Shown in pieces: positions 1 to 64,000 of a stretch of 64,000 bases of DNA. Every line of letters begins with the position of its first letter. Positions within the stretch are counted from its first letter, which is position 1. Location: the IMG/VR virus record IMGVR_UViG_3300031088_000793. The stretch is one strand, 5' to 3'. The DNA comes from a virus. Its lineage: Duplodnaviria > Heunggongvirae > Uroviricota > Caudoviricetes. The notes under the pieces are model-generated. The model saw only the letters and a program-made list of their open reading frames with translations. It ran no database searches and was not told the DNA's origin. A program made the translations under genes and the position numbers.

Positions 1-338
1 GTCCGGAGAATCGAAGAATCGCCTCTCTGATGAGGTTCAGGCTGAGGCCGTCGAGGAAGCGCTCGCTGCCCTTTGCCGCCACATCGTTCCGGTGGGAGTG
101 GGTAGCTCCGCCGACTGCCCGGAGAAGCTCACTGTCTTCCTCTGCCGTCATCCTTGAGAAGCCCGGGCGGTAGCTGAGAAAGCGAACCCTTGAGCTGGGA
201 GCGAAGTCATCGAGCATCCGGACCATGCGCTCGTTGACACAGCCCTCGGGTCCAGTGAAATCAGGACGGGGGCTGTCGGAGGTAGCTTTCCCTACTCCGG
301 ATGAGCTTGAGCTCACTCCTGGGCCGATGAAGAACATG
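1..338 (-). CDS. hypothetical protein, N-terminal part; the gene continues beyond the window start
   Basis: Minus-strand ATG at 336-338 (MFFIGPGVSSSSSGVGKAT...) and the reading frame stays open to position 1. The G-rich N-terminus is not a canonical Walker A motif. Confidence 0.4.
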
Positions 339-392
339 GGATCATCCTATACGCTGAGGGAGCTCACCGCAACATCAGTAGCCGATGGCCCG

Positions 393-1487
393 TCAGTCCT
401 CCGGGGATTTGAAAGCGACAGCCAGAGGCTGAGCTGGCTGCACGGGATCCACAGCACGGCTAGCACTGCAGATCGATCGATGCCAGGGACCGATGCTGTT
501 GACAGTGAGCCGGCGAGCGGCGGCGAACTGAGCTCCCGTCTCGGGGCTCCTGATGGAGAGTGCCTGCACATCTCCACAGTCGCCGCAGCGCTCGAAGCGA
601 AGGTACATCTCAGTGCCAGCGACTCGGGCTAGGGTTTCCCGATTGGGGAAGCTGCCGGAGCTGAAGCCGATGCGCTTGTAGCTCTCGGGTGCGATGAGCG
701 CGGCTGAGAGCTCTCGCTTGATTGCCGCACGGAGCTCAGCTGGCATGCCGATGGCCCTGGGAGCAGCAGCATAGTCTGAGGCGAGTTGGGTGCGACGGAG
801 GAAGTCAGGCATGACCCTAGAAAGCCTGTCTTGGAGCACCGCCACAGACGGATGGCTTGACCTACCCAAGAGCTCGATCTTGCTGATGGAGGTCACGGGG
901 ATGAGCTTCGCACCTGGCGCTCGGTCTTCGCTCCTGCCAGCCTCGAGCTCTCCCGTGAATCGAAGGACCATGGGCTTCCCCAGGATTCTCACTGAGAAGT
1001 CGATGGGCCGCTGATCGCCGCGCGTAGGGAGATCGTCCCACTCATAGGACCTACTCACTATGTGGAGCATGTGATCGACGGGAATTGACTCTCCGCGGAC
1101 TCGGGCGCCGATGATGTTCCTCTTGGGGCCGACGAGCGCGAAGGTAATGGCCTCATAGCCTCCAGCGTGATTCTCAAGGAGATCAGCGATGATGTTTCGG
1201 CTGATGCCGTCGAGGAGTTCGTCCCGGTGGCGCTCCTGAAGAGTGGCAGCGCCGAGCCCACGCTTGACTTCCTCTCCAGCCGAATCCTTGGAAAGCCCCG
1301 TGCTGTATAGCACCGGGAAGCTGATACCAGTTTCGTTCCGAGGGAAGAGCCTAGCATAGTGCTCGATGGACTCTAGAGAATCTCGCTCAGGCTTCTCAGC
1401 GATGCGGCTAGAGCCTCGCTTTGCTTTGCTCAATTTCAGCTCAGAGCCTCCCACTGCGGGGCCGGCGAGCTCATCGAGAAGGAACAT
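393..1487 (-). CDS. hypothetical protein (364 aa) with a CGDCGD Cys pair
   Basis: Long minus-strand ORF in the dominant orientation. A conserved leaderless promoter (TTGCGG-N17-TAGCAT-N6-ATG) sits at 1494-1523. No catalytic motif was recognised. Confidence 0.6.
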   Translation of the reverse strand: MFLLDELAGPAVGGSELKLSKAKRGSSRIAEKPERDSLESIEHYARLFPRNETGISFPVLYSTGLSKDSAGEEVKRGLGAATLQERHRDELLDGISRNIIADLLENHAGGYEAITFALVGPKRNIIGARVRGESIPVDHMLHIVSRSYEWDDLPTRGDQRPIDFSVRILGKPMVLRFTGELEAGRSEDRAPGAKLIPVTSISKIELLGRSSHPSVAVLQDRLSRVMPDFLRRTQLASDYAAAPRAIGMPAELRAAIKRELSAALIAPESYKRIGFSSGSFPNRETLARVAGTEMYLRFERCGDCGDVQALSIRSPETGAQFAAARRLTVNSIGPWHRSICSASRAVDPVQPAQPLAVAFKSPED

Positions 1488-1534
1488 GGGGCAATGCTAT
1501 CATCTTCGAATCGCTACCGCAACTGCCCTCAGGA

Positions 1535-1993
1535 CTAGGGGAGGAGCTTCGGCGCTCCTGAGCTGAAGGAAAAGCTCCAGCCACAGACTCGCTTTCCCAG
1601 CGGACCGAGGTAGAAGTGGGTGGTGAGATCGAAGCTCATGAAGTCATAGGGGCTCAGACCGATGCGCTTCAGATGGCGGCGAGCGTGGGCCATTGCCTCA
1701 TCGGGATCAGAGGCTGAGACGGGGAGCACAGTGGGGAAGCTCAGGTAGCCGAAGGGTTCTTCCTGGCCCCGCATGGCCACGGCAACGATCCGCGCCGCAC
1801 TCCTAGCGCTGTCCGCATCCTGAGAGTCGATGGCTCTGCCCTGGTCAACTGAAACTCCACCCAGAGCCTTGCTCTCTGCGGCCGCAGCATGCTCCTCCAC
1901 GGCCTCGGTGGGGTCGTAGTAGACTACCTCCTGGCCATCCTCGAGCTCTACTGGTGAGCGGCCAGTGAAGCCGTTCTCAGCTGAGGTTCCCAT
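1535..1993 (-). CDS. hypothetical protein (152 aa)
   Basis: Minus-strand ORF packed against its neighbours and overlapping the upstream gene by 17 nt. Confidence 0.5.
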   Translation of the reverse strand: MGTSAENGFTGRSPVELEDGQEVVYYDPTEAVEEHAAAAESKALGGVSVDQGRAIDSQDADSARSAARIVAVAMRGQEEPFGYLSFPTVLPVSASDPDEAMAHARRHLKRIGLSPYDFMSFDLTTHFYLGPLGKRVCGWSFSFSSGAPKLLP

Positions 1994-2627
1994 GGAGCTC
2001 TCCTCTCTGATCCGCTACTGCCGGTGCAGTCGGCTCACTGGGCTGCGCTGCAGCTACCAGGGACGGGAGCCTCGGGAAGGGCTTCAGCGCAGCCTCGACG
2101 GCGCTGCGAACCTCCGCGAGCCTTCCGGTGGGAAGATCGATGATCGGAGCTCTTCCGTAGGTCTCTTCGAGGTTGGCGAGGGTCTTGGCCACGACGCTCA
2201 GGGCTACGAAGCGCTTGATCCTTCGAGTCTCCATGAGCTTCGAGATGAGGAAGATCAGGATGAGCGCTCCATAGTAGACGGAGACGGGGAGGCCGAGGTC
2301 GAGCTCAGGATAGAGGATCCGGTAGCCGAAGAGTCCGAGGATGAAGCTACTGGAGAGGATCGAGAGGAAGGACCAGAGCGCTGGAGTGGAGAAGAGCCCT
2401 GTGCGCCTCTGCTCAAAGCTGTAGCTCACGGCCTCTACGCCGGGAGCATCCGTGCCGTGGATTCGCTCTCGGACGGTGGTCCGGGATAGCCTACCCTCGA
2501 AGTCGGAGCCCTCGAAGCTTCCGAGCTCTGTCTCCCGGAGCACGGCTGAATTCACCGTGACCTGAACGCCGTACTTAGTGCCGCTGGGCTGAGCCGGCTC
2601 TGCGGCCTCAGTCTGCTCTGTGCTCAC
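1977..2627 (-). CDS. hypothetical membrane protein (216 aa)
   Basis: Hydrophobic segments (LWSFLSILSSSFILGLFGY, VYYGALILIFLISKL) consistent with TM helices. Confidence 0.55.
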   Translation of the reverse strand: MSTEQTEAAEPAQPSGTKYGVQVTVNSAVLRETELGSFEGSDFEGRLSRTTVRERIHGTDAPGVEAVSYSFEQRRTGLFSTPALWSFLSILSSSFILGLFGYRILYPELDLGLPVSVYYGALILIFLISKLMETRRIKRFVALSVVAKTLANLEETYGRAPIIDLPTGRLAEVRSAVEAALKPFPRLPSLVAAAQPSEPTAPAVADQRGELHGNLS

Positions 2628-2714
2628 TTGCTATCTCCTGCTTCGGGTGCCAGCCCTGGGGCTAGTGCTGTGGAGCTATGCTAACCCATTGCCGACGCCG
2701 GAGGCGAATCGACA

Positions 2715-3299
2715 CTATTCAGCGTCTGCCTCGGACTCAGCTGGGATCGAAGGGCGGCTCTCCATGAGTCCTCCGAGGAGCTTCTCACCGTCGGCGCCGT
2801 AGGCCGTCCAGCCATCGTTGCCGAAGCCCATCTTGCTCGCGTAGAAGAGCGGAGAGAGCTCATCTGAGTCGCAGTCTGTGGCCCCGAGCGTTCGGGCATC
2901 GCTGAGACCTTCGATGGCCAGACTTCCGTCCTCGAGGACGATGTACTTGCTCGAAGCCTCGAAGCAATCATCCACCAGCGATACGGATCCGCTGTGGTGG
3001 AAGGTCATGGTGGGATCTCCGGGGAGGTCGCTGTTAGAGACCTCCATCTCAAAGTCCACGCCCCGGGCCTCATCTTCCTGAGCCTGCTGCCAGCTGTTGG
3101 CCAGAGCCCTCTCCCGGAGCTCCCGATCTCGTTCCCCGGAGAAGCTCAAATGACCTAGAGCCCAGAGGGCCCCGGCGACGAGGAGAATCGCTGCGCTGGC
3201 GATGAGTAGAGCCTTGAGCGTGGGTCGCCTCCGCAGCGCGGGGCCCTCCTCTTCCGGGGAAAGGAGCTCGTCAAGCTCACTGTCTTTCTGCTCATCCAT
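2715..3299 (-). CDS. hypothetical membrane-anchored protein (194 aa)
   Basis: Acidic N-terminus followed by a single TM segment (LLIASAAILLVAGALWALG). Overlaps the next gene by 8 nt. Confidence 0.55.
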   Translation of the reverse strand: MDEQKDSELDELLSPEEEGPALRRRPTLKALLIASAAILLVAGALWALGHLSFSGERDRELRERALANSWQQAQEDEARGVDFEMEVSNSDLPGDPTMTFHHSGSVSLVDDCFEASSKYIVLEDGSLAIEGLSDARTLGATDCDSDELSPLFYASKMGFGNDGWTAYGADGEKLLGGLMESRPSIPAESEADAE

Positions 3300-4014
3300 G
3301 GTTGCTCCTCTTGATGCAGGATTGCTCCAGCAAATCTCTTCGACTATCGTAGGAGTCGCCGTTTAGGCAGCCTCGTTCCAGAAGCTCACGCTCAATGCCC
3401 AGGATGTCCGCTCTGACTTCAGCCGCTCTTCGATCCAGGCGAATTGCTCTGCGCTTTAGCTTGCGCTCCTTTCTGTCATTTGTTGCCAGTTCAGCTCGAA
3501 GCTTGACTTGCTTCAACTGGAGGCGCGCATCTGCATCTATGAGTGCTCTCTGCTCGGTGCTGGGCTGGGGAAGGAAACTGAATGTGATGTGGCGTCTTGT
3601 TCCGCGCTTCCGGTCAACGGCTATAAGGCCGTAGGATACCGGATAGTAGTTCGTGGAAATCAGCGGGTGGTATCTCAGAAAGCCACCGTAGGTCAGGATC
3701 AGAGCCACACTCAGTGGCAGTCCCACCGAGAATCCTCCCAGTACTTCTCCTGACAACAGGGCGGTTCCGGGAACTGCTGCCAGCCAGGCTCCTCCCACTG
3801 AGGAAAGCCCCACATTGAGTGCTGTGGCTAGCCGAAGCTTGGATCGCTGCGCCGGAGAGAACTCTGCGGAAACGGCTACTGGCTCTGGAACCGATTCTGT
3901 GACGGCGGTTTCCTCCAGGGCTACCCTATCTACAGACTGACCGACTTCGGAAGACTCCGAGGAGGCCGGCGCTGGAGGTAGCTCAGAGCCGGTCCCCTCC
4001 TCGAAGATCTTCAC
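3292..4014 (-). CDS. hypothetical membrane protein (240 aa)
   Basis: Two hydrophobic segments in the middle and a charged coiled C-terminus. Confidence 0.55.
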   Translation of the reverse strand: MKIFEEGTGSELPPAPASSESSEVGQSVDRVALEETAVTESVPEPVAVSAEFSPAQRSKLRLATALNVGLSSVGGAWLAAVPGTALLSGEVLGGFSVGLPLSVALILTYGGFLRYHPLISTNYYPVSYGLIAVDRKRGTRRHITFSFLPQPSTEQRALIDADARLQLKQVKLRAELATNDRKERKLKRRAIRLDRRAAEVRADILGIERELLERGCLNGDSYDSRRDLLEQSCIKRSNHG

Positions 4015-4019
4015 AGTGT

Positions 4020-4808
4020 TCAGTTCTCCTGAGTGGTATCGCCGTGGCCCTGGGGAAGCTGGTCCGTGAGGTATCCAGCGTCCCGCAGAGCATCCACGAG
4101 CTCAGTTGAGGAGGCTCCGCCGTCGAGCTGCCTGTCCACGAGGATGTAGAGCTCTCGCTGACGCTCCTGAAGCCGCTGCTCTTCGAGCTCTCGGGCTCGG
4201 GCCGCTAGCTCTCCGGCTAGAGCCATGAGCTCGAAGAGAGGGCTACTTTCCCAGTCCTCGTCCTCCTCGGGGAAGGGCTCGATCTCGAAGCGGGGGTCAG
4301 GGTTCTCTACCCCATCTGCTCGAAGGATCTCAACAGCTGCTGCTCGAAGCTCCCGGCTGCGCTCCTCGTCATCGTAGAAGAGACCGTCACCCCGGACACC
4401 GGTGCTGTAGACCGGCTCGGAGGAACTGTGGTCCGGGTAGTGGGCTCGGAAGTAGCCGTGGCGAAGTCTGAGGTAGCCGATCTGTCGGCCGTCTCGGAAG
4501 AAATCGTACTGCTCGGGTGCGGCAGCACAGGTGCGCTTCAGCTCCAGCTCCACAGGATTGAGCTCAGCTGGCTCCTCGGGAAGAATTCCCGCGTCCTTGA
4601 GGTAGCCGTAGAGCGCTACGGCCTCGTCGTGGCCTGCTAGGGGATTGCCAACGCTGTCCACGACGCCGTAGTCCCTGAGCCCTCGGACGAGCGCTGTGAG
4701 CGCCCTGTGCTCCAGGGTGGGCTCGAGCCCGGGCAGTGTGGGCTGTTCCATCTTGATTCCTTCGTTCTGTGAGCCCATCTTATCGAGCGAAGTCGACATT
4801 GAGCTCAT
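4020..4808 (-). CDS. hypothetical protein (262 aa)
   Basis: Minus-strand ORF in the dense array. Confidence 0.55.
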   Translation of the reverse strand: MSSMSTSLDKMGSQNEGIKMEQPTLPGLEPTLEHRALTALVRGLRDYGVVDSVGNPLAGHDEAVALYGYLKDAGILPEEPAELNPVELELKRTCAAAPEQYDFFRDGRQIGYLRLRHGYFRAHYPDHSSSEPVYSTGVRGDGLFYDDEERSRELRAAAVEILRADGVENPDPRFEIEPFPEEDEDWESSPLFELMALAGELAARARELEEQRLQERQRELYILVDRQLDGGASSTELVDALRDAGYLTDQLPQGHGDTTQEN

Positions 4809-5340
4809 CGGTCTCGGGGTTGACCGAGAGCGTCAGCGTTTCTCCGGAGATCAGCCCCGAGAACTGGAGGCTGTTCCGAGCGCTCATGGTCAGCGAGCGG
4901 CCGCCCTTGCCTCCCATGATCCGGACGAAGTAGATGCCGGGTCGATCCTTCCGAGAGAGCTCCACGGTGACTCGAGCCTCTCGGCCGTTGGTGAGCAGGA
5001 GCTCCTCGCTGATGGTTCCGTCCCGGCGGGTCGTGGTCTCCTTGACCACCAGGGGTGAGCCCTCGAGCTTCAGCTCCAGCGGCTGAGGTCCCGCGACTCG
5101 CTCGATGGCCTCGCTCCGGGAGATGTTCTCATCCTCGATGAGCTCAGCAACGCTCTCCTCGAGTTCGAGGGCTGCGAGGATCCGCTTGGAGCCCCAGCGC
5201 TTGGCGAGCATGGTGACGAGGGAGCGAGCTGCATCCCAGGCCTCCGAGCCGCTCTCGTAGTTGCTCTTGGTCGCCTGGTAGACGGCGTTGGTCTCCTGGT
5301 CGAGGAACTCCAGTTCCTGGACGATCTTCTCACTATTCAT
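4780..5340 (-). CDS. hypothetical protein (186 aa)
   Basis: The ORF starts 6 nt downstream of a TAGCAT -10 element, making it leaderless, and TTGCGG lies 17 nt further upstream. Confidence 0.6.
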   Translation of the reverse strand: MNSEKIVQELEFLDQETNAVYQATKSNYESGSEAWDAARSLVTMLAKRWGSKRILAALELEESVAELIEDENISRSEAIERVAGPQPLELKLEGSPLVVKETTTRRDGTISEELLLTNGREARVTVELSRKDRPGIYFVRIMGGKGGRSLTMSARNSLQFSGLISGETLTLSVNPETDELNVDFAR

Positions 5341-5427
5341 AGCGCAATGCTATACCATTGACTCTCCGCCCGCAACCGAAGGGCCAAGCGGGTTGCGGCG
5401 GGCCAGAGGTCCGTTGTATAGTCCACC

Positions 5428-5848
5428 CATGCGCCGAATCACCACCACAGACCAGGAACTGCTCCTGGAGGTCTCCCCCTGCACCGAGGAAGAAGTCGAC
5501 AGCTTCACTGCGGGCGACTGCTGGAAGCTTGCCCACGAGCTCCACAGCCAGGGGGCCGGTGAGCTCACGGGGGTCGTGGACGCCCGGGATCCATCCTTCT
5601 GGATCCACATGGTGGTGGAGCTCCCCGACGGCAACTTCCTCGATGTCTACGGCATTCAGAGCCGGGAGCAGCTCATGGATCGCTGGGCTCCCTACTTCGC
5701 TGGGAGCAAACCCGCCACGGCTCGCTACGATCTCTCGCAGCCCAGGCTCTGGGAGGAGCTCACGGGAGACCAGGACTTCGATCTCGCTGACCCCGAAGAG
5801 GTCGCCGAGGTTGCTCAGCGGCTCATCGAGTGGTCCGAGGACCTCTAG
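5428..5848 (+). CDS. hypothetical protein (~140 aa), the only plus-strand gene in the window
   Basis: Internal ATG (MRRITTTDQELL) of track ORF 5288..5848. Preceded by TTGCGG-N18-TATAGT-N6-ATG, so leaderless, in a divergent promoter pair with the 4780..5340 gene. Confidence 0.55.
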
Positions 5849-5860
5849 GTTCAATCCTCG

Positions 5861-7138
5861 CTAGAGTGCTAGGAAGCTGTTGCAGTAAATCGTTGCGCTC
5901 TTGACGCCCGAGCTCTCGAACTTTCCGAGGAACCTCTTAGCGATTCCGGCCTTCTCTGTGGGTGACAGGTCTACGAAGTTCAGCTCTGGAGTGTCATTGA
6001 GCTCTACTCTAAGGTGCTTCTCGAAGGAACTGTGCTTGGACATCACTAGCTTCTGAAGCGTGGGGGCAAAGGAGGTGCAAACCTTCTCCGTGTGCTCAAG
6101 GAGCGACTCAAGGTTAGCTCTGTTGGCGACTGAGAGCGGAGCGAGCATGCCGCTATCCCTGAACATTGCGTAGGAGGGGAGCTGCTTAGCGTAGTCGATG
6201 ATCTCTGAGTCACCTGAGATGTTGGCACTAAGCGTGAGCACTGCCTTGGTTTTACTGTAGGCAGATGCGATGGTCTTGCTATCTTCAGATGCATCTCGCT
6301 TGAAATCCCGCTCGAAGGAAAGCATGGCGACCGCCTGGAATGCTCCGAGGGAATCGGTGAGAATGGGCGTCGTGAGTACACCTTCTCCGTAGAGCTCGTC
6401 GCTCACGACCTGCACATTGAGGATAGCGTTCATCTGTCCAGTGACTGCCTTCTCAGAGGAGGCTCCGGCTCTGACGATTTCCCTGAGACCGTCGAAGTAA
6501 TCCCTGGAGGGGCTCGATTCACGAGCGTCTTCCTTCGCGCTCACTCGAATGGCGTAGACTTCCTTGCCACCCCTGGTGACCTTGTGCTTGAGGAAGATGG
6601 GAATAGCTGCTCTCACTTCGCTCTCTTCAGCGCCATCCCGGGCAAAGCCCAGCGCCATCTTGAAGAGCTTCTTGTAGCCAGCCTTATACTTCTTCGAGAA
6701 GTCCTTGTGGAATGACTCGAAGGCGTCAGCGGTGAGGTAGGCGCGCTTCTGGTCAAGGAGGTCTTGCTGAAAGTCAAAGGGGCTCTGGCAGCTCTTCTTC
6801 TGATTGCAGTCTGAGCAGATGGGGCAGATGTTGCCGTCAGCAGAAAGCCCAAGGTAGTAAACGGGGATGAGATGGTCCCACTGGATTGCCTGGGTCTCTG
6901 AGAGGACCCAGTCACCATCACGGAGCTCAAGGATCTGCTTGCCGCAGAACGGATCCCTACCTCCGGTGAGCTCTCCCAGGAGCTCTGCAGCGTAGATCGC
7001 GTCGAAGCGTTCGTAGGCGTTGTCGGCGATGTCTCGCTTAGTGAGCTTCCTGTGGCTGTAGTTTGAAACTACGGTGGGAGCCTTCGCTCGGATACCCTTT
7101 GCTCGGGCTTCCTCATAGCTAATCGGCGTCTGGTCCAT
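5861..7138 (-). CDS. HNH endonuclease domain protein (425 aa) with a long C-terminal extension of unknown function
   Basis: Zinc-ribbon HNH motif (CGKQ...WDHLIPVYYLGLSADGNICPICSDCNQKK). GC is about 50%, against about 62% for the surroundings. Confidence 0.75.
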   Translation of the reverse strand: MDQTPISYEEARAKGIRAKAPTVVSNYSHRKLTKRDIADNAYERFDAIYAAELLGELTGGRDPFCGKQILELRDGDWVLSETQAIQWDHLIPVYYLGLSADGNICPICSDCNQKKSCQSPFDFQQDLLDQKRAYLTADAFESFHKDFSKKYKAGYKKLFKMALGFARDGAEESEVRAAIPIFLKHKVTRGGKEVYAIRVSAKEDARESSPSRDYFDGLREIVRAGASSEKAVTGQMNAILNVQVVSDELYGEGVLTTPILTDSLGAFQAVAMLSFERDFKRDASEDSKTIASAYSKTKAVLTLSANISGDSEIIDYAKQLPSYAMFRDSGMLAPLSVANRANLESLLEHTEKVCTSFAPTLQKLVMSKHSSFEKHLRVELNDTPELNFVDLSPTEKAGIAKRFLGKFESSGVKSATIYCNSFLAL

Positions 7139-7248
7139 GGTGTCTCATCATTCTGTGTACTGTTGGCATGGAGTTCTCTTGCACAGCAGGCCTATGATTG
7201 CGAGGTTGTGGCCCAACTCGCGGCGCTGTTTTGATGTCCATGTATTTA

Positions 7249-7277
7249 GTATCGACAGATTCCACGAATGTTGACAA
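7249..7277 (-). promoter_or_regulatory. candidate sigma-70/SigA-like promoter for the HNH gene
   Basis: Minus-strand -35 TTGTCA, 17 nt spacer, -10 GATACT, about 100 nt upstream of the ATG at 7138 in an AT-richer 466-bp intergenic region. Confidence 0.3.
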
Positions 7278-7465
7278 AACTGATGAAATGTTTTTCCTGA
7301 GCGAACCTATTTCCTTTGAGCGTATGCGAACAGGGTCGAGATCATGCCGTAGGAAACCACAGGATCGATCCTAAGCGCCGCTATCACAGCATCGGTGCGT
7401 GCTTACACAGTAGCACACAACGGGCTAAGGCAGGCAGCAACGACCCGAGGGTATCAGACCGCAGA

Positions 7466-7497
7466 AAGGCCCGGACCTAACACGGTCCGGGCCTTCT
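7466..7497 (-). terminator. hairpin terminator downstream of the MazG-like gene
   Basis: Perfect 11-bp inverted repeat AGGCCCGGACC/GGTCCGGGCCT with a 6-nt loop, followed on the minus strand by TTTCTG. Confidence 0.5.
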
Positions 7498-7512
7498 GAT
7501 GGGATGCTAGAG

Positions 7513-7542
7513 GGCTGTCTAAGACAGAGCAGAGACAGCCCT
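7513..7542 (-). terminator. second hairpin (possible terminator or RNA structure)
   Basis: 9-bp inverted repeat GGGCTGTCT/AGACAGCCC immediately after the stop of 7606..7926. Confidence 0.35.
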
Positions 7543-7605
7543 GAGCGATGATGTGAGATTGCTATGCTCTGGGCTTAGACGGCATCCTCGCAACGCTCAG
7601 GCGGA

Positions 7606-7926
7606 TTAGCTGATGTTGCGGCCCTTGTCCTTGCGAATCTTGTGCTCCACCGCGTCGAGAAGATCGAACTCGCGCTTCTCCGAGATGCCGAGGAGGCAGA
7701 AGAGCACATCCGCCGACTCTTCCTTCAGATGGTTGAGATTCTTCGCAGAAGGATCAGCTTCGTAGTCCGCCAGGGCCTCCATGAGCTCATCGAACTCCTC
7801 CTGCAGCTTGCTGGTCTTGGAGTAGCGAGTCCAGCGAGTGCCGCGGAGCTTAGAGTAGAGGTGGAGGTAGCCGTTGAGCCGAGGCTTAGCCTTACCGGAG
7901 CCGGAGATACCGTCCTTGGCTGCCAT
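7606..7926 (-). CDS. MazG-like nucleotide pyrophosphohydrolase (106 aa)
   Basis: Helical EExxE-type motifs (LQEEFDELMEAL, EESADVLFCLLGI) and a size typical of the small MazG/HisE-like all-alpha NTP pyrophosphatases common in actinophages. Confidence 0.65.
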   Translation of the reverse strand: MAAKDGISGSGKAKPRLNGYLHLYSKLRGTRWTRYSKTSKLQEEFDELMEALADYEADPSAKNLNHLKEESADVLFCLLGISEKREFDLLDAVEHKIRKDKGRNIS

Positions 7927-8001
7927 GGGAAACTCCTAGAGCTGAATCAGTGGATGTGGTTGGAGCAACACTAACCCCACGGGCTCATGCTGTCAACACT
8001 C

Positions 8002-9198
8002 TCAGGCTCGCAGGGGTGCGACAGCTCGAAGGGGCACAGCATTGGTCCGCAGCTCTGCCATCAGTGGACAGATGAAGGGGTCTACCTTGGTGGAGAGCCC
8101 AACGCCGTTGAGGAAGCGCACTACCTCGCCGAAGCCACTGAAGAGCCCCATCTCCTTGTAGGCGATGCCCTTCTCCCGGCAGAACTCCTGAACGATGGGC
8201 CGAACCCGGGCCAGGTTGGGTCGAGCCATCGAGGGGAAGAGGTGATGCTCGATCTGGTAGTTGAGCCCACCGAGGAGCGTGTCCTTGACCCGGCTGGGAG
8301 TGATGTTCCGGGAGGTGAGGACCTGACGCTCAAGGAAGCCGATCCGAGAGCTTCTCTCCACCAGGGGCATGCCGATGTGGTTCACCGCGAAGGCGGCGCC
8401 GAGGAAGAAGCCGAAGGAGAGCATGTAGGTCATCCAGGCGATGGGAGAGACCCAGAGCGGAAGGAAGAGGAAGTAGACAGCCATGGGAGTGAGGAGCCGG
8501 ACGACGAGCATGGCCCCCTCGATCCAGCGGAGGTTGGCGCCCCGGCCAGTCTTCCTACCGAGGCTCTTGAAGGAGTCCAGGAGGAGGTCGAAGCTCGTGA
8601 GGAAGATCAGCACGGGGAAGAGCCAGCCCTGATTCCTCGTCAGCATGCGCTCAGCTGATGGCTTCTCGAACTTCTGCTCGGTGGAGAAGGCGATGATCCG
8701 CAGGGAGATGTCCGGGTCGCTGTCCACCATGTTGGGCTTGCCGTGGTGGCGGTTGTGCTTCTGGAGCCAGAAGCCGTAGGACAGCCCCGCGAAGAGATTG
8801 GCCATCACCATACCCACCCAGGTGTTGGCTCGATGATCCTCGAAGACCTGATTGTGGGCGAGCTCATGGGCGATGAAGGCGTACTGAGCGGTGAGCAACC
8901 CCTGGAAGACGATGAGGGGCAGCACGAGGAGAGTTATGGGCCCCGAGAGGAAGATTCCCATGAGGATGATCCCGGCCCAGGTCATCAGTGAGAGCAGAGT
9001 GACCACAGCGAAGGACCAGCCATAGAAGGCAGGGTGCTTCTTCAGAAGTCCCTCGTCCTTGACCTTGGTGAGGAGCTCACTGTAGACGGAGAGGTTTTTA
9101 GCGGCCACGGTGTAGCTCCAGATCGTCGGTGTGAGCTCTACTATCAGCGCTGCGGGAAAGGATATGCCGCAGAGGGCATGAAGGAGGGGCTCAAGCAC
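8002..9198 (-). CDS. membrane fatty-acid (acyl-lipid/acyl-CoA type) desaturase
   Basis: Three His boxes in the expected order (HELAHN, HNRHHG, QIEHHLFP) with TM helices in the N-terminal half. Confidence 0.85.
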   Translation of the reverse strand: MLEPLLHALCGISFPAALIVELTPTIWSYTVAAKNLSVYSELLTKVKDEGLLKKHPAFYGWSFAVVTLLSLMTWAGIILMGIFLSGPITLLVLPLIVFQGLLTAQYAFIAHELAHNQVFEDHRANTWVGMVMANLFAGLSYGFWLQKHNRHHGKPNMVDSDPDISLRIIAFSTEQKFEKPSAERMLTRNQGWLFPVLIFLTSFDLLLDSFKSLGRKTGRGANLRWIEGAMLVVRLLTPMAVYFLFLPLWVSPIAWMTYMLSFGFFLGAAFAVNHIGMPLVERSSRIGFLERQVLTSRNITPSRVKDTLLGGLNYQIEHHLFPSMARPNLARVRPIVQEFCREKGIAYKEMGLFSGFGEVVRFLNGVGLSTKVDPFICPLMAELRTNAVPLRAVAPLRA

Positions 9199-9249
9199 TA
9201 TGGCTGGAGCCCCTCCTCTGTGGATCTACCGTCAGCTCCGAGCGGCTGC

Positions 9250-9627
9250 TCAGCGCAGGGGGCGGTTGAGCGGAGCGATCATGCCTCCTCCATCGGGATC
9301 CTCCTCGAAGCAGAAGAGTCCGCCAGCGCCAGCCTCGTAGCCGTCCCGGTCGTAGACCACGCAGGTGAGCTCAGTGCCACCCTCTGTGGTGTAGCTGAAG
9401 TCGAAGACATCTCCCCTGCGGCTAGAGCCGGGCACCTCCACATAGGTCGAGGTCTCGCCCTCCGTGGGTTCAGCCTGGCTGCTGTCTGGGCTCTGATCCG
9501 CTGGAGCCTCAGTCGGAGCGCTGCTGCAGCCCGAGAGTAGAGCTGCGATGAAGCCCAGCGCTACGATGAGCGAGAAGACCCTGAAGATCGCGGATGGCAT
9601 TCCGCCGATGGTCCTTTGACTCCCCAC
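9250..9627 (-). CDS. lipoprotein (125 aa)
   Basis: Signal peptide with lipobox (LLSGC) followed by a Ser/Pro/Glu-rich linker. Confidence 0.6.
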   Translation of the reverse strand: MGSQRTIGGMPSAIFRVFSLIVALGFIAALLSGCSSAPTEAPADQSPDSSQAEPTEGETSTYVEVPGSSRRGDVFDFSYTTEGGTELTCVVYDRDGYEAGAGGLFCFEEDPDGGGMIAPLNRPLR

Positions 9628-9671
9628 GGGAGCCTCCTGTTCTGGGCCTTGGCCCCTAGCTCTGAGCCCGC

Positions 9672-10130
9672 TCAGACGAAGTGGTAGAAGTTTCCGTCAT
9701 CGGGGTCGACACTCCAGCCGAGCTCCTCGAGCCGCTGAATCTGCTCCTCGGAGAAGTACTCAGGATCGATGCTGCTGTAGATCACATCGTGCTCAGCGGA
9801 GAGCCACTGGCCGCCACCGTGCTCCCGGAGCACCGTCCGGAGGATGGCGAGGGCCTCGATGAGACGGTCGTATTCCCGAGACTCGTTGGAGGACGGAATC
9901 TCGTCCACACCTTCTCGGTAGATCTCCCAGCCGTTGGAGTTCAGAGTCATCTGATCGATGTTGCCGGGGAACTCCCCGGAGAGAACCTCGATGCTGGCGA
10001 TGTGAACAGCTGAAGGGGCACCTGCCATGCCTTCGAAGTCGTTGAGGAGGTAGCCTCGGAGCCTGATGGCGTCCTTGATAGCGATGATGTTGGAGCCCTG
10101 GGGTGCAAGGCCGAAGAACTGTGCGCTCAT
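9672..10130 (-). CDS. hypothetical protein (152 aa)
   Basis: Minus-strand ORF in the dense array. Confidence 0.5.
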   Translation of the reverse strand: MSAQFFGLAPQGSNIIAIKDAIRLRGYLLNDFEGMAGAPSAVHIASIEVLSGEFPGNIDQMTLNSNGWEIYREGVDEIPSSNESREYDRLIEALAILRTVLREHGGGQWLSAEHDVIYSSIDPEYFSEEQIQRLEELGWSVDPDDGNFYHFV

Positions 10131-10183
10131 GGGGAGCCTTTCCGTTGGAGTAAGATCGATGGATCGGTAGCTGACGGGGCCGC

Positions 10184-10615
10184 TCAGTGGAAGCTCTCAG
10201 CTATCTTTCCGCGGGCGTACTCGACCACAGCTCCACGCTCCAGCGAGGGGAAGGCCTCGAGGAGCTCGTCGGTGAGCACAGTGATGGCTTCGGCTTCCTC
10301 GGGGTTGGGGATCTCCGGCACATCCATGGTGAGATGGGGAAGAGGGGTGGTCTTGAAGAGCGAGATCTCGCTCTCTCGCCAGCCGCTGAAGACGAAGGGG
10401 TAGGGCCACCACTGACCCGTCTCCGTGAGCTGAGCCATCTCGTCCTCGAAGAGGTCCTCCATGCCGGGCTGGTCGAGCTTGTAGACCCCCGGCTCGGTGG
10501 GCACGGGGTAGCGCTGAGGCTCACTCTGGGGCTTGCTGTACTGCTGAAGGAGCTGGTTCACCTCTGCTGCGAGTCCCGTGGCTTCGGGGAGGCAGCGTGC
10601 GTTCTCAGAGGACAA
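10184..10615 (-). CDS. hypothetical protein (143 aa)
   Basis: Minus-strand ORF overlapping the next gene by 11 nt. Confidence 0.5.
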   Translation of the reverse strand: MSSENARCLPEATGLAAEVNQLLQQYSKPQSEPQRYPVPTEPGVYKLDQPGMEDLFEDEMAQLTETGQWWPYPFVFSGWRESEISLFKTTPLPHLTMDVPEIPNPEEAEAITVLTDELLEAFPSLERGAVVEYARGKIAESFH

Positions 10616-10931
10616 CGGTCTCAGCCTCCTTCGCGGCCTTCTTGGCCGCCTTCTCCTCGGCGGCAGCGAGCTGCTCGACGAGCTTCACGGCGATGTACTG
10701 AGCGGGAAGGAGGTAGCCCGATTCGACGGGGCTCTGGTTCATCCACTCGCTGCGGAGCGCGGGGATCTTGCGGTTGATCTCGGCAGCGGTGAACTCGGGG
10801 TAGCGGCTGGAGATGGCCTCGCCCATGTTGAACTGGGAGTCGAAGTTCTTCTCCTCCAGGACCTCGAAGATCCTGTCAGAGAGGTTGGTGATGTGAGCGA
10901 AGTTCTCGAAGATCGGGCTGTGGGTAGCCAT
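10605..10931 (-). CDS. hypothetical protein (~108 aa; true start probably the ATG at 10931, MATHSPIF)
   Basis: The track ORF starts at a TTG. An internal ATG has a GGAG Shine-Dalgarno 9 nt upstream and sits downstream of promoter 10976-11004. Confidence 0.5.
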   Translation of the reverse strand: MATHSPIFENFAHITNLSDRIFEVLEEKNFDSQFNMGEAISSRYPEFTAAEINRKIPALRSEWMNQSPVESGYLLPAQYIAVKLVEQLAAAEEKAAKKAAKEAETVVL

Positions 10932-10975
10932 TGCGGTGTACTCCAATGATTTCGGTGGCAGTGCGGTGTAGATCC

Positions 10976-11004
10976 AGAGTACACGGCGACTCGAATCAGC
11001 GCAA
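10976..11004 (-). promoter_or_regulatory. conserved promoter (-35 TTGCGC, N17, -10 TACTCT)
   Basis: Member of the recurring TTGCGN-N17-TANNNT family, followed by a ~38-nt leader with a Shine-Dalgarno sequence. Confidence 0.45.
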
Positions 11005-11059
11005 TGGGAAGGGCCGGAAGCAACTTTCCGCTCCCGGCCCTTCCTCTCTGAGTTCTAGC

Positions 11060-11881
11060 TCAGCGGTTCAGCGCCCTGTACTGCGCCTCTTCCCAGCGGT
11101 CCTTGGCCGAAGAACCCATCTCGTCCCAGTTCATGGGACGCTTGACTCCAGCTGCCTCCAGGCTGGCGGCAATGTTCTGAGGAATCCGAGCTGAGCTGAG
11201 CTTGGGCTCTCCGGTCGCAGCATCTCGAAGCTCATCCTCAGAGTGGATCACCCGCAGCTTTTCACCTCGAGCGATGACGCCCAGCCGACCAGCACTCGTG
11301 ACCAGGAAGCTAACGCCCTCGTTTCCAGGCTTACCGTAGTGTCCCAGGCCGTCGTGCTCGTAGCCAAGCTCTGTCAGGGTGTCGAAGGATTCACTGTGAG
11401 TCCGGCGTCTCTGCTCAATGGCCACAGCGCTCCCGATGTCCCGATCCCAGACGAGCCCAGGTCTTCCAGCGTTGAGCTGATCTGAGGAGCGAGCGCTGAG
11501 CTGCGTGAGCTCTTCGTCTGAGAGCCCTTCGAGCTTGATTCCCAGTGCCTTCCGACCTTCCCGGGCAGCGAGCATGCTCCCTGCGTTCCCAGCGGTGCTG
11601 AGCTCTGCTCTGAGACCCTCGTAGCGCTCCTCTGTGGATACCGACGGCTTGGGAGCTGTGGGCGCAGGAGCAGCGCCGTAGCGTGCCTCAAGGAGTGACT
11701 TGCCGAGCTTCGACTCGGGGAGCCTGTCCATGGCGTAGCGCTCGATCTCGTCGGCTCGCTCACTGTCATCAGCACTGCGAGCAGCCGTGAGATCAGCCTC
11801 GACCTTGCTCTCCACGCCTCCGAGCTCTCCCTTGGAGGCGAACTCGCCGTTCTCCTTGCGGTAGGGGTTGTAGCCAGCCAT
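11060..11881 (-). CDS. hypothetical protein, paralog family A (273 aa)
   Basis: Its N-terminal ~75 aa (GYNPYRKENGEFASKGE...DRLPES.LGK.LLEARYGAA) is shared with the 16686..18059 protein. Confidence 0.6.
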   Translation of the reverse strand: MAGYNPYRKENGEFASKGELGGVESKVEADLTAARSADDSERADEIERYAMDRLPESKLGKSLLEARYGAAPAPTAPKPSVSTEERYEGLRAELSTAGNAGSMLAAREGRKALGIKLEGLSDEELTQLSARSSDQLNAGRPGLVWDRDIGSAVAIEQRRRTHSESFDTLTELGYEHDGLGHYGKPGNEGVSFLVTSAGRLGVIARGEKLRVIHSEDELRDAATGEPKLSSARIPQNIAASLEAAGVKRPMNWDEMGSSAKDRWEEAQYRALNR

Positions 11882-11957
11882 CTCTTGCTCCTCTAGGTAG
11901 ATCGTCTGTCGGATTGCTATCTAATCCGTTTAGATCCCTGAGCACCAGGGGCTGAAG

Positions 11958-12512
11958 CTATGCTCCGATGATGGCGTTCCGGTCGATGCCTGCCTGAACA
12001 GCCTCCGCCCAGTCCACCATCCGGAGGAGATCGGCCTTCGTGAGCCCGCTGTGGGAATCCGTGGCGATGATCAGCGAGGGAGCAACGGTGTGCTCCTCGA
12101 CGAACTCGCGCCAGAAGAGAGGAGCCTTGTCATCGATCCAGATGAAGGGCCGGGGGTTCTCTCGCTGATCGGCGATGATGTGGAGGGCCTTCCACTCAGT
12201 CCACTCCTTGCTCCCCTTGGCCTCGTGGTTCAGCGCGGCGGGAGCGTGCTCCTCATGGGGGAAGCCCATGCCCTGGGCGGCTCGCTTGATCAGCGAGTGC
12301 TCGTTCCAGGTGGTGAGCCAGACCAGGCCGAAGCCAGCGACTCGGAGGAACTCTCCGAAGAGCTCCAGCATCTCCTGATCCCAGGCGATGATGGTCTCAG
12401 CTCTGAAGAACTTGGAGCCAGCTGTGGCTACCCGGGCGGTCCGAAGGCCGGAGCGCTTCGGAGTGTTGTGGACTCCGTCGAAGTCGGAGTAGGCTACGCC
12501 GTTGATGGTCAT
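11958..12512 (-). CDS. HAD-superfamily hydrolase-like protein (~185 aa; start at MTINGVAY)
   Basis: HAD motif I-like DFDGV near the N-terminus and a motif IV-like WIDDK. The ORF upstream of this ATG is a likely extension artifact. Confidence 0.45.
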   Translation of the reverse strand: MTINGVAYSDFDGVHNTPKRSGLRTARVATAGSKFFRAETIIAWDQEMLELFGEFLRVAGFGLVWLTTWNEHSLIKRAAQGMGFPHEEHAPAALNHEAKGSKEWTEWKALHIIADQRENPRPFIWIDDKAPLFWREFVEEHTVAPSLIIATDSHSGLTKADLLRMVDWAEAVQAGIDRNAIIGA

Positions 12513-12522
12513 GGGATCTTCC

Positions 12523-13263
12523 TCAGTTCTTCGTAAGGTATTCGGCGGGCACCAGGAGCTGGTTACCCTGAGGGTCCATGCAGACCACATTGCGGTTCCG
12601 GGGCTCCGTGGCGATGTAGCTGCGACCCTCGTGGATGTAGGTGCTCTTCCCCAGGATGATCTCGACCTCCCGGCCTCTGCCGTCCTTCAGCTTCACCGCT
12701 CGCTGGGCGATCTTCGAGGGGTCCCCGTAGTTCGGGTGAAGCCGATCCACGGAGAGCGTGTAGAGCTTTCCATCGGCAGCCTTGCCGAGGAACTTCTTGC
12801 GCTGAAGATCCATGACCGTGATGAGGCCGAACCTCTCGACCGTGAGGGTGGTCTCTCCCAGGATCACCGGAGTGGGGCCGTAGCTGGTCTTGACCTGCTT
12901 CGTCTCCCCGTGGTCATGGGTGTTGACGAAGCCCTCAGCCTTAGCCTTGGGGGTCGCTCCCAGCTCTCGGGCCATGGCCTTCCAGCGGGGCCCGTGGCCT
13001 GCAGTTGGGCCTGCGATGGCGTGGGCTGCCTCGTGCATGGCAGTGTCCACAGCCTGAGCCCAGTCGCTGAGGATGACCTTCCGGGAGATGGTGATCTCCT
13101 TGGTGCTGTAGGCGCAGACTCCGAGGCGGTGGCTTTCCCGGCTGAAGATCACTGACCAGCCCGAGAGGCCTCGAGTGCTGAGAGTGTCGAGGATCATCGA
13201 CTCGATGAGTCTTTCAGCTGAGCTCTTGGGGAGCCAGTAGGTGCCGCGCTTCGTGGTGGTCAT
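12523..13263 (-). CDS. SprT-like zinc metalloprotease domain protein (246 aa)
   Basis: HExxH motif (MHEAAHAIAGPTAGHGPRW) in a SprT-like context. A leaderless consensus promoter sits at 13270-13298. Confidence 0.65.
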   Translation of the reverse strand: MTTTKRGTYWLPKSSAERLIESMILDTLSTRGLSGWSVIFSRESHRLGVCAYSTKEITISRKVILSDWAQAVDTAMHEAAHAIAGPTAGHGPRWKAMARELGATPKAKAEGFVNTHDHGETKQVKTSYGPTPVILGETTLTVERFGLITVMDLQRKKFLGKAADGKLYTLSVDRLHPNYGDPSKIAQRAVKLKDGRGREVEIILGKSTYIHEGRSYIATEPRNRNVVCMDPQGNQLLVPAEYLTKN

Positions 13264-13269
13264 GGGGCT

Positions 13270-13298
13270 ATGCTATACGGACTGGAGCGAACTCGCAA
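13270..13298 (-). promoter_or_regulatory. conserved leaderless promoter (-35 TTGCGA, N17, -10 TAGCAT, N6, ATG)
   Basis: Plus-strand ATGCTA and TCGCAA elements at the family spacing, directly upstream of the 13263 start. Confidence 0.5.
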
Positions 13299-13330
13299 CC
13301 GGAGTATCAATCGGGCTGCGAGCTCTAATC

Positions 13331-13936
13331 CTACTTGAGCCTGTAGAGTCCGCTCTCATCCCTGTAGAGCTTGTTGACGATTCCGCGGTTACTGAGGAGG
13401 AGAAAGCCATCGCCGAGGTGAGAGCGGCCCTGGGCGACTGCCTTAGCGGCATTGATGATGGTCTCCTCGTTGTCGCCGCTTCCATCATCCCCAGAGGCGA
13501 TCATTCCGACGAACTCCCTCGTGGTGAGATCCCTGCCCAGGCCGAAGGGCCCGGCGCTCTCGGGAAGCCACTTCTCCAGGGCGATCCTCGTTTCGGAGTA
13601 CACCTTGTTCAGGTTGACCCCGATCTTTCCGGGGAGGATTGCCACCAGCAGGATCAGCACGACGGCGAGGAAGATGGGAGCGACGAAGCCCACCAGCATC
13701 GAAGCGAGGAGCGTGCCGAAGTTACGCTCACCCCCGGTTGAGCTGGTACTGGGGATGGCGAACAGAAGCCCCACCAGGGCGAGCCCACCGATGACTGCGA
13801 TGGCCACGCCGATCCAGCGGTTGATGGTCATGGCCAGCTTCACCGCCACGGGATCGTAGATGGGAGCGAAGGCAGAGTAGTCGTCGGAGCTCTGGGGATT
13901 GCGGGGAAGGTTTCTGCGGAACTCTGACAGGTTCAT
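13331..13936 (-). CDS. hypothetical multi-pass membrane protein (201 aa)
   Basis: Three or four hydrophobic helices (IGVAIAVIGGLALVGLLFAI, LLASMLVGFVAPIFLAVVLILLVAIL). Confidence 0.55.
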   Translation of the reverse strand: MNLSEFRRNLPRNPQSSDDYSAFAPIYDPVAVKLAMTINRWIGVAIAVIGGLALVGLLFAIPSTSSTGGERNFGTLLASMLVGFVAPIFLAVVLILLVAILPGKIGVNLNKVYSETRIALEKWLPESAGPFGLGRDLTTREFVGMIASGDDGSGDNEETIINAAKAVAQGRSHLGDGFLLLSNRGIVNKLYRDESGLYRLK

Positions 13937-14007
13937 GGGCGTCTTTCGTCTATGGAAATCTGAAGTCTCAGATCCGATTACACACGAAGGCAGCCTGGCT
14001 ACAAACC

Positions 14008-14072
14008 TCTGAGGGGCAGTCTGAGCGCGCAGCCCAGGGCATCGACAGCTGTTGGCCTCTGGGCTGCAGTTC
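14008..14072. repeat. 18-bp motif CAGTCTGAGCGCGCAGCC plus adjacent hairpin; a second copy lies at 35089-35146
   Basis: Exact 18-mer shared by two distant intergenic regions, both upstream of minus-strand genes, each followed by a GC-rich inverted repeat. Confidence 0.5.
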
Positions 14073-14154
14073 TGTTGATCTCCGGATACTTATCTCTGGA
14101 GTGGCGTTCCTGGATAACGCAGCACCGAGGGCGATTATCAGGCCGAAGTACCGC

Positions 14155-14427
14155 TCAGAAGAGGATGAGCGCCTGGGCCTCCCGGCGCCTGTGGTCGATG
14201 ACCTGAACCGACTTGCCCGACTTCATCTCGCCGTCAAGGTAGCTTGAGATTGAGATCACCCTCCGGACCGACTCAGTGAAGCTGATTCCCCTGCTATCGG
14301 CGAACTCCCGGAGGGCTTCTGCGGTGGGGCGGTTGAGGTTCACGCTGAGCCGGATGAGGTCTGGCCGCTCACGACTCTGCTCATCGGCGGACTGGACTGG
14401 AGCCTCTGACTCTTCGAAGATACGCAT
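14155..14427 (-). CDS. ribbon-helix-helix (CopG/Arc-like) DNA-binding protein (90 aa)
   Basis: RLSVNLNRPTAEALREFADSRGISFTESVRRVI matches the RHH beta-strand plus helix pattern. Confidence 0.5.
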   Translation of the reverse strand: MRIFEESEAPVQSADEQSRERPDLIRLSVNLNRPTAEALREFADSRGISFTESVRRVISISSYLDGEMKSGKSVQVIDHRRREAQALILF

Positions 14428-14632
14428 GGAACCCCTCTCTAGTGCTCACTATCGCCTGAGCAAGAGCGCTCTTCAGCAAACGGAAAAGGGCCCAGAGAGA
14501 AGGCCACTTCCCCTGAGCCTACCCCCGGAGAACCGAAATCCTCCGTATGCCGCCGGGCACTCCCTGCGGAGCTAGAGCTACCATACCAAGCTCGATGGCC
14601 TTCGACAGCACAGTGCTGGATAGCCTGAGGCT

Positions 14633-15193
14633 CTACTCCTCGATGTAGTCCAAGGGGCAATGGCCAGTGCTGCCCACAGTGCGCTCGAAGATTGCGATCT
14701 CGTCCTGATCCTCGGAGAGTACTTCGAGGTCCTCAGGGTCCAGAGTTCCGTAGATCTCCGAGTGCTTGCCGAGGATCTCACCGAAGTAGACCCTGGAGCC
14801 CATGGCCTCGTCGATCTCCGACTGAGTGGCCACGAAGGTCGAGTCCACTGTGCCCATCCTAGGGACATCCCACTGGAACTTCCAGAGCTTCTTGGGCTCC
14901 TCTGAGTCTGCGGCAGGATCCGCGGGGCTAGCGGCTTCAGCTCCGCGCTTGGCCTCGATCTGGGCTCGGAGCTCATCCGCTAGCCTTGAGCCTCCCTTGC
15001 CCTGCAGGCTGAGCGCAGTGAGCTCCACGAGCTCAGGATTGGTGGCGAGGTTGAGCTCCAGGAGCTCAGCCAGGGGAGCTAGAGCATCTCGGATCCCAGA
15101 GCCATAGAGCTCGTAGAAGACACCTCGCTCGCCATCGGCCTCATCCCGCATGGTCTCGATGAGCTCGCTGATTCCGTAGCTAGCCATGGTCAA
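14633..15193 (-). CDS. hypothetical acidic protein (186 aa)
   Basis: Minus-strand ORF overlapping the next gene by 4 nt. Confidence 0.55.
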   Translation of the reverse strand: MTMASYGISELIETMRDEADGERGVFYELYGSGIRDALAPLAELLELNLATNPELVELTALSLQGKGGSRLADELRAQIEAKRGAEAASPADPAADSEEPKKLWKFQWDVPRMGTVDSTFVATQSEIDEAMGSRVYFGEILGKHSEIYGTLDPEDLEVLSEDQDEIAIFERTVGSTGHCPLDYIEE

Positions 15194-15678
15194 TTCTCCT
15201 CATCTGCAGGAACCCACTGGGGGAGCTCTCTGCGCTCTCGTTTCCAGCGACGGACGGGCTGACCCACAGCCATCGAGTAGGATTCCCGGGCCTCGGCCTC
15301 GGTGGGAAGCTTATCCCGGGACAGGGCATGGGGAGCCCAGCCGTACTCGTACTCCACTGGAGCAGCTCGCTCAGCCTCGGGATCTCTGAGCGCGGCGGCC
15401 ACAGCCTTCACCATCTCAGCGAAGCTTTGATTGTCCTCGAGCTCGTTGAGGTCGAGTCGGATGCTGCTCTCGAGGAAGGGCTCCAGGGCCTCCCAGACAG
15501 CATCTTCCGTGGGCTCAGCATCTCGCCGGAAGCCTGCTCTCAGGATGGCGTCGGCCTCGGGCCTGTAGGGATAGAGGTTCTCGTCCTCGTCCAGCCTACT
15601 CTCCGCATCGCCCAGCCCTCCGAGATCGGCCATGAGCCGAGTGAGCGCTTCCCTGTCGCTCATCCCTTCGATGCCCAT
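15190..15678 (-). CDS. hypothetical protein (162 aa)
   Basis: Minus-strand ORF with an ATGA overlap to the upstream gene. Confidence 0.55.
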   Translation of the reverse strand: MGIEGMSDREALTRLMADLGGLGDAESRLDEDENLYPYRPEADAILRAGFRRDAEPTEDAVWEALEPFLESSIRLDLNELEDNQSFAEMVKAVAAALRDPEAERAAPVEYEYGWAPHALSRDKLPTEAEARESYSMAVGQPVRRWKRERRELPQWVPADEEN

Positions 15679-16046
15679 CAGCTACCCTTCTCTTCCTTCT
15701 CAGCGTCGTGCTTGCTGCTGTCCCAGAGCTCCTGAAGGCCGATGATCTCCTCAGCTCGCTGATCCTCGGAGAGGTCGCTGTTGAGCTCGATGCCGTAGCT
15801 GTTGCCCACTCCGGGGCGAGGAGGAGGCGTGTCGTAGATCTTATCCATGGCGTTGGATTCGCCGGGAGCTCGATCCTTGGGCCTGGGGGCTCTCACGGGA
15901 GGCTCCTTGCCATCCTCGATGACTCGGAAGCTCAGGAAGCTCCGGAGTCGCTTCAGCAGTCCGACGCGCTCGGTGGGCTCTTCGCCTCGGCGCTTGAGCA
16001 TCGCGGAGCCGAAGAGCACGAGGGCTCCCATGAGGATGAGGCTCAT
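15678..16046 (-). CDS. small membrane protein (122 aa)
   Basis: N-terminal TM segment (MSLILMGALVLFGSAML) followed by a charged tail. Confidence 0.5.
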   Translation of the reverse strand: MSLILMGALVLFGSAMLKRRGEEPTERVGLLKRLRSFLSFRVIEDGKEPPVRAPRPKDRAPGESNAMDKIYDTPPPRPGVGNSYGIELNSDLSEDQRAEEIIGLQELWDSSKHDAEKEEKGS

Positions 16047-16558
16047 CGGTCCGCTCCAAGCTCTGCCGCGTCCTGGGGCGCCTCGTAGAAGGCCAGGGAG
16101 GTGTCGATGAGATCCACGGTTCGGCGGATGTAGTCAGTGCCGCCATCCACGAAGTTCTTGCCGCACTTGCACTCCTGGAAGTCGTGGCGGCTATTGCTCT
16201 GCAGCTCGTCGCCGCACTCGGGGCAGACGCCGGAGTTGCGGAGCACAGCGCTTCCCGAGCGGAGGAAGCCGTAGTCGTCGGGATCGATGACCACGGGCAC
16301 GGGGCGCTCCGAGAACTGAGGAACTCGCACGCCCTGGGTCTCGCTCACGGTCACCCCGGGAACGATCCGGACCATGGAGCCAGAGACGAAGGCCAGGGGC
16401 CAGTCCCGCATGGAGTGCTCGGTGGGCTTATGGACAGGACAGACATCGCCGAAGCACTGACTCTCTCCGTGGAAGTTCAGCACGAGCTGACCCGAGGAGA
16501 GCGTCACATCGGGCCGCTGCTTTGGAGCACCGTAGATCTTGGCTGAGTGTAGAGCCAT
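16043..16558 (-). CDS. hypothetical protein with a C-terminal zinc-ribbon (171 aa)
   Basis: CPECGDELQSNSRHDFQECKCGKNF four-Cys motif, with additional upstream Cys residues (CFGDVCPVH). Confidence 0.55.
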   Translation of the reverse strand: MALHSAKIYGAPKQRPDVTLSSGQLVLNFHGESQCFGDVCPVHKPTEHSMRDWPLAFVSGSMVRIVPGVTVSETQGVRVPQFSERPVPVVIDPDDYGFLRSGSAVLRNSGVCPECGDELQSNSRHDFQECKCGKNFVDGGTDYIRRTVDLIDTSLAFYEAPQDAAELGADR

Positions 16559-16630
16559 GGCCTACTCCCTTTCTCTGAATGTGGATAGACTGCTATCACC
16601 ACCTTACATCACTGCGGTGGAAAGCACAAC

Positions 16631-16665
16631 GGCCACAGACCCGGAAATTCAGGTCTGTGGCCGTC
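16631..16665 (-). terminator. hairpin downstream of 16686..18059
   Basis: 11-bp inverted repeat GGCCACAGACC/GGTCTGTGGCC with a 13-nt loop, followed on the minus strand by GTTGTGCTTTCC. Confidence 0.4.
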
Positions 16666-16685
16666 CGAGGCCCTGCGCTCAGAGC

Positions 16686-18059
16686 TCAGTCGCCGCTGTC
16701 GTGGCTTCCCGAGTAGCGGCCAGTGCTGTGGTCGTAGCGATAGCCGGGCTGAGTCGAATCGCCACCGAAGATCCGCTCCACATCGACATCCACCAGCCCG
16801 TAGCTCTCGATCTTTGCTCGGTCGAGCTGCATGTCTGCCTGGTGATAGCCCCGTCGAGTGCTGGTCTCCCCGCCAGAGAGAATGAGGTCCCTCTGAAGAT
16901 TGAACCTACCGCCGATTTTCCAGGATGCCGCCTGCACTCGCAGGTGCGACTTGACATCGGGATCGGCTTCCTCCAGTCGCTTCTTCGCGCTATCGCCGAG
17001 CCTGGGGCTTTCGTAGAGCTTGAGCTGATCCATCCTGGGATCACCCACGAAGCGGTCAAGGATCTCAGGCGATGTGCTGGTGTTGAGGAGAGCGATGCTG
17101 CTGGCGATGCTCTTACTCTCTTGGCCGTAGGGGTCATCCTTGCCGTAGGCATCCTTCGTGGGCCGATCCCAGTGGCCACTGGTGGAGAGCCTTGCTGCCT
17201 CTGCGAGGACTTCCTGGTTCGAGGACCACTCGAAGCGCGCCGACGCGGAGGGAAGTTCCTTGAGCCGCTCCGGGCTGATCCGATCCTTCTCGATGGCGAT
17301 GGAGCCAGCGAGGGGTGAGCTCTTGGCGTAGTCGAGGGCAGTGTCCTCGGAGATCAGGTTGTCGGTGTTCTTCATGGCCATTCGGACCAGTGGGCCCATG
17401 TAGGCTCCGCCGATGGAGCCCTTGTCCTTGTCCGAGATCTTCCGAAGCTCCTTGAAGGTAGCGTCGTCCATCCAGTCGGCAGCAGCTGCGGCTTCGGCGC
17501 GATCCTTGTAGAGCTTAGCCAGGGAGCCCGTTGCTCCCATGCCGCGCTCGAGGTTGTGCTTCACGGCGTTGGCCACATGGGTGGGGTGCATGATCCGGAG
17601 GTCGCTGGAGGGGTGGTTTGCGATCTCCTGCCGAGTTGCGTCATCCTCGCTGACGATGTAGGCGGACTCCAGCGCTTCCTTCGTAGCGAACTGGTTCCTC
17701 GCGAGGTTACGCCGGGCTGCCTCGTTGCCTCGACGGGCGATCTCGAGCTGGAGATCCTTGTCCTCAGTGTCCTTGGCGAACTTCTGAAGCTCTCGGAGGC
17801 CGAGCTTGGAGTGATCGACCGACTTCGAAGTGGTCGCAGCAGCACCGTAGCGCTCCTCGAGGAGCTTCTTGCCGATGGGGCTCTCGGGGAGCTTCTCCAT
17901 GGCGTAGTCCTCGATCTGAGCGGCGAGCCTCTCGTCTCCAGCATCCTGAGCGTCCACGAGGTCGCTGGCGAGCTTCTCATTGAGGTCTCCCACCTCCCCC
18001 TTGGAGGCGAACTCGCCGTTCTCCTTGCGGTAGGGGTTGTAGCCCGGTCCATCTGCCAT
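16686..18059 (-). CDS. hypothetical protein, paralog family A (457 aa)
   Basis: Shares the GYNPYRKENGEFASKGE...YGAA N-terminal module with 11060..11881. The remainder is unique. Confidence 0.65.
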   Translation of the reverse strand: MADGPGYNPYRKENGEFASKGEVGDLNEKLASDLVDAQDAGDERLAAQIEDYAMEKLPESPIGKKLLEERYGAAATTSKSVDHSKLGLRELQKFAKDTEDKDLQLEIARRGNEAARRNLARNQFATKEALESAYIVSEDDATRQEIANHPSSDLRIMHPTHVANAVKHNLERGMGATGSLAKLYKDRAEAAAAADWMDDATFKELRKISDKDKGSIGGAYMGPLVRMAMKNTDNLISEDTALDYAKSSPLAGSIAIEKDRISPERLKELPSASARFEWSSNQEVLAEAARLSTSGHWDRPTKDAYGKDDPYGQESKSIASSIALLNTSTSPEILDRFVGDPRMDQLKLYESPRLGDSAKKRLEEADPDVKSHLRVQAASWKIGGRFNLQRDLILSGGETSTRRGYHQADMQLDRAKIESYGLVDVDVERIFGGDSTQPGYRYDHSTGRYSGSHDSGD

Positions 18060-18206
18060 GGTGGTCTCCTCGGTTTCTGCTGAAGGTTGCTATCAGCTGT
18101 TCTCTGCGACGGAGGGTGATCTAATGTGAGCATGTGCCAGAGCTCGAAGGCCACGCCTTAGGATGCAACCTCGCGCCACACAGGCGGGAGGCTCAGAGGG
18201 CGAGGG

Positions 18207-18452
18207 CTAGAGCTCGCCGTGGAAGGTCTCCAGGAGGGCGTCCACGGGGACGAGCTCGTCCCAGTTGGGGTCGATGGCCTTCTGGTGGAGGCGCTCGAGG
18301 TAGATCGACGCTCGGAGGTTGTCCTCGAGCTTCTTGCTACCGAGGCTGCGGCCGATCTTGGCGATCTCGTTGACCGAGAGTCGCTCACCGGCGAGCTTGA
18401 GCTGCGCGGTGAAGGCTTCGATCTTCTCTTCGTCCTTGGGGCTGATTGCCAT
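18207..18452 (-). CDS. hypothetical protein (81 aa)
   Basis: Strong AGGAGG Shine-Dalgarno 7 nt upstream, downstream of promoter 18531-18559. Confidence 0.55.
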   Translation of the reverse strand: MAISPKDEEKIEAFTAQLKLAGERLSVNEIAKIGRSLGSKKLEDNLRASIYLERLHQKAIDPNWDELVPVDALLETFHGEL

Positions 18453-18530
18453 GGTGAATCCTCCTGCTTGGGGATAGCTATCGACGAGCCCTGGGCTGCG
18501 ACGCTAAGACTATGGGGCTGTGGAGAACCA

Positions 18531-18559
18531 ACGGTACACCACGGAGGCGCTCACCGCAA
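18531..18559 (-). promoter_or_regulatory. conserved promoter (-35 TTGCGG, N17, -10 TACCGT)
   Basis: Family motif, followed by a ~70-nt leader with an AGGAGG Shine-Dalgarno. Confidence 0.45.
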
Positions 18560-18563
18560 CATC

Positions 18564-19697
18564 CTAGAGCCGGAAGAGCAGCTCCAGCAGAGGTCGCCAG
18601 CTGTCTGCCCTCTGCTGATCTTCGCTCCGGGACGCTGAGCCGAAGCGGGCGAGCTCATCTCCGGAGACTGTGTAGAGCTGGAGCTCCCGGAAGTCCTCTG
18701 AGTAGTAAGCCGAGTCCGCCGTGAGGATCCCAGCGGGGAGTGAGTCGCCGCAGGACTGATCCTCTGCGACCTCAAAGCCGCCGATGAGCACGCCTCCGAG
18801 GGTTCGCTCGTAGGGCGCTAGAGCCTGGCTACAGCCCTCTTCCAGGGTCACTAGTCCCGACTCCCGGTCGAAGCGCAGATTCAGAGCGCTGTCTTCGGCG
18901 GAGATCCAGCTGTAGCCATCCGGAGCGGGAGGATCGAGATGGAGATCAGCTGGGGAGAGCTGCTGATGGAGCTGCGAGACCCCCAGGCCGAAGAGCGTCG
19001 AGAGGAGAAGTGCTGCCGCTAGGGCTCTGCGCTTCCTCCGAGGGGCGACCACGGCGAGGGAGCTCCGGAGGATGCCGATGCCCCGAGGGATCATCAGCGC
19101 GGCAAGGCCGAGGGCTGCGATGGCGTCGGCTCGGAGGAAGCCGAATGCCAGCACTGCGATGCCTCCGGCTATAACCACCAGGGAGCCGAGGGCGTCGCTG
19201 ATGACCTCGAGGAAGGCTGCTCGGAAGTTGAGGTTGGCCTTCCTGCTGGAGTAGAGGATACCTACGCAGACGAGGTTGGCCACGAGTCCCACTGAGGCGA
19301 AGACAAGGAGGTACTCACCGGCGATGGGATGGGGCACGATGAGGGACCGGAGCCCTCGGAGCGCGGCGTAGATACCGACACCCACGAGGAGCGTGGACTG
19401 GATCAGCGCAGAGAGCGCCTCGAGCCGTTCCTGAGCTGCTGCGCTCGGTCTCCGGGGAACCAGAGAGACTCCGAAGGCTACGGCGATGCCGAGGAGATCC
19501 ACGAGCATGTGGACAGATTCAGCCAGGAGTGCGATGGAGCCGGTGAGGAGCGCTCCGACGAACTGAGCTCCACAGGCAGCCAGGGCGATGAGGAGCACTG
19601 CTCCCAGTCGGAAACGGAGGAGCCTTCGATCCTCAGCTCCCACAGGAGAGGGGAGAGCGTGGCTGTGGCCCATCTGCTCTCCCCTCTCTCGCTTCAC
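18564..19697 (-). CDS. cation diffusion facilitator (CDF) family transporter with an atypical C-terminal domain
   Basis: His-rich N-terminus, TM2 LAESVHMLVDLLGI and a six-TM core typical of CzcD-like CDF proteins. The C-terminal ~150 aa have two Cys residues and no obvious CDF cytoplasmic-domain signature. Confidence 0.7.
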   Translation of the reverse strand: MKRERGEQMGHSHALPSPVGAEDRRLLRFRLGAVLLIALAACGAQFVGALLTGSIALLAESVHMLVDLLGIAVAFGVSLVPRRPSAAAQERLEALSALIQSTLLVGVGIYAALRGLRSLIVPHPIAGEYLLVFASVGLVANLVCVGILYSSRKANLNFRAAFLEVISDALGSLVVIAGGIAVLAFGFLRADAIAALGLAALMIPRGIGILRSSLAVVAPRRKRRALAAALLLSTLFGLGVSQLHQQLSPADLHLDPPAPDGYSWISAEDSALNLRFDRESGLVTLEEGCSQALAPYERTLGGVLIGGFEVAEDQSCGDSLPAGILTADSAYYSEDFRELQLYTVSGDELARFGSASRSEDQQRADSWRPLLELLFRL

Positions 19698-19713
19698 ACC
19701 CTATCGCCGACGA

Positions 19714-21060
19714 TCAGTCCTCGATGTAGGAGTGGCCCTCGTAGTAGGGGACCCAGTCGTTCTTCGCGTAGTTCTTCAGCTCAGCTCCGGTGAGCCGAAG
19801 CATGATGGCGTGGCGGGCCAGGGAGTCGATCACCGCAGGAGTGATGATCTTTCCGGTGGCGCCGACCTTCTCCTCGATGATCTGGAGGAGCTCCTCGAGG
19901 AGCGCATCCGTCTCGCCGGAGAGCCGCTTCCGGATCATGGCCAGGTGAGCTCCAGGCTGCACATCCACGATGAGAGCCCGCTGCTCGAGCCGGCCGGGCC
20001 GAACCACAGCCTCATCGAACTGCGAGGAGTCGTTGGTGGTCGCGAGGATCATCTGACCACCCTCCTGGTCGAGGCCGTCGAGCTCGTTGAGGAAGGAGCT
20101 GAAGTCGTTCTCCCCTCGCTCGCCGAAGAAGGACTCCACATCCTCCAGCACGATGAGCACAGGCTCGTAGCGATCAGCGAAGGCGAAGATGTCCTCGATG
20201 GAGGAATCCGGAGTGGCGTAGACCACCGTGGTCTCCCCGGAGAGGTCCCGGGCGATTCGCCGGGCCAGGGTCGTCTTGCCGGAGCCGGGAGGTCCCTCGA
20301 GGAGAAGGCCTGCCCGGGCGGGAAGGCCGAGTTCCTTCAGTCGATCCCGGATCTCAGAGTCCGCGATGGAGCTCATCCAGCGCACGGCTGCCTCCACCTC
20401 GGGTGAGTAGCCCGAGATCTCTCCGAGCTCGAGGTCGATGATCTTCACCGAGCTGCCATCGAGCCGAACGATCTTGCCATCGTAGGGGTCGGGGAGGATC
20501 ACATAGTCCTCGACGGTGGTGATGAGCTCGTTGATGCCGCCTTCGACCGCCTTGCCGTAGAGAGTGAGATCGACTCGGCCCTCGTAGTTCAGAGCGAAGC
20601 GAACCATGATCTGCTCGGCAGCGTTGAGGAAGTAGCGATGCTCGGAGCTCATGAGCGCGGGGACATACTCCCCGGTCTCCACGGACTTTGCTGAGCCCTT
20701 CCAGGGATCCTCCGGCCAGACCTCCCAGTCGGCCGACTTGACGAAGCGCTCATGGGCCCGAGTATTCCAGAGCTGCTGGTAGTGGGCGCTCGGCGAGTGG
20801 TAGGTCTCCGGCCACTCATCGATGGCCTCCTGGATGTGCGAGGGAGTCTCGGCGGTCGAAGGGGTCGGCGTGAGCCCGTGGAGCACTGCCTTGAAGAAGC
20901 CTCGGCTCGCGTCGGCAGTGTAGGGCTCATCCCAGCCGTTGGAGAGGATGATCTGGCCGAGCTGGAGTCCCAGGGCCTGCTCCAGGGTCTCCCGGGGGAG
21001 CACCGCGAGGGCCTCGAGCTGAGGGTCGATGGGCTCCGAGGCCCCGGTCTTGTCGGTCAC
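19714..21060 (-). CDS. AAA+ ATPase (448 aa) with an N-terminal ~230 aa domain of unknown function
   Basis: Walker A GPPGSGKTT, Walker B VLIVLEDVE, sensor-1 TTN, and an arginine finger region (VVRPGRLEQ). Confidence 0.85.
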   Translation of the reverse strand: MTDKTGASEPIDPQLEALAVLPRETLEQALGLQLGQIILSNGWDEPYTADASRGFFKAVLHGLTPTPSTAETPSHIQEAIDEWPETYHSPSAHYQQLWNTRAHERFVKSADWEVWPEDPWKGSAKSVETGEYVPALMSSEHRYFLNAAEQIMVRFALNYEGRVDLTLYGKAVEGGINELITTVEDYVILPDPYDGKIVRLDGSSVKIIDLELGEISGYSPEVEAAVRWMSSIADSEIRDRLKELGLPARAGLLLEGPPGSGKTTLARRIARDLSGETTVVYATPDSSIEDIFAFADRYEPVLIVLEDVESFFGERGENDFSSFLNELDGLDQEGGQMILATTNDSSQFDEAVVRPGRLEQRALIVDVQPGAHLAMIRKRLSGETDALLEELLQIIEEKVGATGKIITPAVIDSLARHAIMLRLTGAELKNYAKNDWVPYYEGHSYIED

Positions 21061-21108
21061 TGGAATTGCTCTTTTCTGCGGTTTGAGTGGGGAGGTGTAG
21101 GGTGAGGC

Positions 21109-21417
21109 TCAGCGAAGGTTGTAGCCCAGGGCGAACTGGACCTCGACGCCGCCGAGCTGAGTGCGGGGCCGGCTGATGAGGAAGAGCTCCGAGTGCCAGC
21201 GCTTGTCCTCCTCCATGGCCTCCTTGGCCTCGACGAGCCGGGGGTGCCAGAGCGTTCCGTCGAGGCTGGGGATGGGCTCGTAGCCCACATCGGTGGCCAC
21301 ATGGCCCCGGTAGCTGTAGCCGTACTCGAGCTCGACGATGGTCACGGTGGCGGGCTCCGAGATGGCCTGAAGATCGTTGCTCAGGGTCTTGAGAAGCTCG
21401 GGGAAGGGCTTTGCCAT
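21109..21417 (-). CDS. hypothetical protein (~102 aa; start at MAKPFPEL)
   Basis: Internal ATG of track ORF 21109..21471. Minus-strand packing. Confidence 0.45.
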   Translation of the reverse strand: MAKPFPELLKTLSNDLQAISEPATVTIVELEYGYSYRGHVATDVGYEPIPSLDGTLWHPRLVEAKEAMEEDKRWHSELFLISRPRTQLGGVEVQFALGYNLR

Positions 21418-21496
21418 TGATCTACTACTCTCAGTGCGGGAGCGAGATGCTCCAAGTTCGGTTCGAGCCACGGCTGTGGCCGAAGGAAGTGCTGGC

Positions 21497-21763
21497 TCAG
21501 GCGGTGGCGGTGGAGATCGTGCCGTCGCGCTCGTCGAGGATGCGGCCGAGGATGTTGATGTCCTCGAGGATGGCGAGCTTCACTCGGACGAGGCGCTTGA
21601 CCTCCTTGAGGGCGGCCTTGGTGTTGGTGGTGCCGGACTTGTAGAGCTCCGAGGCAGCGGAGAGCTGAACCTTGGACTGCTCGTAGTCACCGATGTAGAC
21701 CTTCTGGATCCCGTGGATCTCAGCGGAGGTCAGGTTGGAGTAGTTCTGGGGCTGAATGGCCAT
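21497..21763 (-). CDS. hypothetical protein (~88 aa; start MAIQPQNY)
   Basis: The family promoter at 21815-21843 lies inside the longer track ORF. The internal ATG has a GAGG Shine-Dalgarno 9 nt upstream. Confidence 0.45.
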   Translation of the reverse strand: MAIQPQNYSNLTSAEIHGIQKVYIGDYEQSKVQLSAASELYKSGTTNTKAALKEVKRLVRVKLAILEDINILGRILDERDGTISTATA

Positions 21764-21814
21764 GAGGGAGCCTCTCTGCGGGGGATCGGTGATCCCGGTG
21801 GTGTGGTGTAGTTT

Positions 21815-21843
21815 CACCATACACCGCTCAGAGCATCAGCGCA
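21815..21843 (-). promoter_or_regulatory. conserved promoter (-35 TTGCGC, N17, -10 TATGGT)
   Basis: Family motif. Its position implies a later start codon for the downstream gene. Confidence 0.4.
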
Positions 21844-21861
21844 ACTGGCAGAATTCTGAGC

Positions 21862-22170
21862 TCAGTCCCGGCTGCTCTGACCCTCGGAGCCCTCGCCGTA
21901 GGATGGAGTGGCCATCAGACCCTCGAGCCAGTGGAGCTCCTCGAGCCGCTGCTGAGAAGTTAGGCTCCTGTCGTACTCAGAGCGCTGGGGCACAGGTCGG
22001 ACCGCGTCGAAGAGCCCGACGCTGCGCTCAGTGCGCCGATAGATGGTCAGCGCAGCTGCAGCGAAGCCGAAGAGCACGAGGGCTGCGACCACAGCAGAGA
22101 TCCAGATACCCTCGGGTGAGAGAGCCTCGAAGGGGATCCGAGGGGGCATCGGAGCGAAGACATGGATCAC
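21862..22170 (-). CDS. small membrane protein (102 aa)
   Basis: TM segment AVVAALVLFGFAAAALTIY. Confidence 0.45.
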   Translation of the reverse strand: MIHVFAPMPPRIPFEALSPEGIWISAVVAALVLFGFAAAALTIYRRTERSVGLFDAVRPVPQRSEYDRSLTSQQRLEELHWLEGLMATPSYGEGSEGQSSRD

Positions 22171-22259
22171 GGCTGTGCTTCCTTCAGTGTTTCAGCATGG
22201 GTTGCATCTAAGATCGATGCTCTATGTCCACTATGCGGCGGACTATCGGAGGGGTCTAT

Positions 22260-22544
22260 CTACCAGCCCCGGCGCTCAGCCTTGAGCGCGAGGGCCACGG
22301 ACTCAGCAACGAGCTCTCGGAGCGCAGTTACCCGGGCTGCCTGCTCCCGGCGGGCGGCGTTGCGATTGCGCTTGCAGCGACCTCCCATAGCCAGGAAGGT
22401 TCCGGAGGTCTCATCCCAGCTGCAGCTGCAGCCAGTTGCCGAAGTGTGGCTCCAGCTCAGCTCTCCCACGATGAGGATCTCCTGCTGGTTGGGCACAGGG
22501 AGTTCCTCCATGGGCACGGACTGTTCAGCAGTAGCGGATTCCAT
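22260..22544 (-). CDS. possible small protein (94 aa)
   Basis: Fills the gap between neighbouring minus-strand genes. No other support. Confidence 0.3.
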   Translation of the reverse strand: MESATAEQSVPMEELPVPNQQEILIVGELSWSHTSATGCSCSWDETSGTFLAMGGRCKRNRNAARREQAARVTALRELVAESVALALKAERRGW

Positions 22545-22914
22545 AGCATTCCCAGTTCTCGACGAAGGTCATGGGCCGGTGGATCGGTCCAGCGGCGGGT
22601 TCTCCGATGCGCTGAAGCTTCGGAGCGATGTAGCTGAAACCGTCGGCTGTGTAGCTTCCCCGGTGGGAAACGGCCTCCACTCCGTAGCCCCGAGCGAGCT
22701 GGGCTAGGAGCTCAGTCGCATAGCCCCGGTGGCGATGGCCTTCCCGGGTCTCGATGTCGCAGAGCTCCAGGACGGTGCCCTGGGGTCCGCTGAGCTCGTA
22801 GATCTTAGCGTAGGCTCGAGGCTCACCGGCCACGAGGAGCCAGTAGTGATGGCCCAGATCGGGTCCAGTATAGCTGAGCTTCAGCTCGAAGCTCTGCTCA
22901 CCGGCGGTTGTCAT
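22525..22914 (-). CDS. GNAT-like acetyltransferase (129 aa)
   Basis: RHRGYATELLAQL resembles the GNAT motif A acetyl-CoA binding loop (R/Q-x-x-G-x-A), and the size fits. Confidence 0.45.
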   Translation of the reverse strand: MTTAGEQSFELKLSYTGPDLGHHYWLLVAGEPRAYAKIYELSGPQGTVLELCDIETREGHRHRGYATELLAQLARGYGVEAVSHRGSYTADGFSYIAPKLQRIGEPAAGPIHRPMTFVENWECYGIRYC

Positions 22915-22935
22915 GGGGCCAAATTACACCATGGA

Positions 22936-23202
22936 TCAGCTGTTGGCAACATCCGACTGAGGAGGATCGGTGGGCTCACCCTTGGCGAGCCGGAGCTGCT
23001 CAGCCGCTGCCTTCTTGTCGCTCTCGCGGAGGGTCAGGGAGTAGATCACGAGGAGGATGCCGATGACCAGGAAGGCTCCCTTACCGATCCCCACGACGAT
23101 GAGCACCAGGCCGATGAGGAAGAAGGGATTGGCCCACATGTCCCAGCCCGGCTCCTTGGAAACCTCGGGCTCAGGGTTCTGCTTGCTGTTCTCAGTTGCC
23201 AT
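22936..23202 (-). CDS. small membrane protein (88 aa), paralog of 23355..23630
   Basis: Charged N-terminus followed by two hydrophobic helices (FFLIGLVLIVVGIGKGAFLVIGILLVIY). Similar architecture to its neighbour. Confidence 0.5.
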   Translation of the reverse strand: MATENSKQNPEPEVSKEPGWDMWANPFFLIGLVLIVVGIGKGAFLVIGILLVIYSLTLRESDKKAAAEQLRLAKGEPTDPPQSDVANS

Positions 23203-23446
23203 GGGGATTCTCCTTCGAGGTTCTGAGCTTCCCTCTCATGAGATCCCGGAGGGGATACTCCGGAAGAAGGAAGTAGGGCACATGGAAGCCCAGCGCCTGG
23301 AAGAGCGCTACGCTGTAGAAGATCGGACCTGGGAGCTCGGAGCGCCGGGGAGCCTCAACGGCCATCGTGCTCACCTCCCCCGTCGCTAGCTTCAGATTCA
23401 GCTGAAGCCGGAGAGTCGCTGCTGGGCTTGCTGGCAGCTGCCTCAT
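23192..23446 (-). CDS. possible small protein (84 aa)
   Basis: Fills the gap between neighbouring genes. Weak support. Confidence 0.3.
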   Translation of the reverse strand: MRQLPASPAATLRLQLNLKLATGEVSTMAVEAPRRSELPGPIFYSVALFQALGFHVPYFLLPEYPLRDLMRGKLRTSKENPHGN

Positions 23447-23630
23447 CCTTCATGGAGAACGAGAGGAAGATGAAGGACAGCCCCACGAAGACGAAGGTGA
23501 GCTCACTGGATAGACCGATGACCACGAAGGCGATGCCGATGGCGAAGAAAGCCCCGCCGGTGCCGTTGAGCTCAAGCCATCTCCAGGGACGATTCTCAGT
23601 CTCCGGGATCGCGGGCTTCTTCTCTGCCAT
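23355..23630 (-). CDS. small membrane protein (91 aa), paralog of 22936..23202
   Basis: GAFFAIGIAFVVIGL...FVFVGLSFIFLSF, the same two-helix layout. Confidence 0.5.
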   Translation of the reverse strand: MAEKKPAIPETENRPWRWLELNGTGGAFFAIGIAFVVIGLSSELTFVFVGLSFIFLSFSMKDEAAASKPSSDSPASAESEASDGGGEHDGR

Positions 23631-23679
23631 GGTGCTCAGCTCCTTCGCAGTTCCTTCGGCGATTGCCTCCAGAGCTCTA

Positions 23680-24627
23680 TCAGTGAGCGGCTGTGCCCCT
23701 ACGCTTGGCGATTGCCGCGCCGATGAAGTGCACGGGGAGGAAGATCAGCACACCCCAGAGGATACCGAAGGCGGTGGAGGCCAAGGTCTCGCCGAACCAG
23801 GCGATGATCCCGTTGTAGTGGTGGAAGAACTCCTCCAGGCCGTGGAGGCTGTGGGAGAAGATCTCGATGCCGATGTCTCCCAGGGATTTCCAGACCAGGT
23901 GGCCACCGACCCAGAGCATGGCGAAGGTACCGACCACGCTCAGCGTCTTGAAGACTCCGGGCATGGCCTGGAGGAGGCCGAGGCCGAAGAGTCGAACTCC
24001 ACGGCCCTTCCGGCGTGCCATGTGGAGACCGATGTCGTCCACCTTGATGAGCAGCCCGACCACGCCGTAGACCAGCGCCGTGAGGCCGACGGCCACGATG
24101 GAGAGCATGAGGAGCTTGCTGATCCAGTTGTCGATGTCGATGGAGGACAGCGAGATCAGCATGATCTCAGTTGAGAGCACCAGGTCGGTGGTCACCGCGC
24201 TGGTCACCATCTTCTTCTCCAGCTCCTCCGAGCTGTTGGCTGCGAGGCGCTCTTCCTTGTGGCCCTTGAGGAGCTTCACCATGAGGAGGAACTTCTCGGC
24301 TCCCTCGAAGGCGAGGTAGGAGCCACCGATCACGAGGAGGTAGGGCAGCGCTGCCGGCAGGAGCCAGGAGAGCAGCATGAGCAGGGGGATGACGATGAGG
24401 AACTTGTTCCGGAGGCTACCCTTGGTGATCTTCCAGATCACGGGGAGCTCACGAGCGGGCGAGAGTCCTGTGACGAGCTGTGGCGCTACAGCGATGTCGT
24501 CGACGATGACGCCGGAGGTCTTGACCGCGGTTCGGCTCGCGCCGAGGGCCACATCGTCGATGGTCGCGAGCGAGGCCTTGGCGAGGACAGAGATGTCGTC
24601 GAGGAGGGCGAAGAATCCCGAGGGCAT
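23680..24627 (-). CDS. DUF808 (YedI-like) inner-membrane protein
   Basis: N-terminus MPSGFFALLDDISVLAKAS and the overall TM pattern match the DUF808 family. Confidence 0.7.
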   Translation of the reverse strand: MPSGFFALLDDISVLAKASLATIDDVALGASRTAVKTSGVIVDDIAVAPQLVTGLSPARELPVIWKITKGSLRNKFLIVIPLLMLLSWLLPAALPYLLVIGGSYLAFEGAEKFLLMVKLLKGHKEERLAANSSEELEKKMVTSAVTTDLVLSTEIMLISLSSIDIDNWISKLLMLSIVAVGLTALVYGVVGLLIKVDDIGLHMARRKGRGVRLFGLGLLQAMPGVFKTLSVVGTFAMLWVGGHLVWKSLGDIGIEIFSHSLHGLEEFFHHYNGIIAWFGETLASTAFGILWGVLIFLPVHFIGAAIAKRRGTAAH

Positions 24628-24689
24628 GATTTCCTTCAGTGTGGTGGAAGTGGTGTGAGCAGGTAGCTCCGAGGATGACTATACACCAT

Positions 24690-24728
24690 GGAGATCCCGG
24701 AGCGAAACAGTCTAGATCGCTCCGGGAT
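24690..24728 (-). terminator. hairpin downstream of 24740..25126
   Basis: 13-bp perfect inverted repeat GGATCCCGGAGCG/CGCTCCGGGATCC with a 13-nt loop. Confidence 0.45.
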
Positions 24729-24739
24729 CCTGGGATGAC

Positions 24740-25126
24740 TCACTCGTCGATGCCGTCTTTCCAGCTGTAGTAGCCAGCCTCGACTCGAGCGATCTCCTCA
24801 TCTGTGAAGTCATCGTCGTAGTAGTCCCCTGAGCCGATCTTGCGAGCCTTGGCCACAGCCTCAGGGTCCGAGAGATCCAGTCCCTCGATCTCTGACAGAT
24901 CGTGGAAGTCGAGGAAGCGCTGGTAGTTCTCTCCAGTGAGCTTTCGGACCACCTGGTCCATCATCCAGTTCTGCATCCTGTAGCCATCGCCACTGTTGTA
25001 GCGGACGATCAGCGCCAGCGCGTCGGCGATGGCGTCCTCCTGGTCCTTGGCCGCGGCGAACTGTCGAAGCTTCTCTCGATCCTCGGCGGGAACAGAGTGC
25101 TCTGCGGGCCGCTCCTCTTCTGCCAT
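24740..25126 (-). CDS. hypothetical acidic protein (128 aa)
   Basis: Minus-strand ORF with a GAGATAGGAAA-type translation initiation region. Confidence 0.5.
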   Translation of the reverse strand: MAEEERPAEHSVPAEDREKLRQFAAAKDQEDAIADALALIVRYNSGDGYRMQNWMMDQVVRKLTGENYQRFLDFHDLSEIEGLDLSDPEAVAKARKIGSGDYYDDDFTDEEIARVEAGYYSWKDGIDE

Positions 25127-25151
25127 GGGCTTTTCCTATCTCTCGGTGTTG

Positions 25152-25427
25152 CTAGTGGGTGGGCTGATCGGAATTGGTGGACTCGGCAGCGGGGTTCTCT
25201 GAGTCCAGGGCAGCGTAGTACTCGTCGAGGAGATACATCAGCGCCTCGCCGTTGTCCCCGTCCCCTCCAGCCCTGAGACCCATGGAGTCGTCTCCGAACT
25301 TCCAGTCGTACTCTGCAAGGAAGCCGTAGAGAGCCTCACTCCGGGGATCGTGCTCGATACCCTTATCCCAGCGGTCATCGGGGCTGATGGTGAGCTTGAC
25401 CTCAGGTGTCTTCGGCTGTTGAGCCAT
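25152..25427 (-). CDS. hypothetical protein (91 aa)
   Basis: Minus-strand ORF. Confidence 0.5.
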   Translation of the reverse strand: MAQQPKTPEVKLTISPDDRWDKGIEHDPRSEALYGFLAEYDWKFGDDSMGLRAGGDGDNGEALMYLLDEYYAALDSENPAAESTNSDQPTH

Positions 25428-25462
25428 GAAAATTCCTCTCTCGGTGCTGCTGGTAAGTTGGA

Positions 25463-26371
25463 TCAGTGGCTCTTCTGGAGATCCTCGTAGACTCCACCCC
25501 GAAGGCTGGAGACCTCGCTGAAGACGACCACAGCATCGGGATCGGTCTCGATGATTCGCTCCGTGAGCTCCGATGTCTCGAGCCGGGTAAGGACGAAGCG
25601 GAGCTGGTGGACTTTGCCGACGAAGCCCTCGCCGTGCTTCCAGTGCTTCTTCTCGTCGATGACCACATGGCGCTTGGTGATGCTCACGATGGTCTCAGCG
25701 ACTGCCTCGGGATGCTCAGTAGAGACCACGGCCGACTTGAACTCATTGGTGCCGTTGACGATCTTGTCGATGAGCGTCGAGACCACCACATAGAAGAGCA
25801 GGGCCGAGGACATGGCGGACTGCCAATCCATGACGAAGCCAGCGACGAGGAAGACGCAGACATTGATGCCGAGGATGAGCTGGTCCACCGAGTAGGCGCT
25901 CCGGTTGGAGATAATCGTAGCCAGGGCTTCGGTGCCGTCGAGGGCTCCACCATTCCGGAGGGCGATACCCACGCCGAAGCCGAGGAGTGCGCCTCCGTAG
26001 AAGAGCGCCAGCACATAGTTGTCCGTCCAAGGATCCATGTGGTGCCAGAGCACGGCGAAGGTGGCCAGGGTCGCCACGCCCAGTGTGGTACGGAGCGCTG
26101 AGCGTCTGCCGAGCTTCCACCAGGTCAGTGCGATGAAGGGCAGATTGAGCACAGCGATGAAGACACCCACCGGGATGTCGATGAACTTGGAGAGGATGAT
26201 GGAGATACCCGTGAGGCCTCCGTCGAGGAAGCCGTGGGGGATGAGGAAGGCCTCGAGGCCGAGCGCTGCTAGGAGTCCACCTCCCACGACGAGGGCGATG
26301 TGGTAGAGCTCTCGGAGGATCGGGTGGTGACCCTGGAGCTTGCTCATGGTCCGGTGGACGGTCTTTTCCAT
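25463..26371 (-). CDS. YitT-family membrane protein (DUF161 core plus C-terminal DUF2179-like domain)
   Basis: ILRELYHIALVVGGGLLAALGLEAFLIPHGFLDGGLTG matches the YitT N-terminal signature, with a soluble C-terminal domain. Confidence 0.7.
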   Translation of the reverse strand: MEKTVHRTMSKLQGHHPILRELYHIALVVGGGLLAALGLEAFLIPHGFLDGGLTGISIILSKFIDIPVGVFIAVLNLPFIALTWWKLGRRSALRTTLGVATLATFAVLWHHMDPWTDNYVLALFYGGALLGFGVGIALRNGGALDGTEALATIISNRSAYSVDQLILGINVCVFLVAGFVMDWQSAMSSALLFYVVVSTLIDKIVNGTNEFKSAVVSTEHPEAVAETIVSITKRHVVIDEKKHWKHGEGFVGKVHQLRFVLTRLETSELTERIIETDPDAVVVFSEVSSLRGGVYEDLQKSH

Positions 26372-26512
26372 CTGTCTGTAGTTCTCTCTGTGGTGGGTAG
26401 GCTTCTTCTATGCCTAGCAGATCAGAGCCGCTGTTCTGAGCGACTCTGAGTGCTTCGATGACGGGTTGTGCGGTAGGTGGTCTGGGAGGCTTAGGATCGA
26501 TCCTCGGGTGAA

Positions 26513-26953
26513 TCAGTTGGCGTAGATCAGGGCCTGCTTGAGCTCCTTGGCGACGAAGCGAGCGGCAGCCGCGTCCTCGAAGGCCCAGGGGAGCTGTCGG
26601 GTGATGGCCTCGAAGGCACGGGCCTCGAGGAGCCCGGGGAGCGCGCCGCTGAAGGCAGCGTGGTGCTCGGCCTCGACCGCGGCGAGCTCCTCGATGAGCT
26701 CTTCCTTCGGAGCCTTGGCACCCAGGGCCCGGTCGAGCTCGCTGCGAGCCTTGGACCAGGCAGCCTTGAGCTTCTGGTAGGCCTCCAGGGTCGCAGCCCA
26801 GTGCTCGTTCTGCTCGGCCTTGAAGGCCTCCAGGGAGTCGATGTCCTGAGCGATGGGGAAGCTCTCGATGCCGTGGGCTTCGAAGAAGGCGGTGACCGCC
26901 TCGATGGAGAGGATCGAGTCAGCGGGAGTGGCGGGGGTCTGGGTGGCGTCCAT
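26513..26953 (-). CDS. hypothetical protein (146 aa)
   Basis: Leaderless consensus promoter with a perfect TTGACA -35 at 26960-26988. Confidence 0.55.
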   Translation of the reverse strand: MDATQTPATPADSILSIEAVTAFFEAHGIESFPIAQDIDSLEAFKAEQNEHWAATLEAYQKLKAAWSKARSELDRALGAKAPKEELIEELAAVEAEHHAAFSGALPGLLEARAFEAITRQLPWAFEDAAAARFVAKELKQALIYAN

Positions 26954-26959
26954 GGGGCT

Positions 26960-26988
26960 ATGCTACGCCACTGCTTTCAGCCTGTCAA
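26960..26988 (-). promoter_or_regulatory. conserved leaderless promoter (-35 TTGACA, N17, -10 TAGCAT, N6, ATG)
   Basis: Plus-strand ATGCTA at 26960-65 and TGTCAA at 26983-88. Confidence 0.5.
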
Positions 26989-27011
26989 CAGCGGAGGAGC
27001 TATCGGGGAAC

Positions 27012-27413
27012 CTAGAACCGAGTAACCCCAGCACGCTTACGCTGGACCTTGCTGTAGTCGACCTCGATCTGAGCGGGATCTTCGCTGTCGGCGATGAGGG
27101 GAAGAAGGATGCTGTCCTGCTCACCCACTGAGCTTCGAGAGAGGATCTCAGGGTAGTTGGCCTTCACGGTCCAATAGCCCAGCTTCAGCTGCCCGCTGTA
27201 GGAAGCGCCGTGGAGCTCGTAGGTCACAGCAAAGCGGAAGTCGGGGAAGTCGCTGCGCTCATCCTTCAGGATCTTGCTGACACCTGTGACTCGGCCATCG
27301 ATGGGGACTCCGTTCTCCTTCAGACCCCTGCGCTTCCTCAGCGCGAGGAAGACAAGTGCGACAGTGATTGCCAGCGGCACGATTGCCACGAGAGCGATGG
27401 ATGTGGGACTCAT
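27012..27413 (-). CDS. membrane-anchored protein (133 aa)
   Basis: N-terminal TM segment (IALVAIVPLAITVALVFLAL). Confidence 0.5.
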   Translation of the reverse strand: MSPTSIALVAIVPLAITVALVFLALRKRRGLKENGVPIDGRVTGVSKILKDERSDFPDFRFAVTYELHGASYSGQLKLGYWTVKANYPEILSRSSVGEQDSILLPLIADSEDPAQIEVDYSKVQRKRAGVTRF

Positions 27414-27464
27414 GGAGCTGCCTCTCTATGGATGGGATGAATCGAGCTGTGGTAATAGGATGAG

Positions 27465-27794
27465 CTATCGGAAACTCTCAGGTGAACAGGAGACGGCTCC
27501 GTTCTCCTCCCGGAAGATGAAGTCACCCTCCTGGCAGCTGTCGTAGACCTCGCCGGTCACGGACCACTGATCCCGAGTCACGCCCTCCTCGTCGGGATAG
27601 CTGTACTCCACGCTGAGGTAGTAGTAGGGAGTGGTCTGGGGAACGGAGACCTTGCCCACTGGGATCAGGCTCGTGGTTGAGCCTTCTTCCCTGTCGATGA
27701 CCTTCCCATAGACCTGCGTGTAGCTGCTGGCGCAGGCCGTGAGCCCGAAGCTAAGCCCCAATGCGAGGATCGCTACCGCGACTCTTTTCTGCAT
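27465..27794 (-). CDS. lipoprotein (109 aa)
   Basis: Signal peptide plus lipobox LTAC. Confidence 0.55.
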   Translation of the reverse strand: MQKRVAVAILALGLSFGLTACASSYTQVYGKVIDREEGSTTSLIPVGKVSVPQTTPYYYLSVEYSYPDEEGVTRDQWSVTGEVYDSCQEGDFIFREENGAVSCSPESFR

Positions 27795-28005
27795 TGGTCA
27801 GCGGCTCAAGAGCTTGAGCTCGATGGGGAGCGTGGCCCCCAGCACGGTGGCCGAGATCGCAGCGGGAACGGCCCGGAGCTGGCGGCGGAGGAGGGAGGCG
27901 AGCTTGCCGTGGTCGGCGCTGCCGGTGGAGCTGAGGGTGGGAGCCATGGCTCTGTCTACTTTCTGTGAGAGTGTGCTATCAGCCTGATGGCTGTGCTGCC
28001 GGAGA

Positions 28006-28470
28006 TTACTCGGCGGGGGTGCTCTGGCCGTTGAGCTTCGGAGCGAGCCGGAAGCTCTCGACCTGTTCGATGCCCTTCTGGGCTACCTCGGCTGGAGTGT
28101 AGATCCGGCTACCGGGATCCCTGGAGGTTCCAGCGTAGATCGGATTCTCCTCGGTGGAGAGCTTGCTCTCTGCGATGGTCTTGAGCGTGCCCAGAGCGTA
28201 GTCGAGCTGAACCTTCATGAGCCAGATGGCCTGGTCCAGTCGAGCCTCATCGGGTATCTTGAGCTCTACGGAGGCTCCGTCAGCCATGTGGTTGGCTGCG
28301 ATGTGCCGCTGGATGACTTCCCTGGGATCGGCGCCCCTTCGGAGCACTGCGCTGAGCTTAGCCTCGAGGGCCTCCTGCATCTCAGCGGGAATCTCCACCT
28401 GAAGCCCGTCACAGACACGGCGAACTTCGGCGTCAAGCGCTTCTTCGAATTCAGCATCCTGGGACATCAT
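28006..28470 (-). CDS. hypothetical protein, paralog family B (154 aa)
   Basis: C-terminal block ...SKLSTEENPIYAGTSRDPGSRIYTPAEVAQKG is shared with 28765..29208 and 30472..31341. Confidence 0.55.
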   Translation of the reverse strand: MMSQDAEFEEALDAEVRRVCDGLQVEIPAEMQEALEAKLSAVLRRGADPREVIQRHIAANHMADGASVELKIPDEARLDQAIWLMKVQLDYALGTLKTIAESKLSTEENPIYAGTSRDPGSRIYTPAEVAQKGIEQVESFRLAPKLNGQSTPAE

Positions 28471-28497
28471 CGCTATTTCCTCGATTCTCTTTGGAGC

Positions 28498-28722
28498 TCA
28501 GTCGGTGGGGTCGACCACGGGGAGAGTGATGGCTCCCGTGATCGCGGCCACATGGGCTTCGGTCAGAGCCTCCCGGAGCTGGGGAGGGAACTCGCTGCCG
28601 AAGCTCTCGATGAGCTCGTCGGCGGCTGCCAGAGCCTCGTCCTGGGAGGGAGTGGGGAGCTCTGAGTTCAGGCTGTCGGCCACTTCGGCCTCGATGGTCC
28701 GGTCGTACTCGAGATCTGCCAT
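28498..28722 (-). CDS. hypothetical acidic protein (74 aa)
   Basis: Minus-strand ORF. Confidence 0.45.
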   Translation of the reverse strand: MADLEYDRTIEAEVADSLNSELPTPSQDEALAAADELIESFGSEFPPQLREALTEAHVAAITGAITLPVVDPTD

Positions 28723-28764
28723 GGGATTCTCTCTTCCTTCGGGTCGGGTGCTGAGGGGATGGAG

Positions 28765-29208
28765 CTAGATGAGGGGAGCCAGGAGGCTGAGACTCTCCCG
28801 GGCGATCTGCGCCGGGGTGAAGATAGCGTTGCCGGGGGTGCGCTTAGTGGGATCTCCACCGTCGGCGTAGAGGGTCTCGGACTCCGAAGAGAGGCCGCCC
28901 TGGGCGATGAGATCCAGAGCGCTGCGCATCGCGGCGTGCTCCTTGAGAACCACTGCGAGCGCCCGGTCCTCGGGCTCGTTCTCGGGGATCGACAGGCTGC
29001 CGTCGGGCTGACCGTGGTAGCGGGCGAGCTTCTGGGCCAGGAACTGGGAGGGACTCGAGGCAGACTGAAGCCTCTTCCGGTAGTCAGCCACCATGCCCTC
29101 TGCGATTTCCTGAAGGTCCTCGGGGAGGGAAGTGAAGACGACGCTCTTCCGGTAGCGAGCCACCTCGGCCTCGATCCAGTCTTCCTGGGAAAGCTTGCTG
29201 TCAGCCAT
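28765..29208 (-). CDS. hypothetical protein, paralog family B (147 aa)
   Basis: Shared C-terminal block (ETLYADGGDPTKRTPGNAIFTPAQIARESL). Confidence 0.55.
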   Translation of the reverse strand: MADSKLSQEDWIEAEVARYRKSVVFTSLPEDLQEIAEGMVADYRKRLQSASSPSQFLAQKLARYHGQPDGSLSIPENEPEDRALAVVLKEHAAMRSALDLIAQGGLSSESETLYADGGDPTKRTPGNAIFTPAQIARESLSLLAPLI

Positions 29209-29211
29209 GGT

Positions 29212-29318
29212 CAGTTTCCGTTCTGTGGGGTGCGGCGGAAGGTTCGCACGGTGCGGCCCTTTCCGAGGGGGTAGCGGTAGGGCCTGGCCGGAGCCTTGGT
29301 CTGAGCGGTGGCGTCCAT
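29212..29318 (-). CDS. possible 35-aa basic peptide
   Basis: Small ORF (MDATAQTKAPARPYRYPLGKGRTVRTFRRTPQNGN) exactly 6 nt downstream of a consensus leaderless promoter (29325-29353). Confidence 0.3.
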
Positions 29319-29324
29319 GGGATC

Positions 29325-29353
29325 ATGCTACACCCAAAGGGAGATCCCCGCAA
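29325..29353 (-). promoter_or_regulatory. conserved leaderless promoter (-35 TTGCGG, N17, -10 TAGCAT)
   Basis: Embedded in the hairpin GATCCCCG-CAACCACCTGGGCTA-CGGGGATC. Confidence 0.45.
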
Positions 29354-29391
29354 CCACCTGGGCTACGGGGATCGGTGAGGCTTCGGCTGAG

Positions 29392-29694
29392 TCAGCGAGT
29401 GCGCTCTACCCAGACACCGCCCGGAGTGCGAGCGCCACCACCCGAAGCCGTGAGGATCCAGCCGATGCCGGCCTTGCTGATCCCCGGAGTGGTGAGCCGG
29501 TCGCCGACCTTGGCTCCGGCATCCACGGCCTTGAGCACGAGGTCCAGCGTGGTGCCGTCGTAGACGAAGCGAGTGAGGGAGGCCATGAGGTAGGCCGCGG
29601 TCCTGCTGCGAGCGCCGAAGACTCCGGAGAGCGCCTCAGCAGCCGCGGTGGGCGTGGCGATCTTGGCGGAGCGGGCGAGCGTGGGGATAGCCAT
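29392..29694 (-). CDS. hypothetical protein (100 aa)
   Basis: Minus-strand ORF. Confidence 0.45.
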   Translation of the reverse strand: MAIPTLARSAKIATPTAAAEALSGVFGARSRTAAYLMASLTRFVYDGTTLDLVLKAVDAGAKVGDRLTTPGISKAGIGWILTASGGGARTPGGVWVERTR

Positions 29695-29698
29695 GGCC

Positions 29699-29962
29699 CT
29701 AGGCCAGCTTCTGGATCATGGCGTCGAGGCCGGGAGCTGCCTTGTGGGCGCCCTGGGGGTGGCGAAGGCCGAGCTCGACGCGGAGGAAGTCGATGAGCTC
29801 ATCCCGGGTCAGGCCCTCGCTGGGGAGCTTGTGGACAGCCTCTTCGAAGCTCTCCTCGATGAGGGAGTGAGCATCATCGAGGGCGTCGAAGCGAGCGGTC
29901 TCCTTGATCTCCTTCTCGGTCTTCTTGGGCTTCTTCGGGGCGGGGGTGGTGTTGGCGTCCAT
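29699..29962 (-). CDS. hypothetical protein (~87 aa; start MDANTT)
   Basis: The second ATG is 6 nt downstream of -10 TACGAT with TTGCGG 17 nt upstream, making the gene leaderless. Confidence 0.5.
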   Translation of the reverse strand: MDANTTPAPKKPKKTEKEIKETARFDALDDAHSLIEESFEEAVHKLPSEGLTRDELIDFLRVELGLRHPQGAHKAAPGLDAMIQKLA

Positions 29963-29969
29963 GGGGCAA

Positions 29970-29998
29970 TCGTACATGGAGCAGAAGAGCCCCGCAAC
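29970..29998 (-). promoter_or_regulatory. conserved leaderless promoter inside the palindrome GAGCCCCGCAA...TTGCGGGGCTC
   Basis: -35 TTGCGG, N17, -10 TACGAT, N6, ATG. Confidence 0.45.
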
Positions 29999-30052
29999 CG
30001 TCAGATTGCGGGGCTCGATCCGGAATCGCTCCCGGTGAATCTACATCTTGCT

Positions 30053-30367
30053 TCAGTTGAGGAGATCTTTCTTGTTCACTGTCCAGGTGTGGACAGGCCT
30101 GGGCTGAGCGATCTCATCGCAGAGGTACTGGGTGACCTTGACGGTGCCGGTGGGAGCCAGCGTGTAGTCGAACTTCAGCTCGGTCCAGTGGACCAGCTCT
30201 GCCTTGAGATCTCGACCCTCGGTGGCCTGGATGTGCTTCAGCGCGGCGTTCTCGAGGTACTTGGCCAGAGCACGCTTCGTGGCCTTGGCGGCCTTGAGCT
30301 CACCGATGGTGTTGGCATCCGTGAGCTTCGTCGCGGCGAGCTTGGCCTGGTAAGTGTTCTTCTTCAT
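30053..30367 (-). CDS. hypothetical basic protein (~105 aa; start MKKNTYQ)
   Basis: Internal start of track ORF 30053..30505, which avoids overlap with the upstream gene. Confidence 0.45.
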   Translation of the reverse strand: MKKNTYQAKLAATKLTDANTIGELKAAKATKRALAKYLENAALKHIQATEGRDLKAELVHWTELKFDYTLAPTGTVKVTQYLCDEIAQPRPVHTWTVNKKDLLN

Positions 30368-30471
30368 GGTTCTGCTTCTTCCTTGTTGTTGGCGGGCGTT
30401 CAAGTAACCCCGTGGTCGTGGTGCGTACAGATGAAACAGTACACCCTGATGCCTATCAGCGCAACCGAGCC

Positions 30472-31341
30472 TCAGCGGCCGAGCTTGACCTCCTTGAGCC
30501 TCCACTGAACGAAGTCGTCGAGGCCGTGCTGAGCGACCTCTCTCGGCGTGAAGATCGAGTTGCCGGGGCTGACATTGCCGCCCGCGTAGACGCGCTCGTG
30601 CTCGCAGGAGAGCTTCGAAGTGGAGATGACCTCCAGGGTGGCCCTGGCGATGTTGACATGGTGAGCCAGGAGGAAGGCTGCCTCGTCCCGGGTCCCCTTG
30701 GGCACAGCGACTTCCCGGCCCTTCAGCCCGTAGCGCTCCGAGATCAGCGAGCCGATGTAGTAGGCTGGGTTCAGGTTGCCGACGATCTGGCGCTCGATCT
30801 CCTCGGTGAGCACAGCGAGGAGCTGAACCACATCGAGATCTGCGGTGTTGAGGCTCTGGAAACTCTCGAGGTTGGAGATGAGCCGCTGAATCTCAGCGGC
30901 TCGCTCCTCCGGATCGGCGAGGTTCGCCTCGCTCGTGGTCCCATCGGGTAGAACTCCGCCGAAGCTTCCCCGCTCCGGCGTCCGACTGAGAGCCGAGATG
31001 GCCAGGGCCTGGGGAGTGGGGAAGTCGGAGCCCTCGGGGGCGGGGTGGCGACCGCAGTCGAACCACTCGCTCCCGACGATCTCCTTCAGGGCGCGCTTGA
31101 GGTGGGCGAGCTCAGTGAGCAGTGCGCTCAGCGCCTGGAGCTCCGGAACCTTTGCCGACTCGGGAAGGAGTGCGCCCTCGGAGTCCCGGTGCAGCCTGTT
31201 GAGGTAGTGGTTGATCCCGGCGAAGGGGTCCCGGAGCTCCTCGAGGAGCTCTTCCCGGGTGAGCTCCTTCTCTCCGCGCTCGCTGCGAAGCTTGAGTGCT
31301 TCCTCGATGCTCTTGGCCGTGGCCAACTTCTCTGCTACCAT
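30472..31341 (-). CDS. hypothetical protein, paralog family B, long form (289 aa)
   Basis: C-terminal block (ERVYAGGNVSPGNSIFTPREVAQHG) is shared with 28006 and 28765. AGGAG Shine-Dalgarno 9 nt upstream. Confidence 0.6.
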   Translation of the reverse strand: MVAEKLATAKSIEEALKLRSERGEKELTREELLEELRDPFAGINHYLNRLHRDSEGALLPESAKVPELQALSALLTELAHLKRALKEIVGSEWFDCGRHPAPEGSDFPTPQALAISALSRTPERGSFGGVLPDGTTSEANLADPEERAAEIQRLISNLESFQSLNTADLDVVQLLAVLTEEIERQIVGNLNPAYYIGSLISERYGLKGREVAVPKGTRDEAAFLLAHHVNIARATLEVISTSKLSCEHERVYAGGNVSPGNSIFTPREVAQHGLDDFVQWRLKEVKLGR

Positions 31342-31384
31342 GCTGATGCTCCTGGCTGAATGTGGTGGATGGTTCTACTACACA

Positions 31385-31413
31385 ACGCTACACCAACGGG
31401 AAGAGCCCCGCAA
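31385..31413 (-). promoter_or_regulatory. conserved promoter (-35 TTGCGG, N17, -10 TAGCGT) with a ~35-nt leader
   Basis: Sits inside the hairpin GAGCCCCG-CAACCGCTAGGGCTA-CGGGGCTC. Compared with the hairpin at 29341, the stem covaries and the loop is conserved. Confidence 0.45.
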
Positions 31414-31450
31414 CCGCTAGGGCTACGGGGCTCTCCGTGTCGCTCAGGTG

Positions 31451-32491
31451 TTACTGGGTGGGAGCGGGCGCCGAGCTACCGGGGACCACGACTGCCGATC
31501 CACCACCGGGCCAGCAGCTGAAACCTGCGGGCAGCGTGTAGTTGCTCTGCGAGGCGTCCTTGAGCAGGTCGAAGCAGCGCGAGACGAGCACATTGGGGTC
31601 GTTGCTCACCGAGTCGGAGAGCTCCTGGTTGGCTCGAGCCTGAGCCTTGGCGGTCTCTTCCTGCTGCGTGGCGATCCGGGTCTCACCGATGGCGGCCACA
31701 TAGTCGTCGAGCTTGCGCTGCGTGTTGTCCGAGAGCTTAAGGTAGGAGAAGGTGATGCCCTCGATCTGAGCCTGGTCCTTCTCCGAGAGGCGCTCCTTCA
31801 TGTCGTCCTCGATGACCTTGGAGATCTCGCCGTAGTCGGGAGCGAAGGACAGGTCCACCGAGAGCTCGTCGCTGCCGACGGACTTGAGCTGAGCGATGGG
31901 GTTGTAGTCCTTCAGGGCTTCCTGGACCGACTGCTTGAGCTGGGTGCTCACGATGGCCGAGCGGAAGGACATGGTGGGGTCGTCGGAGCGGTGCTGCTCG
32001 TAGACGCCGGCGGCCTTCTCAGGGTTGATCTGCCAGCGGTTCACGATGTCAGCACAGCCCTGGCTGCCGTCACCGATGCGGACGGGGATGCAGGCTTCGC
32101 CCTCGTACTGGTCGGTCTGGATAGTGCCGTCGATCTCGACGACCTTGGTCCAGGGTGCCTTCAGGTGGGGGCCGGGGTTCAGGGTCTTCTCCGAGACGGC
32201 GCCGAAGTTGACGGCGACGCCGACATTCTTCGCCGAGACGGTGGTGAAGGCCATGGAGATGAGGATGACCAGTGCGACGGTCGAGACCAGGACGCCACCC
32301 CAGCGGATGCCGTTGCTGGCGAGGCTCGCGGCCTTCAGTCGGCTGATCTGCTTCTCGGTGCCGAGGCCGTCAGCCTGAGCCTTGGCCAGGGTCTGGTCGG
32401 CGATCTTCCGGCGCTTGGAGCCGGTGCGGATGGCGGTGAGCCCTCCGAGGAGAACGATGAGGAGGAACACTGTTCCGAATACTGCGCCCAT
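31451..32491 (-). CDS. SPFH/band-7 (prohibitin/HflKC-like) domain membrane protein
   Basis: N-terminal TM helix, then NVGVAVNFGAVS...PGPHLKAPWTKVVEIDGTIQTD, typical of an SPFH domain, followed by a coiled-coil rich C-terminus. Confidence 0.65.
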   Translation of the reverse strand: MGAVFGTVFLLIVLLGGLTAIRTGSKRRKIADQTLAKAQADGLGTEKQISRLKAASLASNGIRWGGVLVSTVALVILISMAFTTVSAKNVGVAVNFGAVSEKTLNPGPHLKAPWTKVVEIDGTIQTDQYEGEACIPVRIGDGSQGCADIVNRWQINPEKAAGVYEQHRSDDPTMSFRSAIVSTQLKQSVQEALKDYNPIAQLKSVGSDELSVDLSFAPDYGEISKVIEDDMKERLSEKDQAQIEGITFSYLKLSDNTQRKLDDYVAAIGETRIATQQEETAKAQARANQELSDSVSNDPNVLVSRCFDLLKDASQSNYTLPAGFSCWPGGGSAVVVPGSSAPAPTQ

Positions 32492-32560
32492 TGCGTAGTA
32501 CCTTTCGATGTGGTGGTGGATTGGGACAAGGAATACATTACACGGTGCTCAGCACCGAGG

Positions 32561-32935
32561 TCAAATCGAGCTCTTTCCAGCTGCGCTTTGAGGTGGCGTT
32601 CCGGCAGACCAGTCGAAGCTCATGCCGAAGTCCTCATCCAGAGACCAGGCTTCGATGAACTCCTCGTAGCTGTCTCCGGTGAGCCTCCGGAGGATCTGAT
32701 CCACAAGCCACTGCTGCTCACCGCTGCCGGGGAGCTGACCGTGGAGCTGAAGGAGCTCTAGGATCTGAGCACCGCTGCTTCGAGCCACTTCGGGATCCGA
32801 GGAAAGATACGGAAGGAAGGTAGACCAGCTCGGAAGCGGCTCAGAGCTCATCTCCAGCTGGACCTGCGGCCGACGGCGGAGTCGAAGCCGCTCGAGGAGG
32901 CCGATCCAGATACTTCTGATGCTGTGCTTAGCCAT
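32561..32935 (-). CDS. hypothetical protein (124 aa)
   Basis: Minus-strand ORF. Confidence 0.5.
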   Translation of the reverse strand: MAKHSIRSIWIGLLERLRLRRRPQVQLEMSSEPLPSWSTFLPYLSSDPEVARSSGAQILELLQLHGQLPGSGEQQWLVDQILRRLTGDSYEEFIEAWSLDEDFGMSFDWSAGTPPQSAAGKSSI

Positions 32936-32970
32936 GCTGTTTCCTTCCTTCCGTGCTCGATCCTAGAGGA

Positions 32971-34080
32971 TCAGTTCTGAGCTTCTGCGAGGGAGAGCTC
33001 CACGGTACGCTCAACGGCTAGCTCTCGAAGCCGAAGATCGGTGGCCTCCTTGATGGACTTGGAGAGTTCGTACTGAAGCTCGTCTGCTCCAGCAGAGACG
33101 GGCGCGCCGAGCACCACGATCTTGCTGATGCGCTCGTAGGGTCCCCGGTAGATCCGGTAGGAAACCTCAGCTTCGAGCATGGCTCCAAAGCTCTCGTCGT
33201 CACCCTTGAGCCTGCGGCGAGCGTTGCGCGCACGGACAGCGAGCTTCGGGTCGGGAGTCTCGTCGAGAGGAGATCCCTGGAGCTGCAGGAACTCTTCGGC
33301 CTGAGCCCTGATCTCTTCCTGGAATGCCTTGGTAGCTGCCAACTCCAGCACGGGAATGAGCAAAGAGGCGCCGGTAAGCTTCAGGATCTCGAAGAAGATC
33401 TCACTGTTGGAGTACTCGCTTGCTAGCGCTCCTTCGAGCTGAGGGAGGTCAAATTCCCCCAGCTCTTCGATCAGTGCGGAGAGCTGCTCCGTGCTGGTCA
33501 CCGAGTTCAACAGCGCATCGAAGCCGATTGCGCTGGCGATCACACCTCGAGTGAGCTCCTCGCTGTCCGTCTCGACGAGCTCTCTGAGCACTGCCGTCTT
33601 GAGCTCATCGGTGACCTTGACCTTCCCCGACCGGATCAGCTGGGCGGCGACGAAGGGACTGAGCTCGAACCAGAAGTCCTGAATCTCCTTGGAGGAGAGG
33701 TACTCAGCGTTGTCGGCGTCTGCGTTGAGTGCCGCTACTCGGACCTCTCGGCTCACCAGGGGGTGGCGGATGAGCTCGACGCCCTTCGGTGGCACAGTGG
33801 GGTAGAACGGCCGCCTGCTGTGCCTGAAGAGCTCGCTGCGCTCCGCGATGGCCTCCTCACTGACATCCTTGGCAGAGAAGAACCAGATCGCGGTGGCCAC
33901 ATCACCTGAGCTGTCGATGTAGTCCAGGAGCTTGTCTTCGAGCTCCTCCGAGATCAGGTTGGGGTCGAGCCCCTTGGAGTTGCTCCAGAAGAGATCTTGG
34001 GTGGTGCCCCAGGGGCTCAGTGCCTCGAGGACAGCTCGCTCTGTGCGGAGCTCTTCGAGCTCGAGTGTGGTGTTGTCCAT
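32971..34080 (-). CDS. hypothetical protein (369 aa)
   Basis: Long minus-strand ORF. Confidence 0.55.
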   Translation of the reverse strand: MDNTTLELEELRTERAVLEALSPWGTTQDLFWSNSKGLDPNLISEELEDKLLDYIDSSGDVATAIWFFSAKDVSEEAIAERSELFRHSRRPFYPTVPPKGVELIRHPLVSREVRVAALNADADNAEYLSSKEIQDFWFELSPFVAAQLIRSGKVKVTDELKTAVLRELVETDSEELTRGVIASAIGFDALLNSVTSTEQLSALIEELGEFDLPQLEGALASEYSNSEIFFEILKLTGASLLIPVLELAATKAFQEEIRAQAEEFLQLQGSPLDETPDPKLAVRARNARRRLKGDDESFGAMLEAEVSYRIYRGPYERISKIVVLGAPVSAGADELQYELSKSIKEATDLRLRELAVERTVELSLAEAQN

Positions 34081-34152
34081 GGTGTTCTCCTACTGTTCTG
34101 CCTGTCAGGGCGTCGGTTAAAGATCAGGTCTGTGAAAAGCTGTGGGCAGATC

Positions 34153-34908
34153 CTACTGGCTGCTGAGCCTCGGAGCGCTGGCGGAGCGTGGTTCAGCTCT
34201 AGCGCGCTCCCTGGAGAGCTCAGAGAGCAAGGCGAGGGCAGCAGAGGGACTGAAGCCGAAGAGCGTAGCGCCTCCCTGCTTCGAGACCCAGCGCTGGCGC
34301 TCCCCGTCGGTGGAGAGCTTGCCGTACTCGCGCCTCTCTGCTCCAGAAAGGTCCTGCCAGAAGCGCTTCGTGTTTCGCTCCACGGCATCCCTCCGGCGAC
34401 GCTCCTCAGCGTCCTCGGAGCGCTGGCGGCGCACTATCTCTCGCTCGATCTCTCGGAGTGCCTTTGACTGTCGCACTGAGCGTTCCGGAGAGAGCTGGAG
34501 CCCTCCGAAGTGCTCGCTGCAGATGAGCTCATCGAGGAGCTGAATCTCTGCAGTTCCTGGAAGGCTGCCGGAATCTGCGCCGAAGGCAGCGCTGTAGAGT
34601 CCCAGGGAGAGGAGCCACTGCTGGCGACTCTCGGCGTCGGGGAGCTCAGCGAAGTCCTGCCAGTCCGAGGCTGGAACCGAGGAGATTGCTCGGAGCTGCC
34701 GCTGGGAATCGACCTGCTGGAGCTTCAGCTCCTCCTCGATCTGGAGCATGGTCGAATCGAGCTTGCCTCCCCGGGACTTGCTCCGAGGCGAGATGTGCTT
34801 CAGTGCGCCGAGGCTGGCTGCGATGGAGGAGCTCAGCTGGAGTCGACGCCTTCGGGCTTCGGCTCTAGCAGCCGCAGGGCCCTGCGGCTGATCGGTCTCT
34901 CTCGCCAT
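34153..34908 (-). CDS. hypothetical Arg-rich protein (251 aa)
   Basis: Downstream of promoter 34981-35009 and the 18-bp repeat plus hairpin element. Confidence 0.55.
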   Translation of the reverse strand: MARETDQPQGPAAARAEARRRRLQLSSSIAASLGALKHISPRSKSRGGKLDSTMLQIEEELKLQQVDSQRQLRAISSVPASDWQDFAELPDAESRQQWLLSLGLYSAAFGADSGSLPGTAEIQLLDELICSEHFGGLQLSPERSVRQSKALREIEREIVRRQRSEDAEERRRRDAVERNTKRFWQDLSGAERREYGKLSTDGERQRWVSKQGGATLFGFSPSAALALLSELSRERARAEPRSASAPRLSSQ

Positions 34909-34980
34909 CGGCTCTTACTCCATCTTTGGGCCGAGCTATGCTCAGCTGCTAACAGTGTTCTTCCAGAACTCCTGTGGCCT

Positions 34981-35009
34981 ATTCTATACGCTGAGACTGC
35001 TTCCCGCAA
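34981..35009 (-). promoter_or_regulatory. conserved promoter (-35 TTGCGG, N17, -10 TAGAAT)
   Basis: Family motif with a ~75-nt leader and a GGAG Shine-Dalgarno. Confidence 0.45.
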
Positions 35010-35088
35010 CCACCGAAATCCAGTCGCTGAAGATCAGCACTCGAGGATCGGGATCTGCACTCTGCTGACCTCCCTGAGGAGTAGATTT

Positions 35089-35146
35089 TGACAGTCTGAG
35101 CGCGCAGCCTAGAGGGGTTGCCCCTTCGACCCTCTAGGCTGCGCTA
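35089..35146. repeat. second copy of the 18-bp motif CAGTCTGAGCGCGCAGCC plus a 15-bp perfect inverted repeat
   Basis: GCGCAGCCTAGAGGG...CCCTCTAGGCTGCGC with a 15-nt loop. The 18-mer is identical to the one at 14010-14027. Confidence 0.5.
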
Positions 35147-35231
35147 AGCTGGATAGTCTGGCACTATCCTAAGGATGGTCGCTTTCGCATGACGACGAAG
35201 CTTCCATGACTTTCAGTGAAAAGATGGGTGG

Positions 35232-35537
35232 CTAGAGGGCTTTCTTTTCGGCAGCCTCAACGGTCAGAAGCTCTCTGTAGAACAGCTCGAAGCGAAGCTT
35301 AGCCCTGTTTGACGCGAACTTGAGTAGCATGGCGGTGACGAAGAGCAACGGCAGGCAGGGGTAGAAGATGCTGGCTGGCAACAGGTAGCCCATCAGGCCG
35401 CCGAAGATGACGATCAGCGCAGTGGAGATCAGGCCGAAGTGCCTGTAGAGAGGCTTGAGCACTCGAAGCTTGCGCTGAGTTCGAGCGAGCGCCTTTGCTT
35501 CGGGCTTGCTGAGGGCTTCACCGTCGAGGAGAATCAT
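35232..35537 (-). CDS. small membrane protein (101 aa)
   Basis: Two hydrophobic helices. Confidence 0.45.
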   Translation of the reverse strand: MILLDGEALSKPEAKALARTQRKLRVLKPLYRHFGLISTALIVIFGGLMGYLLPASIFYPCLPLLFVTAMLLKFASNRAKLRFELFYRELLTVEAAEKKAL

Positions 35538-35636
35538 GGTTAGCCTTTCAGCTGAGTGGAGTATGGATGAGCTATCAGTTCAGGATGGCAGGGCGGAACT
35601 TGTCTACCATGAGCTTATTCTACAACCATCTCTCGC

Positions 35637-35900
35637 TCAGCGCAATAGGAACCTTCGAAGACCGAGAGTGAATACGAGCGACGCTCCAAGGATCAGAGCC
35701 CAGCCCAGGGGATCGCTCGCGAGGAGGGGCTCGGGGGTGTCATTGAGAACAGGCGCGCAGAGCTCATAGCTACCCACGCAGCCGCTCGCAACGGTGGTCA
35801 TCAGACCCACCCAGAGAAGTGCGGCCACGGCCAGGAAGGATCCCAGGAACACAAGGCTGCTCACCATCCGCGCCTCGGTCGACTCTTTCAGCTTTGCCAT
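35637..35900 (-). CDS. small membrane protein (87 aa)
   Basis: Two hydrophobic helices. Confidence 0.45.
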   Translation of the reverse strand: MAKLKESTEARMVSSLVFLGSFLAVAALLWVGLMTTVASGCVGSYELCAPVLNDTPEPLLASDPLGWALILGASLVFTLGLRRFLLR

Positions 35901-35970
35901 AGTAGATCCCTCCGTCGGGACTGACTATCGCTGGGAGAGGCGTCCAGGCTCAGTCGAAGCTTCTGGCTTC

Positions 35971-37188
35971 TTAGTTCTCGCCCTCGTATTCGTAGGTCTT
36001 TCCCCGCCTGTCGAGCTCAATGGCCGCCTCAGCGAAGCCCGAGAGGTCGTGATTCCCTCGAACCCCTCCAGGGCCGCTTCCGAAGCGGGAGAGGATCTCG
36101 GGCGAGACCTCGCGAATCTCCGTGCCGTAGTAGCTACGGATGTCCTCTGCGCTCTTGACTCCGTAGGCGTCGATGAAGCTGCCTGGACTCTCCTTGCTCT
36201 CTACGAAGGCGTGGGCCACATGGTCTCCGAGCTGGCCCCTGGCTGCGGCTCCATCCAGAGTCACACCTGGTGGCAGTTGCTCATCCATCGCAAAGAAGAC
36301 TCGGCCGCCCTGCTTCTCGTGGATGGCCATAGCCAGATCTCCACAGAGGCCGTTGACGAGGTAGTGGCGCGTCTTCGGATCACTGAGATCACCGTCAGCC
36401 ACGGCCACAGCACCGAGGTCGAGATTCAGCTGAACAGTGCCTCGCTCTTCGGCTCCGGGCTGAGCGATGGAGGGAAGTTCCTCTTCTTCGTAGCCGTCCT
36501 CGAAGTCCTCATCCTCGGATTCTTCGAAGTCTTCCCAGCTCAGACCGTCGAGATCCTGAGCGTAGCGCTCGCCTCTACCGTCGAGCTCGATGGCGCTCTG
36601 AGCGAAGCGGCCGAGCCGGTCAGCGCTTTCGCTGTTGCCGAAGTGCTGGAGCATCTCGGGAGTGCCGCGGAGGATGGCCGCATCCTCTCCGTAGCTGTCG
36701 CCCAGGGACTCCGCATCCTGTCTGCCGTAGCTGTCGAGGAACTCCCCCGGAGTGCTCGGCGACTCGAGCACCACATGGGTACTGGCTGCTATCACGGCGT
36801 TGGGCTCCTCAGCGAAGGCCCGGGCAAGATCCTCCTCGCTCTGGTAGCTGAAGGAGAGGAAGTAGGGAGTGCCGCCAGTCTGCCGGTGAATGGCCAAAGC
36901 GAGATCGCCGCAGAGCCCGCCGCTGAGGGCCATTCGCGCCCGAGCGTCGCTGAGGTCACCGTCCAGCACTTCCCACTCGCCGAAGTTGCTGCTGAGGACC
37001 ATGGTCGAAGCATCGGCGAAGCCACTCTGAGCGACTGGAGGGAGGGCTCCACCCATCTGCTCTGCGAAGGCGCTCTCTGCCTCGGCCGCCGAATCGTAGT
37101 GGCCGTCGGCCTCGTAGGGGCATCTTCCGACCTCTGCCCCACAGGGCGCGGGGCCGTCGGGGCTCAGGTGGATCTGTCCTCGTGCCAT
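35971..37188 (-). CDS. hypothetical protein, paralog family C, with internally duplicated domain (405 aa)
   Basis: Two copies of a ~170-aa module (DGDLSD...GLCGDLA(L/M)AIH...FA(Q/E)(S/A)AIELD(G/R)RG). The N-terminus G.IHLSPDGPAPCG..GRCPYE matches 37721..38365. Confidence 0.6.
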   Translation of the reverse strand: MARGQIHLSPDGPAPCGAEVGRCPYEADGHYDSAAEAESAFAEQMGGALPPVAQSGFADASTMVLSSNFGEWEVLDGDLSDARARMALSGGLCGDLALAIHRQTGGTPYFLSFSYQSEEDLARAFAEEPNAVIAASTHVVLESPSTPGEFLDSYGRQDAESLGDSYGEDAAILRGTPEMLQHFGNSESADRLGRFAQSAIELDGRGERYAQDLDGLSWEDFEESEDEDFEDGYEEEELPSIAQPGAEERGTVQLNLDLGAVAVADGDLSDPKTRHYLVNGLCGDLAMAIHEKQGGRVFFAMDEQLPPGVTLDGAAARGQLGDHVAHAFVESKESPGSFIDAYGVKSAEDIRSYYGTEIREVSPEILSRFGSGPGGVRGNHDLSGFAEAAIELDRRGKTYEYEGEN

Positions 37189-37315
37189 TGCTGTTCCTCC
37201 AGGTTCAGAGCTCTATCTAACGAGCCTTCTCTAGGCCTTGAGCGCTGCTAGGCTGCGCCCTGAGCGCCCGCTACTGTCAGAACGACGGCATGCTGCGACC
37301 ATCGTAACTGAGGGC

Positions 37316-37708
37316 TTAGACGGAGGATGCTGGAGTGACCCTGGAGGCCACCCGGTGGGCTCGGAAGCGGATCTTCAGGGAGCGCCAGAATTGCTTGGCT
37401 CTGGATGCAACTGCTGAGGTGAAGCGCTGGATGGGAGGAAACTCCAGGCCGAGGATCGAAAGTCCGAAGAAGACGATGAGCCATCCCGGCCCGGGGAGCG
37501 GCACGAGGATGAGTCCGACGGCGATGACCAGGACGCCAGCAACTGAGACCAGGATCTTGTTGGCAATCCGGAGTGAGGGATGCTTGGTGGCGACCCAGCT
37601 CCGGTAGCGGCTGTAGCCGGATTGGCTGGTATGGCTATGCGGCGCGATGATTCGAGAGGGACCCTTCATGGCATGGCCATATCGGGCGGGGCCACGAGCA
37701 GGGCTCAA
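37316..37708 (-). CDS. PGPGW-motif transmembrane protein
   Basis: LVPLPGPGWLIVFFGLSILGLEF is the signature of the putative transmembrane protein PGPGW family. Confidence 0.6.
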   Translation of the reverse strand: MSPARGPARYGHAMKGPSRIIAPHSHTSQSGYSRYRSWVATKHPSLRIANKILVSVAGVLVIAVGLILVPLPGPGWLIVFFGLSILGLEFPPIQRFTSAVASRAKQFWRSLKIRFRAHRVASRVTPASSV

Positions 37709-37720
37709 AGCTAGCCGCGA

Positions 37721-38365
37721 TCACTCATAGAAGTCGTCGTAGCTGTACTCGTAGCTCGTTCCCTGGCGCTCGAGTTCGAGTGCTGCTTGAGCGAAGCCTG
37801 AGAGATCGTGATCGGCACCGCTGTGGGCATCTCGGAAGATGTGGATCGGAGCCTCTCGGAGGGGATTCTCGAAGAAGTCTTCGATCTCCTCTCGGCTTTT
37901 GACGCCATAGCCGTCGAGGAACTTCCCCGGATGCTCCTTGCTCTCCACCACAGCGTGCATGATGAAGTTAGTGATCTCGCTGATGTCCTTCATCCTTCGG
38001 AGATCCTCCTCGTAGGGCCCCGAACGGCCGCCGTCGATGGCGAGGTAGACCTTTCTGCTTGGATCGAGCTCATGGATGGCGTTTGCGAGATCTGCGCAAA
38101 GTCCGTTGGCGAAATGACCTCGAACCATGGGGTTGCTCAGATCACCGTTGGCTACTGGGAATTGGCCGTAGTGGGTCTCGATGACAACCCTCTCCGGAGC
38201 CTTTCTGGAGGCGACAGGAAGCGCTCCTCCCTGGGACTCTGCGAAGGCGGATTCAGCTTGAGCGGCATCTCCATAGTGACCCGACGGCTCATAGGGGCAC
38301 TGTCCCGTAGTGACGCCGCAGGGCGCAGGGCCCTCCGGGCTGAGGTGAAACTGCCCCTTGGCCAT
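37721..38365 (-). CDS. hypothetical protein, paralog family C, single module (214 aa)
   Basis: MAKGQFHLSPEGPAPCGVTTGQCPYEP...ANGLCADLANAIH...FAQAALELERQG is the same module as in 35971..37188. Confidence 0.6.
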   Translation of the reverse strand: MAKGQFHLSPEGPAPCGVTTGQCPYEPSGHYGDAAQAESAFAESQGGALPVASRKAPERVVIETHYGQFPVANGDLSNPMVRGHFANGLCADLANAIHELDPSRKVYLAIDGGRSGPYEEDLRRMKDISEITNFIMHAVVESKEHPGKFLDGYGVKSREEIEDFFENPLREAPIHIFRDAHSGADHDLSGFAQAALELERQGTSYEYSYDDFYE

Positions 38366-38510
38366 AGTGGATCTCCCTGTCGAACGCTACTGAAGTGATT
38401 CGGTCGAAGCGCTCTCTAACGAGTCTCAGGAACAGCGAGGCAGCGGCAGGAGCATTCAGCATGGGCTCAAATGTTCACGCAGTAGAGACTGTTGAGTCCA
38501 AAAGAAGAAG

Positions 38511-38725
38511 AGGCGACCCCTGACTATGAACACCACATCCGTGTCAGGGGCCGCCTCTAGGCGGAGGGCCTCGCCTCGCTATGAACACCACATCCGTGCG
38601 AGGGACTCTTCTCCGAAGGAATAGCAGCGGACACCACATCCATTGCCGCTATTCCCGCTAGTGGGATTCCCGGGGAGCCATTTGAACACCACATCCGCCG
38701 TGCTCGACCCGGGAATCCCAGTCTG
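38511..38725. ncRNA. candidate structured RNA or DNA element made of four tandem hairpins, each displaying the conserved loop (G)AACACCACATCC
   Basis: Loop repeats at about 38526, 38581, 38629 and 38683. Stems: 15 bp with 1 mismatch (GAGGCGACCCCTGAC/GTCAGGGGCCGCCTC), ~6 bp (CCTCGC/GCGAGG), ~9 bp with a bulge (GAATAGCAGCGG/CCGCTATTC), and 12 bp (GGGATTCCCGGG/CCCGGGAATCCC). The stems differ while the loop is conserved. Confidence 0.35.
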
Positions 38726-38793
38726 TGTTGAGTTTTAGGTCCTCAGTTTCCCGAGGACCAGTCTGTGGGGCCTCCCCGGAGGGAGGGCGAGGC

Positions 38794-39936
38794 CTACTTG
38801 GAGGCCCAGCTGAGGCCGCGAGCCTTGAGCTCGACCTCGGCCTCGGCGTCCGTGAGGGGCGTCTTGCGGTAGTTGCCCCGCACATCGAAGCGCTTGAAGT
38901 CCTCATCGGACTTGGCTCGAAGATCGACCATGTACTTCTCAGCGAGGAGGTCCTCGAGGGAGTAGTAGCCGAAGGGCTGTGAGCTCCGGCCGTTGGGGAG
39001 CCTCATGCTGTAGCCGTTGAGCCAGTACTCCACCGTGCCGCCCTCGCCCGGGCTGGGGCGGCCCAGGGCGTAGTAGCCACCCATGGGCCCAGCCTTGACG
39101 GCCTCGGCGACGGGCTTCAGGAGCTCCATCTGCTCACGGTACCAGCGGTTGCGGGCAGAGATCTGATCCTTAGCCTCCTCGGTGAGGTCTCGGCCATCGA
39201 AGAGGCTGAAGCCGCTGCCGAAGGCACCGATCCCTCCGCCGCCTACGACGAGGTAGCCAGCCTTGGCGGCCTCGACGAGCTTCGAGAGCACGGCGCTGAA
39301 GAGGTTGTCGTGCTTCCTGAAGACGAGCACGGAGCCGTTGTGGAAGTAGCCGGGCTGAGAGCTGACCTCGGGCTCACTGGGGATGGAGTCACCCTGGAGC
39401 TCGGCGAGATCGAAGTCGGTGTGGAGCTTGACGAGCCCATCGCGCTTGAGCTTCGAGTAGCCCTTGATGCCTCGGCTCTTGGCGAGCTCCTTGAGCTCAG
39501 CGACGGTGCTGTTCCAGTACTTGCGCTCGAGGGCGAAGCTGCCGTCCTCGTAGCGCTCAGCGCCGTCGATGTACTTCCGGGCGGCTTCGAGCTCACGCTC
39601 AGCGTCGTAGACGAACTGCTGAGCCTGGAAGGCGATGAGCTCATCCGTCTCGAGGACGAGGTGAGCCTGGGGAAGACCCTCGATGAGTCTACCCTCGTTC
39701 AGGATGTACTCCTGAGCCAAGAAGGAGTCCGCCTGAGCGGTCTGGGAGAAGAGCGTGGCCATCTGACCGGCACCGGCCTCTTCCTCGTAGCGGAAGTCGC
39801 AGCTGTACTGGACGCCGAGGATCGGGTCGCCACCGGGGTTCTCCGCGAGAGCGAGCTCAGCGGTCCGGCTGCGAGCGCGGCCCCTGCTGATCGCTTCGAG
39901 ATCGAGGCGGGCCTCGAAGTCTTTGTAGATCGACAT
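38794..39936 (-). CDS. hypothetical protein with a Rho_N/SAP-like motif and a glycine-rich loop (~380 aa; start MSIYKDF)
   Basis: TVAELKELAKSRGIKGYSKLKRDGLV resembles the Rho termination factor N-terminal/SAP motif. LVVGGGGIGAFGSGF resembles a Rossmann-like (SLOG/LOG-type) nucleotide-binding loop. Confidence 0.5.
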   Translation of the reverse strand: MSIYKDFEARLDLEAISRGRARSRTAELALAENPGGDPILGVQYSCDFRYEEEAGAGQMATLFSQTAQADSFLAQEYILNEGRLIEGLPQAHLVLETDELIAFQAQQFVYDAERELEAARKYIDGAERYEDGSFALERKYWNSTVAELKELAKSRGIKGYSKLKRDGLVKLHTDFDLAELQGDSIPSEPEVSSQPGYFHNGSVLVFRKHDNLFSAVLSKLVEAAKAGYLVVGGGGIGAFGSGFSLFDGRDLTEEAKDQISARNRWYREQMELLKPVAEAVKAGPMGGYYALGRPSPGEGGTVEYWLNGYSMRLPNGRSSQPFGYYSLEDLLAEKYMVDLRAKSDEDFKRFDVRGNYRKTPLTDAEAEVELKARGLSWASK

Positions 39937-40041
39937 GCTCTGTGATCCTTCGGTCGTGGTGTGTTTCGGCGTGGTAGGTCCATCATACGCACAGGCGCTG
40001 ATGGCTGTCAACTCCAGGAGCAAAACTCCCGGAAGCTGCTC

Positions 40042-40302
40042 TCAGCTGCGGCGATTCCGGGCGCTAGCGTAGAGCGACCAGTTGGAGGACTCGTTGGAGA
40101 GAGTGCCCTGAACCAGGGTGAGGGCACCGCTGGCGGCCTTGATCCCCGGGGTCTTCATCTCGACATCTTTCTCGCCGGCCTCGATGAGCTTGACGGCTTC
40201 CTTCAGGGCCTGATTGGCCTTGGAGGCCAGGTTCCGTGCAGCTTCGAGCTTCTCAGCGATCTCGGCCGCGTTGGCGGCGGTGCCGGTGGTTGACTTAGCC
40301 AT
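40042..40302 (-). CDS. small Ala-rich helical protein (86 aa)
   Basis: Minus-strand ORF. Confidence 0.45.
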   Translation of the reverse strand: MAKSTTGTAANAAEIAEKLEAARNLASKANQALKEAVKLIEAGEKDVEMKTPGIKAASGALTLVQGTLSNESSNWSLYASARNRRS

Positions 40303-40373
40303 GGGAGGCCTTTCTCAGTGGGGTGAAGTGGGGAAGGCGAGCAGCGAATGAGCGCCGCCCGCCGGGGAGTGAA

Positions 40374-40709
40374 TTAGGCCAGGTCGTAGTAGGTCACGGT
40401 CTTGGTCTTCTCTACGACCTCGTGGAGAGTGATCTTGGTGCCGATGAGGCTCTCTCGGAAGGGGTTCTGCGAGGACCAGGACTCCGACCACTCGACGATC
40501 TTGACTCCGTAGAGCTTTCCGTCCCGGACCCGGGTTGCGAGGTAGAAGACATTGGTGTACTCGCTGGGGAGGTTGGAGAACTCGGTGATGACCTTGAGGT
40601 CGGTGAAGCCGGGGAGGTAGCGGCTGAGCTCACCGGAGGCCAGCTTGCCAGCCTCTTTCTCGAAGGCCCGGCGTGCGTTGGTCCGGTCGACCTTGATGGT
40701 GGATCCCAT
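40374..40709 (-). CDS. hypothetical protein (~111 aa; start MGSTIKV)
   Basis: Internal ATG of the track ORF. Confidence 0.45.
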   Translation of the reverse strand: MGSTIKVDRTNARRAFEKEAGKLASGELSRYLPGFTDLKVITEFSNLPSEYTNVFYLATRVRDGKLYGVKIVEWSESWSSQNPFRESLIGTKITLHEVVEKTKTVTYYDLA

Positions 40710-40857
40710 GGTGTGCCTCCTCGGCATAGTCTGTGGGTAGTCGGGAAATACCCTGCTTCCCGGCTAGCACAAGTCTAACACCTTCGCTGGAGCTTCGCAA
40801 CTGCCCAACGGAGAGAGCCCCCGACCCGAAGGCCGAGGGCTCGATCCTAGAACTGGC

Positions 40858-41973
40858 TCACATGTCCTGGGGAACGGGGTTGGTGGGTCTGAAGGGCACG
40901 GTGAGATCGAAGTCGCTCGACTTCGGCACGGCGCCGTCCCAGTTCTTGCCGGTCTTGGCATTGTAGTCAGCTGCCGTGAAGGGACCGACCTCGTCGCCCA
41001 TCACTGAGACCTGATTGCTGTCCTGGAACTCAGTGAAGCGACCCTCTGAATCCCAGGCAATGTAGCTAGGGCCCTGAGCTCTCTCGGCGAAGACATTGCT
41101 GTCCGTCCTGTAGGTCACTGAGCCCGATCCGTCTGCGTTCTCCGCGATGATGATTCGAGCGTAGCCATCCCGAGTGCCAGTGAGATACATCTTGAGATAG
41201 GTAGAGCCATCCTGACTCAGGACGAGGTTCTGCGGTCGAGAGTCACTCCTGTAGGGGGTGCCACCCTTGGGTGAGGTCATCCTGTCGATGGCCAGAGCAC
41301 CGTCACTTCTGATCTGCGAGTTTACAGCGGAGAGCTGACCATCCTCATCGATGTAGCGGGACTCAGAGTATCCGCTGGGACCGTCATTGCTGTACTTGTA
41401 GACGCCCCAGTGGGCTGCAGGCTCTCTGAAGTCAGTGAGTGTGCACTGACCGTTGAGGTTGGTTCCGTAGGTCAAAGTGGTTGGGCTGTTCGGATCGAAG
41501 CTATCAACCATCTGGCTAGAGAGGATCACCGCGTAGGGCATGGATCCATCTGCGGGGAGTCCTGCGATGCTCTCGCCGTCAGTGTTAGAGGAGCGAATCG
41601 ACTGCCAGCCCTCGGCGTGGGTCAGCGCCTGCTCACCGGCAGCTACACGCTCCTCATTGGCCTTGGAGAAGTCAACCATGTCCTGGGTGATCCTGAGGCT
41701 CAGCGAGACACAGTCAAAGTTAGCAACCACTGCGAGGCCGGGGAACTCATCGCCTCCACCGGGATTCTCCTCTCCAGGAGCTTCACCTTCCTGAGCGGTA
41801 CCTCCGATTCCGGCCGTAGCCTTGAACTCGGGGCTCTCCACATTCTCAGCGTGGACGAAGAAAGATCCACCGTCGAGCGCTGCGGAAGCGGGTACTGCGA
41901 CGAGTGGAATAGCGATGGCCATTCCGAGTACTGAGAAGATAAGCCGATGGCGCTTGCCGAATGCTGTGCTCAA
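40858..41973 (-). CDS. secreted protein, paralog family D, member 1 (371 aa)
   Basis: Sec signal peptide (AVPASA/ALDGGSFFVHAENVE). Shares with the other members the N-terminal FFVHAQNIE..FKATAG module, the MVDFSKANE core and the C-terminal NWDG...SDFDLT.PF block. Confidence 0.65.
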   Translation of the reverse strand: MSTAFGKRHRLIFSVLGMAIAIPLVAVPASAALDGGSFFVHAENVESPEFKATAGIGGTAQEGEAPGEENPGGGDEFPGLAVVANFDCVSLSLRITQDMVDFSKANEERVAAGEQALTHAEGWQSIRSSNTDGESIAGLPADGSMPYAVILSSQMVDSFDPNSPTTLTYGTNLNGQCTLTDFREPAAHWGVYKYSNDGPSGYSESRYIDEDGQLSAVNSQIRSDGALAIDRMTSPKGGTPYRSDSRPQNLVLSQDGSTYLKMYLTGTRDGYARIIIAENADGSGSVTYRTDSNVFAERAQGPSYIAWDSEGRFTEFQDSNQVSVMGDEVGPFTAADYNAKTGKNWDGAVPKSSDFDLTVPFRPTNPVPQDM

Positions 41974-42119
41974 GTTGTCTCCCTCCTAGGGTCGGTGGAG
42001 CATATCGAAGGCCCGATGCGCTAAAATCTCAAATCTTAGCAAGCCCCAGCAACGAGGAACCGCCCGGCTGCTCCGATCCGAAGAGCGAAGCAGCCGGGCG
42101 GCTATGGGGAAGGAGGTGC

Positions 42120-42617
42120 TCAGAGGTAGCGCTTCTCGATCTTGGCGATAGCCTCGAGGAGGACGGCGATCTCGGGGAGCCCACCGGGAGGAGCGTGGAG
42201 CACGGCGACTCCATTCTCCTCGGCGGTTGCGAGCTCCATGTCGGTACCCACGGCCTCGACGCCAGCGGGAGTGACCGCCACGACGAGATCCGACTCGATG
42301 ATGGCCATGTCGTTGACTCGCTGAGCCGACTCATGCCAGCCGCCCGACCAGGCCCGGTGAGGGGAGTAGACGAGGCAGCCGTTGTGGATCAGCTCGGCAC
42401 GGACGAGATCCCGCCAGGCAGCGTAGATCTTGTACTCCTCGGAGTCGATGCGGCCCCACCAGGTCTTGATGGGGCCGATGACCACCACTCGGAGGGGAAC
42501 GCCGTCGGGGAGATCGGTCTCCACGGCGCCGTTGCCACCGACGGCGAGGAGAGCCTTGAAGCGATCGACCATCTCCTCAGTGGTGGGAGGGAAGTCAGCA
42601 GGGTTGAGTTCTGTCAT
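42120..42617 (-). CDS. nucleoside 2-deoxyribosyltransferase-like (Rossmann/SLOG-type) protein
   Basis: VYSP...ESAQRVNDMAIIESDLVVAV...GTDMELATAEENGVAV resembles the nucleoside deoxyribosyltransferase-like fold motifs. Confidence 0.45.
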   Translation of the reverse strand: MTELNPADFPPTTEEMVDRFKALLAVGGNGAVETDLPDGVPLRVVVIGPIKTWWGRIDSEEYKIYAAWRDLVRAELIHNGCLVYSPHRAWSGGWHESAQRVNDMAIIESDLVVAVTPAGVEAVGTDMELATAEENGVAVLHAPPGGLPEIAVLLEAIAKIEKRYL

Positions 42618-42659
42618 AGTCGGATCCTATCGCAGCTTCCGCCAGCTGTCAAAAGCTGA

Positions 42660-43382
42660 CTAGAGCCGCTCTCCCAGGATCACAGACCAGTTGAGCTCTG
42701 AGCGCTCGAAGGGGAGCTGAAGCTCCCGGTTCGAGCTTCCGATGGAGCTCACGCCCTGCTCCCAGCTGATCTTCCTTCGCTTCAGGCTGCTGGCCATGGC
42801 TGAGATGAACTCGCCCCGAGACTCAGCGTCCATGACGAGCTCCACGCTCCAGTAGCGCACGGGCATGGAGCCGAAGTGGTTCTGACCGAAGCCGTCGGGA
42901 TTGGGAAGGAGCTTCCCCATGATGCTCTCAGTCCAGAAGCGATCCTCGAGATCCTTCGCAGAGAGGAAGCCAGCCCTGTTGGCGTCCTGCTTCGAATCGA
43001 ACCACTTCCCATCGAGCTGAGCCTGAACTGCCTGAGCGTTCCGAACTGCCTGATTCGAGGGTGGTTGCCGGGTCCTCTTCTGCCTCGCTGGCTTGCCGTT
43101 GAGCTTGCTCTTGGGGTGGGTCCCTCGCTCTCGCCTCCGGACGCTCTCTGAGCTAGAGCGCACCTTGGAGCCACCCAGGGCCTTGGCTGAGATCTCAGGC
43201 TCGCCGTTGTCTCGAGCCCAGCCATTGACCTCGCTGAGGTCCCGGGCTCTTCCGAGCTCAGAGATTCCACTGTCCACTTCGGGAACAGCCTTCTTCAGCT
43301 TGCTGATCGAGCGAGAGCTCCAGCCGAGGTGAGCGAGGTCTCGCACTGAGACCCAGCCCTGATCTACCCACTTAGCAGCCAT
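42660..43382 (-). CDS. protein with an N-terminal Lsr2-like DNA-binding motif (240 aa)
   Basis: LSEVNGWARDNGEPEISAKA resembles the Lsr2 C-terminal DNA-binding helix (AIREWAR.NGH.VS.RGRIPA), followed by a basic linker. Confidence 0.45.
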   Translation of the reverse strand: MAAKWVDQGWVSVRDLAHLGWSSRSISKLKKAVPEVDSGISELGRARDLSEVNGWARDNGEPEISAKALGGSKVRSSSESVRRRERGTHPKSKLNGKPARQKRTRQPPSNQAVRNAQAVQAQLDGKWFDSKQDANRAGFLSAKDLEDRFWTESIMGKLLPNPDGFGQNHFGSMPVRYWSVELVMDAESRGEFISAMASSLKRRKISWEQGVSSIGSSNRELQLPFERSELNWSVILGERL

Positions 43383-43387
43383 GGGCT

Positions 43388-43621
43388 TTAGCGGCCTGTG
43401 GCTTCAGCATCGGGCTTTGCCCGGGCCCTCCAGAGGGTGAGGGCAGCGGAGCCGACGAAGAAGAGCGCTCCTAGGATACCCACGGAGAACACGGCCCAGA
43501 ACTTGCCGCCATCGAGCCCTGAGGCCACGAGGAGGCTGATTCCGAGGAGGCCGAGGGCAACGATCAGATCTGAGAGCAGGCTGCTGCCGATGGACTTCTT
43601 TGCTTCGCTGCTGTTTGTCAT
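43388..43621 (-). CDS. small membrane protein (77 aa)
   Basis: Two TM helices. Confidence 0.45.
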   Translation of the reverse strand: MTNSSEAKKSIGSSLLSDLIVALGLLGISLLVASGLDGGKFWAVFSVGILGALFFVGSAALTLWRARAKPDAEATGR

Positions 43622-43676
43622 GGAACTACGCTACCGAAGCGAGGCCGGAATCGCTACCGGCCCCGCAGGTCCCCCA

Positions 43677-44765
43677 TCAGTTGCTCGGAGCGAAGGGGAT
43701 CGTCTGGTGGAAGTCGCTGGGCTTGGAGTAGAGACCGTTCCAGTTCTGGCCTGTTCCGGCGTTGTAGCTCTCCTTGGTAGCGCCCTGGAGCTTACCGTTG
43801 GCGTCGTAGAGCCCGGTCACCTTTCCAGCACTGTCGAAGGTGATTCCCACGGGCCCCTGAGCCCTCTTGGCATTGGTGGGCACCAGGGTCTCGAAGTTGT
43901 TCAGGAGCTGGTAGATCAGGGTGCTTGAGCCATCTGGATAGATCTCAAGCTTGACCATGTTGTAGCCATCGACGGTTGTGGGGAAGAGCACATTGAGGAG
44001 CTTGCCGTCTGAGTAGACTCCGAGGAAGTAGGGCTTGACTAGGCTAGCTGCGGGGTTGGAGGATGAGGGGGAAGACTTCCTGTAGACTTCCTTGCCTCCA
44101 TCGCTGAAGACCTTCGAGGAGATAGCCCTGAGGTCACCCTCCTCCTCGATGTAGCGCACCTCTTCCTTGGCTGTCTTGTCCTGGATCGTGTAGAAGATGG
44201 CGTTGGCCTTGGGGATCTCCCGCAGATCCAGAGCCGAGCAGTACTCAGGGTCATCGATGAACATGAGCTTAGTGTTGCGGGTGTCATCGGGGTTGTCGAC
44301 CACATTGGGAATGTCCGCGGTCGTGCTGAGGTGGACGATTCGAGGCTTAGAGCCATCGGCTGGGAAGCCAAGTCTCATCCTGCCAGCAGATGCATCGTAG
44401 TGAGAGATCACGGCCCATCCACCGGAGTGGTACTTGATCTGATCCCACTTGCCCTGAGCTACTAGGAGCTCGTTGGCCTTGGAGAAGTCAACCATTTCCT
44501 TGGTGACCTCGAAGTTCAGCGCACCACAGCGGTAGCTAGCGAAGACTCGGGAGTCGCCCGTGTTGCCTCCACTGGGATCCGAGACGATCTTGGTCCCCAT
44601 GCCCGCGATGGCCTGCACACCGGCTGTGCTCTTGTTCTGAGCCTTGACGAAGAACCCTCCACCCGGAAGGCTAGCAGATGCTGGAAGTGCTGCGAGGGGT
44701 ACTGCGAGGATGAGGCCCAGGGCTGATACCATCAGCAGCTGCCTTCGGGATGCGGGTCTCTTCAC
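43677..44765 (-). CDS. secreted protein, paralog family D, member 2 (362 aa)
   Basis: Signal peptide ...ALPASA/SLPGGGFFVKAQNKS, the MVDFSKANE core, and the C-terminal NWNGLYSKPSDFHQTIPF block. Confidence 0.65.
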   Translation of the reverse strand: MKRPASRRQLLMVSALGLILAVPLAALPASASLPGGGFFVKAQNKSTAGVQAIAGMGTKIVSDPSGGNTGDSRVFASYRCGALNFEVTKEMVDFSKANELLVAQGKWDQIKYHSGGWAVISHYDASAGRMRLGFPADGSKPRIVHLSTTADIPNVVDNPDDTRNTKLMFIDDPEYCSALDLREIPKANAIFYTIQDKTAKEEVRYIEEEGDLRAISSKVFSDGGKEVYRKSSPSSSNPAASLVKPYFLGVYSDGKLLNVLFPTTVDGYNMVKLEIYPDGSSTLIYQLLNNFETLVPTNAKRAQGPVGITFDSAGKVTGLYDANGKLQGATKESYNAGTGQNWNGLYSKPSDFHQTIPFAPSN

Positions 44766-44930
44766 TGCTCATCTTCCTAGCTCTTAGGGTGCATTTTTCG
44801 CAGGATCGGGTGGGTCCTGTTCTACCCTGAGGCCTGTGTCAGTGTGGTGCTCAGATCCGAAGTGCCTGGGGCAAGGCGGATGGCCTGAGAGTCGGGTAGC
44901 CCTACTATCGCATAGCCCATACCCCTCGGC

Positions 44931-44974
44931 ATCGAGTGGAGCCCCGGGAATTCCGAACCGGAGCTCGATGTTCC
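44931..44974 (-). terminator. hairpin downstream of 45054..46187
   Basis: 12-bp inverted repeat GAGCCCCGGGAA/TTCCCGGGGCTC with a ~20-nt loop. Confidence 0.4.
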
Positions 44975-45053
44975 CGGGGCTCAGCGATCAGCCCAGTAGC
45001 CCTACTGAGGAGGCTTAGCCGTGAAGGATATCCGGGGGCTCTCGCCGCGCTGC

Positions 45054-46187
45054 TTAGAGGCTGGGAGGCGTCGGCACGAAGGGGAAGCTCAGGTCGAAGT
45101 CCGAAGGCTTCTGGTAGGAGCCGTCCCAGTTCATTCCGGTAGCCTCGTTGTACTCCTCGACGGTGAATGGTCCACCGCGCCAGAATACGGTGGAGCCGGG
45201 CTTGCCACCCTCGAGCCCTGTGATCTCACCCTCAGCGTTCCAGATGATGCCGGTGGGACCCTGCGTTCTGTTGGGAGCACCGATCTTCAGGGATGTGGCT
45301 GAGTTTGCCCCCAGGTAGTTGCTGTAGGAGATCGATCCCGAGCCATCGGGATTGGCTGTGACAGTGATCCTGTTGTAGCCGTCGATGGTCTCCTTGAGGA
45401 TGAGCTCTGCTCTTACCACACCGGCCTGGCTCTTTGAGAGCGAGTAGGGCTTGCTGTTGCTCTTTGCAGGGTTGTAGGAAACCGCCGATTCCTTTCGACT
45501 GATGGTGTTAGCGCCGTCTGCCTGCCGTGCTGAGCTCACGGCCACAAGTGCGCCGTCTTCCCGGAGGTAGCGACTCTCGGAGAATGCACCGTTGGAGAGC
45601 ATCCAGTAGCCGAAGCCCTTGCCCTCGGCAGCTCCGGAGCGAGCATCGAGGTAGCTGCAGTTGGCACTGTTGTCAAGCCTGAGCACAACGCCGTTGGTGG
45701 GACCGGGCTGGTCGCTAGTTGCGGGAAGTGCCATGTCTGACTTCAGGTAGACCAGCGGAGGAACTGATCCGTCCTCGGGATAGCCGGCGATCATCTTCCT
45801 CTCAGTTGCTGAGAAGTAGGCCATCGACTGCCAGCCCTCTGCGTTGGTCTGAGGCGCCTTGCCCTCGGCTGCAAGAGCCTGGTTCGCCTTGGAGAAGTCC
45901 ACCATGGCCTGAGTCACTGCGAAGCCCAGCGGGCCGCAGCTGTAGCTCGCGAGGGTAGCTGAGCTCTCGTCCCCGCCGGGATCGACCTCTCCGCCGCCCG
46001 GGGCTGAGCCGTCTGACTTCAGGCCTGCATAGGCTTCGTACTCGGGCTCTTCGATGTTCTGAGCGTGGACGAGGAAGCGGCCGTCGTCGAGGCTTGCCGA
46101 TGCGGGCAGAGCTACGAGGGGGACGAGGATGGCGGCGCCGATGGCTGAGACGATGATGCCCTGGCGCCTACGAGTTGCTCGATTCAA
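45054..46187 (-). CDS. secreted protein, paralog family D, member 3 (377 aa)
   Basis: Signal peptide, LDDGRFLVHAQNIEEPEYEAYAG, MVDFSKANQ, and the C-terminal NWDGSYQKPSDFDLSFPF block. Confidence 0.65.
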   Translation of the reverse strand: MNRATRRRQGIIVSAIGAAILVPLVALPASASLDDGRFLVHAQNIEEPEYEAYAGLKSDGSAPGGGEVDPGGDESSATLASYSCGPLGFAVTQAMVDFSKANQALAAEGKAPQTNAEGWQSMAYFSATERKMIAGYPEDGSVPPLVYLKSDMALPATSDQPGPTNGVVLRLDNSANCSYLDARSGAAEGKGFGYWMLSNGAFSESRYLREDGALVAVSSARQADGANTISRKESAVSYNPAKSNSKPYSLSKSQAGVVRAELILKETIDGYNRITVTANPDGSGSISYSNYLGANSATSLKIGAPNRTQGPTGIIWNAEGEITGLEGGKPGSTVFWRGGPFTVEEYNEATGMNWDGSYQKPSDFDLSFPFVPTPPSL

Positions 46188-46263
46188 AGCTGGTTCTCCT
46201 TGATTGCAGGTGGAGCCATATCGACAACCGTTGGAGAATTCAGTGGATCTCTCTGCGAAAAGA

Positions 46264-46300
46264 AGCGACTGTCCTCGAACCGAGGCTCGGGGACAGTCGC
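46264..46300 (-). terminator. rho-independent terminator downstream of 46322..47461
   Basis: 10-bp stem GCGACTGTCC/GGACAGTCGC followed on the minus strand by TTCTTTTCG. Confidence 0.55.
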
Positions 46301-46321
46301 TCTAGGCTAGACCGAGATCAG

Positions 46322-47461
46322 CTAACTGAGAGGGACAGCTTCGAAGGGGATTGTGAGATCGAAGTCAGTGCCCTTGAGGTAGCTTCCGTCCCAGCTCTGC
46401 CCAGTGAGCTCATTGTACTTGGCCGCTGTGAAGGCGCTGTCTCCGAAGTTCTCGTGGCTGTCGTAGGATTGAAGGTAGGTGAAGTCCCCAGAAGAGTTCC
46501 ATCTTACAGTCACAGGTCCGTTCTTTAGAGGGGCATAGGTCTCCGCCTGCTGTCCATCAGCCGTGAGCCCTCTGTGATCCAGGTATTGCACCTCTCCCGA
46601 GCCGTCGGCATTCACTCCCAGCGAGACCTTGTTGGCGCCGTCGATGGGCGTCTTGAGGTAGACCTGAATCGTGAGGCTACCGTCCAGCCCTCGGTAGATC
46701 ACAGAGGGCTTACTGTCGCTCTTAGCGTGGTCCACTAGGGACCCTGAGACGCCCCTGTCGACTGTGGTTCTACCGTCCGTCTGCTTTGCCACGGTGACTG
46801 CGCGGAGCTCGCCTTCCTCGAGGATCCAGCGCGTGTCCGCATAGTAGTCTCGCTCAGGCGCGTTGACCTGATCGTAGGAGGGATAGGCATTGTAGGACAG
46901 CCTGTCTCCGTTCTTGGGCGTTGAGCGCCTGTCGTAGATCTGACACATCTCGCCCTCCTGGTAGGCAAAGGCCTTGGTGTCAGGAGTAAGACTCAGGGGT
47001 GCTGGAACTGCCATGCTGTCGGATAGAGTGACGAGTAGGGCCTTAGCCTCGCCCTCGGGATAGCCCAGCGCGACGCTCCTCGTAGCCATGTAGAAGCTCG
47101 ACATCGACTGCCAGCCATCCGGAGAAGTTTCGGGAGTCCGAGACTCATTGGCCTTGGAGAAGTCCACCATGGCCTGAGTGATCTTGAGCTCCATGGGACC
47201 GCACTGGTAGCTTGCGAGCACACCGGAGCTGTCGGTGGGTCCGCCAGGGCTTTCTGTACCTGAGCCACCGCCTCCACTGGGATCTACTCCTTTGAGTCCA
47301 GCAGTGGCCTTGAATTTGCTGTCTTCGATGTTCTGCGCGTGGACGAAGAACCCACCCCCATCGAGGCTTGCCGATGCGGGAACAGCGATGAGTGGCACAG
47401 CTAGAGCTGCACCTAGAGTGGCGAGGAAGATCTTCCTCGCTTTGCGGGGCGTTCTGTTCAA
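46322..47461 (-). CDS. secreted protein, paralog family D, member 4 (379 aa)
   Basis: Its N-terminal 60 aa are nearly identical to member 5 (MNRTPRKARKIFLATLGAALAVPLIAVPASASLDGGGFFVHAQNIEDSKFKATAGLKG). Confidence 0.65.
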   Translation of the reverse strand: MNRTPRKARKIFLATLGAALAVPLIAVPASASLDGGGFFVHAQNIEDSKFKATAGLKGVDPSGGGGSGTESPGGPTDSSGVLASYQCGPMELKITQAMVDFSKANESRTPETSPDGWQSMSSFYMATRSVALGYPEGEAKALLVTLSDSMAVPAPLSLTPDTKAFAYQEGEMCQIYDRRSTPKNGDRLSYNAYPSYDQVNAPERDYYADTRWILEEGELRAVTVAKQTDGRTTVDRGVSGSLVDHAKSDSKPSVIYRGLDGSLTIQVYLKTPIDGANKVSLGVNADGSGEVQYLDHRGLTADGQQAETYAPLKNGPVTVRWNSSGDFTYLQSYDSHENFGDSAFTAAKYNELTGQSWDGSYLKGTDFDLTIPFEAVPLS

Positions 47462-47505
47462 GATCTTCTCTCCCTGATGAAAGCAGCACTGGTCACATCA
47501 TAGGA
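47455..47505. repeat. duplicated ~50-bp 5' region, also present at 48895-48945
   Basis: CTGTTCAAGATCTTCTCTCCCTGATGAAAGCAGCACTGGT versus CTGTCCAAGATTTTCTCTCCCTGATGAAAGCTGCACTGGT, immediately upstream of members 4 and 5. Confidence 0.6.
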
Positions 47506-47639
47506 ATTGAGCTCTCCAGCCGCGTAATCGGTGAGGTTCCGAGGCTGGAGAGATTCCGCATCTAGAATGCTGAAATGTTCCTATGTGACGGATTATCAAC
47601 ACAGCTGAAGCGCCGGAGATAGCACCGTAGACTCACTGA

Positions 47640-47680
47640 CAGGAATTGCCCCTCGGAGCTCAGCTCCGAGGGGCAATTCC
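47640..47680 (-). terminator. strong hairpin downstream of 47700..48902
   Basis: 19-bp perfect inverted repeat AGGAATTGCCCCTCGGAGC/GCTCCGAGGGGCAATTCCT with a 3-nt loop. Confidence 0.5.
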
Positions 47681-47699
47681 TGAGATCCTAGTTCAATCG

Positions 47700-48902
47700 C
47701 TAGGAAGCAGTGGGCTGGAAGGGGGGAGTGGTGTTGAAGTCGGAGAACTTGGGGTAAAAGCCATCCCAGTTCTGGCCAGTAGCTGCGTTGTACTCAGCCA
47801 CTGTCGGGTAGGAATTCTCGCCGTCAGCTGATGAGTAGAAGCGCATGTTTCCATCGCCGAGGTCTACGATCCTACCGGGGCCCTGCTTTCTGTCTGACTG
47901 CTCAGTCAGGGCATAGCCATTGGAATCGGATCCGTTGTACTTCAGATACATGATCTCGACACTGTTGATGCGGATGTAGTCGTAGCCATCTCGGATCGAG
48001 TCATAGCGAATAGTAAGGTTATTATCTCCAGTAAGGGAGTAGAAGGGCAGATTCGAAGCCGTTGCGGGAGGGCTAAAGTCCAGCATGCTCTTCTGGCGGG
48101 CCACCGAGATCCTGCCGCCGGTCTGTGTGGCAACATTGACCAGGTTCAGCTGACCTTCCTCCATCACATAGCGACTTTCGGAAATGCTCGGAGCTCCCGA
48201 TCCAGAGGGGGCAAAGTTATATGCAACCATCGCACCGGCCTTAGGTGCTCCTCTGAGATCGTAGTACATATACATCCCGCCGCTATCGAGGACCTGGAGC
48301 TTTACGCCCGAAGAGGGAGCTAGAGAGACGGGCAGAACACCGACTCCAGCATTGAGGTTCACGACCTCAGGTCGAGATCCATCCTCGGGGAAGCCTAGCC
48401 GCATTGTGTTTGAAGCTGCATCGTAGGAAGAAATGGACTGCCAGCCATCGGGGTGAGTTCGAGGAGCCTTGCCTTCAGCCACTAGGGCCTCATTGGCGTT
48501 GGAGAAGTCGACCATTGCCTGTGTGACCCTGAAGCTCACAGGGCCCTTCTGGTAGTCGACCAGGAGGCTAGAGCTGTCCTCTGGACTACCGGGAACTGCT
48601 CCATCTCCACCCGTGCCGCCGCCGGGCGTAGTGCCACCGGAACCATCTCCAGGTGTAGTGCCACCGCCGCCAGTGCCATCTCCGGGAGTTGTGCCTCCAC
48701 CGGAGCCGCCACCGCCGCCGGGGTTGGTGCCTTTGAGGCCGGCCGTAGCCTTGAACTTGCTCTCCTCGATGTTCTGCGCGTGGACGAAGAATCCACCTCC
48801 ATCGAGGCTTGCCGATGCGGGAACGGCGATGAGGGGGACGGCTAGAGCTGCCCCGATGGTGGCGAGGATAATCCTCTTCTGTCTACGGGGTGTCCTGTCC
48901 AA
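47700..48902 (-). CDS. secreted protein, paralog family D, member 5 (400 aa), with a Gly/Thr/Pro-rich low-complexity linker
   Basis: Signal peptide and the shared N- and C-terminal modules. Linker GGGGSGGGTTPGDGTGGGGTTPGDGSGGTTPGGGTGGDG. Confidence 0.65.
   Translation of the reverse strand: MDRTPRRQKRIILATIGAALAVPLIAVPASASLDGGGFFVHAQNIEESKFKATAGLKGTNPGGGGGSGGGTTPGDGTGGGGTTPGDGSGGTTPGGGTGGDGAVPGSPEDSSSLLVDYQKGPVSFRVTQAMVDFSNANEALVAEGKAPRTHPDGWQSISSYDAASNTMRLGFPEDGSRPEVVNLNAGVGVLPVSLAPSSGVKLQVLDSGGMYMYYDLRGAPKAGAMVAYNFAPSGSGAPSISESRYVMEEGQLNLVNVATQTGGRISVARQKSMLDFSPPATASNLPFYSLTGDNNLTIRYDSIRDGYDYIRINSVEIMYLKYNGSDSNGYALTEQSDRKQGPGRIVDLGDGNMRFYSSADGENSYPTVAEYNAATGQNWDGFYPKFSDFNTTPPFQPTAS
48600..48725. 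repeat. coding tandem repeat (Gly-rich linker of member 5)
   Basis: Imperfect ~30-nt units encoding TTPGDG(S/T)GGG. Confidence 0.5.
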
Positions 48903-49212
48903 GATTTTCTCTCCCTGATGAAAGCTGCACTGGTTTGCATCGTAGGCTCAAGGTCTATTGCTACGCTCTCCCGGCACCGGAGCTGGTTGGCACTCCGGAT
49001 TCGAGCGTCGCTGCACTTGGAGCACAGAGAGTCGCCTACCCAATCCACTATCAACAACGGTTGCAATTCAAGTTAGCCTCCGCTGAAAAACGAAGAGGCC
49101 AGTCAGGGAATCTGGACCTATTCACCAGGACCTGTGTGAATGGTACAAGAAAGTAGCTGATCTGTTGGCGCTATTGCACAATGGCTCCTCAGCGCCATTC
49201 CCTCGGCCAAAG

Positions 49213-49251
49213 AGAAAGGCCACCTTCCTTCCCAGGTGGGGAGGCGGTGGC
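49213..49251 (-). terminator. rho-independent terminator downstream of the small ORF 49280..49449
   Basis: GGCCACC...GGTGGCC stem with inner pairing, followed on the minus strand by TTTCTCTTTGG. Confidence 0.45.
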
Positions 49252-49279
49252 CTGAGCGGATGGAGCTAGGAGCGGATGC

Positions 49280-49449
49280 TCACCAGCCCGAGCGGACGGC
49301 GGCGCGCTTCGCGGTCGAGCGAGTGCGCTGACGGGGCGGGCGGTTGTCGTGGGTGCCCCAGGCACCGGAGAACGCACGCTCCGTGGCGGCCTTGGCAGCG
49401 ATGGGGTTGGCGGTGGCGCGGAACTTGGGGTTCTTCTTGGCAGCCATGG
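49280..49449 (-). CDS. possible small basic protein (55 aa)
   Basis: MAAKKNPKFRATANPIAAKAATERAF... with an AAAGGAC Shine-Dalgarno, a promoter-like TTGTGC-N16-TATTGT upstream, and a terminator downstream. Confidence 0.35.
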
Positions 49450-49584
49450 GAAAGTCCTTTGTGCGGGGGATGGTGAGTCCCGGGGGTGTGGTGTGATTCC
49501 TACAATACACGATCTATCGTAGCGCACAACCCCCGGAACCGAAACTCTTCCAGCGACTTTAGCGCGGCCTGAGATCCATCCGAA

Positions 49585-50769
49585 TCAGTTGCAGAGTCTG
49601 AGCACTCCATTGGCCATGGGTGCTACCATGCAGCTACCGTCGGTAGCGGACTTGGAGAGCAGACCCGGAGCCTTCTCTCCAGCGACCTCGGACCAGCTCA
49701 CGCCACCGTCGCTAGAGCCATAGAGAGCGACCTTGCCCACTGACCAGTCAATGCTCGAAGCGATGAGCCGATCTCCCGTAGATCCGAGAAGCGAGGAGTA
49801 GGCGGGAAGTCCAGTAGCACTCAGAGGACTCCAGCTGCCTCCACCTGTTGAGGCAAAGTAGCTCGGCTCAGTGCCGTCGGTAGCTCCGAGGGCCGTGGAG
49901 TTGCGGATCACAGTGCCACCCTGCTCGATAGCGCCGTTGGCCATCCTGCCGATGGGGCTCTTGGCCAGGGATGTTCCGGGGATCTGCTGAGCAGAGAGCT
50001 TCCAGTTGGCCCCATCGGAGGACTCGATCAGAGCGCTGCTGATGTTGCCATCCGCTGTGCCGACGAGCCCCGTAGCTGCTACGAGCTTACCGCCGAAGGA
50101 GTATACCTCTACGATGGAGGTTGAACTGTAGGCTGCGACGACTTCAGGAGGAAGCGCTGCGTTGCTCCAGCTGACTCCATCCCGGGAGTAGATCAGAGGC
50201 GCTACGCCGCTCTCCCCAGAGCCGCCCGCTACAAAGGCCCCATTGCCGTAGGCCACATAGGTGAAGCTGCTAAGATTCGAGCTCTGCTCAGTCCAGTTAG
50301 CACCGTCGGTGGAGCTCATGATTCTGCCATCATTGGAGACGGCAACATAGCGGCCACCGCCGTAGGCCACGCTGAGCCAGCCACCTTCGGGCGCATCGTC
50401 GCTCGCGGTCCAAGTCTTACCGTCCGCGGAGCTCATGGTTCTGTGAGCGCCGCCCGTCGAGACCGCCACATACTTGCCGGCTCCGTAGGTCGCGCCTGTC
50501 CAGTTACCGTCGGGAACCGTATAGAGCTCAGCCTGACCTGGCTCAGCGGGGCTGGGAGTCTCTTCGCCACCTCCGGGTGGCAGTGAGACCCCTCTCATGC
50601 CAGCAGTTGCTTCGTACTGCTTTTCCTCGATGTTCTGAGCGTGGACAAGGAAGCCGCCTCCATCCAGTGCGGCTGAGGCTCCAGGGACCAGAGCAAAGCT
50701 GCCTACCGCCGCGATGGCTAGCGCTCCGAGTAGTCGATTTCTGCTCTGTAGTGGCTTCTTGCTCATCAT
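49585..50769 (-). CDS. secreted BNR/Asp-box repeat protein (sialidase-like beta-propeller), family D-related N-terminus
   Basis: Signal peptide and ALDGGGFLVHAQNIEEKQYEATAG as in family D, followed by at least six Asp-box repeats (SSADGKTWT, STDGANWT, SRDGVSWS, SSDGANWK, STGGGSWS, SSDGGVSWS). Confidence 0.7.
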   Translation of the reverse strand: MMSKKPLQSRNRLLGALAIAAVGSFALVPGASAALDGGGFLVHAQNIEEKQYEATAGMRGVSLPPGGGEETPSPAEPGQAELYTVPDGNWTGATYGAGKYVAVSTGGAHRTMSSADGKTWTASDDAPEGGWLSVAYGGGRYVAVSNDGRIMSSTDGANWTEQSSNLSSFTYVAYGNGAFVAGGSGESGVAPLIYSRDGVSWSNAALPPEVVAAYSSTSIVEVYSFGGKLVAATGLVGTADGNISSALIESSDGANWKLSAQQIPGTSLAKSPIGRMANGAIEQGGTVIRNSTALGATDGTEPSYFASTGGGSWSPLSATGLPAYSSLLGSTGDRLIASSIDWSVGKVALYGSSDGGVSWSEVAGEKAPGLLSKSATDGSCMVAPMANGVLRLCN

Positions 50770-51031
50770 TGCGCTCCCGATCCGAGGTACAGCTTGGTTG
50801 AGAGCTATATCGGGAAATCGCCCAGGTCACAGCATTGTTTGACATTTCAATAAGGATATACTGGCCATAGAATCCAGATGATGCAGAGGCGTTGCTACTG
50901 TTGAAGAGCAATCTCTTGAGCTCGTTAGACGCAGCATAGGAGACGATAGCAAAGAGCGCCGAAGGGGATGTGTGATACTTCCCGCTCCGGCGCTCAGAGG
51001 GCTGACTACGGCCTCCTAGTAGCGCTTGGGG

Positions 51032-51310
51032 CTATCTACGGAGGAGATCCTGAAGCTCAAGCTCGACCCCGTGCTCCCGGAGGTACTCGAGCTCCTCCTG
51101 AGCCTGGAGGAAGCCGATGGCGGTGGTGCTCCACTCTCCGGATTTGTGGAGGATCCTCGTGCCGATGATTCGCTTGCCGAAGAGGCGACGCTCAGAGATC
51201 ACGAGCTTCAGCACCCAGCCGGGATCGCTACCCTCCGAGATCGTCCGCTCACTCCGGAGCGTGAGCATCCGGCCAGCACTGTCGCTGTAGCTTCGAACCT
51301 TGGTGGGCAT
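51032..51310 (-). CDS. hypothetical protein (92 aa)
   Basis: Minus-strand ORF with an ATGA-type junction to the upstream gene. Confidence 0.45.
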   Translation of the reverse strand: MPTKVRSYSDSAGRMLTLRSERTISEGSDPGWVLKLVISERRLFGKRIIGTRILHKSGEWSTTAIGFLQAQEELEYLREHGVELELQDLLRR

Positions 51311-51642
51311 CAGTTCTCTTCCTTATCTGAGTCGATGGAGCTCTGAAGCCTCTGGGGATCGATGCCGATGCGGCGAAGTCCGTCGAGGTCGTAGATGAAC
51401 TGTACACCACCGAGCTCGGGATCGTGGACCAGGAAGGATCCTGGCAGGAGACCGATCACGGTAGCCCGGTCCACCATGCTTCGAACCTGCACAGCCCTCT
51501 CGCTCACTCCCGCCCTGGCTGTGAGCTCATAGTGCTGATCGCTACCCCCGTGGAGATTGAGGAAATCGAGGATCTCCTCCGGGCTCGCCGCTCCCACGGG
51601 GAGCACGGCCAGGGGTCTCCTGGGATAGCTGATCAGCGCCAT
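51310..51642 (-). CDS. hypothetical protein (110 aa)
   Basis: Minus-strand ORF. Confidence 0.45.
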   Translation of the reverse strand: MALISYPRRPLAVLPVGAASPEEILDFLNLHGGSDQHYELTARAGVSERAVQVRSMVDRATVIGLLPGSFLVHDPELGGVQFIYDLDGLRRIGIDPQRLQSSIDSDKEEN

Positions 51643-51651
51643 GGGTTACTC

Positions 51652-52572
51652 TCAGACCTCGGTGCTCTGGCTGTCCTCGTCGACGAGCCTCGTGGAGAAG
51701 CCCTCGGCGCTGATGAGGATGAGGAGCTTGCTTCCCTCGGGGACCTCGGGGTAGAGGTAGCCGAAGTCAGTGCGGACAGAGTAGCCGTCCTCATCGCTCC
51801 ACTCGACCTCGATCTCCACGGGAACGGCCGAGCCACTCTCCGAAGTGACGATGTAGGCGTCCGACTCCGCGAAGCCCTCGATGCTACCGTCCTCGGGGTT
51901 GTCGCCGTTCTGGACGACCACGAAGCCATCCGAGAAGAGGGAGACCAGGAGGCTGTTCCGGGGCTCGATGCCCTCGGCGAGCCAGCGCTTGGCTCCATCG
52001 TAGGCCCGGTCGAAGGCAGGACGAGCCTCGCCGTAGACCTTGGCGGCAGCGGGCTTGACCTCGCCGTAGATCCGCTCCACCGTGGGCCGAGCGCCCTGGT
52101 AGACCTTCTCGACGGTGGGGCGAGCTTCCTGGTAGACGCGCTCCAGGGTGGGGCGAGCCTCCTTGGAGATCCGGTCGAAGGCTCCCCTGCCGAAGCGCAG
52201 AGCGTTCCTGCCCGCAGCGCTCGCAGTGGTGCCAGCACCTCCGAGGCCCTTGAGGAAGTCCTCCCGGACCTGACGCTCGTAGCGCACCACGGCCCGGGCC
52301 CGCTCAGCCTTGAGGAGCTCGGCGAGCAGGGTGAAGCGGACGCTGTTGCTCTCGTAGGGAGTGAGCGCAGCCCCCTTGACCCGGGTGAGGCCGACGAGCT
52401 TGCCCCAGCGGCTGATCTCCACGAGGAAGTGGACATCCTGTCCGAGGGCGGGACGGACCAGGGCGATGAGCCCGCCGTCGCTGTTGGGGATGGTCTCCTC
52501 GAGGCGGCCGAGGAGGTAGCGAGCCGAGGCCTCTGCGAGGATGGTCTTGAAATCGTTGCTGTTCTTCGTCAT
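51652..52572 (-). CDS. hypothetical protein with tandem 11-residue repeats (306 aa)
   Basis: EARPTLERVYQ-EARPTVEKVYQ-GARPTVERIYG-EVKPAAAKVYG-EARPAFDRAYD repeat array in the middle. Confidence 0.55.
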   Translation of the reverse strand: MTKNSNDFKTILAEASARYLLGRLEETIPNSDGGLIALVRPALGQDVHFLVEISRWGKLVGLTRVKGAALTPYESNSVRFTLLAELLKAERARAVVRYERQVREDFLKGLGGAGTTASAAGRNALRFGRGAFDRISKEARPTLERVYQEARPTVEKVYQGARPTVERIYGEVKPAAAKVYGEARPAFDRAYDGAKRWLAEGIEPRNSLLVSLFSDGFVVVQNGDNPEDGSIEGFAESDAYIVTSESGSAVPVEIEVEWSDEDGYSVRTDFGYLYPEVPEGSKLLILISAEGFSTRLVDEDSQSTEV

Positions 52573-52588
52573 CTGTCTATTCCTTCGG

Positions 52589-53356
52589 TCAGTCGTCGGT
52601 CAGTAGCTCATCGGTGCGCTGAGCGTGCTCGTAGCCCGCCACCCAGCCTTCGGCTCGGGCGATGATCCTATCGGCAATCGCCCTTATCTTATCCTCCGTG
52701 GAGTAGGCGGGTCGGTCCTCCCGGAGCACGATGGGATCGGGGTAGCTGAAGTAGTAGCGGAGGCCGCCGAACTTCTCCTTGATCTGGGTGATGTTGTAGC
52801 CGGGGATGAGCTCTTCGAGCTCCAGGTGGGCGGTGAGGATGGCGGGATACCAGGGGTGGTTCCTGAACTGCTCCACATAGTAGCCGTTGTTCTCCGGGCG
52901 GCTCTTCACCATGCCCGGCTGCGCTTCGTAGCCCGAGGGCTCGTAGGCCGGAGCGCCATCGGGGCCTGGCTCGTAGGCCTCAGCCCGGCGGCGCTCGAGC
53001 TCAGTGCTGAGGCCCTGATCCTGGAGCGCCAGGGCTCGGGCTCGGTTGAGCTTGCGCTCCTGATCCTCCGGGGAGAGCTCCCTCTTGGCGATCTGAAGGA
53101 AGCGCTGCTGGAGCCCAGTGGCTATATCCAGGGCCTCGAGCTCTTCGAGGCCCAATCCGCTGAGGTCCTCGGGCAGGGGCTCAGGGAGCTCCAGGGAGAA
53201 GTAGAGCTCTTCCTCTTCTGCTCGGAGCAGAGTTCTCAGAGAGAAGAGCTGAGCGAGGAGCGTGTTCCGGCGCTCGGGTTCAGCCTCGAGCCGGAGCTCC
53301 TGCTGCTTGTGCTCCACTGCGGTCTGGAGCTCTTCGATGGTCGATCGATCAGCCAT
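52589..53356 (-). CDS. hypothetical protein (255 aa)
   Basis: Minus-strand ORF. Confidence 0.55.
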   Translation of the reverse strand: MADRSTIEELQTAVEHKQQELRLEAEPERRNTLLAQLFSLRTLLRAEEEELYFSLELPEPLPEDLSGLGLEELEALDIATGLQQRFLQIAKRELSPEDQERKLNRARALALQDQGLSTELERRRAEAYEPGPDGAPAYEPSGYEAQPGMVKSRPENNGYYVEQFRNHPWYPAILTAHLELEELIPGYNITQIKEKFGGLRYYFSYPDPIVLREDRPAYSTEDKIRAIADRIIARAEGWVAGYEHAQRTDELLTDD

Positions 53357-53358
53357 GA

Positions 53359-53613
53359 TCAGCGTTCCTCCTTTGCGAGGCTCTCCCAGTCACAGGAAAG
53401 CCCTCCTGAATTGTAGCTCTCTGAGGCCCAGATGCAGAGCACCGTCCGACCATCCGGAAGCTTCTCCTCGAAGCTATAGTGAGCGTGGGGTGTCTGCGGC
53501 TCTTGGGCGGCTTCGGCCTTCTGGGCGTCCTGCGTAGCAGGAGTCGCACAGCCAACGAGGCTCAAGCTGAGCCCCAGCAGAGCAGCTGCGACCAGTGTCT
53601 TTCTACGCTTCAT
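53359..53613 (-). CDS. lipoprotein (84 aa)
   Basis: Signal peptide plus lipobox LVGC. Confidence 0.5.
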   Translation of the reverse strand: MKRRKTLVAAALLGLSLSLVGCATPATQDAQKAEAAQEPQTPHAHYSFEEKLPDGRTVLCIWASESYNSGGLSCDWESLAKEER

Positions 53614-53626
53614 GGTCGATTCCTTT

Positions 53627-54178
53627 CTAGGCGGGCCATCTGAGGTTGATCTCGCTGTAGTCGTAGGCTCCGAGCTCTACGACCTTGGTGGACTGATTGT
53701 TTCCCGTCCCCTTGAAGCCCCGGACAGTGAGAGTGTCTCCGTGGGAAACGGAGACCTGCTCCCCGTCCTTGAGGCTCAGCGTGTAGAGAACTGAGCCCTT
53801 GACATCTGGCCTGTGATCAGGATTCGATCTTACACCATGGAGGAAGCCGATGTGTTCGTGGACGATGGGTTCGGGGTCCACGGGCGTTGAGGCGGCCTCA
53901 ATGGGCTCCCGGTAGCCCTCTTCATCGTCGAAGTCAAAGTCGCCGAAGTCACCCTCGTCGAGGTAGCCGTAGTAGGATTGGCTGTAGCGGCTCGGTCGCT
54001 CCAGCCGCCGGATGTGGATGGGAAGCCCGATGGCGCCAAGGAGGAGGCGGGCAGAGGGCAGCGTAGGCAGCGGGGCCTTTGCTGCGCGCTCCGCTTCGAA
54101 GTCCCTGCGGCGCTTCGCATCGATCTCCTCGGAGCTCAGGCCCCGATCCTCGGGCTGGCCCTCGTCTATCTCGATCAC
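53627..54178 (-). CDS. hypothetical protein (183 aa)
   Basis: Minus-strand ORF overlapping the next gene by 4 nt. Confidence 0.5.
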   Translation of the reverse strand: MIEIDEGQPEDRGLSSEEIDAKRRRDFEAERAAKAPLPTLPSARLLLGAIGLPIHIRRLERPSRYSQSYYGYLDEGDFGDFDFDDEEGYREPIEAASTPVDPEPIVHEHIGFLHGVRSNPDHRPDVKGSVLYTLSLKDGEQVSVSHGDTLTVRGFKGTGNNQSTKVVELGAYDYSEINLRWPA

Positions 54179-54606
54179 TGGTCGTCCTCCTGAGCTGACG
54201 CTTCGCCCTGGCGCTCGATGCTGTCCCAGTCAGGGCTCTGGTGGATGACCCGCCAGCCCGAGGTCTCTGAGGTCACTGCCTGGATCTGAAGCACGGAGTC
54301 TTCGAGATCCAGGGGCCGGGGCCCTTCTGACCCGGCCAGGGTGATGCTGAGAGTGTCTCCCCCTCGGATCGCATGTCCCTGGATGCGGAGGTCTGAGAAG
54401 TCCACGAGGAGAAGCGTGCCTGCCATCTCCAGGGAGAACAGCGCATCTGCCCGGATAGAATCGGCTTCCTCGTGGTGGAGGTCGATGGTCTGGATCGAGA
54501 TGCTCCGGATCCGGATGACCTTGCCGATGTGGCTGAGGAGCAGCTCATTGAGCTGTCGGCCGCCCTTGGGCTCTACGGCTCCAGCGAGCTCGGATACCTC
54601 GATCAC
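54175..54606 (-). CDS. small protein, paralog family E (GTG start, VIEVSEL...)
   Basis: GTGA start/stop overlap with the upstream paralog. Shares MIE(V/L)S... at the N-terminus and ...SG.W(K/R).IH... near the C-terminus with 54603..55004 and 55001..55345. Confidence 0.45.
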   Translation of the reverse strand: MIEVSELAGAVEPKGGRQLNELLLSHIGKVIRIRSISIQTIDLHHEEADSIRADALFSLEMAGTLLLVDFSDLRIQGHAIRGGDTLSITLAGSEGPRPLDLEDSVLQIQAVTSETSGWRVIHQSPDWDSIERQGEASAQEDDQ

Positions 54607-55004
54607 AGCTTCAGCTCCTCTGTGGTTGCGGTGACCCACTCGGAGCCCCGGTGGATGAGCTTCCAGCTGCCGGAATCCTCCTGGAAGACCTCGATGAGCG
54701 AGAGCTCGTGATCCACAGAGATGGGATCTCCCCAGGAGAGTGCGACGCTGAGCCTGGAGTAGGTTCGGTTGCTCCTGTTGATTCGATGGCGCTCTTCGTC
54801 AGCCAGCGACACACCCATCAGCAAACCTGTGCTGTCGGAGATCTTTCTGTCGACTCCGTCTACGCGGTAGTTGTAGTCGTAGCTCTTGACATTGCTCACG
54901 GTTCGAACTCGGAGAGTCCTACCGTGGAGGCTCAGGAGCAAGCCGTGGAGGTCCTGAGCGTTCTCGATCTGAGCGATGGCCGATTCCTCTGAGACTTCGA
55001 TCAT
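54603..55004 (-). CDS. small protein, paralog family E (133 aa)
   Basis: MIEVSEESAIAQIENAQDLHGLLLSLHGRTLRVRT...EDSGSWKLIHRGSEW. Confidence 0.5.
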   Translation of the reverse strand: MIEVSEESAIAQIENAQDLHGLLLSLHGRTLRVRTVSNVKSYDYNYRVDGVDRKISDSTGLLMGVSLADEERHRINRSNRTYSRLSVALSWGDPISVDHELSLIEVFQEDSGSWKLIHRGSEWVTATTEELKL

Positions 55005-55345
55005 GCTGTTTCCACCTTCTTAGCTTCAGGAGCGATGGAGCCGAGGTAGATCTGCTTCCACTCTCCGCTATCTGCCTGGAGCACCTCGACGGAGCTCGTC
55101 CGACGAATGAGAAGCATCGTTCCCAGACCTTCGATGAGGAGGAAGAGCCTCTGACCCGAACGGCTAATGCCGCCCTCCTCGAAGCTCAATCCCTGGAGCC
55201 TTCCGAGATTCCGGATCCGCTCTCCGGTGGAGGTGTTCACGGTGCCAGCCCGGACGACCCGGCCGTAGTAGGGCTGAAGGAGCTCGTAGAGTCCCTCGAC
55301 TGAGATCGACTCGGTAGCTACTGCTGCATCGTTCTGAAGTTCGAT
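55001..55345 (-). CDS. small protein, paralog family E (~115 aa; start MIELQND)
   Basis: Internal ATG of the track ORF. ...ADSGEWKQIYLG C-terminal block. Confidence 0.45.
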   Translation of the reverse strand: MELQNDAAVATESISVEGLYELLQPYYGRVVRAGTVNTSTGERIRNLGRLQGLSFEEGGISRSGQRLFLLIEGLGTMLLIRRTSSVEVLQADSGEWKQIYLGSIAPEAKKVETA

Positions 55346-55350
55346 CATTG

Positions 55351-55656
55351 CTAGAGCCTCTCGTTGATCGGGCTGCCGGGGTTGAGGACCTTCCAGACAC
55401 CGTCCATCAGAATCTCGATCCGGTGGAGACGGTTGAAGCGCCAAGGCTCCTCCTTGCCAAGGCTGAAGTAGGGACGATCCCCATCGAAGTAGTCGTCCCG
55501 GTTGTAGCCGATGCGCTGAAGGATGCCGACGCGCTCGACCAATCCCCTGCGGATCAGGACGGTGTAGCCGATGTAGCTTCGGAGCTTCTCGTAGAGCTCG
55601 ATGTCCGTAGCGGCGTTCTGGAGGGGCTTCTCGCTCTCCTCAGCGACTGAGATCAC
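55351..55656 (-). CDS. hypothetical protein (101 aa), possibly a distant family E member
   Basis: MISVAEESEKPLQNA... N-terminus is similar to the family E starts. Confidence 0.45.
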   Translation of the reverse strand: MISVAEESEKPLQNAATDIELYEKLRSYIGYTVLIRRGLVERVGILQRIGYNRDDYFDGDRPYFSLGKEEPWRFNRLHRIEILMDGVWKVLNPGSPINERL

Positions 55657-56204
55657 TTGCTCTGCTCCTCGAAGCCATCCTGGATCAGCGGGGAGCCCGA
55701 CTTCAGCGCGGGGAAGAGGAATCCCATCCCCAGCATCTGTGCGGCCTGCTCACCGGTGATCCCCAGGGCCTGCGGGCTGGCCACATCCCAGAAGTCGAGG
55801 AGCGCGCCGAGGCCGATGAAGCCGATGGCGATGCCCTGGTCGCCGAGCCAGCGGCCGAGTTCGATGTAGCTCGGGCCGGCGAGGAGTGCCTCCCGGTCGA
55901 GCTCAGAGAAGACGCCGGTGACCTGCTCCAGGGCACCGTTGAGGGCATCGTGGAACTCATCCTGAGTGACCAGTACCCGGCCCTCCAGGGTGGTGGCGGT
56001 GAGCTTGAAGAAGCCAGCGTCCAGAGCACCCTCGGGGAGCTCATCGGCCTCACCGAGCTGGAGCTGGATCACGCTGGCCCGAACGAGCTTGGCGAGCTCG
56101 TGGACGGCGTCCACGGAGCCGCCAGCAGCCAGGGACTTCTCAGCCTCGGCCTTGAGCTCAGCCCAGGGGCTCTCGGGGCGGATCTTCAGTTCTGTGGTGC
56201 CCAT
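55653..56204 (-). CDS. hypothetical protein (183 aa)
   Basis: AGAGG Shine-Dalgarno, downstream of promoter 56255-56283. Confidence 0.5.
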   Translation of the reverse strand: MGTTELKIRPESPWAELKAEAEKSLAAGGSVDAVHELAKLVRASVIQLQLGEADELPEGALDAGFFKLTATTLEGRVLVTQDEFHDALNGALEQVTGVFSELDREALLAGPSYIELGRWLGDQGIAIGFIGLGALLDFWDVASPQALGITGEQAAQMLGMGFLFPALKSGSPLIQDGFEEQSK

Positions 56205-56254
56205 CGGTTACCTCTTTCGGGAATGGCTGAAGTCTGTGGTGTTGCTACGGTTCA

Positions 56255-56283
56255 ACCATACACGAAGGAGGGCCGAGCCGCAA
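56255..56283 (-). promoter_or_regulatory. conserved promoter (-35 TTGCGG, N17, -10 TATGGT)
   Basis: The -35 lies within the hairpin GGGCCGAGCCG...CGGCTCGGCCC. Confidence 0.45.
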
Positions 56284-56322
56284 CTGCTGCGCGGCTCGGC
56301 CCTCCTTCGGAAGTGCGAGGGC

Positions 56323-56610
56323 TCAGATCCCTTCGAAGATCAGGGCTCCCTGGTAGTCAGCGTCCCGGTTCCGCTTCGAGATCCTCAGGAGCTCGGTGCT
56401 GGTGTCGTACTCCCGGATAGTCCCAGAGATCTTGAGCTCCAGGAAGGTCTCGGTGTAGAAAGCTGACTCCAGACGGCCTGAGAGCACTCCCTCGACCGTC
56501 TCGATGATGACCACTTCGCCGATGCTGTCGGCGATGCGCTCCAGGGCCTTCTTCATTGCTTCTCTGTCTGCCATAGCTGACTCCAATGTTCCGTCGGGTG
56601 GAGTCCGCAT
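56323..56610 (-). CDS. hypothetical protein (95 aa)
   Basis: Minus-strand ORF. Confidence 0.45.
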   Translation of the reverse strand: MRTPPDGTLESAMADREAMKKALERIADSIGEVVIIETVEGVLSGRLESAFYTETFLELKISGTIREYDTSTELLRISKRNRDADYQGALIFEGI

Positions 56611-56631
56611 ATCGCGGCCAGAGAGTCAGCT

Positions 56632-56964
56632 TCAGGCCTGGAGCTCAGCTCGGAGGTCCCCGATGCCAGCCCTGATTGCGCCGAAGACGATGGTGGACTT
56701 GAGCCTGCCCATGGAGTTGAGCTCTGTCTCCAGATGATCGAGGATGCGGTTGAGCTCCTCCGAGCTCGCCACAGAGGAGCTCAGAGGCACGGAGCCATTG
56801 AGCTCAGCTCGGGTTGCCTCCAGTGCGAGGGCCATGGACTCCCTGTCGATCTTCGTGCCCTCTGGGATGTGGCTCACTCCCCGGCCCAGCACAGCTCGAA
56901 CGGCCTCCGGGCTCGTTCCGGTCTTGGTCGAGGTGTCATCGATGAGGATGCCGACTGCGCTCAT
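56632..56964 (-). CDS. hypothetical protein (110 aa)
   Basis: Minus-strand ORF. Confidence 0.45.
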   Translation of the reverse strand: MSAVGILIDDTSTKTGTSPEAVRAVLGRGVSHIPEGTKIDRESMALALEATRAELNGSVPLSSSVASSEELNRILDHLETELNSMGRLKSTIVFGAIRAGIGDLRAELQA

Positions 56965-57217
56965 GGGTTGCTCTTTTCTGTGGAGTACTGGCCACCGGCA
57001 AGAGCGCCAGCGGCGATGGATCTGAGGGTAGGAAGCACCGGAGCGGGGTAGCTCTCAGGTGCTGAAAGGCTGCTAGAGACGAACAGCCTAGAGCATCGAT
57101 GGTACCGATGCCCTAGGCTGTGGTTTCGCCGATTTCGCGGATGCTTCTCTCGGAAGCGGCCATCCTGGATGACGATGGAGTAGCGACGCTTTCCCGGAGG
57201 AAGTGCCGCCCTCGAAC

Positions 57218-57667
57218 CTACCGAAGCTTCGAGCGACGAGCCTCGAGATCAGCGATCTGAGCGTCGAGATCCCGGCGCTGTGCATCCAGGGCTCGGCGCC
57301 GTGCCTCAATGGCAGCAAGAGCTCGGTCCTCGATGGCCGTAGCGGCGAGGTCGATGATCTCCTCGGCGTCCTTCGGCGAGACTCGGACCGTGATCTGAAG
57401 CGCGATCTCGTCGGAGGCGCTGCCGTAGCTGGTGTTGCGCTGACCTCCGAGCTCATCCACGCTGAAGTAGCCCTTGCGGTCGTAGAAGTGGCCACCGGCG
57501 AAGGCCACGGGGAGCCTCAGCGCAGCAGCGTTGGCCACGAGCGCCGTGATCTTGGCAGCGAGCTCCTGGCTCGGCTCCTCGATCTCGGGGAGGTGGGCGG
57601 GGATGTCGAAGTAGTGATCGGGCTTCGCGTCGTAGGCGACCAGCTTGCGGATCTCGAACTCTGCCAT
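57218..57667 (-). CDS. hypothetical protein, paralog family F (~149 aa; start MAEFEI)
   Basis: Shares (P/L)(V/I)AFA(G/A)GH(F/V)Y(D/S)RKG(Y/F) and a C-terminal coiled coil with 57751..58188. AGGAAAT Shine-Dalgarno. Confidence 0.5.
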   Translation of the reverse strand: MAEFEIRKLVAYDAKPDHYFDIPAHLPEIEEPSQELAAKITALVANAAALRLPVAFAGGHFYDRKGYFSVDELGGQRNTSYGSASDEIALQITVRVSPKDAEEIIDLAATAIEDRALAAIEARRRALDAQRRDLDAQIADLEARRSKLR

Positions 57668-57707
57668 GGGATTTCCTATCTCTAAAGTGCGGCTGCGGTG
57701 TGAAGCC

Positions 57708-57736
57708 AACCTATCATGGAAAAGCCCTCACCGCAA
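57708..57736 (-). promoter_or_regulatory. conserved promoter (-35 TTGCGG, N17, -10 TAGGTT)
   Basis: Family motif with a ~40-nt leader. Confidence 0.45.
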
Positions 57737-57750
57737 CCGCTTCGGTGGAG

Positions 57751-58188
57751 CTAGAGGGCGGCTCGCTCAGCTTCGAGCTCAGCGATCCGGGCATCGAGCT
57801 CGGCGCGCTTAGCGCTTCGGCCCTGGAGCTTCGCCTTCTCGCTGACATCTTCGATCAGGTCGTCCGCCAGGGACTGAGGAAGCCGCACGGTGACCTGGAG
57901 GAGCACATCGTCGGAGTCGCTGCCGTAGCTTCGGTTCCGGCTCTCGTCGCCGACCTTCCCGAGGGGATCCTCGGCGAGGAAGCCCTTCCGGGAATAGACA
58001 TGGCCAGCGGCGAAGGCGATGGGCGCTCCGAGGGACTCCGCAGCGGCGATGAGCTTGAGGATCTCTCGGCCCTGGAGCTCTGTGGCCTCGGGCAGGGGAG
58101 CCACTCCCTGGAGCACACCCGTCGAGCTGTAGTTGGGCACTGAGCCCGTGAGAAGAGGGACGATGTTGAGTCGCTTGCGATCCGCCAT
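57751..58188 (-). CDS. hypothetical protein, paralog family F (145 aa)
   Basis: See 57218..57667. Confidence 0.5.
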   Translation of the reverse strand: MADRKRLNIVPLLTGSVPNYSSTGVLQGVAPLPEATELQGREILKLIAAAESLGAPIAFAAGHVYSRKGFLAEDPLGKVGDESRNRSYGSDSDDVLLQVTVRLPQSLADDLIEDVSEKAKLQGRSAKRAELDARIAELEAERAAL

Positions 58189-58244
58189 GGGATGCTCCTT
58201 AGGTCTGCGGTTGCTGAGTGAGGAATCCTGCCCGGAGGCTGGAC

Positions 58245-58949
58245 TCAGTTGCTGTTGTTCTGGCGATCCTTCTCGGCGGCAGCGTCCTCGACCTCGGAGG
58301 CGATGACTGCCACCCAGAGAGCGTCGATGGCGTCGACCGAGCGATCCTTGCTCTGGGCCTCGATCTTGAGGTCCGAGGTCAGGGAGAAGGCGGCCTTGGA
58401 GATCTTGTACTCCTCCGAGCCGCTCTTGCCCTTCACGGCGAAGTTCATGGTGAGGCTGAAGTTCTGCTTGGCCGAACCGACGGCCTTGCCCTCGGCGTCC
58501 TGGATCTCGTACTCCGAGAGGAACATGCTGAGCTTCTGCTGGATGACGCCTCGGGGCGTGTTGCTGTAGTCGTAGGTTTCGGCCCGGTGATGGACCACCC
58601 GGTATCCCTCAGCCTCGCTGCCGACGAGGTTGCCCGCGGTGGAGAAGAGGGAGTAGGTGTCGCCGATGGCGTAGATGGCCTGGCCCCGGATCTCACCGAT
58701 CTCAGTGCCGTCGGCGGTGATGGTCCAGCGGTCGCCGAAGGTGAAGGCAGCCTTCTTGGCCTCGATGACAGAAGCGCCCTCCAGGGTGTCGAGCACGGCC
58801 TCGGAGTCGGCCACATCGGCGGTGACAAGGGGCTCAGTGGAGCCTCCGTTGGCCATGGAGCAGCCGGTGAGCACCGAGAGCACAGCGGCCGTGGCGAGAG
58901 CGGTGGCGGCCAGACGGCGGCCGGAGCGGAGGAGGCGAGTGGCGGTCAT
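58245..58949 (-). CDS. lipoprotein (234 aa)
   Basis: Signal peptide plus lipobox LTGC. Leaderless consensus promoter at 58956-58984. Confidence 0.6.
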   Translation of the reverse strand: MTATRLLRSGRRLAATALATAAVLSVLTGCSMANGGSTEPLVTADVADSEAVLDTLEGASVIEAKKAAFTFGDRWTITADGTEIGEIRGQAIYAIGDTYSLFSTAGNLVGSEAEGYRVVHHRAETYDYSNTPRGVIQQKLSMFLSEYEIQDAEGKAVGSAKQNFSLTMNFAVKGKSGSEEYKISKAAFSLTSDLKIEAQSKDRSVDAIDALWVAVIASEVEDAAAEKDRQNNSN

Positions 58950-58955
58950 GGGTAG

Positions 58956-58984
58956 ATGCTACAACGGACTCAGTAAAAGCGCAA
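58956..58984 (-). promoter_or_regulatory. conserved leaderless promoter (-35 TTGCGC, N17, -10 TAGCAT, N6, ATG)
   Basis: Plus-strand ATGCTA at 58956-61 and GCGCAA at 58979-84. Confidence 0.5.
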
Positions 58985-59053
58985 CCGCTGACATCCCTGA
59001 GCCAAGGATGCCAGCGGCCGTGAGGAGCTGGAAGCTACTGAGTGCCTCGAAGG

Positions 59054-59287
59054 CTACGCGGGAAGGGCGAAGCCGAGCTTACCCAGAGCGATCTCCACCA
59101 GGGACTCGATGATGTCGTCATCCTCCCGGGCGAGGCTGAAGTCCTCGAGGCTCATGGTGCCCTCGCTCCAGCCCTCGTAGACCCGGTCGCAGGAGTAGAT
59201 CTCTTGGCCGAGGTAGCTGGCGAAGGCCTCGCGGAGCTCGTCGGCCTTGGCCTGGTCGATGACCTTGGGGGATGTGGTGGAGTCCAT
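59054..59287 (-). CDS. hypothetical acidic protein (77 aa)
   Basis: Minus-strand ORF. Confidence 0.45.
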   Translation of the reverse strand: MDSTTSPKVIDQAKADELREAFASYLGQEIYSCDRVYEGWSEGTMSLEDFSLAREDDDIIESLVEIALGKLGFALPA

Positions 59288-59291
59288 TGCT

Positions 59292-59801
59292 CTAGTCCTT
59301 CTCGGTGGTGGTAGAGTTGATCAGTGTCTGCATGCCCTTGAGCACGCCGTGGACATCACCCTCTGCGCCGAAGGCCAGAGTGATGTGGAGATCCTTCGCG
59401 GGGAGTCCCAGGGACTTCCTCCAGTCAGCCACGGCCTGCGAGCGGCACACGGCGAACCAGGTCGAGCGGCCCTCGCTCGAAGCGGTGCCGACGCCGTAGA
59501 CAGCGAAGCGGATCGGGCTCTTGGGAAGCTCCAGCTTGCTGCCAGCCTGCTTGAGCTCCCGGGTGACCTTGCGAAACTCACGAGGCTCGATGATGGTCAT
59601 GTGGTAGCGGTCTGCGCCGTCTCGGAGATCCCGGTGACCCTTGAGCTCCTCGAAGTCATCTCCGAGGATGGCCTGGAGCTCGATCTCCAGGGGCTGGAGC
59701 GCAGCGGCATCCACGGAGAGAGCAGCGTAGGAGCCCTTGAGCACCTTGGCTGCACCTGAGACCGTCAGGGGCTGCTCAGCGGTGGGGATTCGGATGTCCA
59801 T
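59292..59801 (-). CDS. 2H phosphoesterase superfamily protein (LigT/cyclic phosphodiesterase-like; start probably MDIRIP)
   Basis: Two H-x-T-x motifs (HMTI and HITL) about 75 residues apart. Promoter 59808-59836 places the leaderless start at the second ATG. Confidence 0.5.
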   Translation of the reverse strand: MDIRIPTAEQPLTVSGAAKVLKGSYAALSVDAAALQPLEIELQAILGDDFEELKGHRDLRDGADRYHMTIIEPREFRKVTRELKQAGSKLELPKSPIRFAVYGVGTASSEGRSTWFAVCRSQAVADWRKSLGLPAKDLHITLAFGAEGDVHGVLKGMQTLINSTTTEKD

Positions 59802-59807
59802 GGATCC

Positions 59808-59836
59808 ACCATACGCCATGGGGAGCTACTGCGCAA
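59808..59836 (-). promoter_or_regulatory. conserved leaderless promoter (-35 TTGCGC, N17, -10 TATGGT, N6, ATG)
   Basis: Family motif. Confidence 0.45.
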
Positions 59837-60152
59837 CCCGCGCTTCCCGCATGTAGCCTATCTCTTCGATGCTCCAGCGGATGGCCCTCCAGAGCTTGGC
59901 ACCTACGATGGGAAGCCCGATGAGTGTCCAGAAGCCCAGAAGGATCAGCGGATCCAGGCTCAGCCCCAGAACGAAGTAGCCTGCGAGGAGCAGTGACCTC
60001 AGAACCGGTGACAGAAGCCAGAGTCCGTAGTTCCGCCTGATCAGCGCAAACTGAATCCTGAACACAGCAAAGAGGAGTAGAGCCATCACTGCGTTTGCCG
60101 TGAGCCAGCGAGCTACCTCTTCAGCGACCGTCAGCACTACCGAGAGTTCCAT
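59826..60152 (-). CDS. membrane protein (108 aa)
   Basis: Three hydrophobic helices. Overlaps the promoter for the downstream gene. Confidence 0.45.
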   Translation of the reverse strand: MELSVVLTVAEEVARWLTANAVMALLLFAVFRIQFALIRRNYGLWLLSPVLRSLLLAGYFVLGLSLDPLILLGFWTLIGLPIVGAKLWRAIRWSIEEIGYMREARVAQ

Positions 60153-60154
60153 GA

Positions 60155-60406
60155 TCAGTAAACGAGCCCGTAGCCGACGGGCTTGTCACCCGCGACCAGT
60201 GAACCAAGGCCCCCGAAGAGTAGTGGAGCGGTGGACTTGAGTCCCCCAGCAGCACCGATGCTGAGTACCCCACAGACAAGAATGACCAGGGAGACGACGA
60301 GTAGGGTGAGCATCGTTGCGAAGCTTCCGGCGATCTCGAGAGGGCTGTAGTGGAAATCAGGCGCTCTGTTGGCGAAGTCCTCGAAGATCTGGTTTCGCAT
60401 GTCCAT
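60155..60406 (-). CDS. small membrane protein, paralog family G (83 aa)
   Basis: C-terminal GDKPVGYGLVY matches GNQHVGYGLFY of 60406..60966. Confidence 0.45.
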   Translation of the reverse strand: MDMRNQIFEDFANRAPDFHYSPLEIAGSFATMLTLLVVSLVILVCGVLSIGAAGGLKSTAPLLFGGLGSLVAGDKPVGYGLVY

Positions 60407-60966
60407 CAGTAGAACAGTCCGTAGCCCACATGCTGGTTGCCAGTGAGCACCGAACCTGCATCGCCGAAGATTGACCGGGCAGGCTTGACGAGCTTCCAGC
60501 TCACGGCGGGGAGGCCAGTGAGAACCAGGAGCATAGCTAGCCTCAGGTTGTCCTCAGCATCTTCGGTTTTGAGAGCGAGCTCATTGCTATCGTAGCCGGT
60601 AATGATGTAGAAAGCGTTTGCGGGGAGCTCGCCGCCTGCCTCGCCCTCGAGCTCATCAGCGGACAGGATGTCGATGTCACTGCGGGCTCCGACGAGATCA
60701 CTTTCGCCGTAGTAGGCAGTGCCGAGCTCTCGCTGGATTGCGATGAGCTGCTTCTCACTGGGGCTGAACTGCTCGTAGTCTGCCCAGAGAGCCGGAAGCC
60801 CGAAGCCGAGCTTGGCCACATTGGCCTCATAGTTGGCCTTGAGGAGTTCCTCAGCGATCTCAGAGCCGTCGGTGGAATAGACCTCGATGTGCTTGACATC
60901 GGTCTTGCCATGGCCATCGTCGGACCAGTCGCCGAAGGTGACAGAGAAGGGAAGTGACTGAGCCAT
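60406..60966 (-). CDS. hypothetical protein, paralog family G (186 aa)
   Basis: Shared C-terminal tail with 60155..60406. ATGA junction. Confidence 0.5.
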   Translation of the reverse strand: MAQSLPFSVTFGDWSDDGHGKTDVKHIEVYSTDGSEIAEELLKANYEANVAKLGFGLPALWADYEQFSPSEKQLIAIQRELGTAYYGESDLVGARSDIDILSADELEGEAGGELPANAFYIITGYDSNELALKTEDAEDNLRLAMLLVLTGLPAVSWKLVKPARSIFGDAGSVLTGNQHVGYGLFY

Positions 60967-61053
60967 GGGAACTACTTTCTACGGTTTTCGATCGAGCTGT
61001 TCAGATTGGGGAGTCGGCCGACAGTATGAGTTCAGCTGTCGGCCGACTTGAGC

Positions 61054-63216
61054 TCAGAGGAGCTCGAGGAGTGCGGCCCGGTCCACGGGCTCCTGAATCG
61101 TTGCCACTCCGTGAGCAGAAGCCCAGAGCTCGGCGAGGCGACCCATGGAGAACTTCGGACGGGCGAGCTCATCGTAGACGATGGCGCCCACGGTGTCGTC
61201 CTCGGTGGAGGACAGCCCCGAGGCGGTCGAGCCGTTGGAGGAGTCGATCCAGACGAGGCGGCCCGTCTCCAGGTTCACAGCGAAGGGCACCGACTGAGTG
61301 GACTTCGTGGTGGGCTTGAAGGCCGTGGCCACCGAGCGCGCATCGAAGGTCTGACCGGCCTTGCCCTCGCTCCGGAGCATGGCTCCAGCGATGAAGTCCA
61401 CATCGGCCATGGGGAAGCCGGACCAGGACTGCACGGTCATGGCCACCCACTTGGCTCCACGGAAGCGAGCGCGGAGCTTCACCAGCTTCAGGTCGATGAA
61501 CTCAGCTGCCGAGTCGCCGGGGTTGACATACTTGTCTCCGGAGTAGGTGCTCCAGTCTCGAGCCATGTTCCAGGAGTTCCAGGTGGTCACAGCGACCTGC
61601 TCGAAGTCCCCGTCGAGGACCACAGCGCCGATGTCCATGTAGCCACCGGTGATCTGATTGTTGTTCCAGTGGCCGAAGATCCGCAGGGTGTCACCCTCGC
61701 CGGCCAGGGCAAGCTCCTCGCCTCGGTCCAGCACTCGATCAGCGGTGGCCGCGTCCCGGCGAACCAGGGGCACGGGGAGCTCGGAGCTGATGCCCACGGG
61801 GCCGCTGGGAGCACCCTTGGAGCTCAGCGAGCCTCGGATGGCATCGTCGAGCGCGCCGAGGATGGCGGCCTGGTAGTGGGCATCGATCTTGGCGACCGCA
61901 GCCCGGTCCTGCATGGTGTTAGTGAGCCCAGCCACTCGCGTAACTCGAGCGTGCTCGTCGTTGGCGGAGAGGACACCGTTGTAGGCGGAGATCAGCGTGG
62001 TGAGCGCAGCGCCCCGGCCCACGATGCCCACGGCATCGGCGAGCTTCGCAGCGTCCGAGTCGTCGGTGGTGAGCCTGAGGATGGCCACGAGGCGGCGCAG
62101 GAGGTTGCCGGGCTGGTACTCAGCGAGGAGCTGAGCAACAAGGCCGGTCTCGCCCTTCTCCAGACCCTCCTCCACCAGGGAGTTCAGGGTGCGGTACTCG
62201 ATGTTGCCGTGGATGATGTCAGCAGCCCTGCGGGCAGCGTCGCTGAGCTTCAGGTCGTAGGGGTGCACCGTCCGGAGCACGCCACGCCAGAGGTTCACTC
62301 GAGCGAGGAGTCGGTCAGCGTGGAAGCCACTCGTGAGCTCGCCGAGGCGAGCGACCAGAGCACCTCGCAGGAAGCGAGGGATGTTGGAGTAGCGCACGGC
62401 GCGAGCGTGGCGATCCGCCAGGGTGCCCACGGCCAGAGCGTAGTTCTCTGCCCACCTGGCTCCCGAAGGAGCGGTGTAGAGCGAGAGCACGACTCGAAGG
62501 AGGTGATCCACCGAACGGACGCTGGAGAGCGCGATGCTGAAGAGCGACTCGGAGGTGAAGTTCGAGGTCGGAGCGATCCAGTCGCGGACGGCCTCGACGA
62601 AGACCTGGATGTTCTCACCGTTGGAGGCAGCGCGGAGCACAGCATCCGTGGAGGAGGAGAGCTCGACGGCCCGGTCGCGGAGCGCCTCGGTGCTGTAGAT
62701 CACAGCGACGGCGCCAGCGAGGAGCTCCCGGTCGGCCTCGGAGAGGGCAACGGGGTCGCCGACGAGCTCAGCGATGAGAGCCTGGGATGCGTCGGTTGCC
62801 TTGAGCACACGGAGCGCCCGGGCGCTGCGCAGCATGTCCTCGAGGGGAAGACCCTCGCGGACCACGGTGGGGTAGTCGGGGAGGAAGACGCCGCCGGTCC
62901 AGTAGTGGAGGAGCTGCTCGACGATGAGCGTGGTGGTGGAGAGCGCCTCGACCTGCTCGGGGAAGCCAGCGTAGATGGGGTCCATGGCCCGGTCTGCGCC
63001 GATCACAACGCGAGCCTCGGCGATGCTGTCCTTGAGCGAGGCTGCGGTGAAGCCTGCGAGCTCCTTGGGATCTGCGACGAAGCCGAGGTTGGCGAGCTCC
63101 AGCACGGCAGCGTAGCGCACGGCGTCGCTGGCGGGCGTCGATGCCGGAGCATCGGGAGCGATGAGGATGCCGCGGCGAAGGGCCGAGCGGCGGAAGGAGG
63201 CTGTGAGCTGAGCCAT
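61054..63216 (-). CDS. large hypothetical protein (720 aa)
   Basis: The longest ORF in the window. Consistent codon usage. AAAGGAGAAC Shine-Dalgarno. The antisense 730-aa ORF is a GC artifact. Confidence 0.65.
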   Translation of the reverse strand: MAQLTASFRRSALRRGILIAPDAPASTPASDAVRYAAVLELANLGFVADPKELAGFTAASLKDSIAEARVVIGADRAMDPIYAGFPEQVEALSTTTLIVEQLLHYWTGGVFLPDYPTVVREGLPLEDMLRSARALRVLKATDASQALIAELVGDPVALSEADRELLAGAVAVIYSTEALRDRAVELSSSTDAVLRAASNGENIQVFVEAVRDWIAPTSNFTSESLFSIALSSVRSVDHLLRVVLSLYTAPSGARWAENYALAVGTLADRHARAVRYSNIPRFLRGALVARLGELTSGFHADRLLARVNLWRGVLRTVHPYDLKLSDAARRAADIIHGNIEYRTLNSLVEEGLEKGETGLVAQLLAEYQPGNLLRRLVAILRLTTDDSDAAKLADAVGIVGRGAALTTLISAYNGVLSANDEHARVTRVAGLTNTMQDRAAVAKIDAHYQAAILGALDDAIRGSLSSKGAPSGPVGISSELPVPLVRRDAATADRVLDRGEELALAGEGDTLRIFGHWNNNQITGGYMDIGAVVLDGDFEQVAVTTWNSWNMARDWSTYSGDKYVNPGDSAAEFIDLKLVKLRARFRGAKWVAMTVQSWSGFPMADVDFIAGAMLRSEGKAGQTFDARSVATAFKPTTKSTQSVPFAVNLETGRLVWIDSSNGSTASGLSSTEDDTVGAIVYDELARPKFSMGRLAELWASAHGVATIQEPVDRAALLELL

Positions 63217-63224
63217 GTGGTGTT

Positions 63225-63300
63225 CTCCTTTGGAAGCTGAGGTCAGGAAAGACGAGACGGCGAATTTTAAGAGAAAGTAGCCACCCCAAGGGGCCTGACA
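63225..63300. repeat. ~75-bp direct repeat, copy 1 (promoter/5'UTR of 61054..63216); copy 2 at 63423-63500
   Basis: GAAGCTGAGGTCAGGAAAGACGAGACGGCGAATTTTAAGAGAAAGTAGCCACCCCAAGGGGCCTGACA versus GAAGCTGAGGTGAGGAAAAGCGAGACGGCAGAATTTTTCCAGTAAAAGTAGCCACCCCAAGGGGCCTCACA. Confidence 0.6.
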
Positions 63301-63369
63301 ATTTCCACCCTAACATGGCCCCGGAGCTCCTGTCAACTTCCCTAGGCCATCAGTTTCCGAAGGACTGCC

Positions 63370-63460
63370 GAGCCAAAGAAAAATCCCCCGGAGCCAGCGA
63401 TGCTGTCCGGGGGATTTACTGTGTTGAAGCTGAGGTGAGGAAAAGCGAGACGGCAGAATT
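63370..63460 (-). ncRNA. candidate small RNA: duplicated promoter/leader fused to a rho-independent terminator
   Basis: Repeat copy 2 supplies the promoter-like region and a leader homologous to the 5'UTR of 61054..63216. It is followed by hairpin 63377-63418 (AAATCCCCCGGA/TCCGGGGGATTT) and TTTTTCTTTGG on the minus strand. Confidence 0.3.
63377..63418 (-). terminator. rho-independent terminator
   Basis: 12-bp stem, 13-nt loop, with a T-rich tail (TTTTTCTTTGG) on the minus strand. Confidence 0.55.
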
Positions 63461-63846
63461 TTTCCAGTAAAAGTAGCCACCCCAAGGGGCCTCACATTTG
63501 GAACTCTATCACACTACTGAGCGAGTGTGCAACCTCGGAGCGCTCGGTAACCTACCGGGCCTCCGGATGAGCCTCTAGCTACCCAGAGTGGACCTACGAG
63601 GATTCGAGGGATCCACCGAAGCGGGGAAGGACGGAGAGCCCTTCGGAGCCGGTACCGATGCTCCGCCGCGGACCTTTGCCCGCACCGTGAGGAACACTGC
63701 TCCTGCGACGGCTACGAGTAGAAGGATGATGGGTAGTGCGATTTCCAAGAGGAACTCCTTGTGTGTTGTGAATGGATCACCCCTATCACAGCCCGATGCT
63801 GCTGAGGTGGGTTGCTGAGGCGATCCGAGGAGTTGCTCTCAGCGAG

Positions 63847-63944
63847 GCTTAGAGACCGCGCTTCCTTCTGTAGATGAGAAGTGCGACGCCGCCGACTACG
63901 ATGGCTGCCATTGCGATGACGATGATGAGGCTGCTGGTGTCCAT
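63847..63944 (-). CDS. possible 31-aa transmembrane peptide
   Basis: MDTSSLIIVIAMAAIVVGGVALLIYRRKRGL: one hydrophobic helix plus a basic tail. A similar TTG-initiated peptide with an AAGGAG Shine-Dalgarno lies at ~63590-63765 (-). Confidence 0.3.
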
Positions 63945-64000
63945 GGGATTCTCTTTCTGTTTAGGGGAACTGCTCCGGTCACATTATCAACAGAGGTGCC

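Follow-up and report, generated by a model that had tools for sequence, protein, structure and literature searches.

Recurrent candidate SigA-type promoters, many with predicted leaderless starts, in a phage-like stretch of a large metagenomic contig

The early promoters of phage T4 number in the dozens, are near-consensus sites for the host sigma factor, and are conserved beyond the host norm. Mycobacteriophages possess other short, oriented intergenic repeats close to gene starts, i.e., the stoperators of Cluster A and the start-associated sequences of Cluster K, both of them uninterrupted 13-bp signals for a repressor or for translation. Leaderless translation is common in Actinomycetota. 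Cluster O mycobacteriophages carry 8-9 SigA-like promoters in ~70 kb, situated in AT-rich gaps (Cresawn et al., 2015; PMC4351075). For the mycobacterial RNA polymerase with SigA, the measured optimum consists of a -35 box TTGCGA and a -10 box TANNNT separated by a spacer of 17-18 nt, 18 nt being best (Agarwal and Tyagi, 2006; PMC1616969). In Mycobacterium tuberculosis, 22-26% of the genes are leaderless, with TANNNT at -12 to -7, C at -1 and a purine at +1, and the chromosomal promoters lack a -35 consensus (Cortes et al., 2013; PMC3898074).

The window analyzed here, a phage-like region of 64 kb, belongs to a 673-kb metagenomic contig, of which 83 kb (~12%) were covered by the analysis. The host signal of the element is Actinomycetota, and the clade of the contig includes contigs of up to 828 kb. 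Exact TTGCGG-N17-TANNNT occurs 10 times in the window, always on the minus strand, against 0.14 expected. The pattern TTGCG-N18-TANNNT is found 18 times against 0.29 expected, a number that none of 100 shuffles reaches, and all 18 sites are on the minus (gene) strand, have a 17-nt spacer and lie between genes in a window that is 85% coding. When spacers from 14 to 20 were scanned on the gene strand, TTGCG and TANNNT matched at no spacer except 17. The repeated two-block motif is stronger than claimed in the initial annotation. The wider pattern TTGNNN-N16-18-TANNNT has 29 gene-strand matches in the window, all of them intergenic, and none in sense direction within genes; in intergenic DNA, 25 matches compare with 1.85 expected. 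Besides TTGCGN, the -35 variants TTGACA, TTGTGC, TTGCCA, and TTGCAC occur, and together they form a continuum of about 29-30 sites with TTGCGN as the main variant. The initial annotation had described a single TTGCGG promoter driving about 16 genes; the motif is real, but this description is too narrow. Its 15 listed sites are all present at the coordinates given, but the site at 26960 has TTGACA, those at 10976, 21816, 58956, and 59808 have TTGCGC, and that at 13270 has TTGCGA, whereas sites at 344, 30436, 35617, 40772, and, on the plus strand, 5393-5422 were missed. The 9.6 kb past the low-coordinate end of the window contain no TTGCGN site and one degenerate leaderless site only (TTGTGT-N17-TAGGAT), and 100 kb of Mycobacterium phage WXIN, used as control, contain no TTGCG-N18-TANNNT site.

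Information content is confined to the two hexamer blocks, and the spacer between them is fixed in length and unconserved. G directly precedes TTGCG in 16 of the 18 sites, TGAG or TGAT (TGAK) directly follows the -35 box in 7 of 18, and a T at -14 and a purine at -13 are conserved, one position nearer to the -10 box than in the classical extended -10 TGn. A promoter scan based on the E. coli consensus flags the TTGACA sites only. Unlike stoperators and start-associated sequences, the motif consists of the two blocks of a promoter, and the spacer between them is unconserved. Like those of the window, T4 early promoters drive numerous short units of small genes without known function; T4 differs in host phylum and consensus and is not known to have leaderless starts. 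With the SigA optimum the window shares TANNNT, a 17-18-nt spacer and the -35 box TTGCGA, which appears here as TTGCGG, TTGCGC, or TTGCGA, although this match is to a mycobacterial consensus that may not be the one of the host, placed only in Actinomycetota. Unlike this optimum, the window mostly has G or C as the last -35 base, the spacer is 17 nt throughout rather than the optimal 18 nt, and TG or TA immediately precedes the -10 box in place of a TGn extended -10 (PMC1616969). Cluster O phages likewise have multiple strongly predicted SigA-like promoters, among them divergent pairs and promoters at which the start codon begins at +1, but their genomes are unrelated, the element described here is far larger, and about 30 promoters occur in the 64 kb of the window, many of them joined to GC-rich hairpins (PMC4351075).

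The geometry TANNNT-N6-ATG occurs 20 times in the window against 5.96 expected, and 14 of the 20 are associated with a promoter, where at least 8 leaderless starts had been proposed earlier. All 14 predicted leaderless starts are ATG, and the preceding 20 nt are promoter sequence devoid of a Shine-Dalgarno motif. On the minus strand they follow TTGCGG-N17-TAGGAT at 344-372 (ATG 337; a 394-aa gene running off the window), TTGCGG-N17-TAGCAT at 1494-1522 (ATG 1487; 364 aa) and 5347-5375 (ATG 5340; 186 aa), TTGCGA-N17-TAGCAT at 13270-13298 (ATG 13263; SprT-like, 246 aa), TTGCCA-N17-TAATTT at 22921-22949 (ATG 22914; GNAT-like, 129 aa), TTGACA-N17-TAGCAT at 26960-26988 (ATG 26953; 146 aa), TTGCGG-N17-TACGAT at 29969-29997 (ATG 29962; 87 aa), TTGACA-N17-TAGGAT at 42624-42652 (ATG 42617; 165 aa), TTGCGC-N17-TAGCAT at 58956-58984 (ATG 58949; 234 aa; kept in relatives L008, L010, L013, and L014) and TTGCGC-N17-TATGGT at 59808-59836 (ATG 59801; a 2H-SAK phosphoesterase of 169 aa; kept in L008, L013, and L014). 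Two others precede short frames: TTGCGG-N17-TAGCAT at 29325-29353 a leaderless 35-aa ORF (29211-29318, ATG 29318) adjoining gene 28765-29208, and TTGCGC-N17-TAGAAT at 35617-35645 a leaderless 11-codon mini-ORF (35575-35610, ATG 35610), after which comes a Shine-Dalgarno-led gene (35232-35537). At 43628-43633 a -10 box TAGCGT is followed by N6 and ATG 43621 (77 aa); here the geometry is leaderless and the -35 box poor. The site at 5347-5375 is half of a divergent promoter pair, and an extra TTGCGG copy on the plus strand (TTGCGG-N18-TATAGT, 5393-5422; leaderless, ATG 5429, 139 aa) faces the sole plus-strand gene. In the gene calls of the assembly itself, 12 genes begin at the leaderless ATG predicted here. 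Leaderless transcripts of M. tuberculosis likewise have TANNNT at -12 to -7, C at -1, A at +1 and no Shine-Dalgarno sequence; the differences are that about 45% of the promoters, against 22-26% of the genes there, would be leaderless and that the -35 box, without a consensus there, is strongly conserved ahead of start sites that are predicted here (PMC3898074).

The distribution of nominal 5'UTR lengths is bimodal in the promoters checked, one group having 0 nt and the other 34-72 nt together with a Shine-Dalgarno sequence; leaders of 35-80 nt had been suggested initially. The leadered promoters, all on the minus strand, include TTGCGC-N17-TACTCT at 10976-11004 (38-nt leader with GGAG, ATG 10931), TTGCGG-N17-TACCGT at 18531-18559 (72 nt with AGGAGG, ATG 18452), TTGCGC-N17-TATGGT at 21816-21844 (46 nt, ATG 21763), TTGCGC-N17-TACTGT at 30436-30464 (62 nt, ATG 30367), TTGCGG-N17-TAGCGT at 31385-31413 (37 nt, ATG 31341), TTGCGG-N17-TAGAAT at 34981-35009 (66 nt, ATG 34908), TTGCGA-N17-TAGACT at 40772-40800 (56 nt, ATG 40709), TTGCGG-N17-TATGGT at 56255-56283 (44 nt, ATG 56204) and TTGCGG-N17-TAGGTT at 57708-57736 (34 nt, ATG 57667), the orthologous promoters of which have TTGACA in L008 and L014. 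Further leadered sites are TTGACA-N17-TAGTGT at 7968-7996 upstream of a MazG-like gene (7606-7926), TTGACA-N18-TATGAT at 39982-40011 upstream of gene 38794-39936, and two that are promoter-like, TTGTGC-N17-TAAGGT at 16601-16629 upstream of gene 16043-16558 and TTGACC-N18-TAATGT at 32535-32564 upstream of a Band-7 gene (31451-32470). Four reading frames had been given new starts on the basis of the promoters; the assembly calls agree for 29962, 59801, and 10931, and the fourth, 21763, is plausible, because the called start 21820 falls inside the -10 hexamer. TTGACA-N18-TAGGGT at 63307-63336, kept in relatives, precedes a structured 5'UTR (copy 2 of an RNA motif) and a 720-aa gene, and TTGCAC-N18-TAGAGT at 63503-63532 precedes a free-standing copy of the motif, followed by a hairpin with a U-tract. 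The RNA motif upstream of the 720-aa gene covaries; this motif and the clade of large contigs are more novel than the promoter signal.

In related metagenomic elements, TTGxxx, N16-18, TAnnnT and N6-7 to the ATG are kept in seven ortholog groups with 28 promoter instances, while the spacers have diverged and the proteins are 36-91% identical. The architecture recurs in relatives at 53-60% GC, in each case on the strand that carries their genes. At the same orthologous promoter, -35 variants interchange (TTGCGG/TTGACA, TTGCGC/TTGTGC, TTGCGG/TTGCAA). These exchanges bear on the possibility that the TTGCGN-N17 class forms a temporal class apart from the TTGACA sites, for which a sigma factor from another part of the 673-kb element, or an alternative or group-2 sigma factor of the host, would be responsible. 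The uniformity of the class, i.e., its G before TTGCG, invariable 17-nt spacer and frequent TGAK, which could reflect an extra factor, would fit such a view, as would the absence of a -35 consensus from M. tuberculosis chromosomal promoters (PMC3898074). As the 83 kb covered amount to 12% of the contig, the element may also carry a sigma factor or RNA polymerase gene in another part. It is common for large phages to possess transcription factors of their own. However, -10 box and geometry stay unchanged when the -35 boxes of orthologs are swapped, TTGACA and TTGCGN sites have the -10 type and the leaderless spacing in common, and the precomputed Pfam hits listed for called genes in the 83 kb include no sigma-factor domain. 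TTGCGA is also the measured optimum of the housekeeping mycobacterial holoenzyme (PMC1616969). A separate sigma factor seems unlikely.

At 8 of 19 TTGCGN sites of the extended 83-kb stretch, a stable hairpin with z < -2 is located on or just before the -35 box, and free energies range from -22 to -35 kcal/mol; among 60 control positions, 3 have z < -2. Hairpins overlap the -35 boxes of the promoters at 13270 (13289-13325), 29325 (29343-29373), 29969 (29987-30016), 31385 (31400-31436), and 56255 (56270-56302), abut that at 58956 (58982-59020), and lie directly upstream of the promoter at 10976 (11006-11046) and upstream of that at 40772 (40815-40842). Two earlier observations hold: the GC-rich palindrome GAGCCCCGCAA-N8-TTGCGGGGCTC is located at 29987-30016 and is perfect, and hairpins 29343-29373 and 31400-31436, belonging to two paralogous cassettes, differ by one compensated pair (T-A versus G-C). 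Such palindromes around the -35 box, together with the many oriented intergenic copies, might suggest binding sites of a DNA-binding regulator, either stoperator-like as in Cluster A or palindromic operators, rather than promoters. Against this, the palindromes vary from site to site with pairing alone kept, just two short blocks are conserved, at sigma-70-type spacing with an unconserved spacer, and the fixed N6-7 to the ATG, kept in orthologs, would be left unexplained, which makes operators very improbable. Neither a contiguous conserved stretch of at least 12 bp nor one shared palindrome, as expected of operators or stoperators, was found, only the hexamer blocks being informative. Least likely of all is that the similarity is a functionless relic of duplicated intergenic cassettes or of a small mobile repeat, as paralogs among the downstream genes, the N-terminus MDA(T/N) of three leaderless ORFs and the resemblance of hairpins 29343 and 31400 to paralogous copies might indicate, since most sites have unrelated spacers and flanks and the blocks persist at orthologous positions where the proteins are only 36-68% identical, whereas neutral relics would decay.

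With respect to termination, the hairpins share with intrinsic terminators a stable GC-rich stem at the end of an upstream unit, but not the U-tract: no T-run directly follows the stems, whose tails are TTCTGCTCC, TCCCTTTGGG and similar, and a scan for canonical terminators found 7 against 10 expected, i.e., no enrichment. They could therefore only be terminators without a U-tract, a role they probably play for the upstream unit.

The best explanation of the sites, with a probability of about 0.8, is that a group-1 (SigA/HrdB-type) RNA polymerase holoenzyme uses them as promoters, and this holoenzyme most likely belongs to an actinobacterial host. This explanation rests on two blocks with a spacer of fixed length, gene-strand and intergenic position, a fixed distance to the start codon, conservation in orthologs and the match to the literature. 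Pairs of TTGxxx and TAnnnT hexamers 16-18 nt apart (18 with TTGCGN, 29 TTGNNN in total), upstream of genes, on the gene strand, enriched over chance and conserved at orthologous positions amid diverging sequence, are what characterizes sigma-70-type promoters. Every computational test applied supports the promoter part of the initial annotation's proposal, whereas reading by the housekeeping sigma factor of the host is what we infer. The sites clearly exemplify a signal of a type already known, and the mechanism is not new. The polymerase would recognize a -10 box TANNNT and, 17 nt away (16-18 nt in relatives), a -35 box that reads (G)TTGCG(G/C/A) or else TTGACA or a close variant, and transcription would begin about 7 nt downstream of the -10 box. 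In roughly half of the promoters (~45%) this position would be the A of the ATG, so that the predicted mRNA has no 5'UTR and would be translated without a Shine-Dalgarno sequence, while the remaining promoters would give rise to 34-72-nt leaders bearing one. In about 40% of the cases, a GC-rich hairpin ending on or just before the -35 box may create a compact terminator-promoter cassette. The gene array of this element runs in one direction and, with promoters at intervals of 2-3 kb, would be split into units of 1-5 genes.

The promoter motif proposed in the initial annotation, a -35 box TTGCGG set 17 nt from a -10 box TANNNT and thought to drive about 16 genes, is real, and all 15 sites listed there exist. 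TTGCGG-N17-TANNNT occurs 10 times in the window versus 0.14 copies expected from shuffles, and the relaxed form TTGCG-N18-TANNNT, which keeps the 17-nt spacer, occurs 18 times (0.29 expected from shuffles), always on the minus strand and always in intergenic DNA, although coding sequence makes up 85% of the window. No gene-strand TTGCG copy with a spacer other than 17 nt is present in the window, and a plus-strand copy at 5393-5422, its spacer 18 nt long, points at the sole plus-strand gene, forming a divergent pair with the site at 5347. Chance or base composition as the source of the motif is ruled out by the shuffles and by the zero count of TTGCG-N18-TANNNT in 100 kb of phage WXIN, which served as compositional control. 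TTGCGN sites, i.e., those with TTGCGG, TTGCGC or TTGCGA as -35 box, are absent from the 9.6 kb past the low-coordinate end of the window. In the logo of the 18 sites, a G precedes TTGCG in 16, T occupies -14 in 14, a purine occupies -13 in 17, and the bases ahead of the start are C-rich. A TG or TA thereby abuts the -10 box directly, one position closer than in the classical TGn, and at seven of the 18 sites the -35 hexamer is followed by TGAG or TGAT; both extras also occur in the orthologous promoters of relatives.

The -35 box is less uniform than had been claimed: the site at 26960 carries TTGACA, several others carry TTGCGC or TTGCGA, and the sites at 344, 30436, 35617 and 40772 had been missed. 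The generic pattern TTGNNN-N16-18-TANNNT has 29 minus-strand matches in the window, comprising 18 TTGCGN and five TTGACA, with TTGTGC, TTGCCA, TTGCAC, TTGACC and TTGTCA once or twice each. All 29 gene-strand matches are intergenic and none lies inside a gene in sense orientation (2.5 expected, P = 0.07). Within intergenic DNA the pattern matches 25 times, where dinucleotide shuffles predict 1.85, and the opposite strand has 3 matches. Antisense matches inside genes number 3 versus 8.5 expected (P = 0.02); depletion of promoter-like sequence inside genes is only marginal and is not claimed.

Many of these promoters have a leaderless geometry, with the ATG exactly 6 nt after the -10 box. TANNNT-N6-ATG is found 20 times in the window versus 5.96 expected, and 14 of these are promoter-linked starts. 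At the 20 promoters checked, the nominal 5'UTR measures 0 nt in 11 cases and 34-72 nt in nine, with nothing between, and the nine leadered promoters have GGAG, AGGA or GAGG 6-12 nt before the ATG. For 12 genes, the start annotated in the public assembly is precisely the predicted leaderless ATG. Three of the four start re-assignments made earlier match these gene calls as well; for the fourth, the called start is 21820, which falls inside a -10 hexamer, and therefore 21763 is the better choice. Two leaderless starts open short ORFs of 35 codons (29211-29318, -) and 11 codons (35575-35610, -), both ending just ahead of Shine-Dalgarno-led genes; these short ORFs could encode leader peptides or small proteins. 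The leaderless ORFs at 26953, 29318 and 29962 all begin with MDA(T/N), and the genes at 28006-28398, 28765-29208 and 30472-31341 share a C-terminal PGxxI(F/Y)TPxE(V/I)A motif; together, these shared starts and ends suggest that whole terminator-promoter-gene cassettes may have been duplicated. The 88-bp gap at 5341-5428 holds back-to-back leaderless promoters, 5347-5375 (-) and 5393-5422 (+), the latter predicted to drive the single gene on the opposite strand (139 aa, no family match; 5429-5848, +). This divergent layout resembles a genetic switch, and an isolated gene of opposite orientation is likewise found 5.4 kb into locus L004 and in the relatives.

Seven related loci, obtained from metagenomic homologs of the 720-aa protein encoded at 61054-63216 (-), are built alike, regardless of the strand that carries their genes: TTGCGN or TTGACA, N16-18, TANNNT and often N6-ATG. 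Seven genes have identifiable orthologs (36-91% protein identity), and all 28 promoter instances of these ortholog groups keep TTGxxx, the 16-18-nt spacing and TAnnnT. Leaderless orthologs remain leaderless (N6-7) and leadered ones remain leadered (39-50 nt), while spacer and upstream sequences have diverged. Such conserved blocks and geometry around diverged spacers read as the phylogenetic footprint of a promoter, and the promoter reading is supported by intergenic location, gene-strand orientation and conservation in relatives. As the -35 variants interchange at orthologous promoters (TTGCGG/TTGACA, TTGCGG/TTGCAA, TTGCGC/TTGTGC, and TTGTGC/TTGCGA), the comparison argues that one polymerase holoenzyme would read all of them.

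Of the 19 TTGCGN sites found in the extended 83-kb stretch, eight have a stable hairpin (-22 to -35 kcal/mol, z < -2) that ends on or just before the -35 box, as compared with three of 60 control positions. Stem sequences differ among sites, and the compensatory change reported earlier is confirmed, since the paralogous cassettes at 29343-29373 and 31400-31436 differ by one compensated pair. A reading of the hairpins as classical U-tract terminators was dropped: no U-tract follows the stems, and in a promoter and terminator scan of 21-41 kb, tuned to the E. coli consensus, canonical terminators were not in excess and just the two TTGACA sites were found as promoters. For these reasons we infer that the hairpins are U-tract-less terminators or insulators of the upstream unit.

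Two tandem copies of an RNA motif of about 68 nt (63432-63498 and 63239-63302, -) lie upstream of the 720-aa gene, each beginning right after its own predicted promoter (63503..63532 and 63307..63336, -). Its consensus is GTCAGGCCCCTTGGGGTGGCTACTTT...CGCCGTCTCG.CTTTCCTGAC, and it is also present at the loci L008, L012, L013, L014, L009, L010, L003, and at 4360-4740 of L002. An alignment of 15 copies from eight loci predicts two helices with 14 pairs, all of which form in 100% of cells, and nine pairs show compensatory changes on both sides, a level of covariation reached by none of 500 shuffles (slid controls, 0-3). The covariance model, built with Mycobacterium phage WXIN left out, detects four to five copies in tandem ahead of that phage's homologous gene. 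A strong hairpin and its U-tract come after copy 1, which for this reason looks like a free-standing small RNA, while copy 2 constitutes the 5'UTR of the 720-aa gene; the motif may act as a cis-regulator accompanied by a decoy small RNA. Rfam holds no family matching the motif, a permissive scan of 63150-63900 gave chance-level hits only, and no Rfam family reaches its gathering score in the window. Although a side finding, this RNA is more novel than the promoters themselves. Between RNA-motif copies of the related elements L008 (~9750-9850), L013 (~9760-9850) and L014 (~4620-4800), there are two to four palindromes ATCAACCC(A/T)GGAGGGTTGAT, absent from the window, which look like operator sites. 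Another repeat, at 38509-38720 in the gap 38366-38793, consists of four stem-loops about 50 nt apart that have an identical 15-nt loop (CGGATGTGGTGTTCA, minus strand) and stems of differing sequence; it may serve as a series of binding sites for a protein or form a multi-hairpin RNA.

The window (62% GC; about 94 genes, all but one on the minus strand) is the reverse complement of 242,506-306,505 of the 673,309-bp metagenomic contig ENA ERZ27247443 k141_645502, of which 82.8 kb were covered by the analysis. Most window proteins have no family match. Recognizable ones include the RNA-repair domains 2H-SAK and HAD_SAK, MazG and RNase T, besides NAPRTase, isochorismatase, a Band-7 protein, an acyl-CoA desaturase, a cation-efflux protein and an AAA ATPase, a set typical of large actinophages. 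Six consecutive paralogous genes (40858-50769, -), separated by long gaps of 130-680 nt, encode secreted proteins of about 350-400 aa with a shared N-terminal motif ASLDGGGFFVHAQNIE. When products of leaderless genes and large ORFs were searched with Pfam, NCBIfam and PADLOC, hardly any match and no transcription factor emerged. The precomputed Pfam hits listed for the genes in these 83 kb include no sigma-factor domain, and ARAGORN finds no tRNA genes in the window. Neither 8 kb compared with phages nor 25 kb compared with plasmids gave a megablast match, hence close relatives are lacking in both collections, and a scan of genome contigs returned a single misbinned 3.7-kb contig. The desaturase best matches plasmids of Arthrobacter, Curtobacterium, and Streptomyces, the Band-7 protein matches Rhodococcus, Gordonia, and Mycobacterium phages, and the 720-aa protein shares 47% identity with a protein from Mycobacterium phage WXIN (Omegavirus) and 28% with one from Rhodococcus phage Weasels2. 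Because these matches are to actinobacterial phages and plasmids, a host in the Actinomycetota is most likely. The 83 kb covered are phage-like and almost wholly one-directional but contain no structural genes, so that the element may be a megaphage, a giant plasmid or something else.

The 720-aa protein, conserved from Cluster J-like mycobacteriophages through to giant contigs, belongs to PHROG 33734 (function unknown) and matches NCBIfam NF041916, the MXAN_6230/SCO0854 RING-domain family, only below threshold (E = 5e-40 over 370 residues). Its homologs in metagenomes number more than 200, and many of them sit on contigs of 0.19-0.83 Mb (193 kb to 828 kb), including some of 698, 765, and 828 kb besides the window's own 673 kb. 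No relatives of the protein were found in IMG/VR viral contigs, where exact DNA patterns for the leaderless promoter and the RNA motif core had no match either. Other giant phages carry their own RNA polymerase. It seems rather unlikely, yet conceivable, that these contigs represent an as yet undescribed clade of phage-like elements, very large and probably actinobacterial, which, in place of an RNA polymerase of their own, would employ hundreds of near-optimal host SigA promoters in insulated terminator-promoter cassettes, about half of the units being leaderless. The largest phage genome is 735 kb (2026 review), and a literature search on TTGCGG phage promoters and actinobacterial megaphages found no description of this element.

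Mutagenesis showed that the optimal -35 box of mycobacterial RNA polymerase is TTGCGA, with TANNNT and a 17-18-nt spacer (Agarwal and Tyagi, PMC1616969). In M. tuberculosis, TANNNT lies 7-12 nt upstream of 73% of primary start sites (Cortes et al., PMC3898074), with C at -1 and a purine at +1; a consensus for the -35 box is absent there, and 22-26% of the genes are leaderless (PMC3898074). For Cluster O mycobacteriophages, 8-9 SigA-like promoters have been predicted, among which are leaderless and divergent ones (PMC4351075). In view of these descriptions, the promoter set is of a known kind, of which it forms a new, large and unusually uniform example, and its novelty is modest; as SigA host promoters and leaderless mRNAs are established biology, the finding is useful and unsurprising. 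It provides a predicted map of start sites and transcription units where nearly every gene is of unknown function, corrects several gene starts, and offers about 30 natural, near-optimal predicted actinobacterial promoters, leadered or leaderless, as candidate expression parts. That orthologous promoters exchange TTGCGN for TTGACA is natural evidence for one holoenzyme reading both, and the promoters point to an actinobacterial host for a metagenomic element without cultured relative.

Follow-up and report, generated by a model that had tools for sequence, protein, structure and literature searches.

The window analysed here is a stretch of 64,000 nt, in which a 425-aa open reading frame with an ATG start lies between a MazG-like pyrophosphohydrolase gene and a convergent gene for a 139-aa papain/transglutaminase-like protein (Table 1). 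The reading frame, its MazG-like neighbour, the promoter-like hexamers and the two hairpins after the MazG-like gene had all been described in the first-pass annotation and were recovered, and the HNH gene represents a transcription unit of its own, with its own promoter located after the terminator. At the position equivalent to the terminator-like hairpin, relatives keep a GC hairpin and a T run, with the sequence changed. Following the MazG-like gene, zero to two small membrane-protein genes are present, depending on the locus. The 139-aa gene is the sole opposite-strand gene of this stretch, and its 3′ end is separated from that of the nuclease gene by anything from a 4-bp overlap to a 12-bp gap in every locus examined; distant homologues of the 139-aa gene (in L022 and L023) have no nuclease neighbour.

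Table 1. Features of the locus, in the order of transcription of the minus strand, with the convergent gene last
Feature	Position	Strand	Remarks
MazG-like pyrophosphohydrolase gene	7606..7926	minus	Pfam MazG, E 1e-6; conserved upstream neighbour, syntenic in all loci
First hairpin 3′ of the MazG-like gene	7506..7546	minus	dG -20.5 kcal/mol, z -3.9
Intrinsic-terminator-like hairpin closing the MazG transcription unit	7462..7498	minus	dG -30.1 kcal/mol, z -6.8, followed by UUUCU
Sigma-70-like promoter, TTGTCA-18-GATACT	7248..7277	minus	Consensus scan; conserved block in relatives
Leader box, CCATGCCAAC-N17-GAGACACC-ATGG	7128..7173	minus	Spans ribosome-binding site, start codon and first codons
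HNH-type nuclease allele, 425 aa	5861..7138	minus	ATG-start ORF; variable occupant of the slot
Core, residues ~25-175 (HNH and the three helices after it)	6614..7066	minus	Common to ~80 clusters of ~300-aa proteins with an N-terminal HNH
HNH (beta-beta-alpha-metal) catalytic motif, residues 62-116	6791..6955	minus	Invariant residues; 4h9d, Pfam and PHROG matches
All-alpha C-terminal region, residues ~205-425	5864..6526	minus	Confidently predicted; putative DNA-binding region
Integrase SAM-like/core-binding-like part, residues ~300-380	5999..6241	minus	Sub-threshold similarity
Convergent 139-aa gene, papain/transglutaminase-like Cys-His-Asp protein	5429..5848	plus	Conserved; fixed 3′ boundary of the slot

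Several other possibilities for the region upstream of the gene were discarded. A leader hairpin hiding the start codon was ruled out by a minimum free energy no better than that of shuffled sequences (z +0.56), and a leader-encoded upstream peptide because the spacing between the two ATGs (27-33 nt) does not keep the frame. Likewise, the 467-bp upstream region is not a decayed DUF3592 gene, such as relatives have there, as no trace of it was found by tblastn. An Rfam search of positions 5700-8000 gave no credible match.

The HNH motif, placed near the N-terminus already in the first-pass annotation, consists of D62-x2-C65, D88-H89, N103 and C105-x2-C108-x2-C111-N112. Eight homologues can be aligned with the protein over its full length, and D88, H89, N103, C105, C108, C111 and N112 are invariant among the eight (alignment A1; 36-99% identity). 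The second cysteine pair is C108-x2-C111, with C105 as an additional invariant cysteine, and in the first pair (D62-x2-C65) Asp stands where the canonical CxxC has its first zinc ligand. The Pfam HNH model (PF01844) reaches E 0.003 and 18.0 bits with the window protein, against a cut-off of 21.4 bits, which is exceeded by the profile-linked relatives P0008-P0014 (21.5-32.2 bits). Both the score under the cut-off and the Asp at the first zinc ligand are observations that count against a nuclease reading. PHROG families of HNH and endonuclease VII type match the protein with E values down to 7e-7, over the HNH core only, and the family profile matches PDB 4h9d, annotated as an HNH endonuclease, at E 2.4e-6 over residues 86-144. 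In the predicted structure, strands and a helix are placed around the motif, with pLDDT below 50 at residues 88-103. By motif and profile, the 425-aa protein is to be regarded as a real HNH, or His-Me finger, nuclease.

Comparison with known nucleases leads to partial resemblances. Gmet_0936 (4h9d), a small phage HNH endonuclease and the sole solved structure found by sequence, aligns over the DH...N...CxxCN core, but it counts 112 aa against 425 aa and is similar to neither the helical region nor the C-terminal half. The ~80 clusters sharing the core were found by a profile search of 1.84 billion representatives. Among these ~300-aa distant relatives there are matches to Cas9d, IscB and Cas9 models over an HNH segment of ~70-120 residues only, and in contrast to Cas9 and IscB there is neither a RuvC domain nor a guide RNA; NCBIfam models matched neither the HNH protein nor the 139-aa protein. 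The top PHROG match is to PHROG 1035, "endonuclease VII", and T4 endonuclease VII has the same His-Me finger catalytic core. T4 endonuclease VII is ~157 aa long. The HNH protein, on the other hand, is about three times larger, has no match to Pfam Endonuclease_7 at E values up to 0.1, and is encoded at a variable locus and not as a core gene.

The first-pass annotation was also right in describing a large additional C-terminal region, for which an all-alpha fold is predicted. The statement that this region holds no recognisable domain stands at the level of sequence, whereas the predicted structure provides a weak core-binding-like lead. Pfam Phage_int_SAM_1 was matched in two of the eight family members, at equivalent residues and below the Pfam cut-off (E 0.014 and 0.088). 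A Foldseek search of the PDB with the predicted structure of the HNH protein gave no significant match; the entry with the top match probability, 3nrw (0.33), was only 31st by E-value (E 3.9, TM 0.56). The C-terminal-half profile found no match among PDB sequences. The C-terminal half may be described as weakly resembling, in its predicted form, the core-binding (SAM-like) domain of tyrosine recombinases (lambda Int 2oxo/1z1b, XerC/D/H, 3nrw) and of the integrase-like regulators SroF and MrpR, with a similarity that is sub-threshold both by sequence and by Foldseek. Unlike tyrosine recombinases, the HNH protein lacks their C-terminal catalytic domain with its R-H-R-Y active site: there is no Phage_integrase match, and the chain stops at residue 425, still inside the helical region. 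The weakness of the core-binding resemblance, with non-significant Foldseek scores and Pfam scores below cut-off, is itself an observation that counts against the DNA-binding lead. A standard homing-endonuclease DNA-binding module, the other outcome envisaged for the C-terminal half, was not matched by Pfam (NUMOD, IENR1, AP2 and HTH, at E values up to 10), and nothing relevant was found in the literature on a fusion of HNH and core-binding domains.

In regard to base composition, the first-pass annotation interpreted the gene and its upstream region as a low-GC island of about 50% GC and, on this ground, as a recent horizontal acquisition. The dip is real, as these 1745 bp are the lowest-GC stretch of their length in the window (z -3.5, with 0.12% of windows equally low), but it is shallower than stated, with 55.5% GC in the gene, 53.1% in the 467-bp upstream region and 54.8% in both together, compared to 61.7% in the window. 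The codon-position values of the HNH gene (GC1 0.55, GC2 0.41, GC3 0.70; window means 0.64, 0.45 and 0.78) deviate by -1.6, -0.7 and -1.2 SD, none of them being an outlier. The codon-adaptation profile that had been recommended likewise gives a modest deviation, the index of the gene against the window's own genes being at z -1.1 and rank 12 of 86. Amino acids encoded by AT-rich codons are abundant in the protein (FYMINK 25.7%, z +1.6), and the low GC of the gene is in part an effect of amino-acid composition. In high-GC relatives, down to 47% protein identity, the GC deficit of the HNH gene is kept in every one, and the deficit is therefore old. In low-GC relatives the gene has background GC (40.3 vs 40.5% in L006, 51.4 vs 49.8% in L024). 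Recent acquisition is not supported, because the gene occupies this position also in relatives with as little as 28% protein identity.

The HNH gene was found at this position in seven distinct metagenomic relatives (28-99% protein identity, genomes of 40-62% GC), always between the MazG-like gene and the convergent 139-aa gene, and in one relative two tandem HNH genes are located within the slot. The contigs of the relatives measure 98-346 kb, and the comparison covered 10 kb on each side of the gene. In seven other distinct relatives, the slot is filled by an unrelated gene of ~425 aa with a PD-(D/E)xK-like motif. These alternative alleles, which form two sub-types with the motif placed C-terminally, match PHROGs of HNH endonucleases (phrog_559, E 8e-12) and homing endonucleases (E 0.004), and hhalign gives a probability of 0.5% for a relationship between the two families. 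A domain common to both, suggested by the string "SAYSKTK", was ruled out by BLASTP (E 0.066) and the same hhalign comparison. The empty sites that an insertion would have left elsewhere were absent, with 0 of the 14 distinct loci empty, and unrelated nuclease genes alternate instead; the 14 loci include ones found via the neighbouring gene, a search unbiased as to the content of the slot. Comparison of these loci establishes the slot, at the level of sequence, as a fixed and always-filled position between the MazG-like and the 139-aa genes. Both nuclease families are tiny and were found at this slot only, that of the HNH protein comprising ~10 clusters among 5.8 billion proteins.

The proposal that this is a place of gene exchange holds well, given the alternation of unrelated nuclease genes in one slot and the sharp breakpoints. 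The trough of identity is limited to 7613..5850. In blastn alignments, homology is lost at the two edges of the nuclease reading frame, on one side at the stop codon of the 139-aa gene and on the other ~11-25 nt into the 5′ end of the frame. Promoter and leader are common to all allele types, and unrelated alleles also have their first 2-8 codons in common. The leader box occurs once per locus, before every allele type, and is unique in the window (see also alignment A4); the isolated 46-nt leader island has 91% identity to L011, a carrier of the other nuclease. On its 5′ side, the exchangeable segment is bounded by the leader box. Besides the CCATGCCAAC box, four CTWAG sites were noted. The flanks are not sorted by allele, as those of L013 (HNH) are 88.5% identical to L017 (PD-ExK) and 81.5% to L015 (HNH). 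The HNH allele, with dN/dS of 0.07-0.15, is evidently under purifying selection. At ~1.1, its dS amounts to 3-6 times the value in the flanking genes; this increase could partly come from weaker codon bias and not from exchange.

Beyond this lineage, the searches were almost silent. The HNH protein, the 139-aa protein and the alternative allele had no tblastn match in 50,697 phage records, nor did the HNH protein in 72,556 plasmids, and a megablast of window positions 1-25000 against plasmids was equally negative. A blastn of positions 4001-12000 against phages gave a 104-nt desaturase stretch of Microbacterium phage Min1 as the sole match. GTDB genomes and IMG/VR yielded no relatives, whether the query was the single sequence or an alignment, so that no homologue pointing to a possible donor was found outside the lineage in the phage, plasmid, GTDB and IMG/VR searches or in the profile search of the representatives mentioned above.

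The reading we favour, tentatively and at somewhat less than an even chance, is that the HNH gene encodes an active endonuclease and is one allele of a nuclease slot, polymorphic and prone to recombination, in a lineage of large elements resembling actinophages, with a role in homing-like competition. According to this model, the N-terminal His-Me finger would cut DNA, while the all-alpha, core-binding-like C-terminal half would position the protein on it. Alleles would be exchanged via homologous recombination between the common leader and the common convergent gene. The most likely role would be competition between co-infecting relatives, in which the nuclease could cut genomes holding a different allele, followed by repair with its own allele as the template (marker exclusion). 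As no empty site was found and different nucleases alternate, the idea of a mobile homing endonuclease raised in the first-pass annotation is therefore kept in the form of allele replacement; its other part, insertion into an empty site, falls away.

Phages offer a published precedent for such an organization: a single locus can carry different homing endonuclease genes, nuclease genes lie at the boundaries of recombination, and domains are swapped in modular fashion (PMC10448857). The locus resembles free-standing HNH homing endonucleases (T4 MobE type; ICP1/vibriophage; PMC10448857, PMC2790892) in that an HNH gene is flanked by conserved phage genes and set off by sharp breakpoints, that isolates differ in the nuclease gene found at the locus, and that the build is modular, with a nuclease domain and a DNA-binding domain, the latter putative here. 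It differs from them in the lack of empty sites, in the restriction of the family to one slot of one lineage, in the promoter, leader and first 2-8 codons shared by unrelated alleles, and in a C-terminal region that is not NUMOD, IENR1, AP2 or HTH. Two observations count against homing in particular: the missing empty site together with the confinement of both families to one slot, in contrast to promiscuous homing endonucleases, and the fact that promoter and leader are part of the backbone, not of the cassette.

A rather unlikely alternative is a domesticated phage weapon, i.e., a nuclease that degrades host DNA, a satellite, or superinfecting or defence-related DNA, with alleles turning over in an arms race. 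A slot that is always occupied, strong purifying selection with conserved catalytic residues, dedicated and conserved expression signals, and the interchangeability of unrelated nucleases would all agree with it, and the MazG-like nucleotide pyrophosphohydrolase next to it may fit strategies based on the nucleotide pool or DNA modification. As a precedent, ICP1 phages are reported to carry alternative nucleases against their satellites (PMC8263062). However, no known defence or anti-defence family was matched: the best PADLOC model, with E 0.0025 and 15.8 bits, covered no more than the HNH motif, which also disfavours the single-gene defence module suggested earlier, and a Septu-type partner such as a PtuA ATPase is not found alongside, the neighbours being the MazG-like and papain-like genes. 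The never-empty slot would equally suit a housekeeping DNA-processing nuclease, e.g., a branch or Holliday-junction resolvase like T4 endonuclease VII, displaced in some relatives by a non-homologous enzyme with the same job. Such a function is improbable, even though the top PHROG match bears the endonuclease VII label (E 7e-7, and E 2e-14 for the ~300-aa relative P0011) and a core-binding-like domain might suit junction DNA, as the Pfam Endonuclease_7 model stays silent, the protein is far above the size of T4 endonuclease VII, one relative holds two HNH genes in tandem, fast allele turnover with high dS is unusual for an essential core gene, and the alternative alleles match HNH and homing endonuclease PHROGs.

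The strict adjacency of the 139-aa gene, together with its singular orientation, could also indicate a two-gene module in which the papain/transglutaminase-like protein is a partner of the nuclease (an inhibitor, activator, processing or modifying enzyme). Yet the same protein adjoins unrelated nucleases, its distant homologues do without a nuclease neighbour, and it is enzyme-like and not nuclease-inhibitor-like, which leaves this option very improbable. Least credible of all is a recently acquired foreign low-GC island with either a mobile homing endonuclease or a defence module consisting of one gene. It would account for the lowest GC in the window and for the gene having its own promoter and terminators, but the gene occupies the same site in distant relatives with background GC in the low-GC ones, its GC deficit is modest at each codon position and partly due to amino-acid composition, and donor-type homologues are missing outside the lineage. 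A bolder extension of the favoured allele-exchange reading, which we consider unlikely, is that the slot serves a lineage of very large phages as a dedicated "nuclease socket", permanently filled and with a balanced polymorphism. Promoter, leader box and first codons would be its constant parts, driving structurally unrelated nucleases that can replace one another (HNH with a core-binding-like domain, or Zn-ribbon PD-(D/E)xK), and the socket would serve strain recognition or exclusion among sibling phages, possibly with the papain/transglutaminase-like neighbour.

If the allele-exchange reading is wrong, the gene is merely another phage HNH gene with its role unassigned. If it is true, the locus would add a previously undescribed HNH architecture, in which the HNH is combined with a core-binding-like helical domain, and would represent a clean natural case in which a fixed position of an uncultured large-phage lineage is contested by unrelated nucleases. 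The exchange joints are defined to ~25 nt and the expression leader is kept across unrelated alleles, so that, on this reading, allele-versus-allele homing or phage-phage exclusion would be directly testable with synthetic genes.

Around every homologue of the HNH gene, the same gene order was found: desaturase, MazG-like, a spacer or one to two DUF3592 genes, HNH, and a convergent gene of about 139 aa whose 3′ end abuts or overlaps the HNH gene at each HNH locus. This order is also maintained in relatives with a GC content of 40% (L006) and 50% (L024). In the latter, the slot between the MazG-like and the convergent gene holds two tandem HNH-type genes (481 and 379 aa; L024 6001-8627), the second being a member of a wider group of ~300-aa proteins with an N-terminal HNH. 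In both of these relatives the GC of the HNH gene matches the background, and in all high-GC relatives it lies 4-9 points under the background; its GC deficit is therefore old and gives no sign of recent import. The first-pass annotation had read the region as a recently acquired foreign island, a reading contradicted by synteny, as the gene occupies the same site in relatives.

The compositional dip itself is real, although its size is about 7 points and not 12, with 54.8% for gene and spacer together (gene alone 55.5%, 467-bp upstream spacer 53.1%) against 61.7% for the window, the lowest GC of any equal-length stretch in it (z −3.5). With ~90 window genes called by a simple GC3-based caller as the reference set for codon-position GC, the HNH gene has GC1/GC2/GC3 of 0.55/0.41/0.70 versus means of 0.64/0.45/0.78 (−1.6/−0.7/−1.2 SD). 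Its codon-adaptation index, with the genes of the window as reference, is at z −1.1 (rank 12 of 86), and amino acids with AT-rich codons are over-represented in the protein (FYMINK z +1.6, GARP z −1.2). The deviation is therefore real but not extreme; it involves every codon position and stems in part from amino-acid composition. The second-lowest GC of the window (54-56%) accompanies two ORFs without Pfam or PHROG match that were missed by the GC3-based caller. The reading frame and expression signals described in the first-pass annotation were recovered: the promoter-like site TTGTCA-18-GATACT is present, as are two hairpins 3′ of the MazG-like gene (−30.1 kcal/mol, z −6.8, followed by UUUCU; −20.5 kcal/mol, z −3.9). 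These signals show the HNH gene to have an independent predicted promoter, downstream of a terminator. Between the two lie four CTWAG motifs in 204 bp, the sole such cluster among 46 sites in 64 kb, several of them coinciding with alignment columns invariant among relatives.

Features of the window and of its relatives in and around the slot
Feature	Location	Strand	Remark
Convergent gene, 139 aa	5429-5848	plus	sole opposite-strand gene of this stretch
HNH gene, 425 aa	5861..7138	minus	ATG start
Leader box	7128-7173	minus	also in L001-L021
Promoter-like site	7277..7248
CTWAG cluster	7371-7578
MazG-like gene	7606..7926	minus
Fatty-acid desaturase	8002-9198	minus	host-like
Cation-efflux protein	18564-19697	minus	host-like
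DUF808	23680-24627	minus	host-like
YitT-family protein	25463-26371	minus	host-like
Second-lowest GC	47500-48500
ORF	47700..48902	minus
ORF	49585..50769	minus
DUF3592 gene region	L003 4824-6114		equivalent to window 7139-7605
DUF3592 gene region	L009 11902-12459		equivalent to window 7139-7605
DUF3592 gene region	L016		equivalent to window 7139-7605
DUF3592 gene region	L026 2482-3776		equivalent to window 7139-7605

Further loci were gathered with the conserved 139-aa neighbour as query, independently of slot content. Seven distinct loci carry the HNH type, and another seven have the slot occupied by a ~425-aa protein of a different kind, with no relationship to the HNH proteins (BLASTP E 0.066; 0.5% probability in hhalign); none of these 14 has an empty slot. 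Besides two CxxC pairs, the alternative protein has in its C-terminal part the motif P(Y/F)D ... E-V-D-G-G-x-H-Y ... D-R-x-K-T ... R-I-D-E-R, which we read as a putative PD-(D/E)xK/DUF559-like nuclease domain (PD-ExK type). Its only Pfam match is NOV_C (E 0.07), while among PHROGs it matches phrog_559, annotated as HNH endonuclease (E 8e-12), and a "homing endonuclease" family (E 0.004). Its two sub-types have the C-terminal domain in common and differ in their N-terminal halves, and this family is likewise tiny and found at this slot only. Adjoining the slot, a second presence/absence polymorphism was observed, with 0, 1 or 2 DUF3592 membrane-protein genes following the MazG-like gene among relatives, and neither gene nor remnant at window 7139-7605.

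Between genomes with different alleles, nucleotide homology extends up to the convergent gene's stop codon, is lost beyond it, and picks up again within the nuclease ORF, about 11-25 nt from its 5′ end. Between the window and L011, a PD-ExK carrier, the leader stands alone as a 46-nt stretch with 91% identity (7173..7128). Every allele type has the corresponding leader box, CCATGCCAAC-N11-17-G(A/C)GACACC-ATGG, right at its start codon; each locus has one copy, and the 64-kb window contains no other. An encoded peptide was ruled out, since the spacing of the two ATGs in the box is variable (27-33 nt) and the frame is not kept; folding ruled out a stable hairpin. Purifying selection acts on the HNH gene (dN/dS 0.08, 0.13, 0.15 and 0.07 in four comparisons), and its dS between the window and the relatives L002 or L008 is about 1.1, which is 3-6 times the value of conserved flanking genes for L002 and about twice that value for L008. 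Identity to L002 drops in a trough limited to 7613..5850, and the flanks group independently of allele type. Sharp joints, shared leader, high dS, identity trough and flank grouping together indicate that alleles have been exchanged repeatedly, by homologous recombination via the leader and the convergent gene, both of them conserved.

In regard to the HNH protein, Pfam HNH matches residues 83-116 slightly under its cut-off (18 versus 21.4 bits), and residues 17-154 match PHROG families named endonuclease VII or HNH (best E 7e-7). Seven homologues were found among 5.8 billion clustered proteins, all metagenomic and full length, with identities of 40-99% in the search table and 36-99% in the alignment, where D62, C65, D88, H89, N103, C105, C108, C111 and N112 are invariant. 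The family profile retrieved two further full-length-type relatives from 1.84 billion representatives, together with ~80 clusters of ~300-aa proteins sharing residues ~25-175 only; these exceed the Pfam HNH cut-off and have an HNH similar to the one in Cas9 and IscB. Sequence comparison matched a single solved structure, the small HNH endonuclease 4h9d (E 2.4e-6), aligned over the DH...GN...CxxCN core. From these motifs we conclude that the N-terminal domain is a predicted bona fide His-Me finger nuclease with its active-site motif intact, and the protein would presumably have endonuclease activity.

AlphaFold2 on the 8-sequence alignment (mean pLDDT 74) models residues 205-425 confidently as all-alpha (pLDDT about 85-95). 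Foldseek returned no significant match for the model, its top match by probability being the integrase N-domain 3nrw (0.33, TM 0.56 on target; E 3.9, rank 31 by E-value). Phage_int_SAM_1 is the only Pfam family matched, at a permissive threshold, by more than one of the eight C-terminal halves (E 0.014 and 0.088, residues about 313-380). Three weak, concordant pointers make a core-binding-like DNA-binding domain likely, not proven; the helical half would thereby bind DNA. A recombinase catalytic domain is absent from the protein.

The window's genes, mostly orphans, form an array on one strand, with about 25 PHROG families matched and no tRNA genes. A 720-aa protein has 47% identity to a protein of Mycobacterium phage WXIN, with Rhodococcus phage Weasels2 also matched, the desaturase gene has a short nucleotide match in Microbacterium phage Min1, and the contigs bearing relatives measure 98-346 kb, which together point to a large actinophage-like element; a plasmid-like element would be a less likely alternative. 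The family includes contigs Ga0308169_10000040 (346 kb) and Ga0308169_10000096 (193 kb), spans 40-62% GC without a close cultured relative, and is possibly an uncultured jumbo-phage lineage of Actinobacteria. Four host-like membrane genes amid the phage-like array may be auxiliary metabolic or membrane-remodelling genes.

The slot is thus always filled, with unrelated alternative nuclease alleles and exact exchange joints. The likeliest role of the HNH gene would be homing-like competition among co-infecting relatives: an active endonuclease, its helical C-terminal half on DNA, would cut co-infecting genomes with another allele, repair would then be templated by the cutter's genome, and alleles would move between genomes by recombination. 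In ICP1 and other phages, different homing endonuclease genes occupy one locus, and recombination boundaries with nuclease genes and modular domain swapping are described (PMC10448857). Among the rivals, the nuclease could be a domesticated weapon aimed at the DNA of the host, a satellite or a rival, or a housekeeping branch-resolving enzyme that underwent non-orthologous displacement in some relatives. It could also form a functional pair with the 139-aa protein, probably a minimal papain/transglutaminase-like enzyme (confident model, pLDDT 83; invariant C31, H60 and D72), for which neither a family annotation nor a homologue in cultured phages was found. Some of its distant homologues lack a nuclease neighbour, and the gene is therefore regarded as part of the backbone, where it supplies the 3′ homology arm, rather than as a proven nuclease partner.

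HNH nucleases in variable regions of phages are already well known. New are the architecture of an HNH with a core-binding-like helical domain, the very small size of the family and its restriction to one lineage, and a slot that is never empty, where promoter, leader and first codons are common to unrelated nucleases. The comparative pattern of the slot is clean and testable, and the role we infer for its nuclease would place the biology near known homing-endonuclease behaviour.

Follow-up and report, generated by a model that had tools for sequence, protein, structure and literature searches.

Six tandem genes in a phage-like element encode proteins of one modular design, in which a Sec-type signal peptide, a conserved 24-residue hairpin, a Gly/Pro/Thr linker of 22-61 residues and an all-beta domain follow each other in the same order. 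The reading that we favour, and to which we give about an even chance, is that these genes form a recombination-driven cassette island encoding Sec-exported, disulfide-stabilised binding proteins docked at the cell surface. Our knowledge of very large phages comes mainly from metagenomes, and the majority of their genes lack a functional assignment; here the logic of a locus appears readable as export signal, common tag, stalk and exchangeable binding domain. The array suggests that the element alters the surface of its host cell, and surface or receptor interaction, superinfection exclusion and carbohydrate binding are plausible predicted roles for its products.

Six genes and their transcription units

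The window, by which we mean the whole 64,000-nucleotide stretch of DNA analysed, contains six real genes, A to F, at the places given for them in a preliminary description; since all six ORFs lie on the minus strand, the start numbers quoted there are 3' ends (Table 1). Each array gene is a separate transcription unit, with a Shine-Dalgarno sequence and its own terminator hairpin, situated among membrane-protein genes rather than in a structural module. The spacers between paralogs, 130-290 nt long, contain terminators and promoter regions only. A polymorphic toxin array, with a conserved trafficking N-terminus and variable toxic C-termini, would share the conserved N-terminus, the variable remainder, the tandem genes and the recombination at conserved blocks that are found here, but immunity genes are missing from these spacers, no toxin domain was matched, the C-terminal motif is conserved and variation falls in the middle of a single homologous fold, so that we regard this explanation as extremely unlikely.

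Table 1. Positions of the array genes and associated features, counted from the first nucleotide of the window.
Feature	Coordinates	Strand	Details
Paralog A	40858-41973	minus	371 aa; TTG start; signal peptide 1-31, hairpin 32-55, linker 56-85, then beta core
Paralog B	43677-44765	minus	362 aa; GTG start; hairpin (SLPGGGFFVKAQNKSTAGVQAIAG) most divergent of the set
Paralog C	45054-46187	minus	377 aa; TTG start; member modelled
Paralog D	46322-47461	minus	379 aa; TTG start
Paralog E	47700-48902	minus	400 aa; TTG start; both cysteines missing; Gly/Thr/Pro-type linker, residues 56-116 (61 residues)
Gene F	49585-50769	minus	394 aa; hairpin tag residues 34-57, linker, then beta-propeller
Hairpin-tag coding segment, A	41809-41880	minus	
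Hairpin-tag coding segment, B	44601-44672	minus	
Hairpin-tag coding segment, C	46023-46094	minus	
Hairpin-tag coding segment, D	47297-47368	minus	
Hairpin-tag coding segment, E	48738-48809	minus	
Hairpin-tag coding segment, F	50599-50670	minus	
Terminator-type hairpin, A	40815-40842	minus	perfect hairpin, 3' of A
Terminator-type hairpin, B	43641-43664	minus	equivalent to that of A
Terminator-type hairpin, C	44939-44982	minus	equivalent to that of A
Terminator-type hairpin, D	46262-46302	minus	equivalent to that of A
Terminator-type hairpin, E	47640-47682	minus	equivalent to that of A
D 5' block	47258-47493	minus	32 nt upstream + 204 nt coding; 82% identical to E block
E 5' block	48699-48934	minus	partner of D 5' block
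Divergent middle of gene A	41090-41690	minus	61-87% identical to L011 allele
F cassette	49535-51030	minus	promoter region + gene + tail
Small basic ORF	49280-49447	minus	55 aa; constantly just upstream of the array

Export signals and the N-terminal hairpin

The N-termini had been described as Sec-type with an AxA site, and a heuristic check against the criteria for Sec type I signal peptidase agrees with this: all six proteins have 3-5 Lys/Arg within the first 12 residues, a hydrophobic stretch of ~17 residues (Kyte-Doolittle mean about 2.4-2.7) and ASA at positions -3 to -1, after which the signal peptide is probably cleaved. The cysteines offer support for export that would be independent of the N-termini. 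Among 61 complete family members a cysteine pair is all-or-none (both in 43, neither in 18, a single one in 0), and the 43 have exactly two cysteines in the mature protein. Such a covarying pair is in keeping with an extracytoplasmic disulfide, and would therefore imply export; together with the predicted ASA cleavage site it provides a simple experimental handle. Tat export was also considered, as the S/T-R-R-x-F-L-K motif has look-alikes in B (SRRQLLM) and C (TRRRQGI), but there is no twin arginine in the n-regions of A (GKRHRLIF), D (PRKARKIF) and F (SRNRLLG), so a Tat-like motif is not a conserved family feature.

The array proteins carry no membrane anchor. No lipobox (L-[AS]-[GA]-C) and no cysteine near the cleavage site is present in any of the six, nor is an LPXTG-type anchor (LP.[TSA]G), their C-termini being polar (…PFxPTxx). 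Lipobox-like N-termini are present in several other ORFs of the window. The missing anchors would suit effectors or enzymes released into the medium in soluble form, such as proteins acting on polysaccharides or the cell wall, with the hairpin as a pro-peptide or intramolecular folding aid, an interpretation that we consider rather unlikely in the light of what the hairpin is joined to.

The mature N-terminus of all six proteins, immediately after ASA, is a conserved 24-residue hairpin (S/A-LDGGGFFVHAQN…ATAG). The motif G.F[FLHI][VI][HKR]A has exactly six occurrences in a six-frame translation of the 64 kb, each at an array N-terminus, which upholds the shared module claimed for the six genes; its description as unrecognised also holds, with no match to the tag in Pfam, PHROGs or NCBIfam. 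The shared unit is narrower than had been proposed: the 24-residue mature N-terminus stands, while the signal peptide does not belong to the conserved functional unit, F being 56-74% identical to the others in the hairpin and only 14-28% in the signal peptide. Synonymous sites in the tag coding segments are saturated (pS 0.5-0.85), yet dN is 0.2-0.5, versus 0.65-0.78 in the core, and this low dN and the reuse of the tag on other domains suggest a functional module. Proteins outside the array join this tag to MORN-like repeats, to DUF285/PARCEL repeats, and to propellers of tachylectin-like or BNR-like type. The tagged relatives P0102 and P0105 match the DUF285/PARCEL models (PF03382 / TIGR02167) at E 1e-94 and 3e-108; the window proteins contain no such repeats and are tied to these relatives through the shared tag only. 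A hairpin that also precedes unrelated, non-enzymatic DUF285/PARCEL and MORN-like repeats is hard to explain as a domain-specific folding aid. AlphaFold did not confidently place the tag against either domain (pLDDT about 50-66 in C, <50 in F). The Gly/Thr/Pro linker reported for one member is the long example in E, with 77% Gly/Pro/Thr/Ser over its 61 residues.

Relatives from outside the array also point to display rather than release, and so away from soluble effectors. In P0089 and P0092 a type IV pilin N-terminus (a weak ComGE match) stands in place of signal peptide and tag, before the same CGP-helix module. Modular adhesive pilins have the same architecture (PMC8179133); in PilB and PilC of Streptococcus sanguinis a short N-terminal assembly module displays a grafted adhesive or lectin domain (PMC8179133, PMC9934059). 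The array proteins differ from type IV pilins, which have a class III signal peptide and a hydrophobic alpha-1 helix, in their Sec-type signal peptide and beta-hairpin, and the window contains no pilus genes. Display is also favoured by L013, where two tagged DUF285 genes are neighbours of a pilin/PilT cluster.

In the mechanism that we propose for docked binding proteins, the signal peptide would direct Sec export and probably be removed after ASA, leaving the amphipathic beta-hairpin of 24 residues as the new N-terminus, followed by a flexible Gly/Pro/Thr stalk of 22-61 residues and an all-beta domain of ligand-binding type. The hairpin would act as a common docking tag that fixes different binding modules to one shared cell-envelope partner, and each module may recognise a ligand of its own, for which surface glycans, phage receptors and competing particles are the most plausible candidates. 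The repertoire would change through whole-gene gain and loss and through the swapping of gene middles between alleles. Should the tag prove to be a docking device, proteins would be attached to the cell envelope in a new way, and a giant phage would be seen to invest in re-dressing its host. More tentatively, and with some doubt, we suggest that the exported hairpin might serve as a universal plug, completing or entering a scaffold common to the envelope and amounting to phage-encoded surface display of exchangeable binding modules; the repertoire would then be reshuffled by recombination between co-circulating genomes and might exclude rival phages or alter what the infected cell sticks to. 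Such a plug might add a strand to a pilus or wall protein, in a donor-strand-type beta augmentation, or the hairpins could oligomerise into a small barrel. A precedent for the former is TasA/TapA, which is Sec-exported and whose first mature residues form a beta-strand that completes the partner's fold (PMC9674648, PMC10151520). The likeness is one of analogy only: sequence or fold similarity is absent, no SipW-type peptidase gene was seen, and there is no evidence of polymerisation. No consistently adjacent gene could serve as a docking-partner candidate.

The beta core and the propeller of F

The blocks YxCGP..VTQAMVDFSKAN and YNxxTGxNWDG..SDFD..PF are common to A-E, as first described for these five genes, but the ~200 residues between them, which were thought to differ completely, do not. 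A-E can be aligned end to end at 37-42% identity (28% in the middle, 51-61% at the ends), a single HMM spans all 300 core positions at E <= 1e-100, and the AlphaFold model of paralog C is one continuous domain; the supposed variable cores are one homologous fold. The model predicts an all-beta, beta-hairpin meander of a new family, with a conserved helix cap and C-terminal motif. The core has no relative in Pfam, PHROG, NCBIfam, PDB or BFVD, and only about 105 matches to the family were found in 1.84 billion representative proteins. Since neither the tag nor the core is represented in Pfam, PHROGs or NCBIfam, both are candidates for new families. MORN repeats (PF02493 / PF07661) were considered and rejected, with no Pfam match in A-E and a weak fold resemblance; the MORN models also failed to match the CGP-helix sisters scanned (P0067, P0073, P0076, P0089 and P0092). 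MORN and OspA-type single-layer beta-meanders differ from A-E by a high RMSD and a TM-score of 0.25 or less, and the helix cap, YNxxTGxNWDG motif and predicted disulfide are not MORN features.

Comparison with solved and viral predicted structures likewise gave no relative of the core, the BFVD matches having TM-scores of 0.25 or less. Tail-fibre proteins are among these weak matches, and variable, recombining beta-rich families are typical of tail fibres, which could mean that the array encodes virion components (receptor-binding or decoration proteins) whose hydrophobic N-termini are incidental. We think this very unlikely given the low scores, the canonical signal-peptide features of all six proteins, the covarying cysteine pair, and the separate transcription units among membrane-protein genes, outside any structural module.

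Across 22 members R206 and R231 are invariant, and D97, D181, R183, E204, D363 and D365 nearly so. Such charged residues would also fit an enzyme, and hence soluble effectors; against this, neither fold comparison nor searches of Pfam, NCBIfam and PDB sequences matched the array proteins to a catalytic family. Protein F, which has six SxDGxxW motifs and a pair of C-terminal cysteines, was initially seen as the leader module joined to a BNR/sialidase-like propeller. The hairpin and the beta-propeller are retained; membership in the sialidase/BNR family (PF13088) is not, F falling below the Pfam thresholds for BNR_2 and lacking the FRIP motif. Its DUF6242 score is also under the Pfam threshold. 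Features of F that favour a secreted enzyme are a weak match to the "F510_1955 family glycosylhydrolase" model (29 bits vs a cutoff of 175) and structural neighbours that include GH74 xyloglucanases, whose sequence identity of 16-17% is the highest in the list. Compared with propellers of the WD40/YVTN/BNR-like DUF6242_C type (PF25852) and of GH74, F alone carries the hairpin tag.

Recombination and the phage-like carrier

The array is among the most variable parts of the compared genomes, which are otherwise 95-100% identical. Ten related loci have arrays of 1-6 members at one syntenic site, which shows the expansion and contraction that had been proposed as a check. The F cassette is found in the window and in L012, and in L004 about 120 bp with a terminator hairpin stand in its place; L015 also appears to lack F, as judged from ORF matches only. 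In L004, in addition, other sequence takes the place of the 3'-terminal 800 bp of E, and there is one extra member.

Sequence exchange is evident at a finer scale as well. Genes D and E had been taken for a very recent duplication that included 50 bp of upstream DNA, but only 236 nt at their 5' ends are similar (82%, with 32 nt upstream), synonymous differences in this part already reach 0.44 per site, and the remaining protein is 36% identical; their relation is best read as exchange of the 5' segment only. Gene A is mostly 92-100% identical to the L011 allele, with two other short dips (83% and 89%) outside its divergent middle. That 600-nt segment has a dS of 0.88 (0.06 in the 5' part) and a dN/dS of 0.27, pointing to the import of an old allele. 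Orthologs of B, C and D in L004 have dN/dS of 0.04-0.09, indicating functional genes under purifying selection, and this contradicts diversification by point mutation in a family that had been called diversifying. As read from these comparisons, variation is a matter of cassette gain and loss and of recombination importing old, divergent middle segments. A diversity-generating retroelement target was considered and dismissed, as no template-variable pair is present and the A segment reads as an imported allele; no reverse-transcriptase family was found among the 84 window ORFs scanned or in the paralogs. Every direct repeat in this region is either a copy of a conserved gene block or a short match, and the only inverted repeat spans 27 nt at 74%. 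Switch elements such as an invertase or a homopolymer tract were not observed at the array.

Tandem surface-protein paralogs with a conserved 5' end and a variable remainder are familiar as the Vlp/Vsp families of Mycoplasma and the Vsp/Vlp families of Borrelia, which are lipobox-bearing lipoproteins of cellular genomes whose variation comes from phase switching or repeat slippage. As in those families, conservation here covers the ribosome-binding site, the signal peptide and the first mature residues at the 5' end, and the repertoire is altered through recombination between copies or alleles. Unlike them, the array has no lipobox, its conserved unit is the 24-residue hairpin after ASA, and the carrier is phage-like.

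The window matches a section of a metagenomic contig of 673,309 bp (ERZ27247443 k141_645502) with 100% identity. Its genes as called are all on one strand, and they match 26 PHROG families vs only 18 Pfam families. A 720-aa ORF shares 47% identity with a Mycobacterium phage WXIN protein; the other window proteins queried had no match among GenBank phages, and IMG/VR yielded no hits. By gene content the carrier appears to be a giant phage-like element, a putative phage, with a host that is probably actinobacterial, which supports the mobile-element-like setting first suggested for this tandem exported family. The window also encodes membrane proteins, transporters and candidate lipobox lipoproteins, and thus looks like an envelope-directed region.

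The same membrane, transporter and lipoprotein genes could indicate a cellular contig with a host-type family, that is, bacterial adhesins working with type IV pili and an array that is a bacterial contingency locus. The pilin-fused relatives fit this idea, as do the two tagged genes beside the pilin/PilT cluster of L013, which lie on a contig of 45% GC that may be cellular, and the ~84 kb examined of the 673-kb contig (window, L007 and L009) showed no gene for a capsid, portal or terminase. We nevertheless hold a cellular origin to be unlikely. Patterns from two subfamilies found no relative in the genomes of 185,579 species (one genome each), and the loci with the core family are all syntenic pieces of one element type, with one-strand arrays of small genes mostly without Pfam matches; the PHROG matches and the actinophage as best GenBank match also argue for a phage-like carrier. 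The 55-aa basic ORF next to the array has an L012 counterpart with 100% amino-acid identity, although the DNA around it is 85% identical.

Layout of the array and its expression signals

The six exported-protein genes, A to F, were all recovered as long open reading frames on the minus strand; the preliminary description had placed six genes here correctly, but the positions it quoted as starts are their 3' ends. Between A and B lie three unrelated genes encoding proteins of 165, 240 and 77 aa. The 165-aa gene returned no family match.

Coordinates of the array genes, associated signals and other window features
Feature	Position	Strand	Remark
A	40858-41973	minus	long ORF
B	43677-44765	minus	long ORF
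C	45054-46187	minus	long ORF
D	46322-47461	minus	long ORF
E	47700-48902	minus	long ORF
F	49585-50769	minus	long ORF
Hairpin after A	40815-40842		
Hairpin after B	43641-43664		
Hairpin after C	44939-44982		
Hairpin after D	46262-46302		
Hairpin after E	47640-47682		
CGATAT(n)GCTC, A	near 42005		CGATATGCTCC
CGATAT(n)GCTC, C	near 46225		CGATATGGCTCC
CGATAT(n)GCTC, F	near 50805		CGATATAGCTCT
165-aa gene	42120-42617	minus	within array region
55-aa ORF	49280-49447	minus	MAAKKNPKFRATANPIAAKAATERAFSGAWGTHDNRPPRQRTRSTAKRAAVRSGW
Second small-gene family	54175-55444	minus	154, 133 and 147 aa
720-aa ORF	61054-63216		
Host-like membrane genes	8002-9198, 18564-19697, 23680-24627, 25463-26371, 31451-32491, 37316-37708	minus	clustered
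ORFs with lipobox-like N-termini	9250-9627, 27465-27794, 53359-53613, 58245-58949	minus	candidate lipoproteins

A Shine-Dalgarno sequence was found 5-8 nt upstream of the start of all six genes, and the start codon is TTG in four of the five paralogs A to E (at 41973, 46187, 47461 and 48902) and GTG in the other. Public gene calls for A begin at an internal methionine, a choice by which the n-region of the signal peptide would be lost. On the 3' side of each of A to E stands a perfect hairpin, GC-rich and 24-44 nt long, and with a Shine-Dalgarno sequence and a 3' hairpin of their own these genes look like separate transcription units.

A scan for the sigma-70 consensus found one site, which is not above chance, and a 9-mer search across the regions preceding the six genes yielded nothing beyond the CCTCGGATC-like arm of the hairpins. 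By eye, and without statistics, a CGATAT(n)GCTC element was seen ahead of A, C and F, about 30-45 nt from their start codons, and a CTAYGATG element at the same distance upstream of D and E; these may represent a common -10-like promoter element. Between F and E is a very basic 55-aa ORF, directly after which the array begins in relatives. Its product is 100% identical in the related contig L012, versus 85% identity of the surrounding DNA, and is still recognisable in three distant relatives (L002, L016 and L018). This ORF could encode a regulator of the array.

A hairpin tag ahead of unlike exported domains

Six-frame translation of the 64 kb yielded exactly six matches to G.F[FLHI][VI][HKR]A, all of them at the N-termini of A to F, which indicates that the repeat is not a chance pattern. 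Each N-terminus carries three to five Lys/Arg residues, a hydrophobic stretch of about 17 residues and the sequence ASA, a signal peptide as predicted by the n/h/c rule only. Neither a lipobox nor an LPXTG motif occurs in any of the six proteins, and no conserved twin-arginine motif was found in the family. Directly after ASA come 24 conserved residues (for example SLDGGGFFVHAQNIEESKFKATAG), which the AlphaFold model of C folds, at low confidence, as a two-strand hairpin (residues 38-43 and 51-56). This tag was not placed confidently against either of the two modelled domains (its pLDDT is about 50-66 in the model of C and under 50 in that of F). In its strands, polar residues separate the conserved hydrophobic ones (F, V, A and F/I, A, A), as would be required if one face of the hairpin served for docking. 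The linker that follows is rich in Gly, Pro, Thr and Ser and spans 22-37 residues in five of the proteins and 61 in E.

Beyond the linker, A to E consist of a single domain of about 300 residues. In the AlphaFold model of C (mean pLDDT 79.7, pTM 0.72, 194 residues above 90) it is nearly all beta, with helices at 93-107 (TQAMVDFSKAN) and 343-350 (the YNxxTG block). The five paralogs can be aligned end to end at 37-42% identity. Their ends are the better conserved parts, as had been described from the sequence (mean pairwise identity 0.52 in the signal peptide, 0.61 in the hairpin, 0.51 in the N-terminal cap and 0.55 in the C-terminal block), but the interior, said to differ completely, retains 0.28 in two middle stretches and 0.40 in a central SESRY…DG…R block. 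Searches of the paralogs against Pfam, PHROGs and NCBIfam gave sub-threshold noise only, matching neither core nor tag, and a PDB sequence search with the family profile gave no match.

The conservation of the tag is maintained at the protein level. Between paralogs, the proportion of synonymous differences is 0.44-0.85 in hairpin codons and 0.55-0.73 in the core, and the non-synonymous distance is 0.2-0.5 in the hairpin versus 0.65-0.78 in the core. Because synonymous sites in the hairpin are saturated while non-synonymous distance stays low, it is protein-level selection that keeps it constant, and the same saturation rules out recent gene conversion as the cause. A partial exception is the pair D and E, which share a 236-nt block (the initial 204 nt of the coding region and 32 nt upstream of it) at 82% identity; beyond it the two proteins are only 36% identical, and their likeness, earlier taken for a very recent duplication, reflects exchange of the 5' segment alone. 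Comparison of F with A to E gives 56-74% identity in the hairpin and only 14-28% in the signal peptide, and the conserved functional module is the mature hairpin, a sharper definition than the N-terminal module first proposed.

Apart from the hairpin and the style of the linker, F has nothing in common with A to E, and the remainder of the protein is a beta-propeller (pLDDT 64.5 overall, 85-95 in the first blades) with six SxDGxxW motifs and two C-terminal cysteines. Its earlier characterization as sialidase-like was not borne out, as F lacks a FRIP motif and is related in sequence to DUF6242_C-type 'WD40/YVTN/BNR-like' proteins.

A HMMER search of 1.84 billion representative proteins (E <= 0.001), with a profile built from 22 members of the family, returned 105 matches, about 50 of them full-length family members, which makes the family very rare. 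Most of the other matches cover only the N-terminal part of the profile, with the same signal peptide, hairpin and linker placed before other domains. Among these were DUF285/PARCEL repeats (proteins P0102 and P0105; Pfam E 1e-94 and 3e-108), a tachylectin-like propeller (P0106), the BNR-like propeller of F (P0091 and P0093), and a module consisting of a 'YxCGP…ITQxMxDxSxxN' helix, MORN-like 'HRxDGPA' repeats and a C-terminal 'AGGxxxW' (P0067, P0077, P0084 and others). In two relatives, P0089 and P0092, this helix-plus-repeat module stands behind a type IV pilin-type N-terminus (…GFSMLEAVVVVGVLLALAIGG…; the ComGE match is weak), which replaces signal peptide and tag. A contig of 45% GC, L013 (ENA ERZ27272754 k141_233724, 359-8451), carries two tagged DUF285/PARCEL genes directly upstream of four genes for type IV pilin-like proteins (GFSLIDV…), one for a 491-aa protein and one for a PilT-like ATPase. 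This arrangement hints that in another lineage the tag may cooperate with type IV filaments. A profile of the tag alone, which is too short, found nothing at E <= 0.01 among 5.8 billion proteins.

Cysteine content provided an argument for export that is separate from the signal peptides. Of 64 family members aligned to the core profile, 61 were complete; 43 of these have a cysteine at each of the two positions that correspond to residues 84 and 177 of C, the mature protein then containing exactly two, 18 have neither, E among them, and none has a single cysteine. Three apparent exceptions to the pairing are N-terminally truncated fragments. Such all-or-none covariation leads us to expect a structural disulfide, and bacterial disulfides form outside the cytoplasm.

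Taken with the export signals, a short module that is under purifying selection of its own and stands before unrelated domains without being confidently placed against them in the models, the flexible stalk of variable length and the replacement by a pilin N-terminus in two relatives, the simplest reading is that the hairpin would attach the exported protein to a common envelope partner. The C-terminal domain would then be displayed on the stalk and bind something, as the repeat, propeller and meander domains found behind the tag are typical ligand-binding scaffolds. Mechanistic precedents, though not relatives, are modular pilins (PMC8179133) and the donor-strand assembly of TasA (PMC9674648, PMC10151520). 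The main alternative, with which the invariant Arg, Asp and Glu residues would also be compatible, is that these proteins may be released effectors or enzymes and the hairpin a pro-peptide.

Turnover of the array among related elements

The array flanks recur at 95-97.5% identity in several shorter contigs assembled from other samples. In the related locus L004, the cassette containing F (window 49535-51030) is swapped for about 120 bp holding a terminator, an additional family member stands in front of E, and the last 800 bp of E are replaced, giving a product (P0007) with the 5' end of E and a D-like core. In L012, F is present and the next gene is a D-like variant. Most 150-nt windows of contig L011 are 92-100% identical to our sequence, and identity drops briefly at two places in genes outside the array, to 83% and 89%, but the middle 600 nt of gene A fall to 61-87%. 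In this segment dS is 0.88 and dN/dS 0.27, versus a dS of 0.06 in the 5' part of the gene; the high dS marks it as an old divergent allele imported by recombination, not a product of local hypermutation. DGR-type hypermutation was ruled out by this high dS and by the absence of a reverse transcriptase from the window ORFs scanned. For B, C and D, dN/dS against their L004 orthologs is 0.04-0.09, equal to or below most neighbouring genes, indicating that the genes are functional and ruling out pseudogenes. Variation in the array is recombinational and under purifying selection.

More distant relatives of the element, with flanking genes at 35-77% amino acid identity, have arrays at the same syntenic position, of four members in L002 and L016, at least four plus one in L001, three in L018 and L019, and one, frameshifted, in L005. 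Homologs of the 165-aa gene follow the array wherever downstream sequence exists, except in L005, where the single member is directly followed by homologs of the 86-aa and 409-aa genes. The 165-aa protein is 68-77% identical in these relatives versus 27-44% for family members, which makes the array a turnover hot spot. Such frequent exchange of cassettes and segments suggests that the target is changing; the candidates for it, unranked, are receptors that competing phages use (superinfection exclusion), surface glycans and cell-cell contact partners.

L005 (NCBI GCA_011800935.1, JAAIGE0101390943.1, 14-1266) holds the sole family member in an NCBI assembly, split by the frameshift into products of 229 and 202 aa and present as a single copy at the syntenic site. 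It is a 6.6-kb contig in an assembly of more than a million contigs, and probably reflects contamination of a large genome project.

The carrier element and its host

The whole window is 100% identical to about 242,506-306,505 of a 673,309-bp metagenomic contig (ENA ERZ27247443 k141_645502). It contains about 89 putative genes, few with Pfam matches; every credible gene is on the minus strand, as are nearly all genes called in the 20 kb of readable flanking contig. A scan of 84 ORFs, exclusive of A to F, which were scanned separately, assigned 26 PHROG families, most of unknown function, versus only 18 Pfam families. The product of the 720-aa ORF shares 47% identity with a Mycobacterium phage WXIN protein and 28% with a Rhodococcus phage Weasels2 protein, and had no match in IMG/VR. 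Scans of the window for tRNAs and Rfam families gave no result.

Neither megablast of the locus nor tblastn of C matched GenBank phages or PLSDB plasmids. With the conserved 409-aa and 405-aa neighbours, tblastn found no match in GenBank phages, nor did it with the 409-aa neighbour in PLSDB plasmids. Scans for the core family and a P0076-type sister family in IMG/VR and GTDB genomes (185,579 species, one genome each) recovered no confirmed relative. Since the phage, plasmid and genome collections contained no relative and the 84 kb of the contig that were examined showed no virion genes, we call the carrier a giant phage-like element, its identity unproven; if it is a phage, it would rank among the largest known. 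An actinobacterial host, likewise unproven, is suggested by the 62% GC, the actinophage matches and the Gly/Thr/Pro linkers, which are common in exported actinobacterial proteins.

Exported multigene families with a conserved leader and recombining variable parts are already known, whereas the tag, the core domain and the carrier are new to the libraries searched. Two errors of detail aside, the preliminary description was largely right in what it observed; its interpretation, a diversifying family of exported proteins in a mobile-element-like region, is partly supported and can be sharpened to a mature hairpin, recombinational variation and a 673-kb phage-like setting.

An unusual number of envelope proteins is encoded in the window, including candidate lipobox lipoproteins, DUF808, YitT, cation-efflux, fatty-acid desaturase, SPFH and PGPGW proteins. 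Host-like membrane genes are clustered; the fatty-acid desaturase, cation-efflux and SPFH/Band 7 genes were located by coordinates, and the DUF808, YitT and PGPGW ORFs were assigned by size and membrane profile. Four ORFs with lipobox-like endings (…SGC, …TAC, …VGC and …TGC) are candidate lipoproteins and point to a wider remodelling of the envelope by the element. A second family of small genes in the window also appears to have expanded elsewhere, with six or more tandem copies in L002 (3344-6490) and several in L016.
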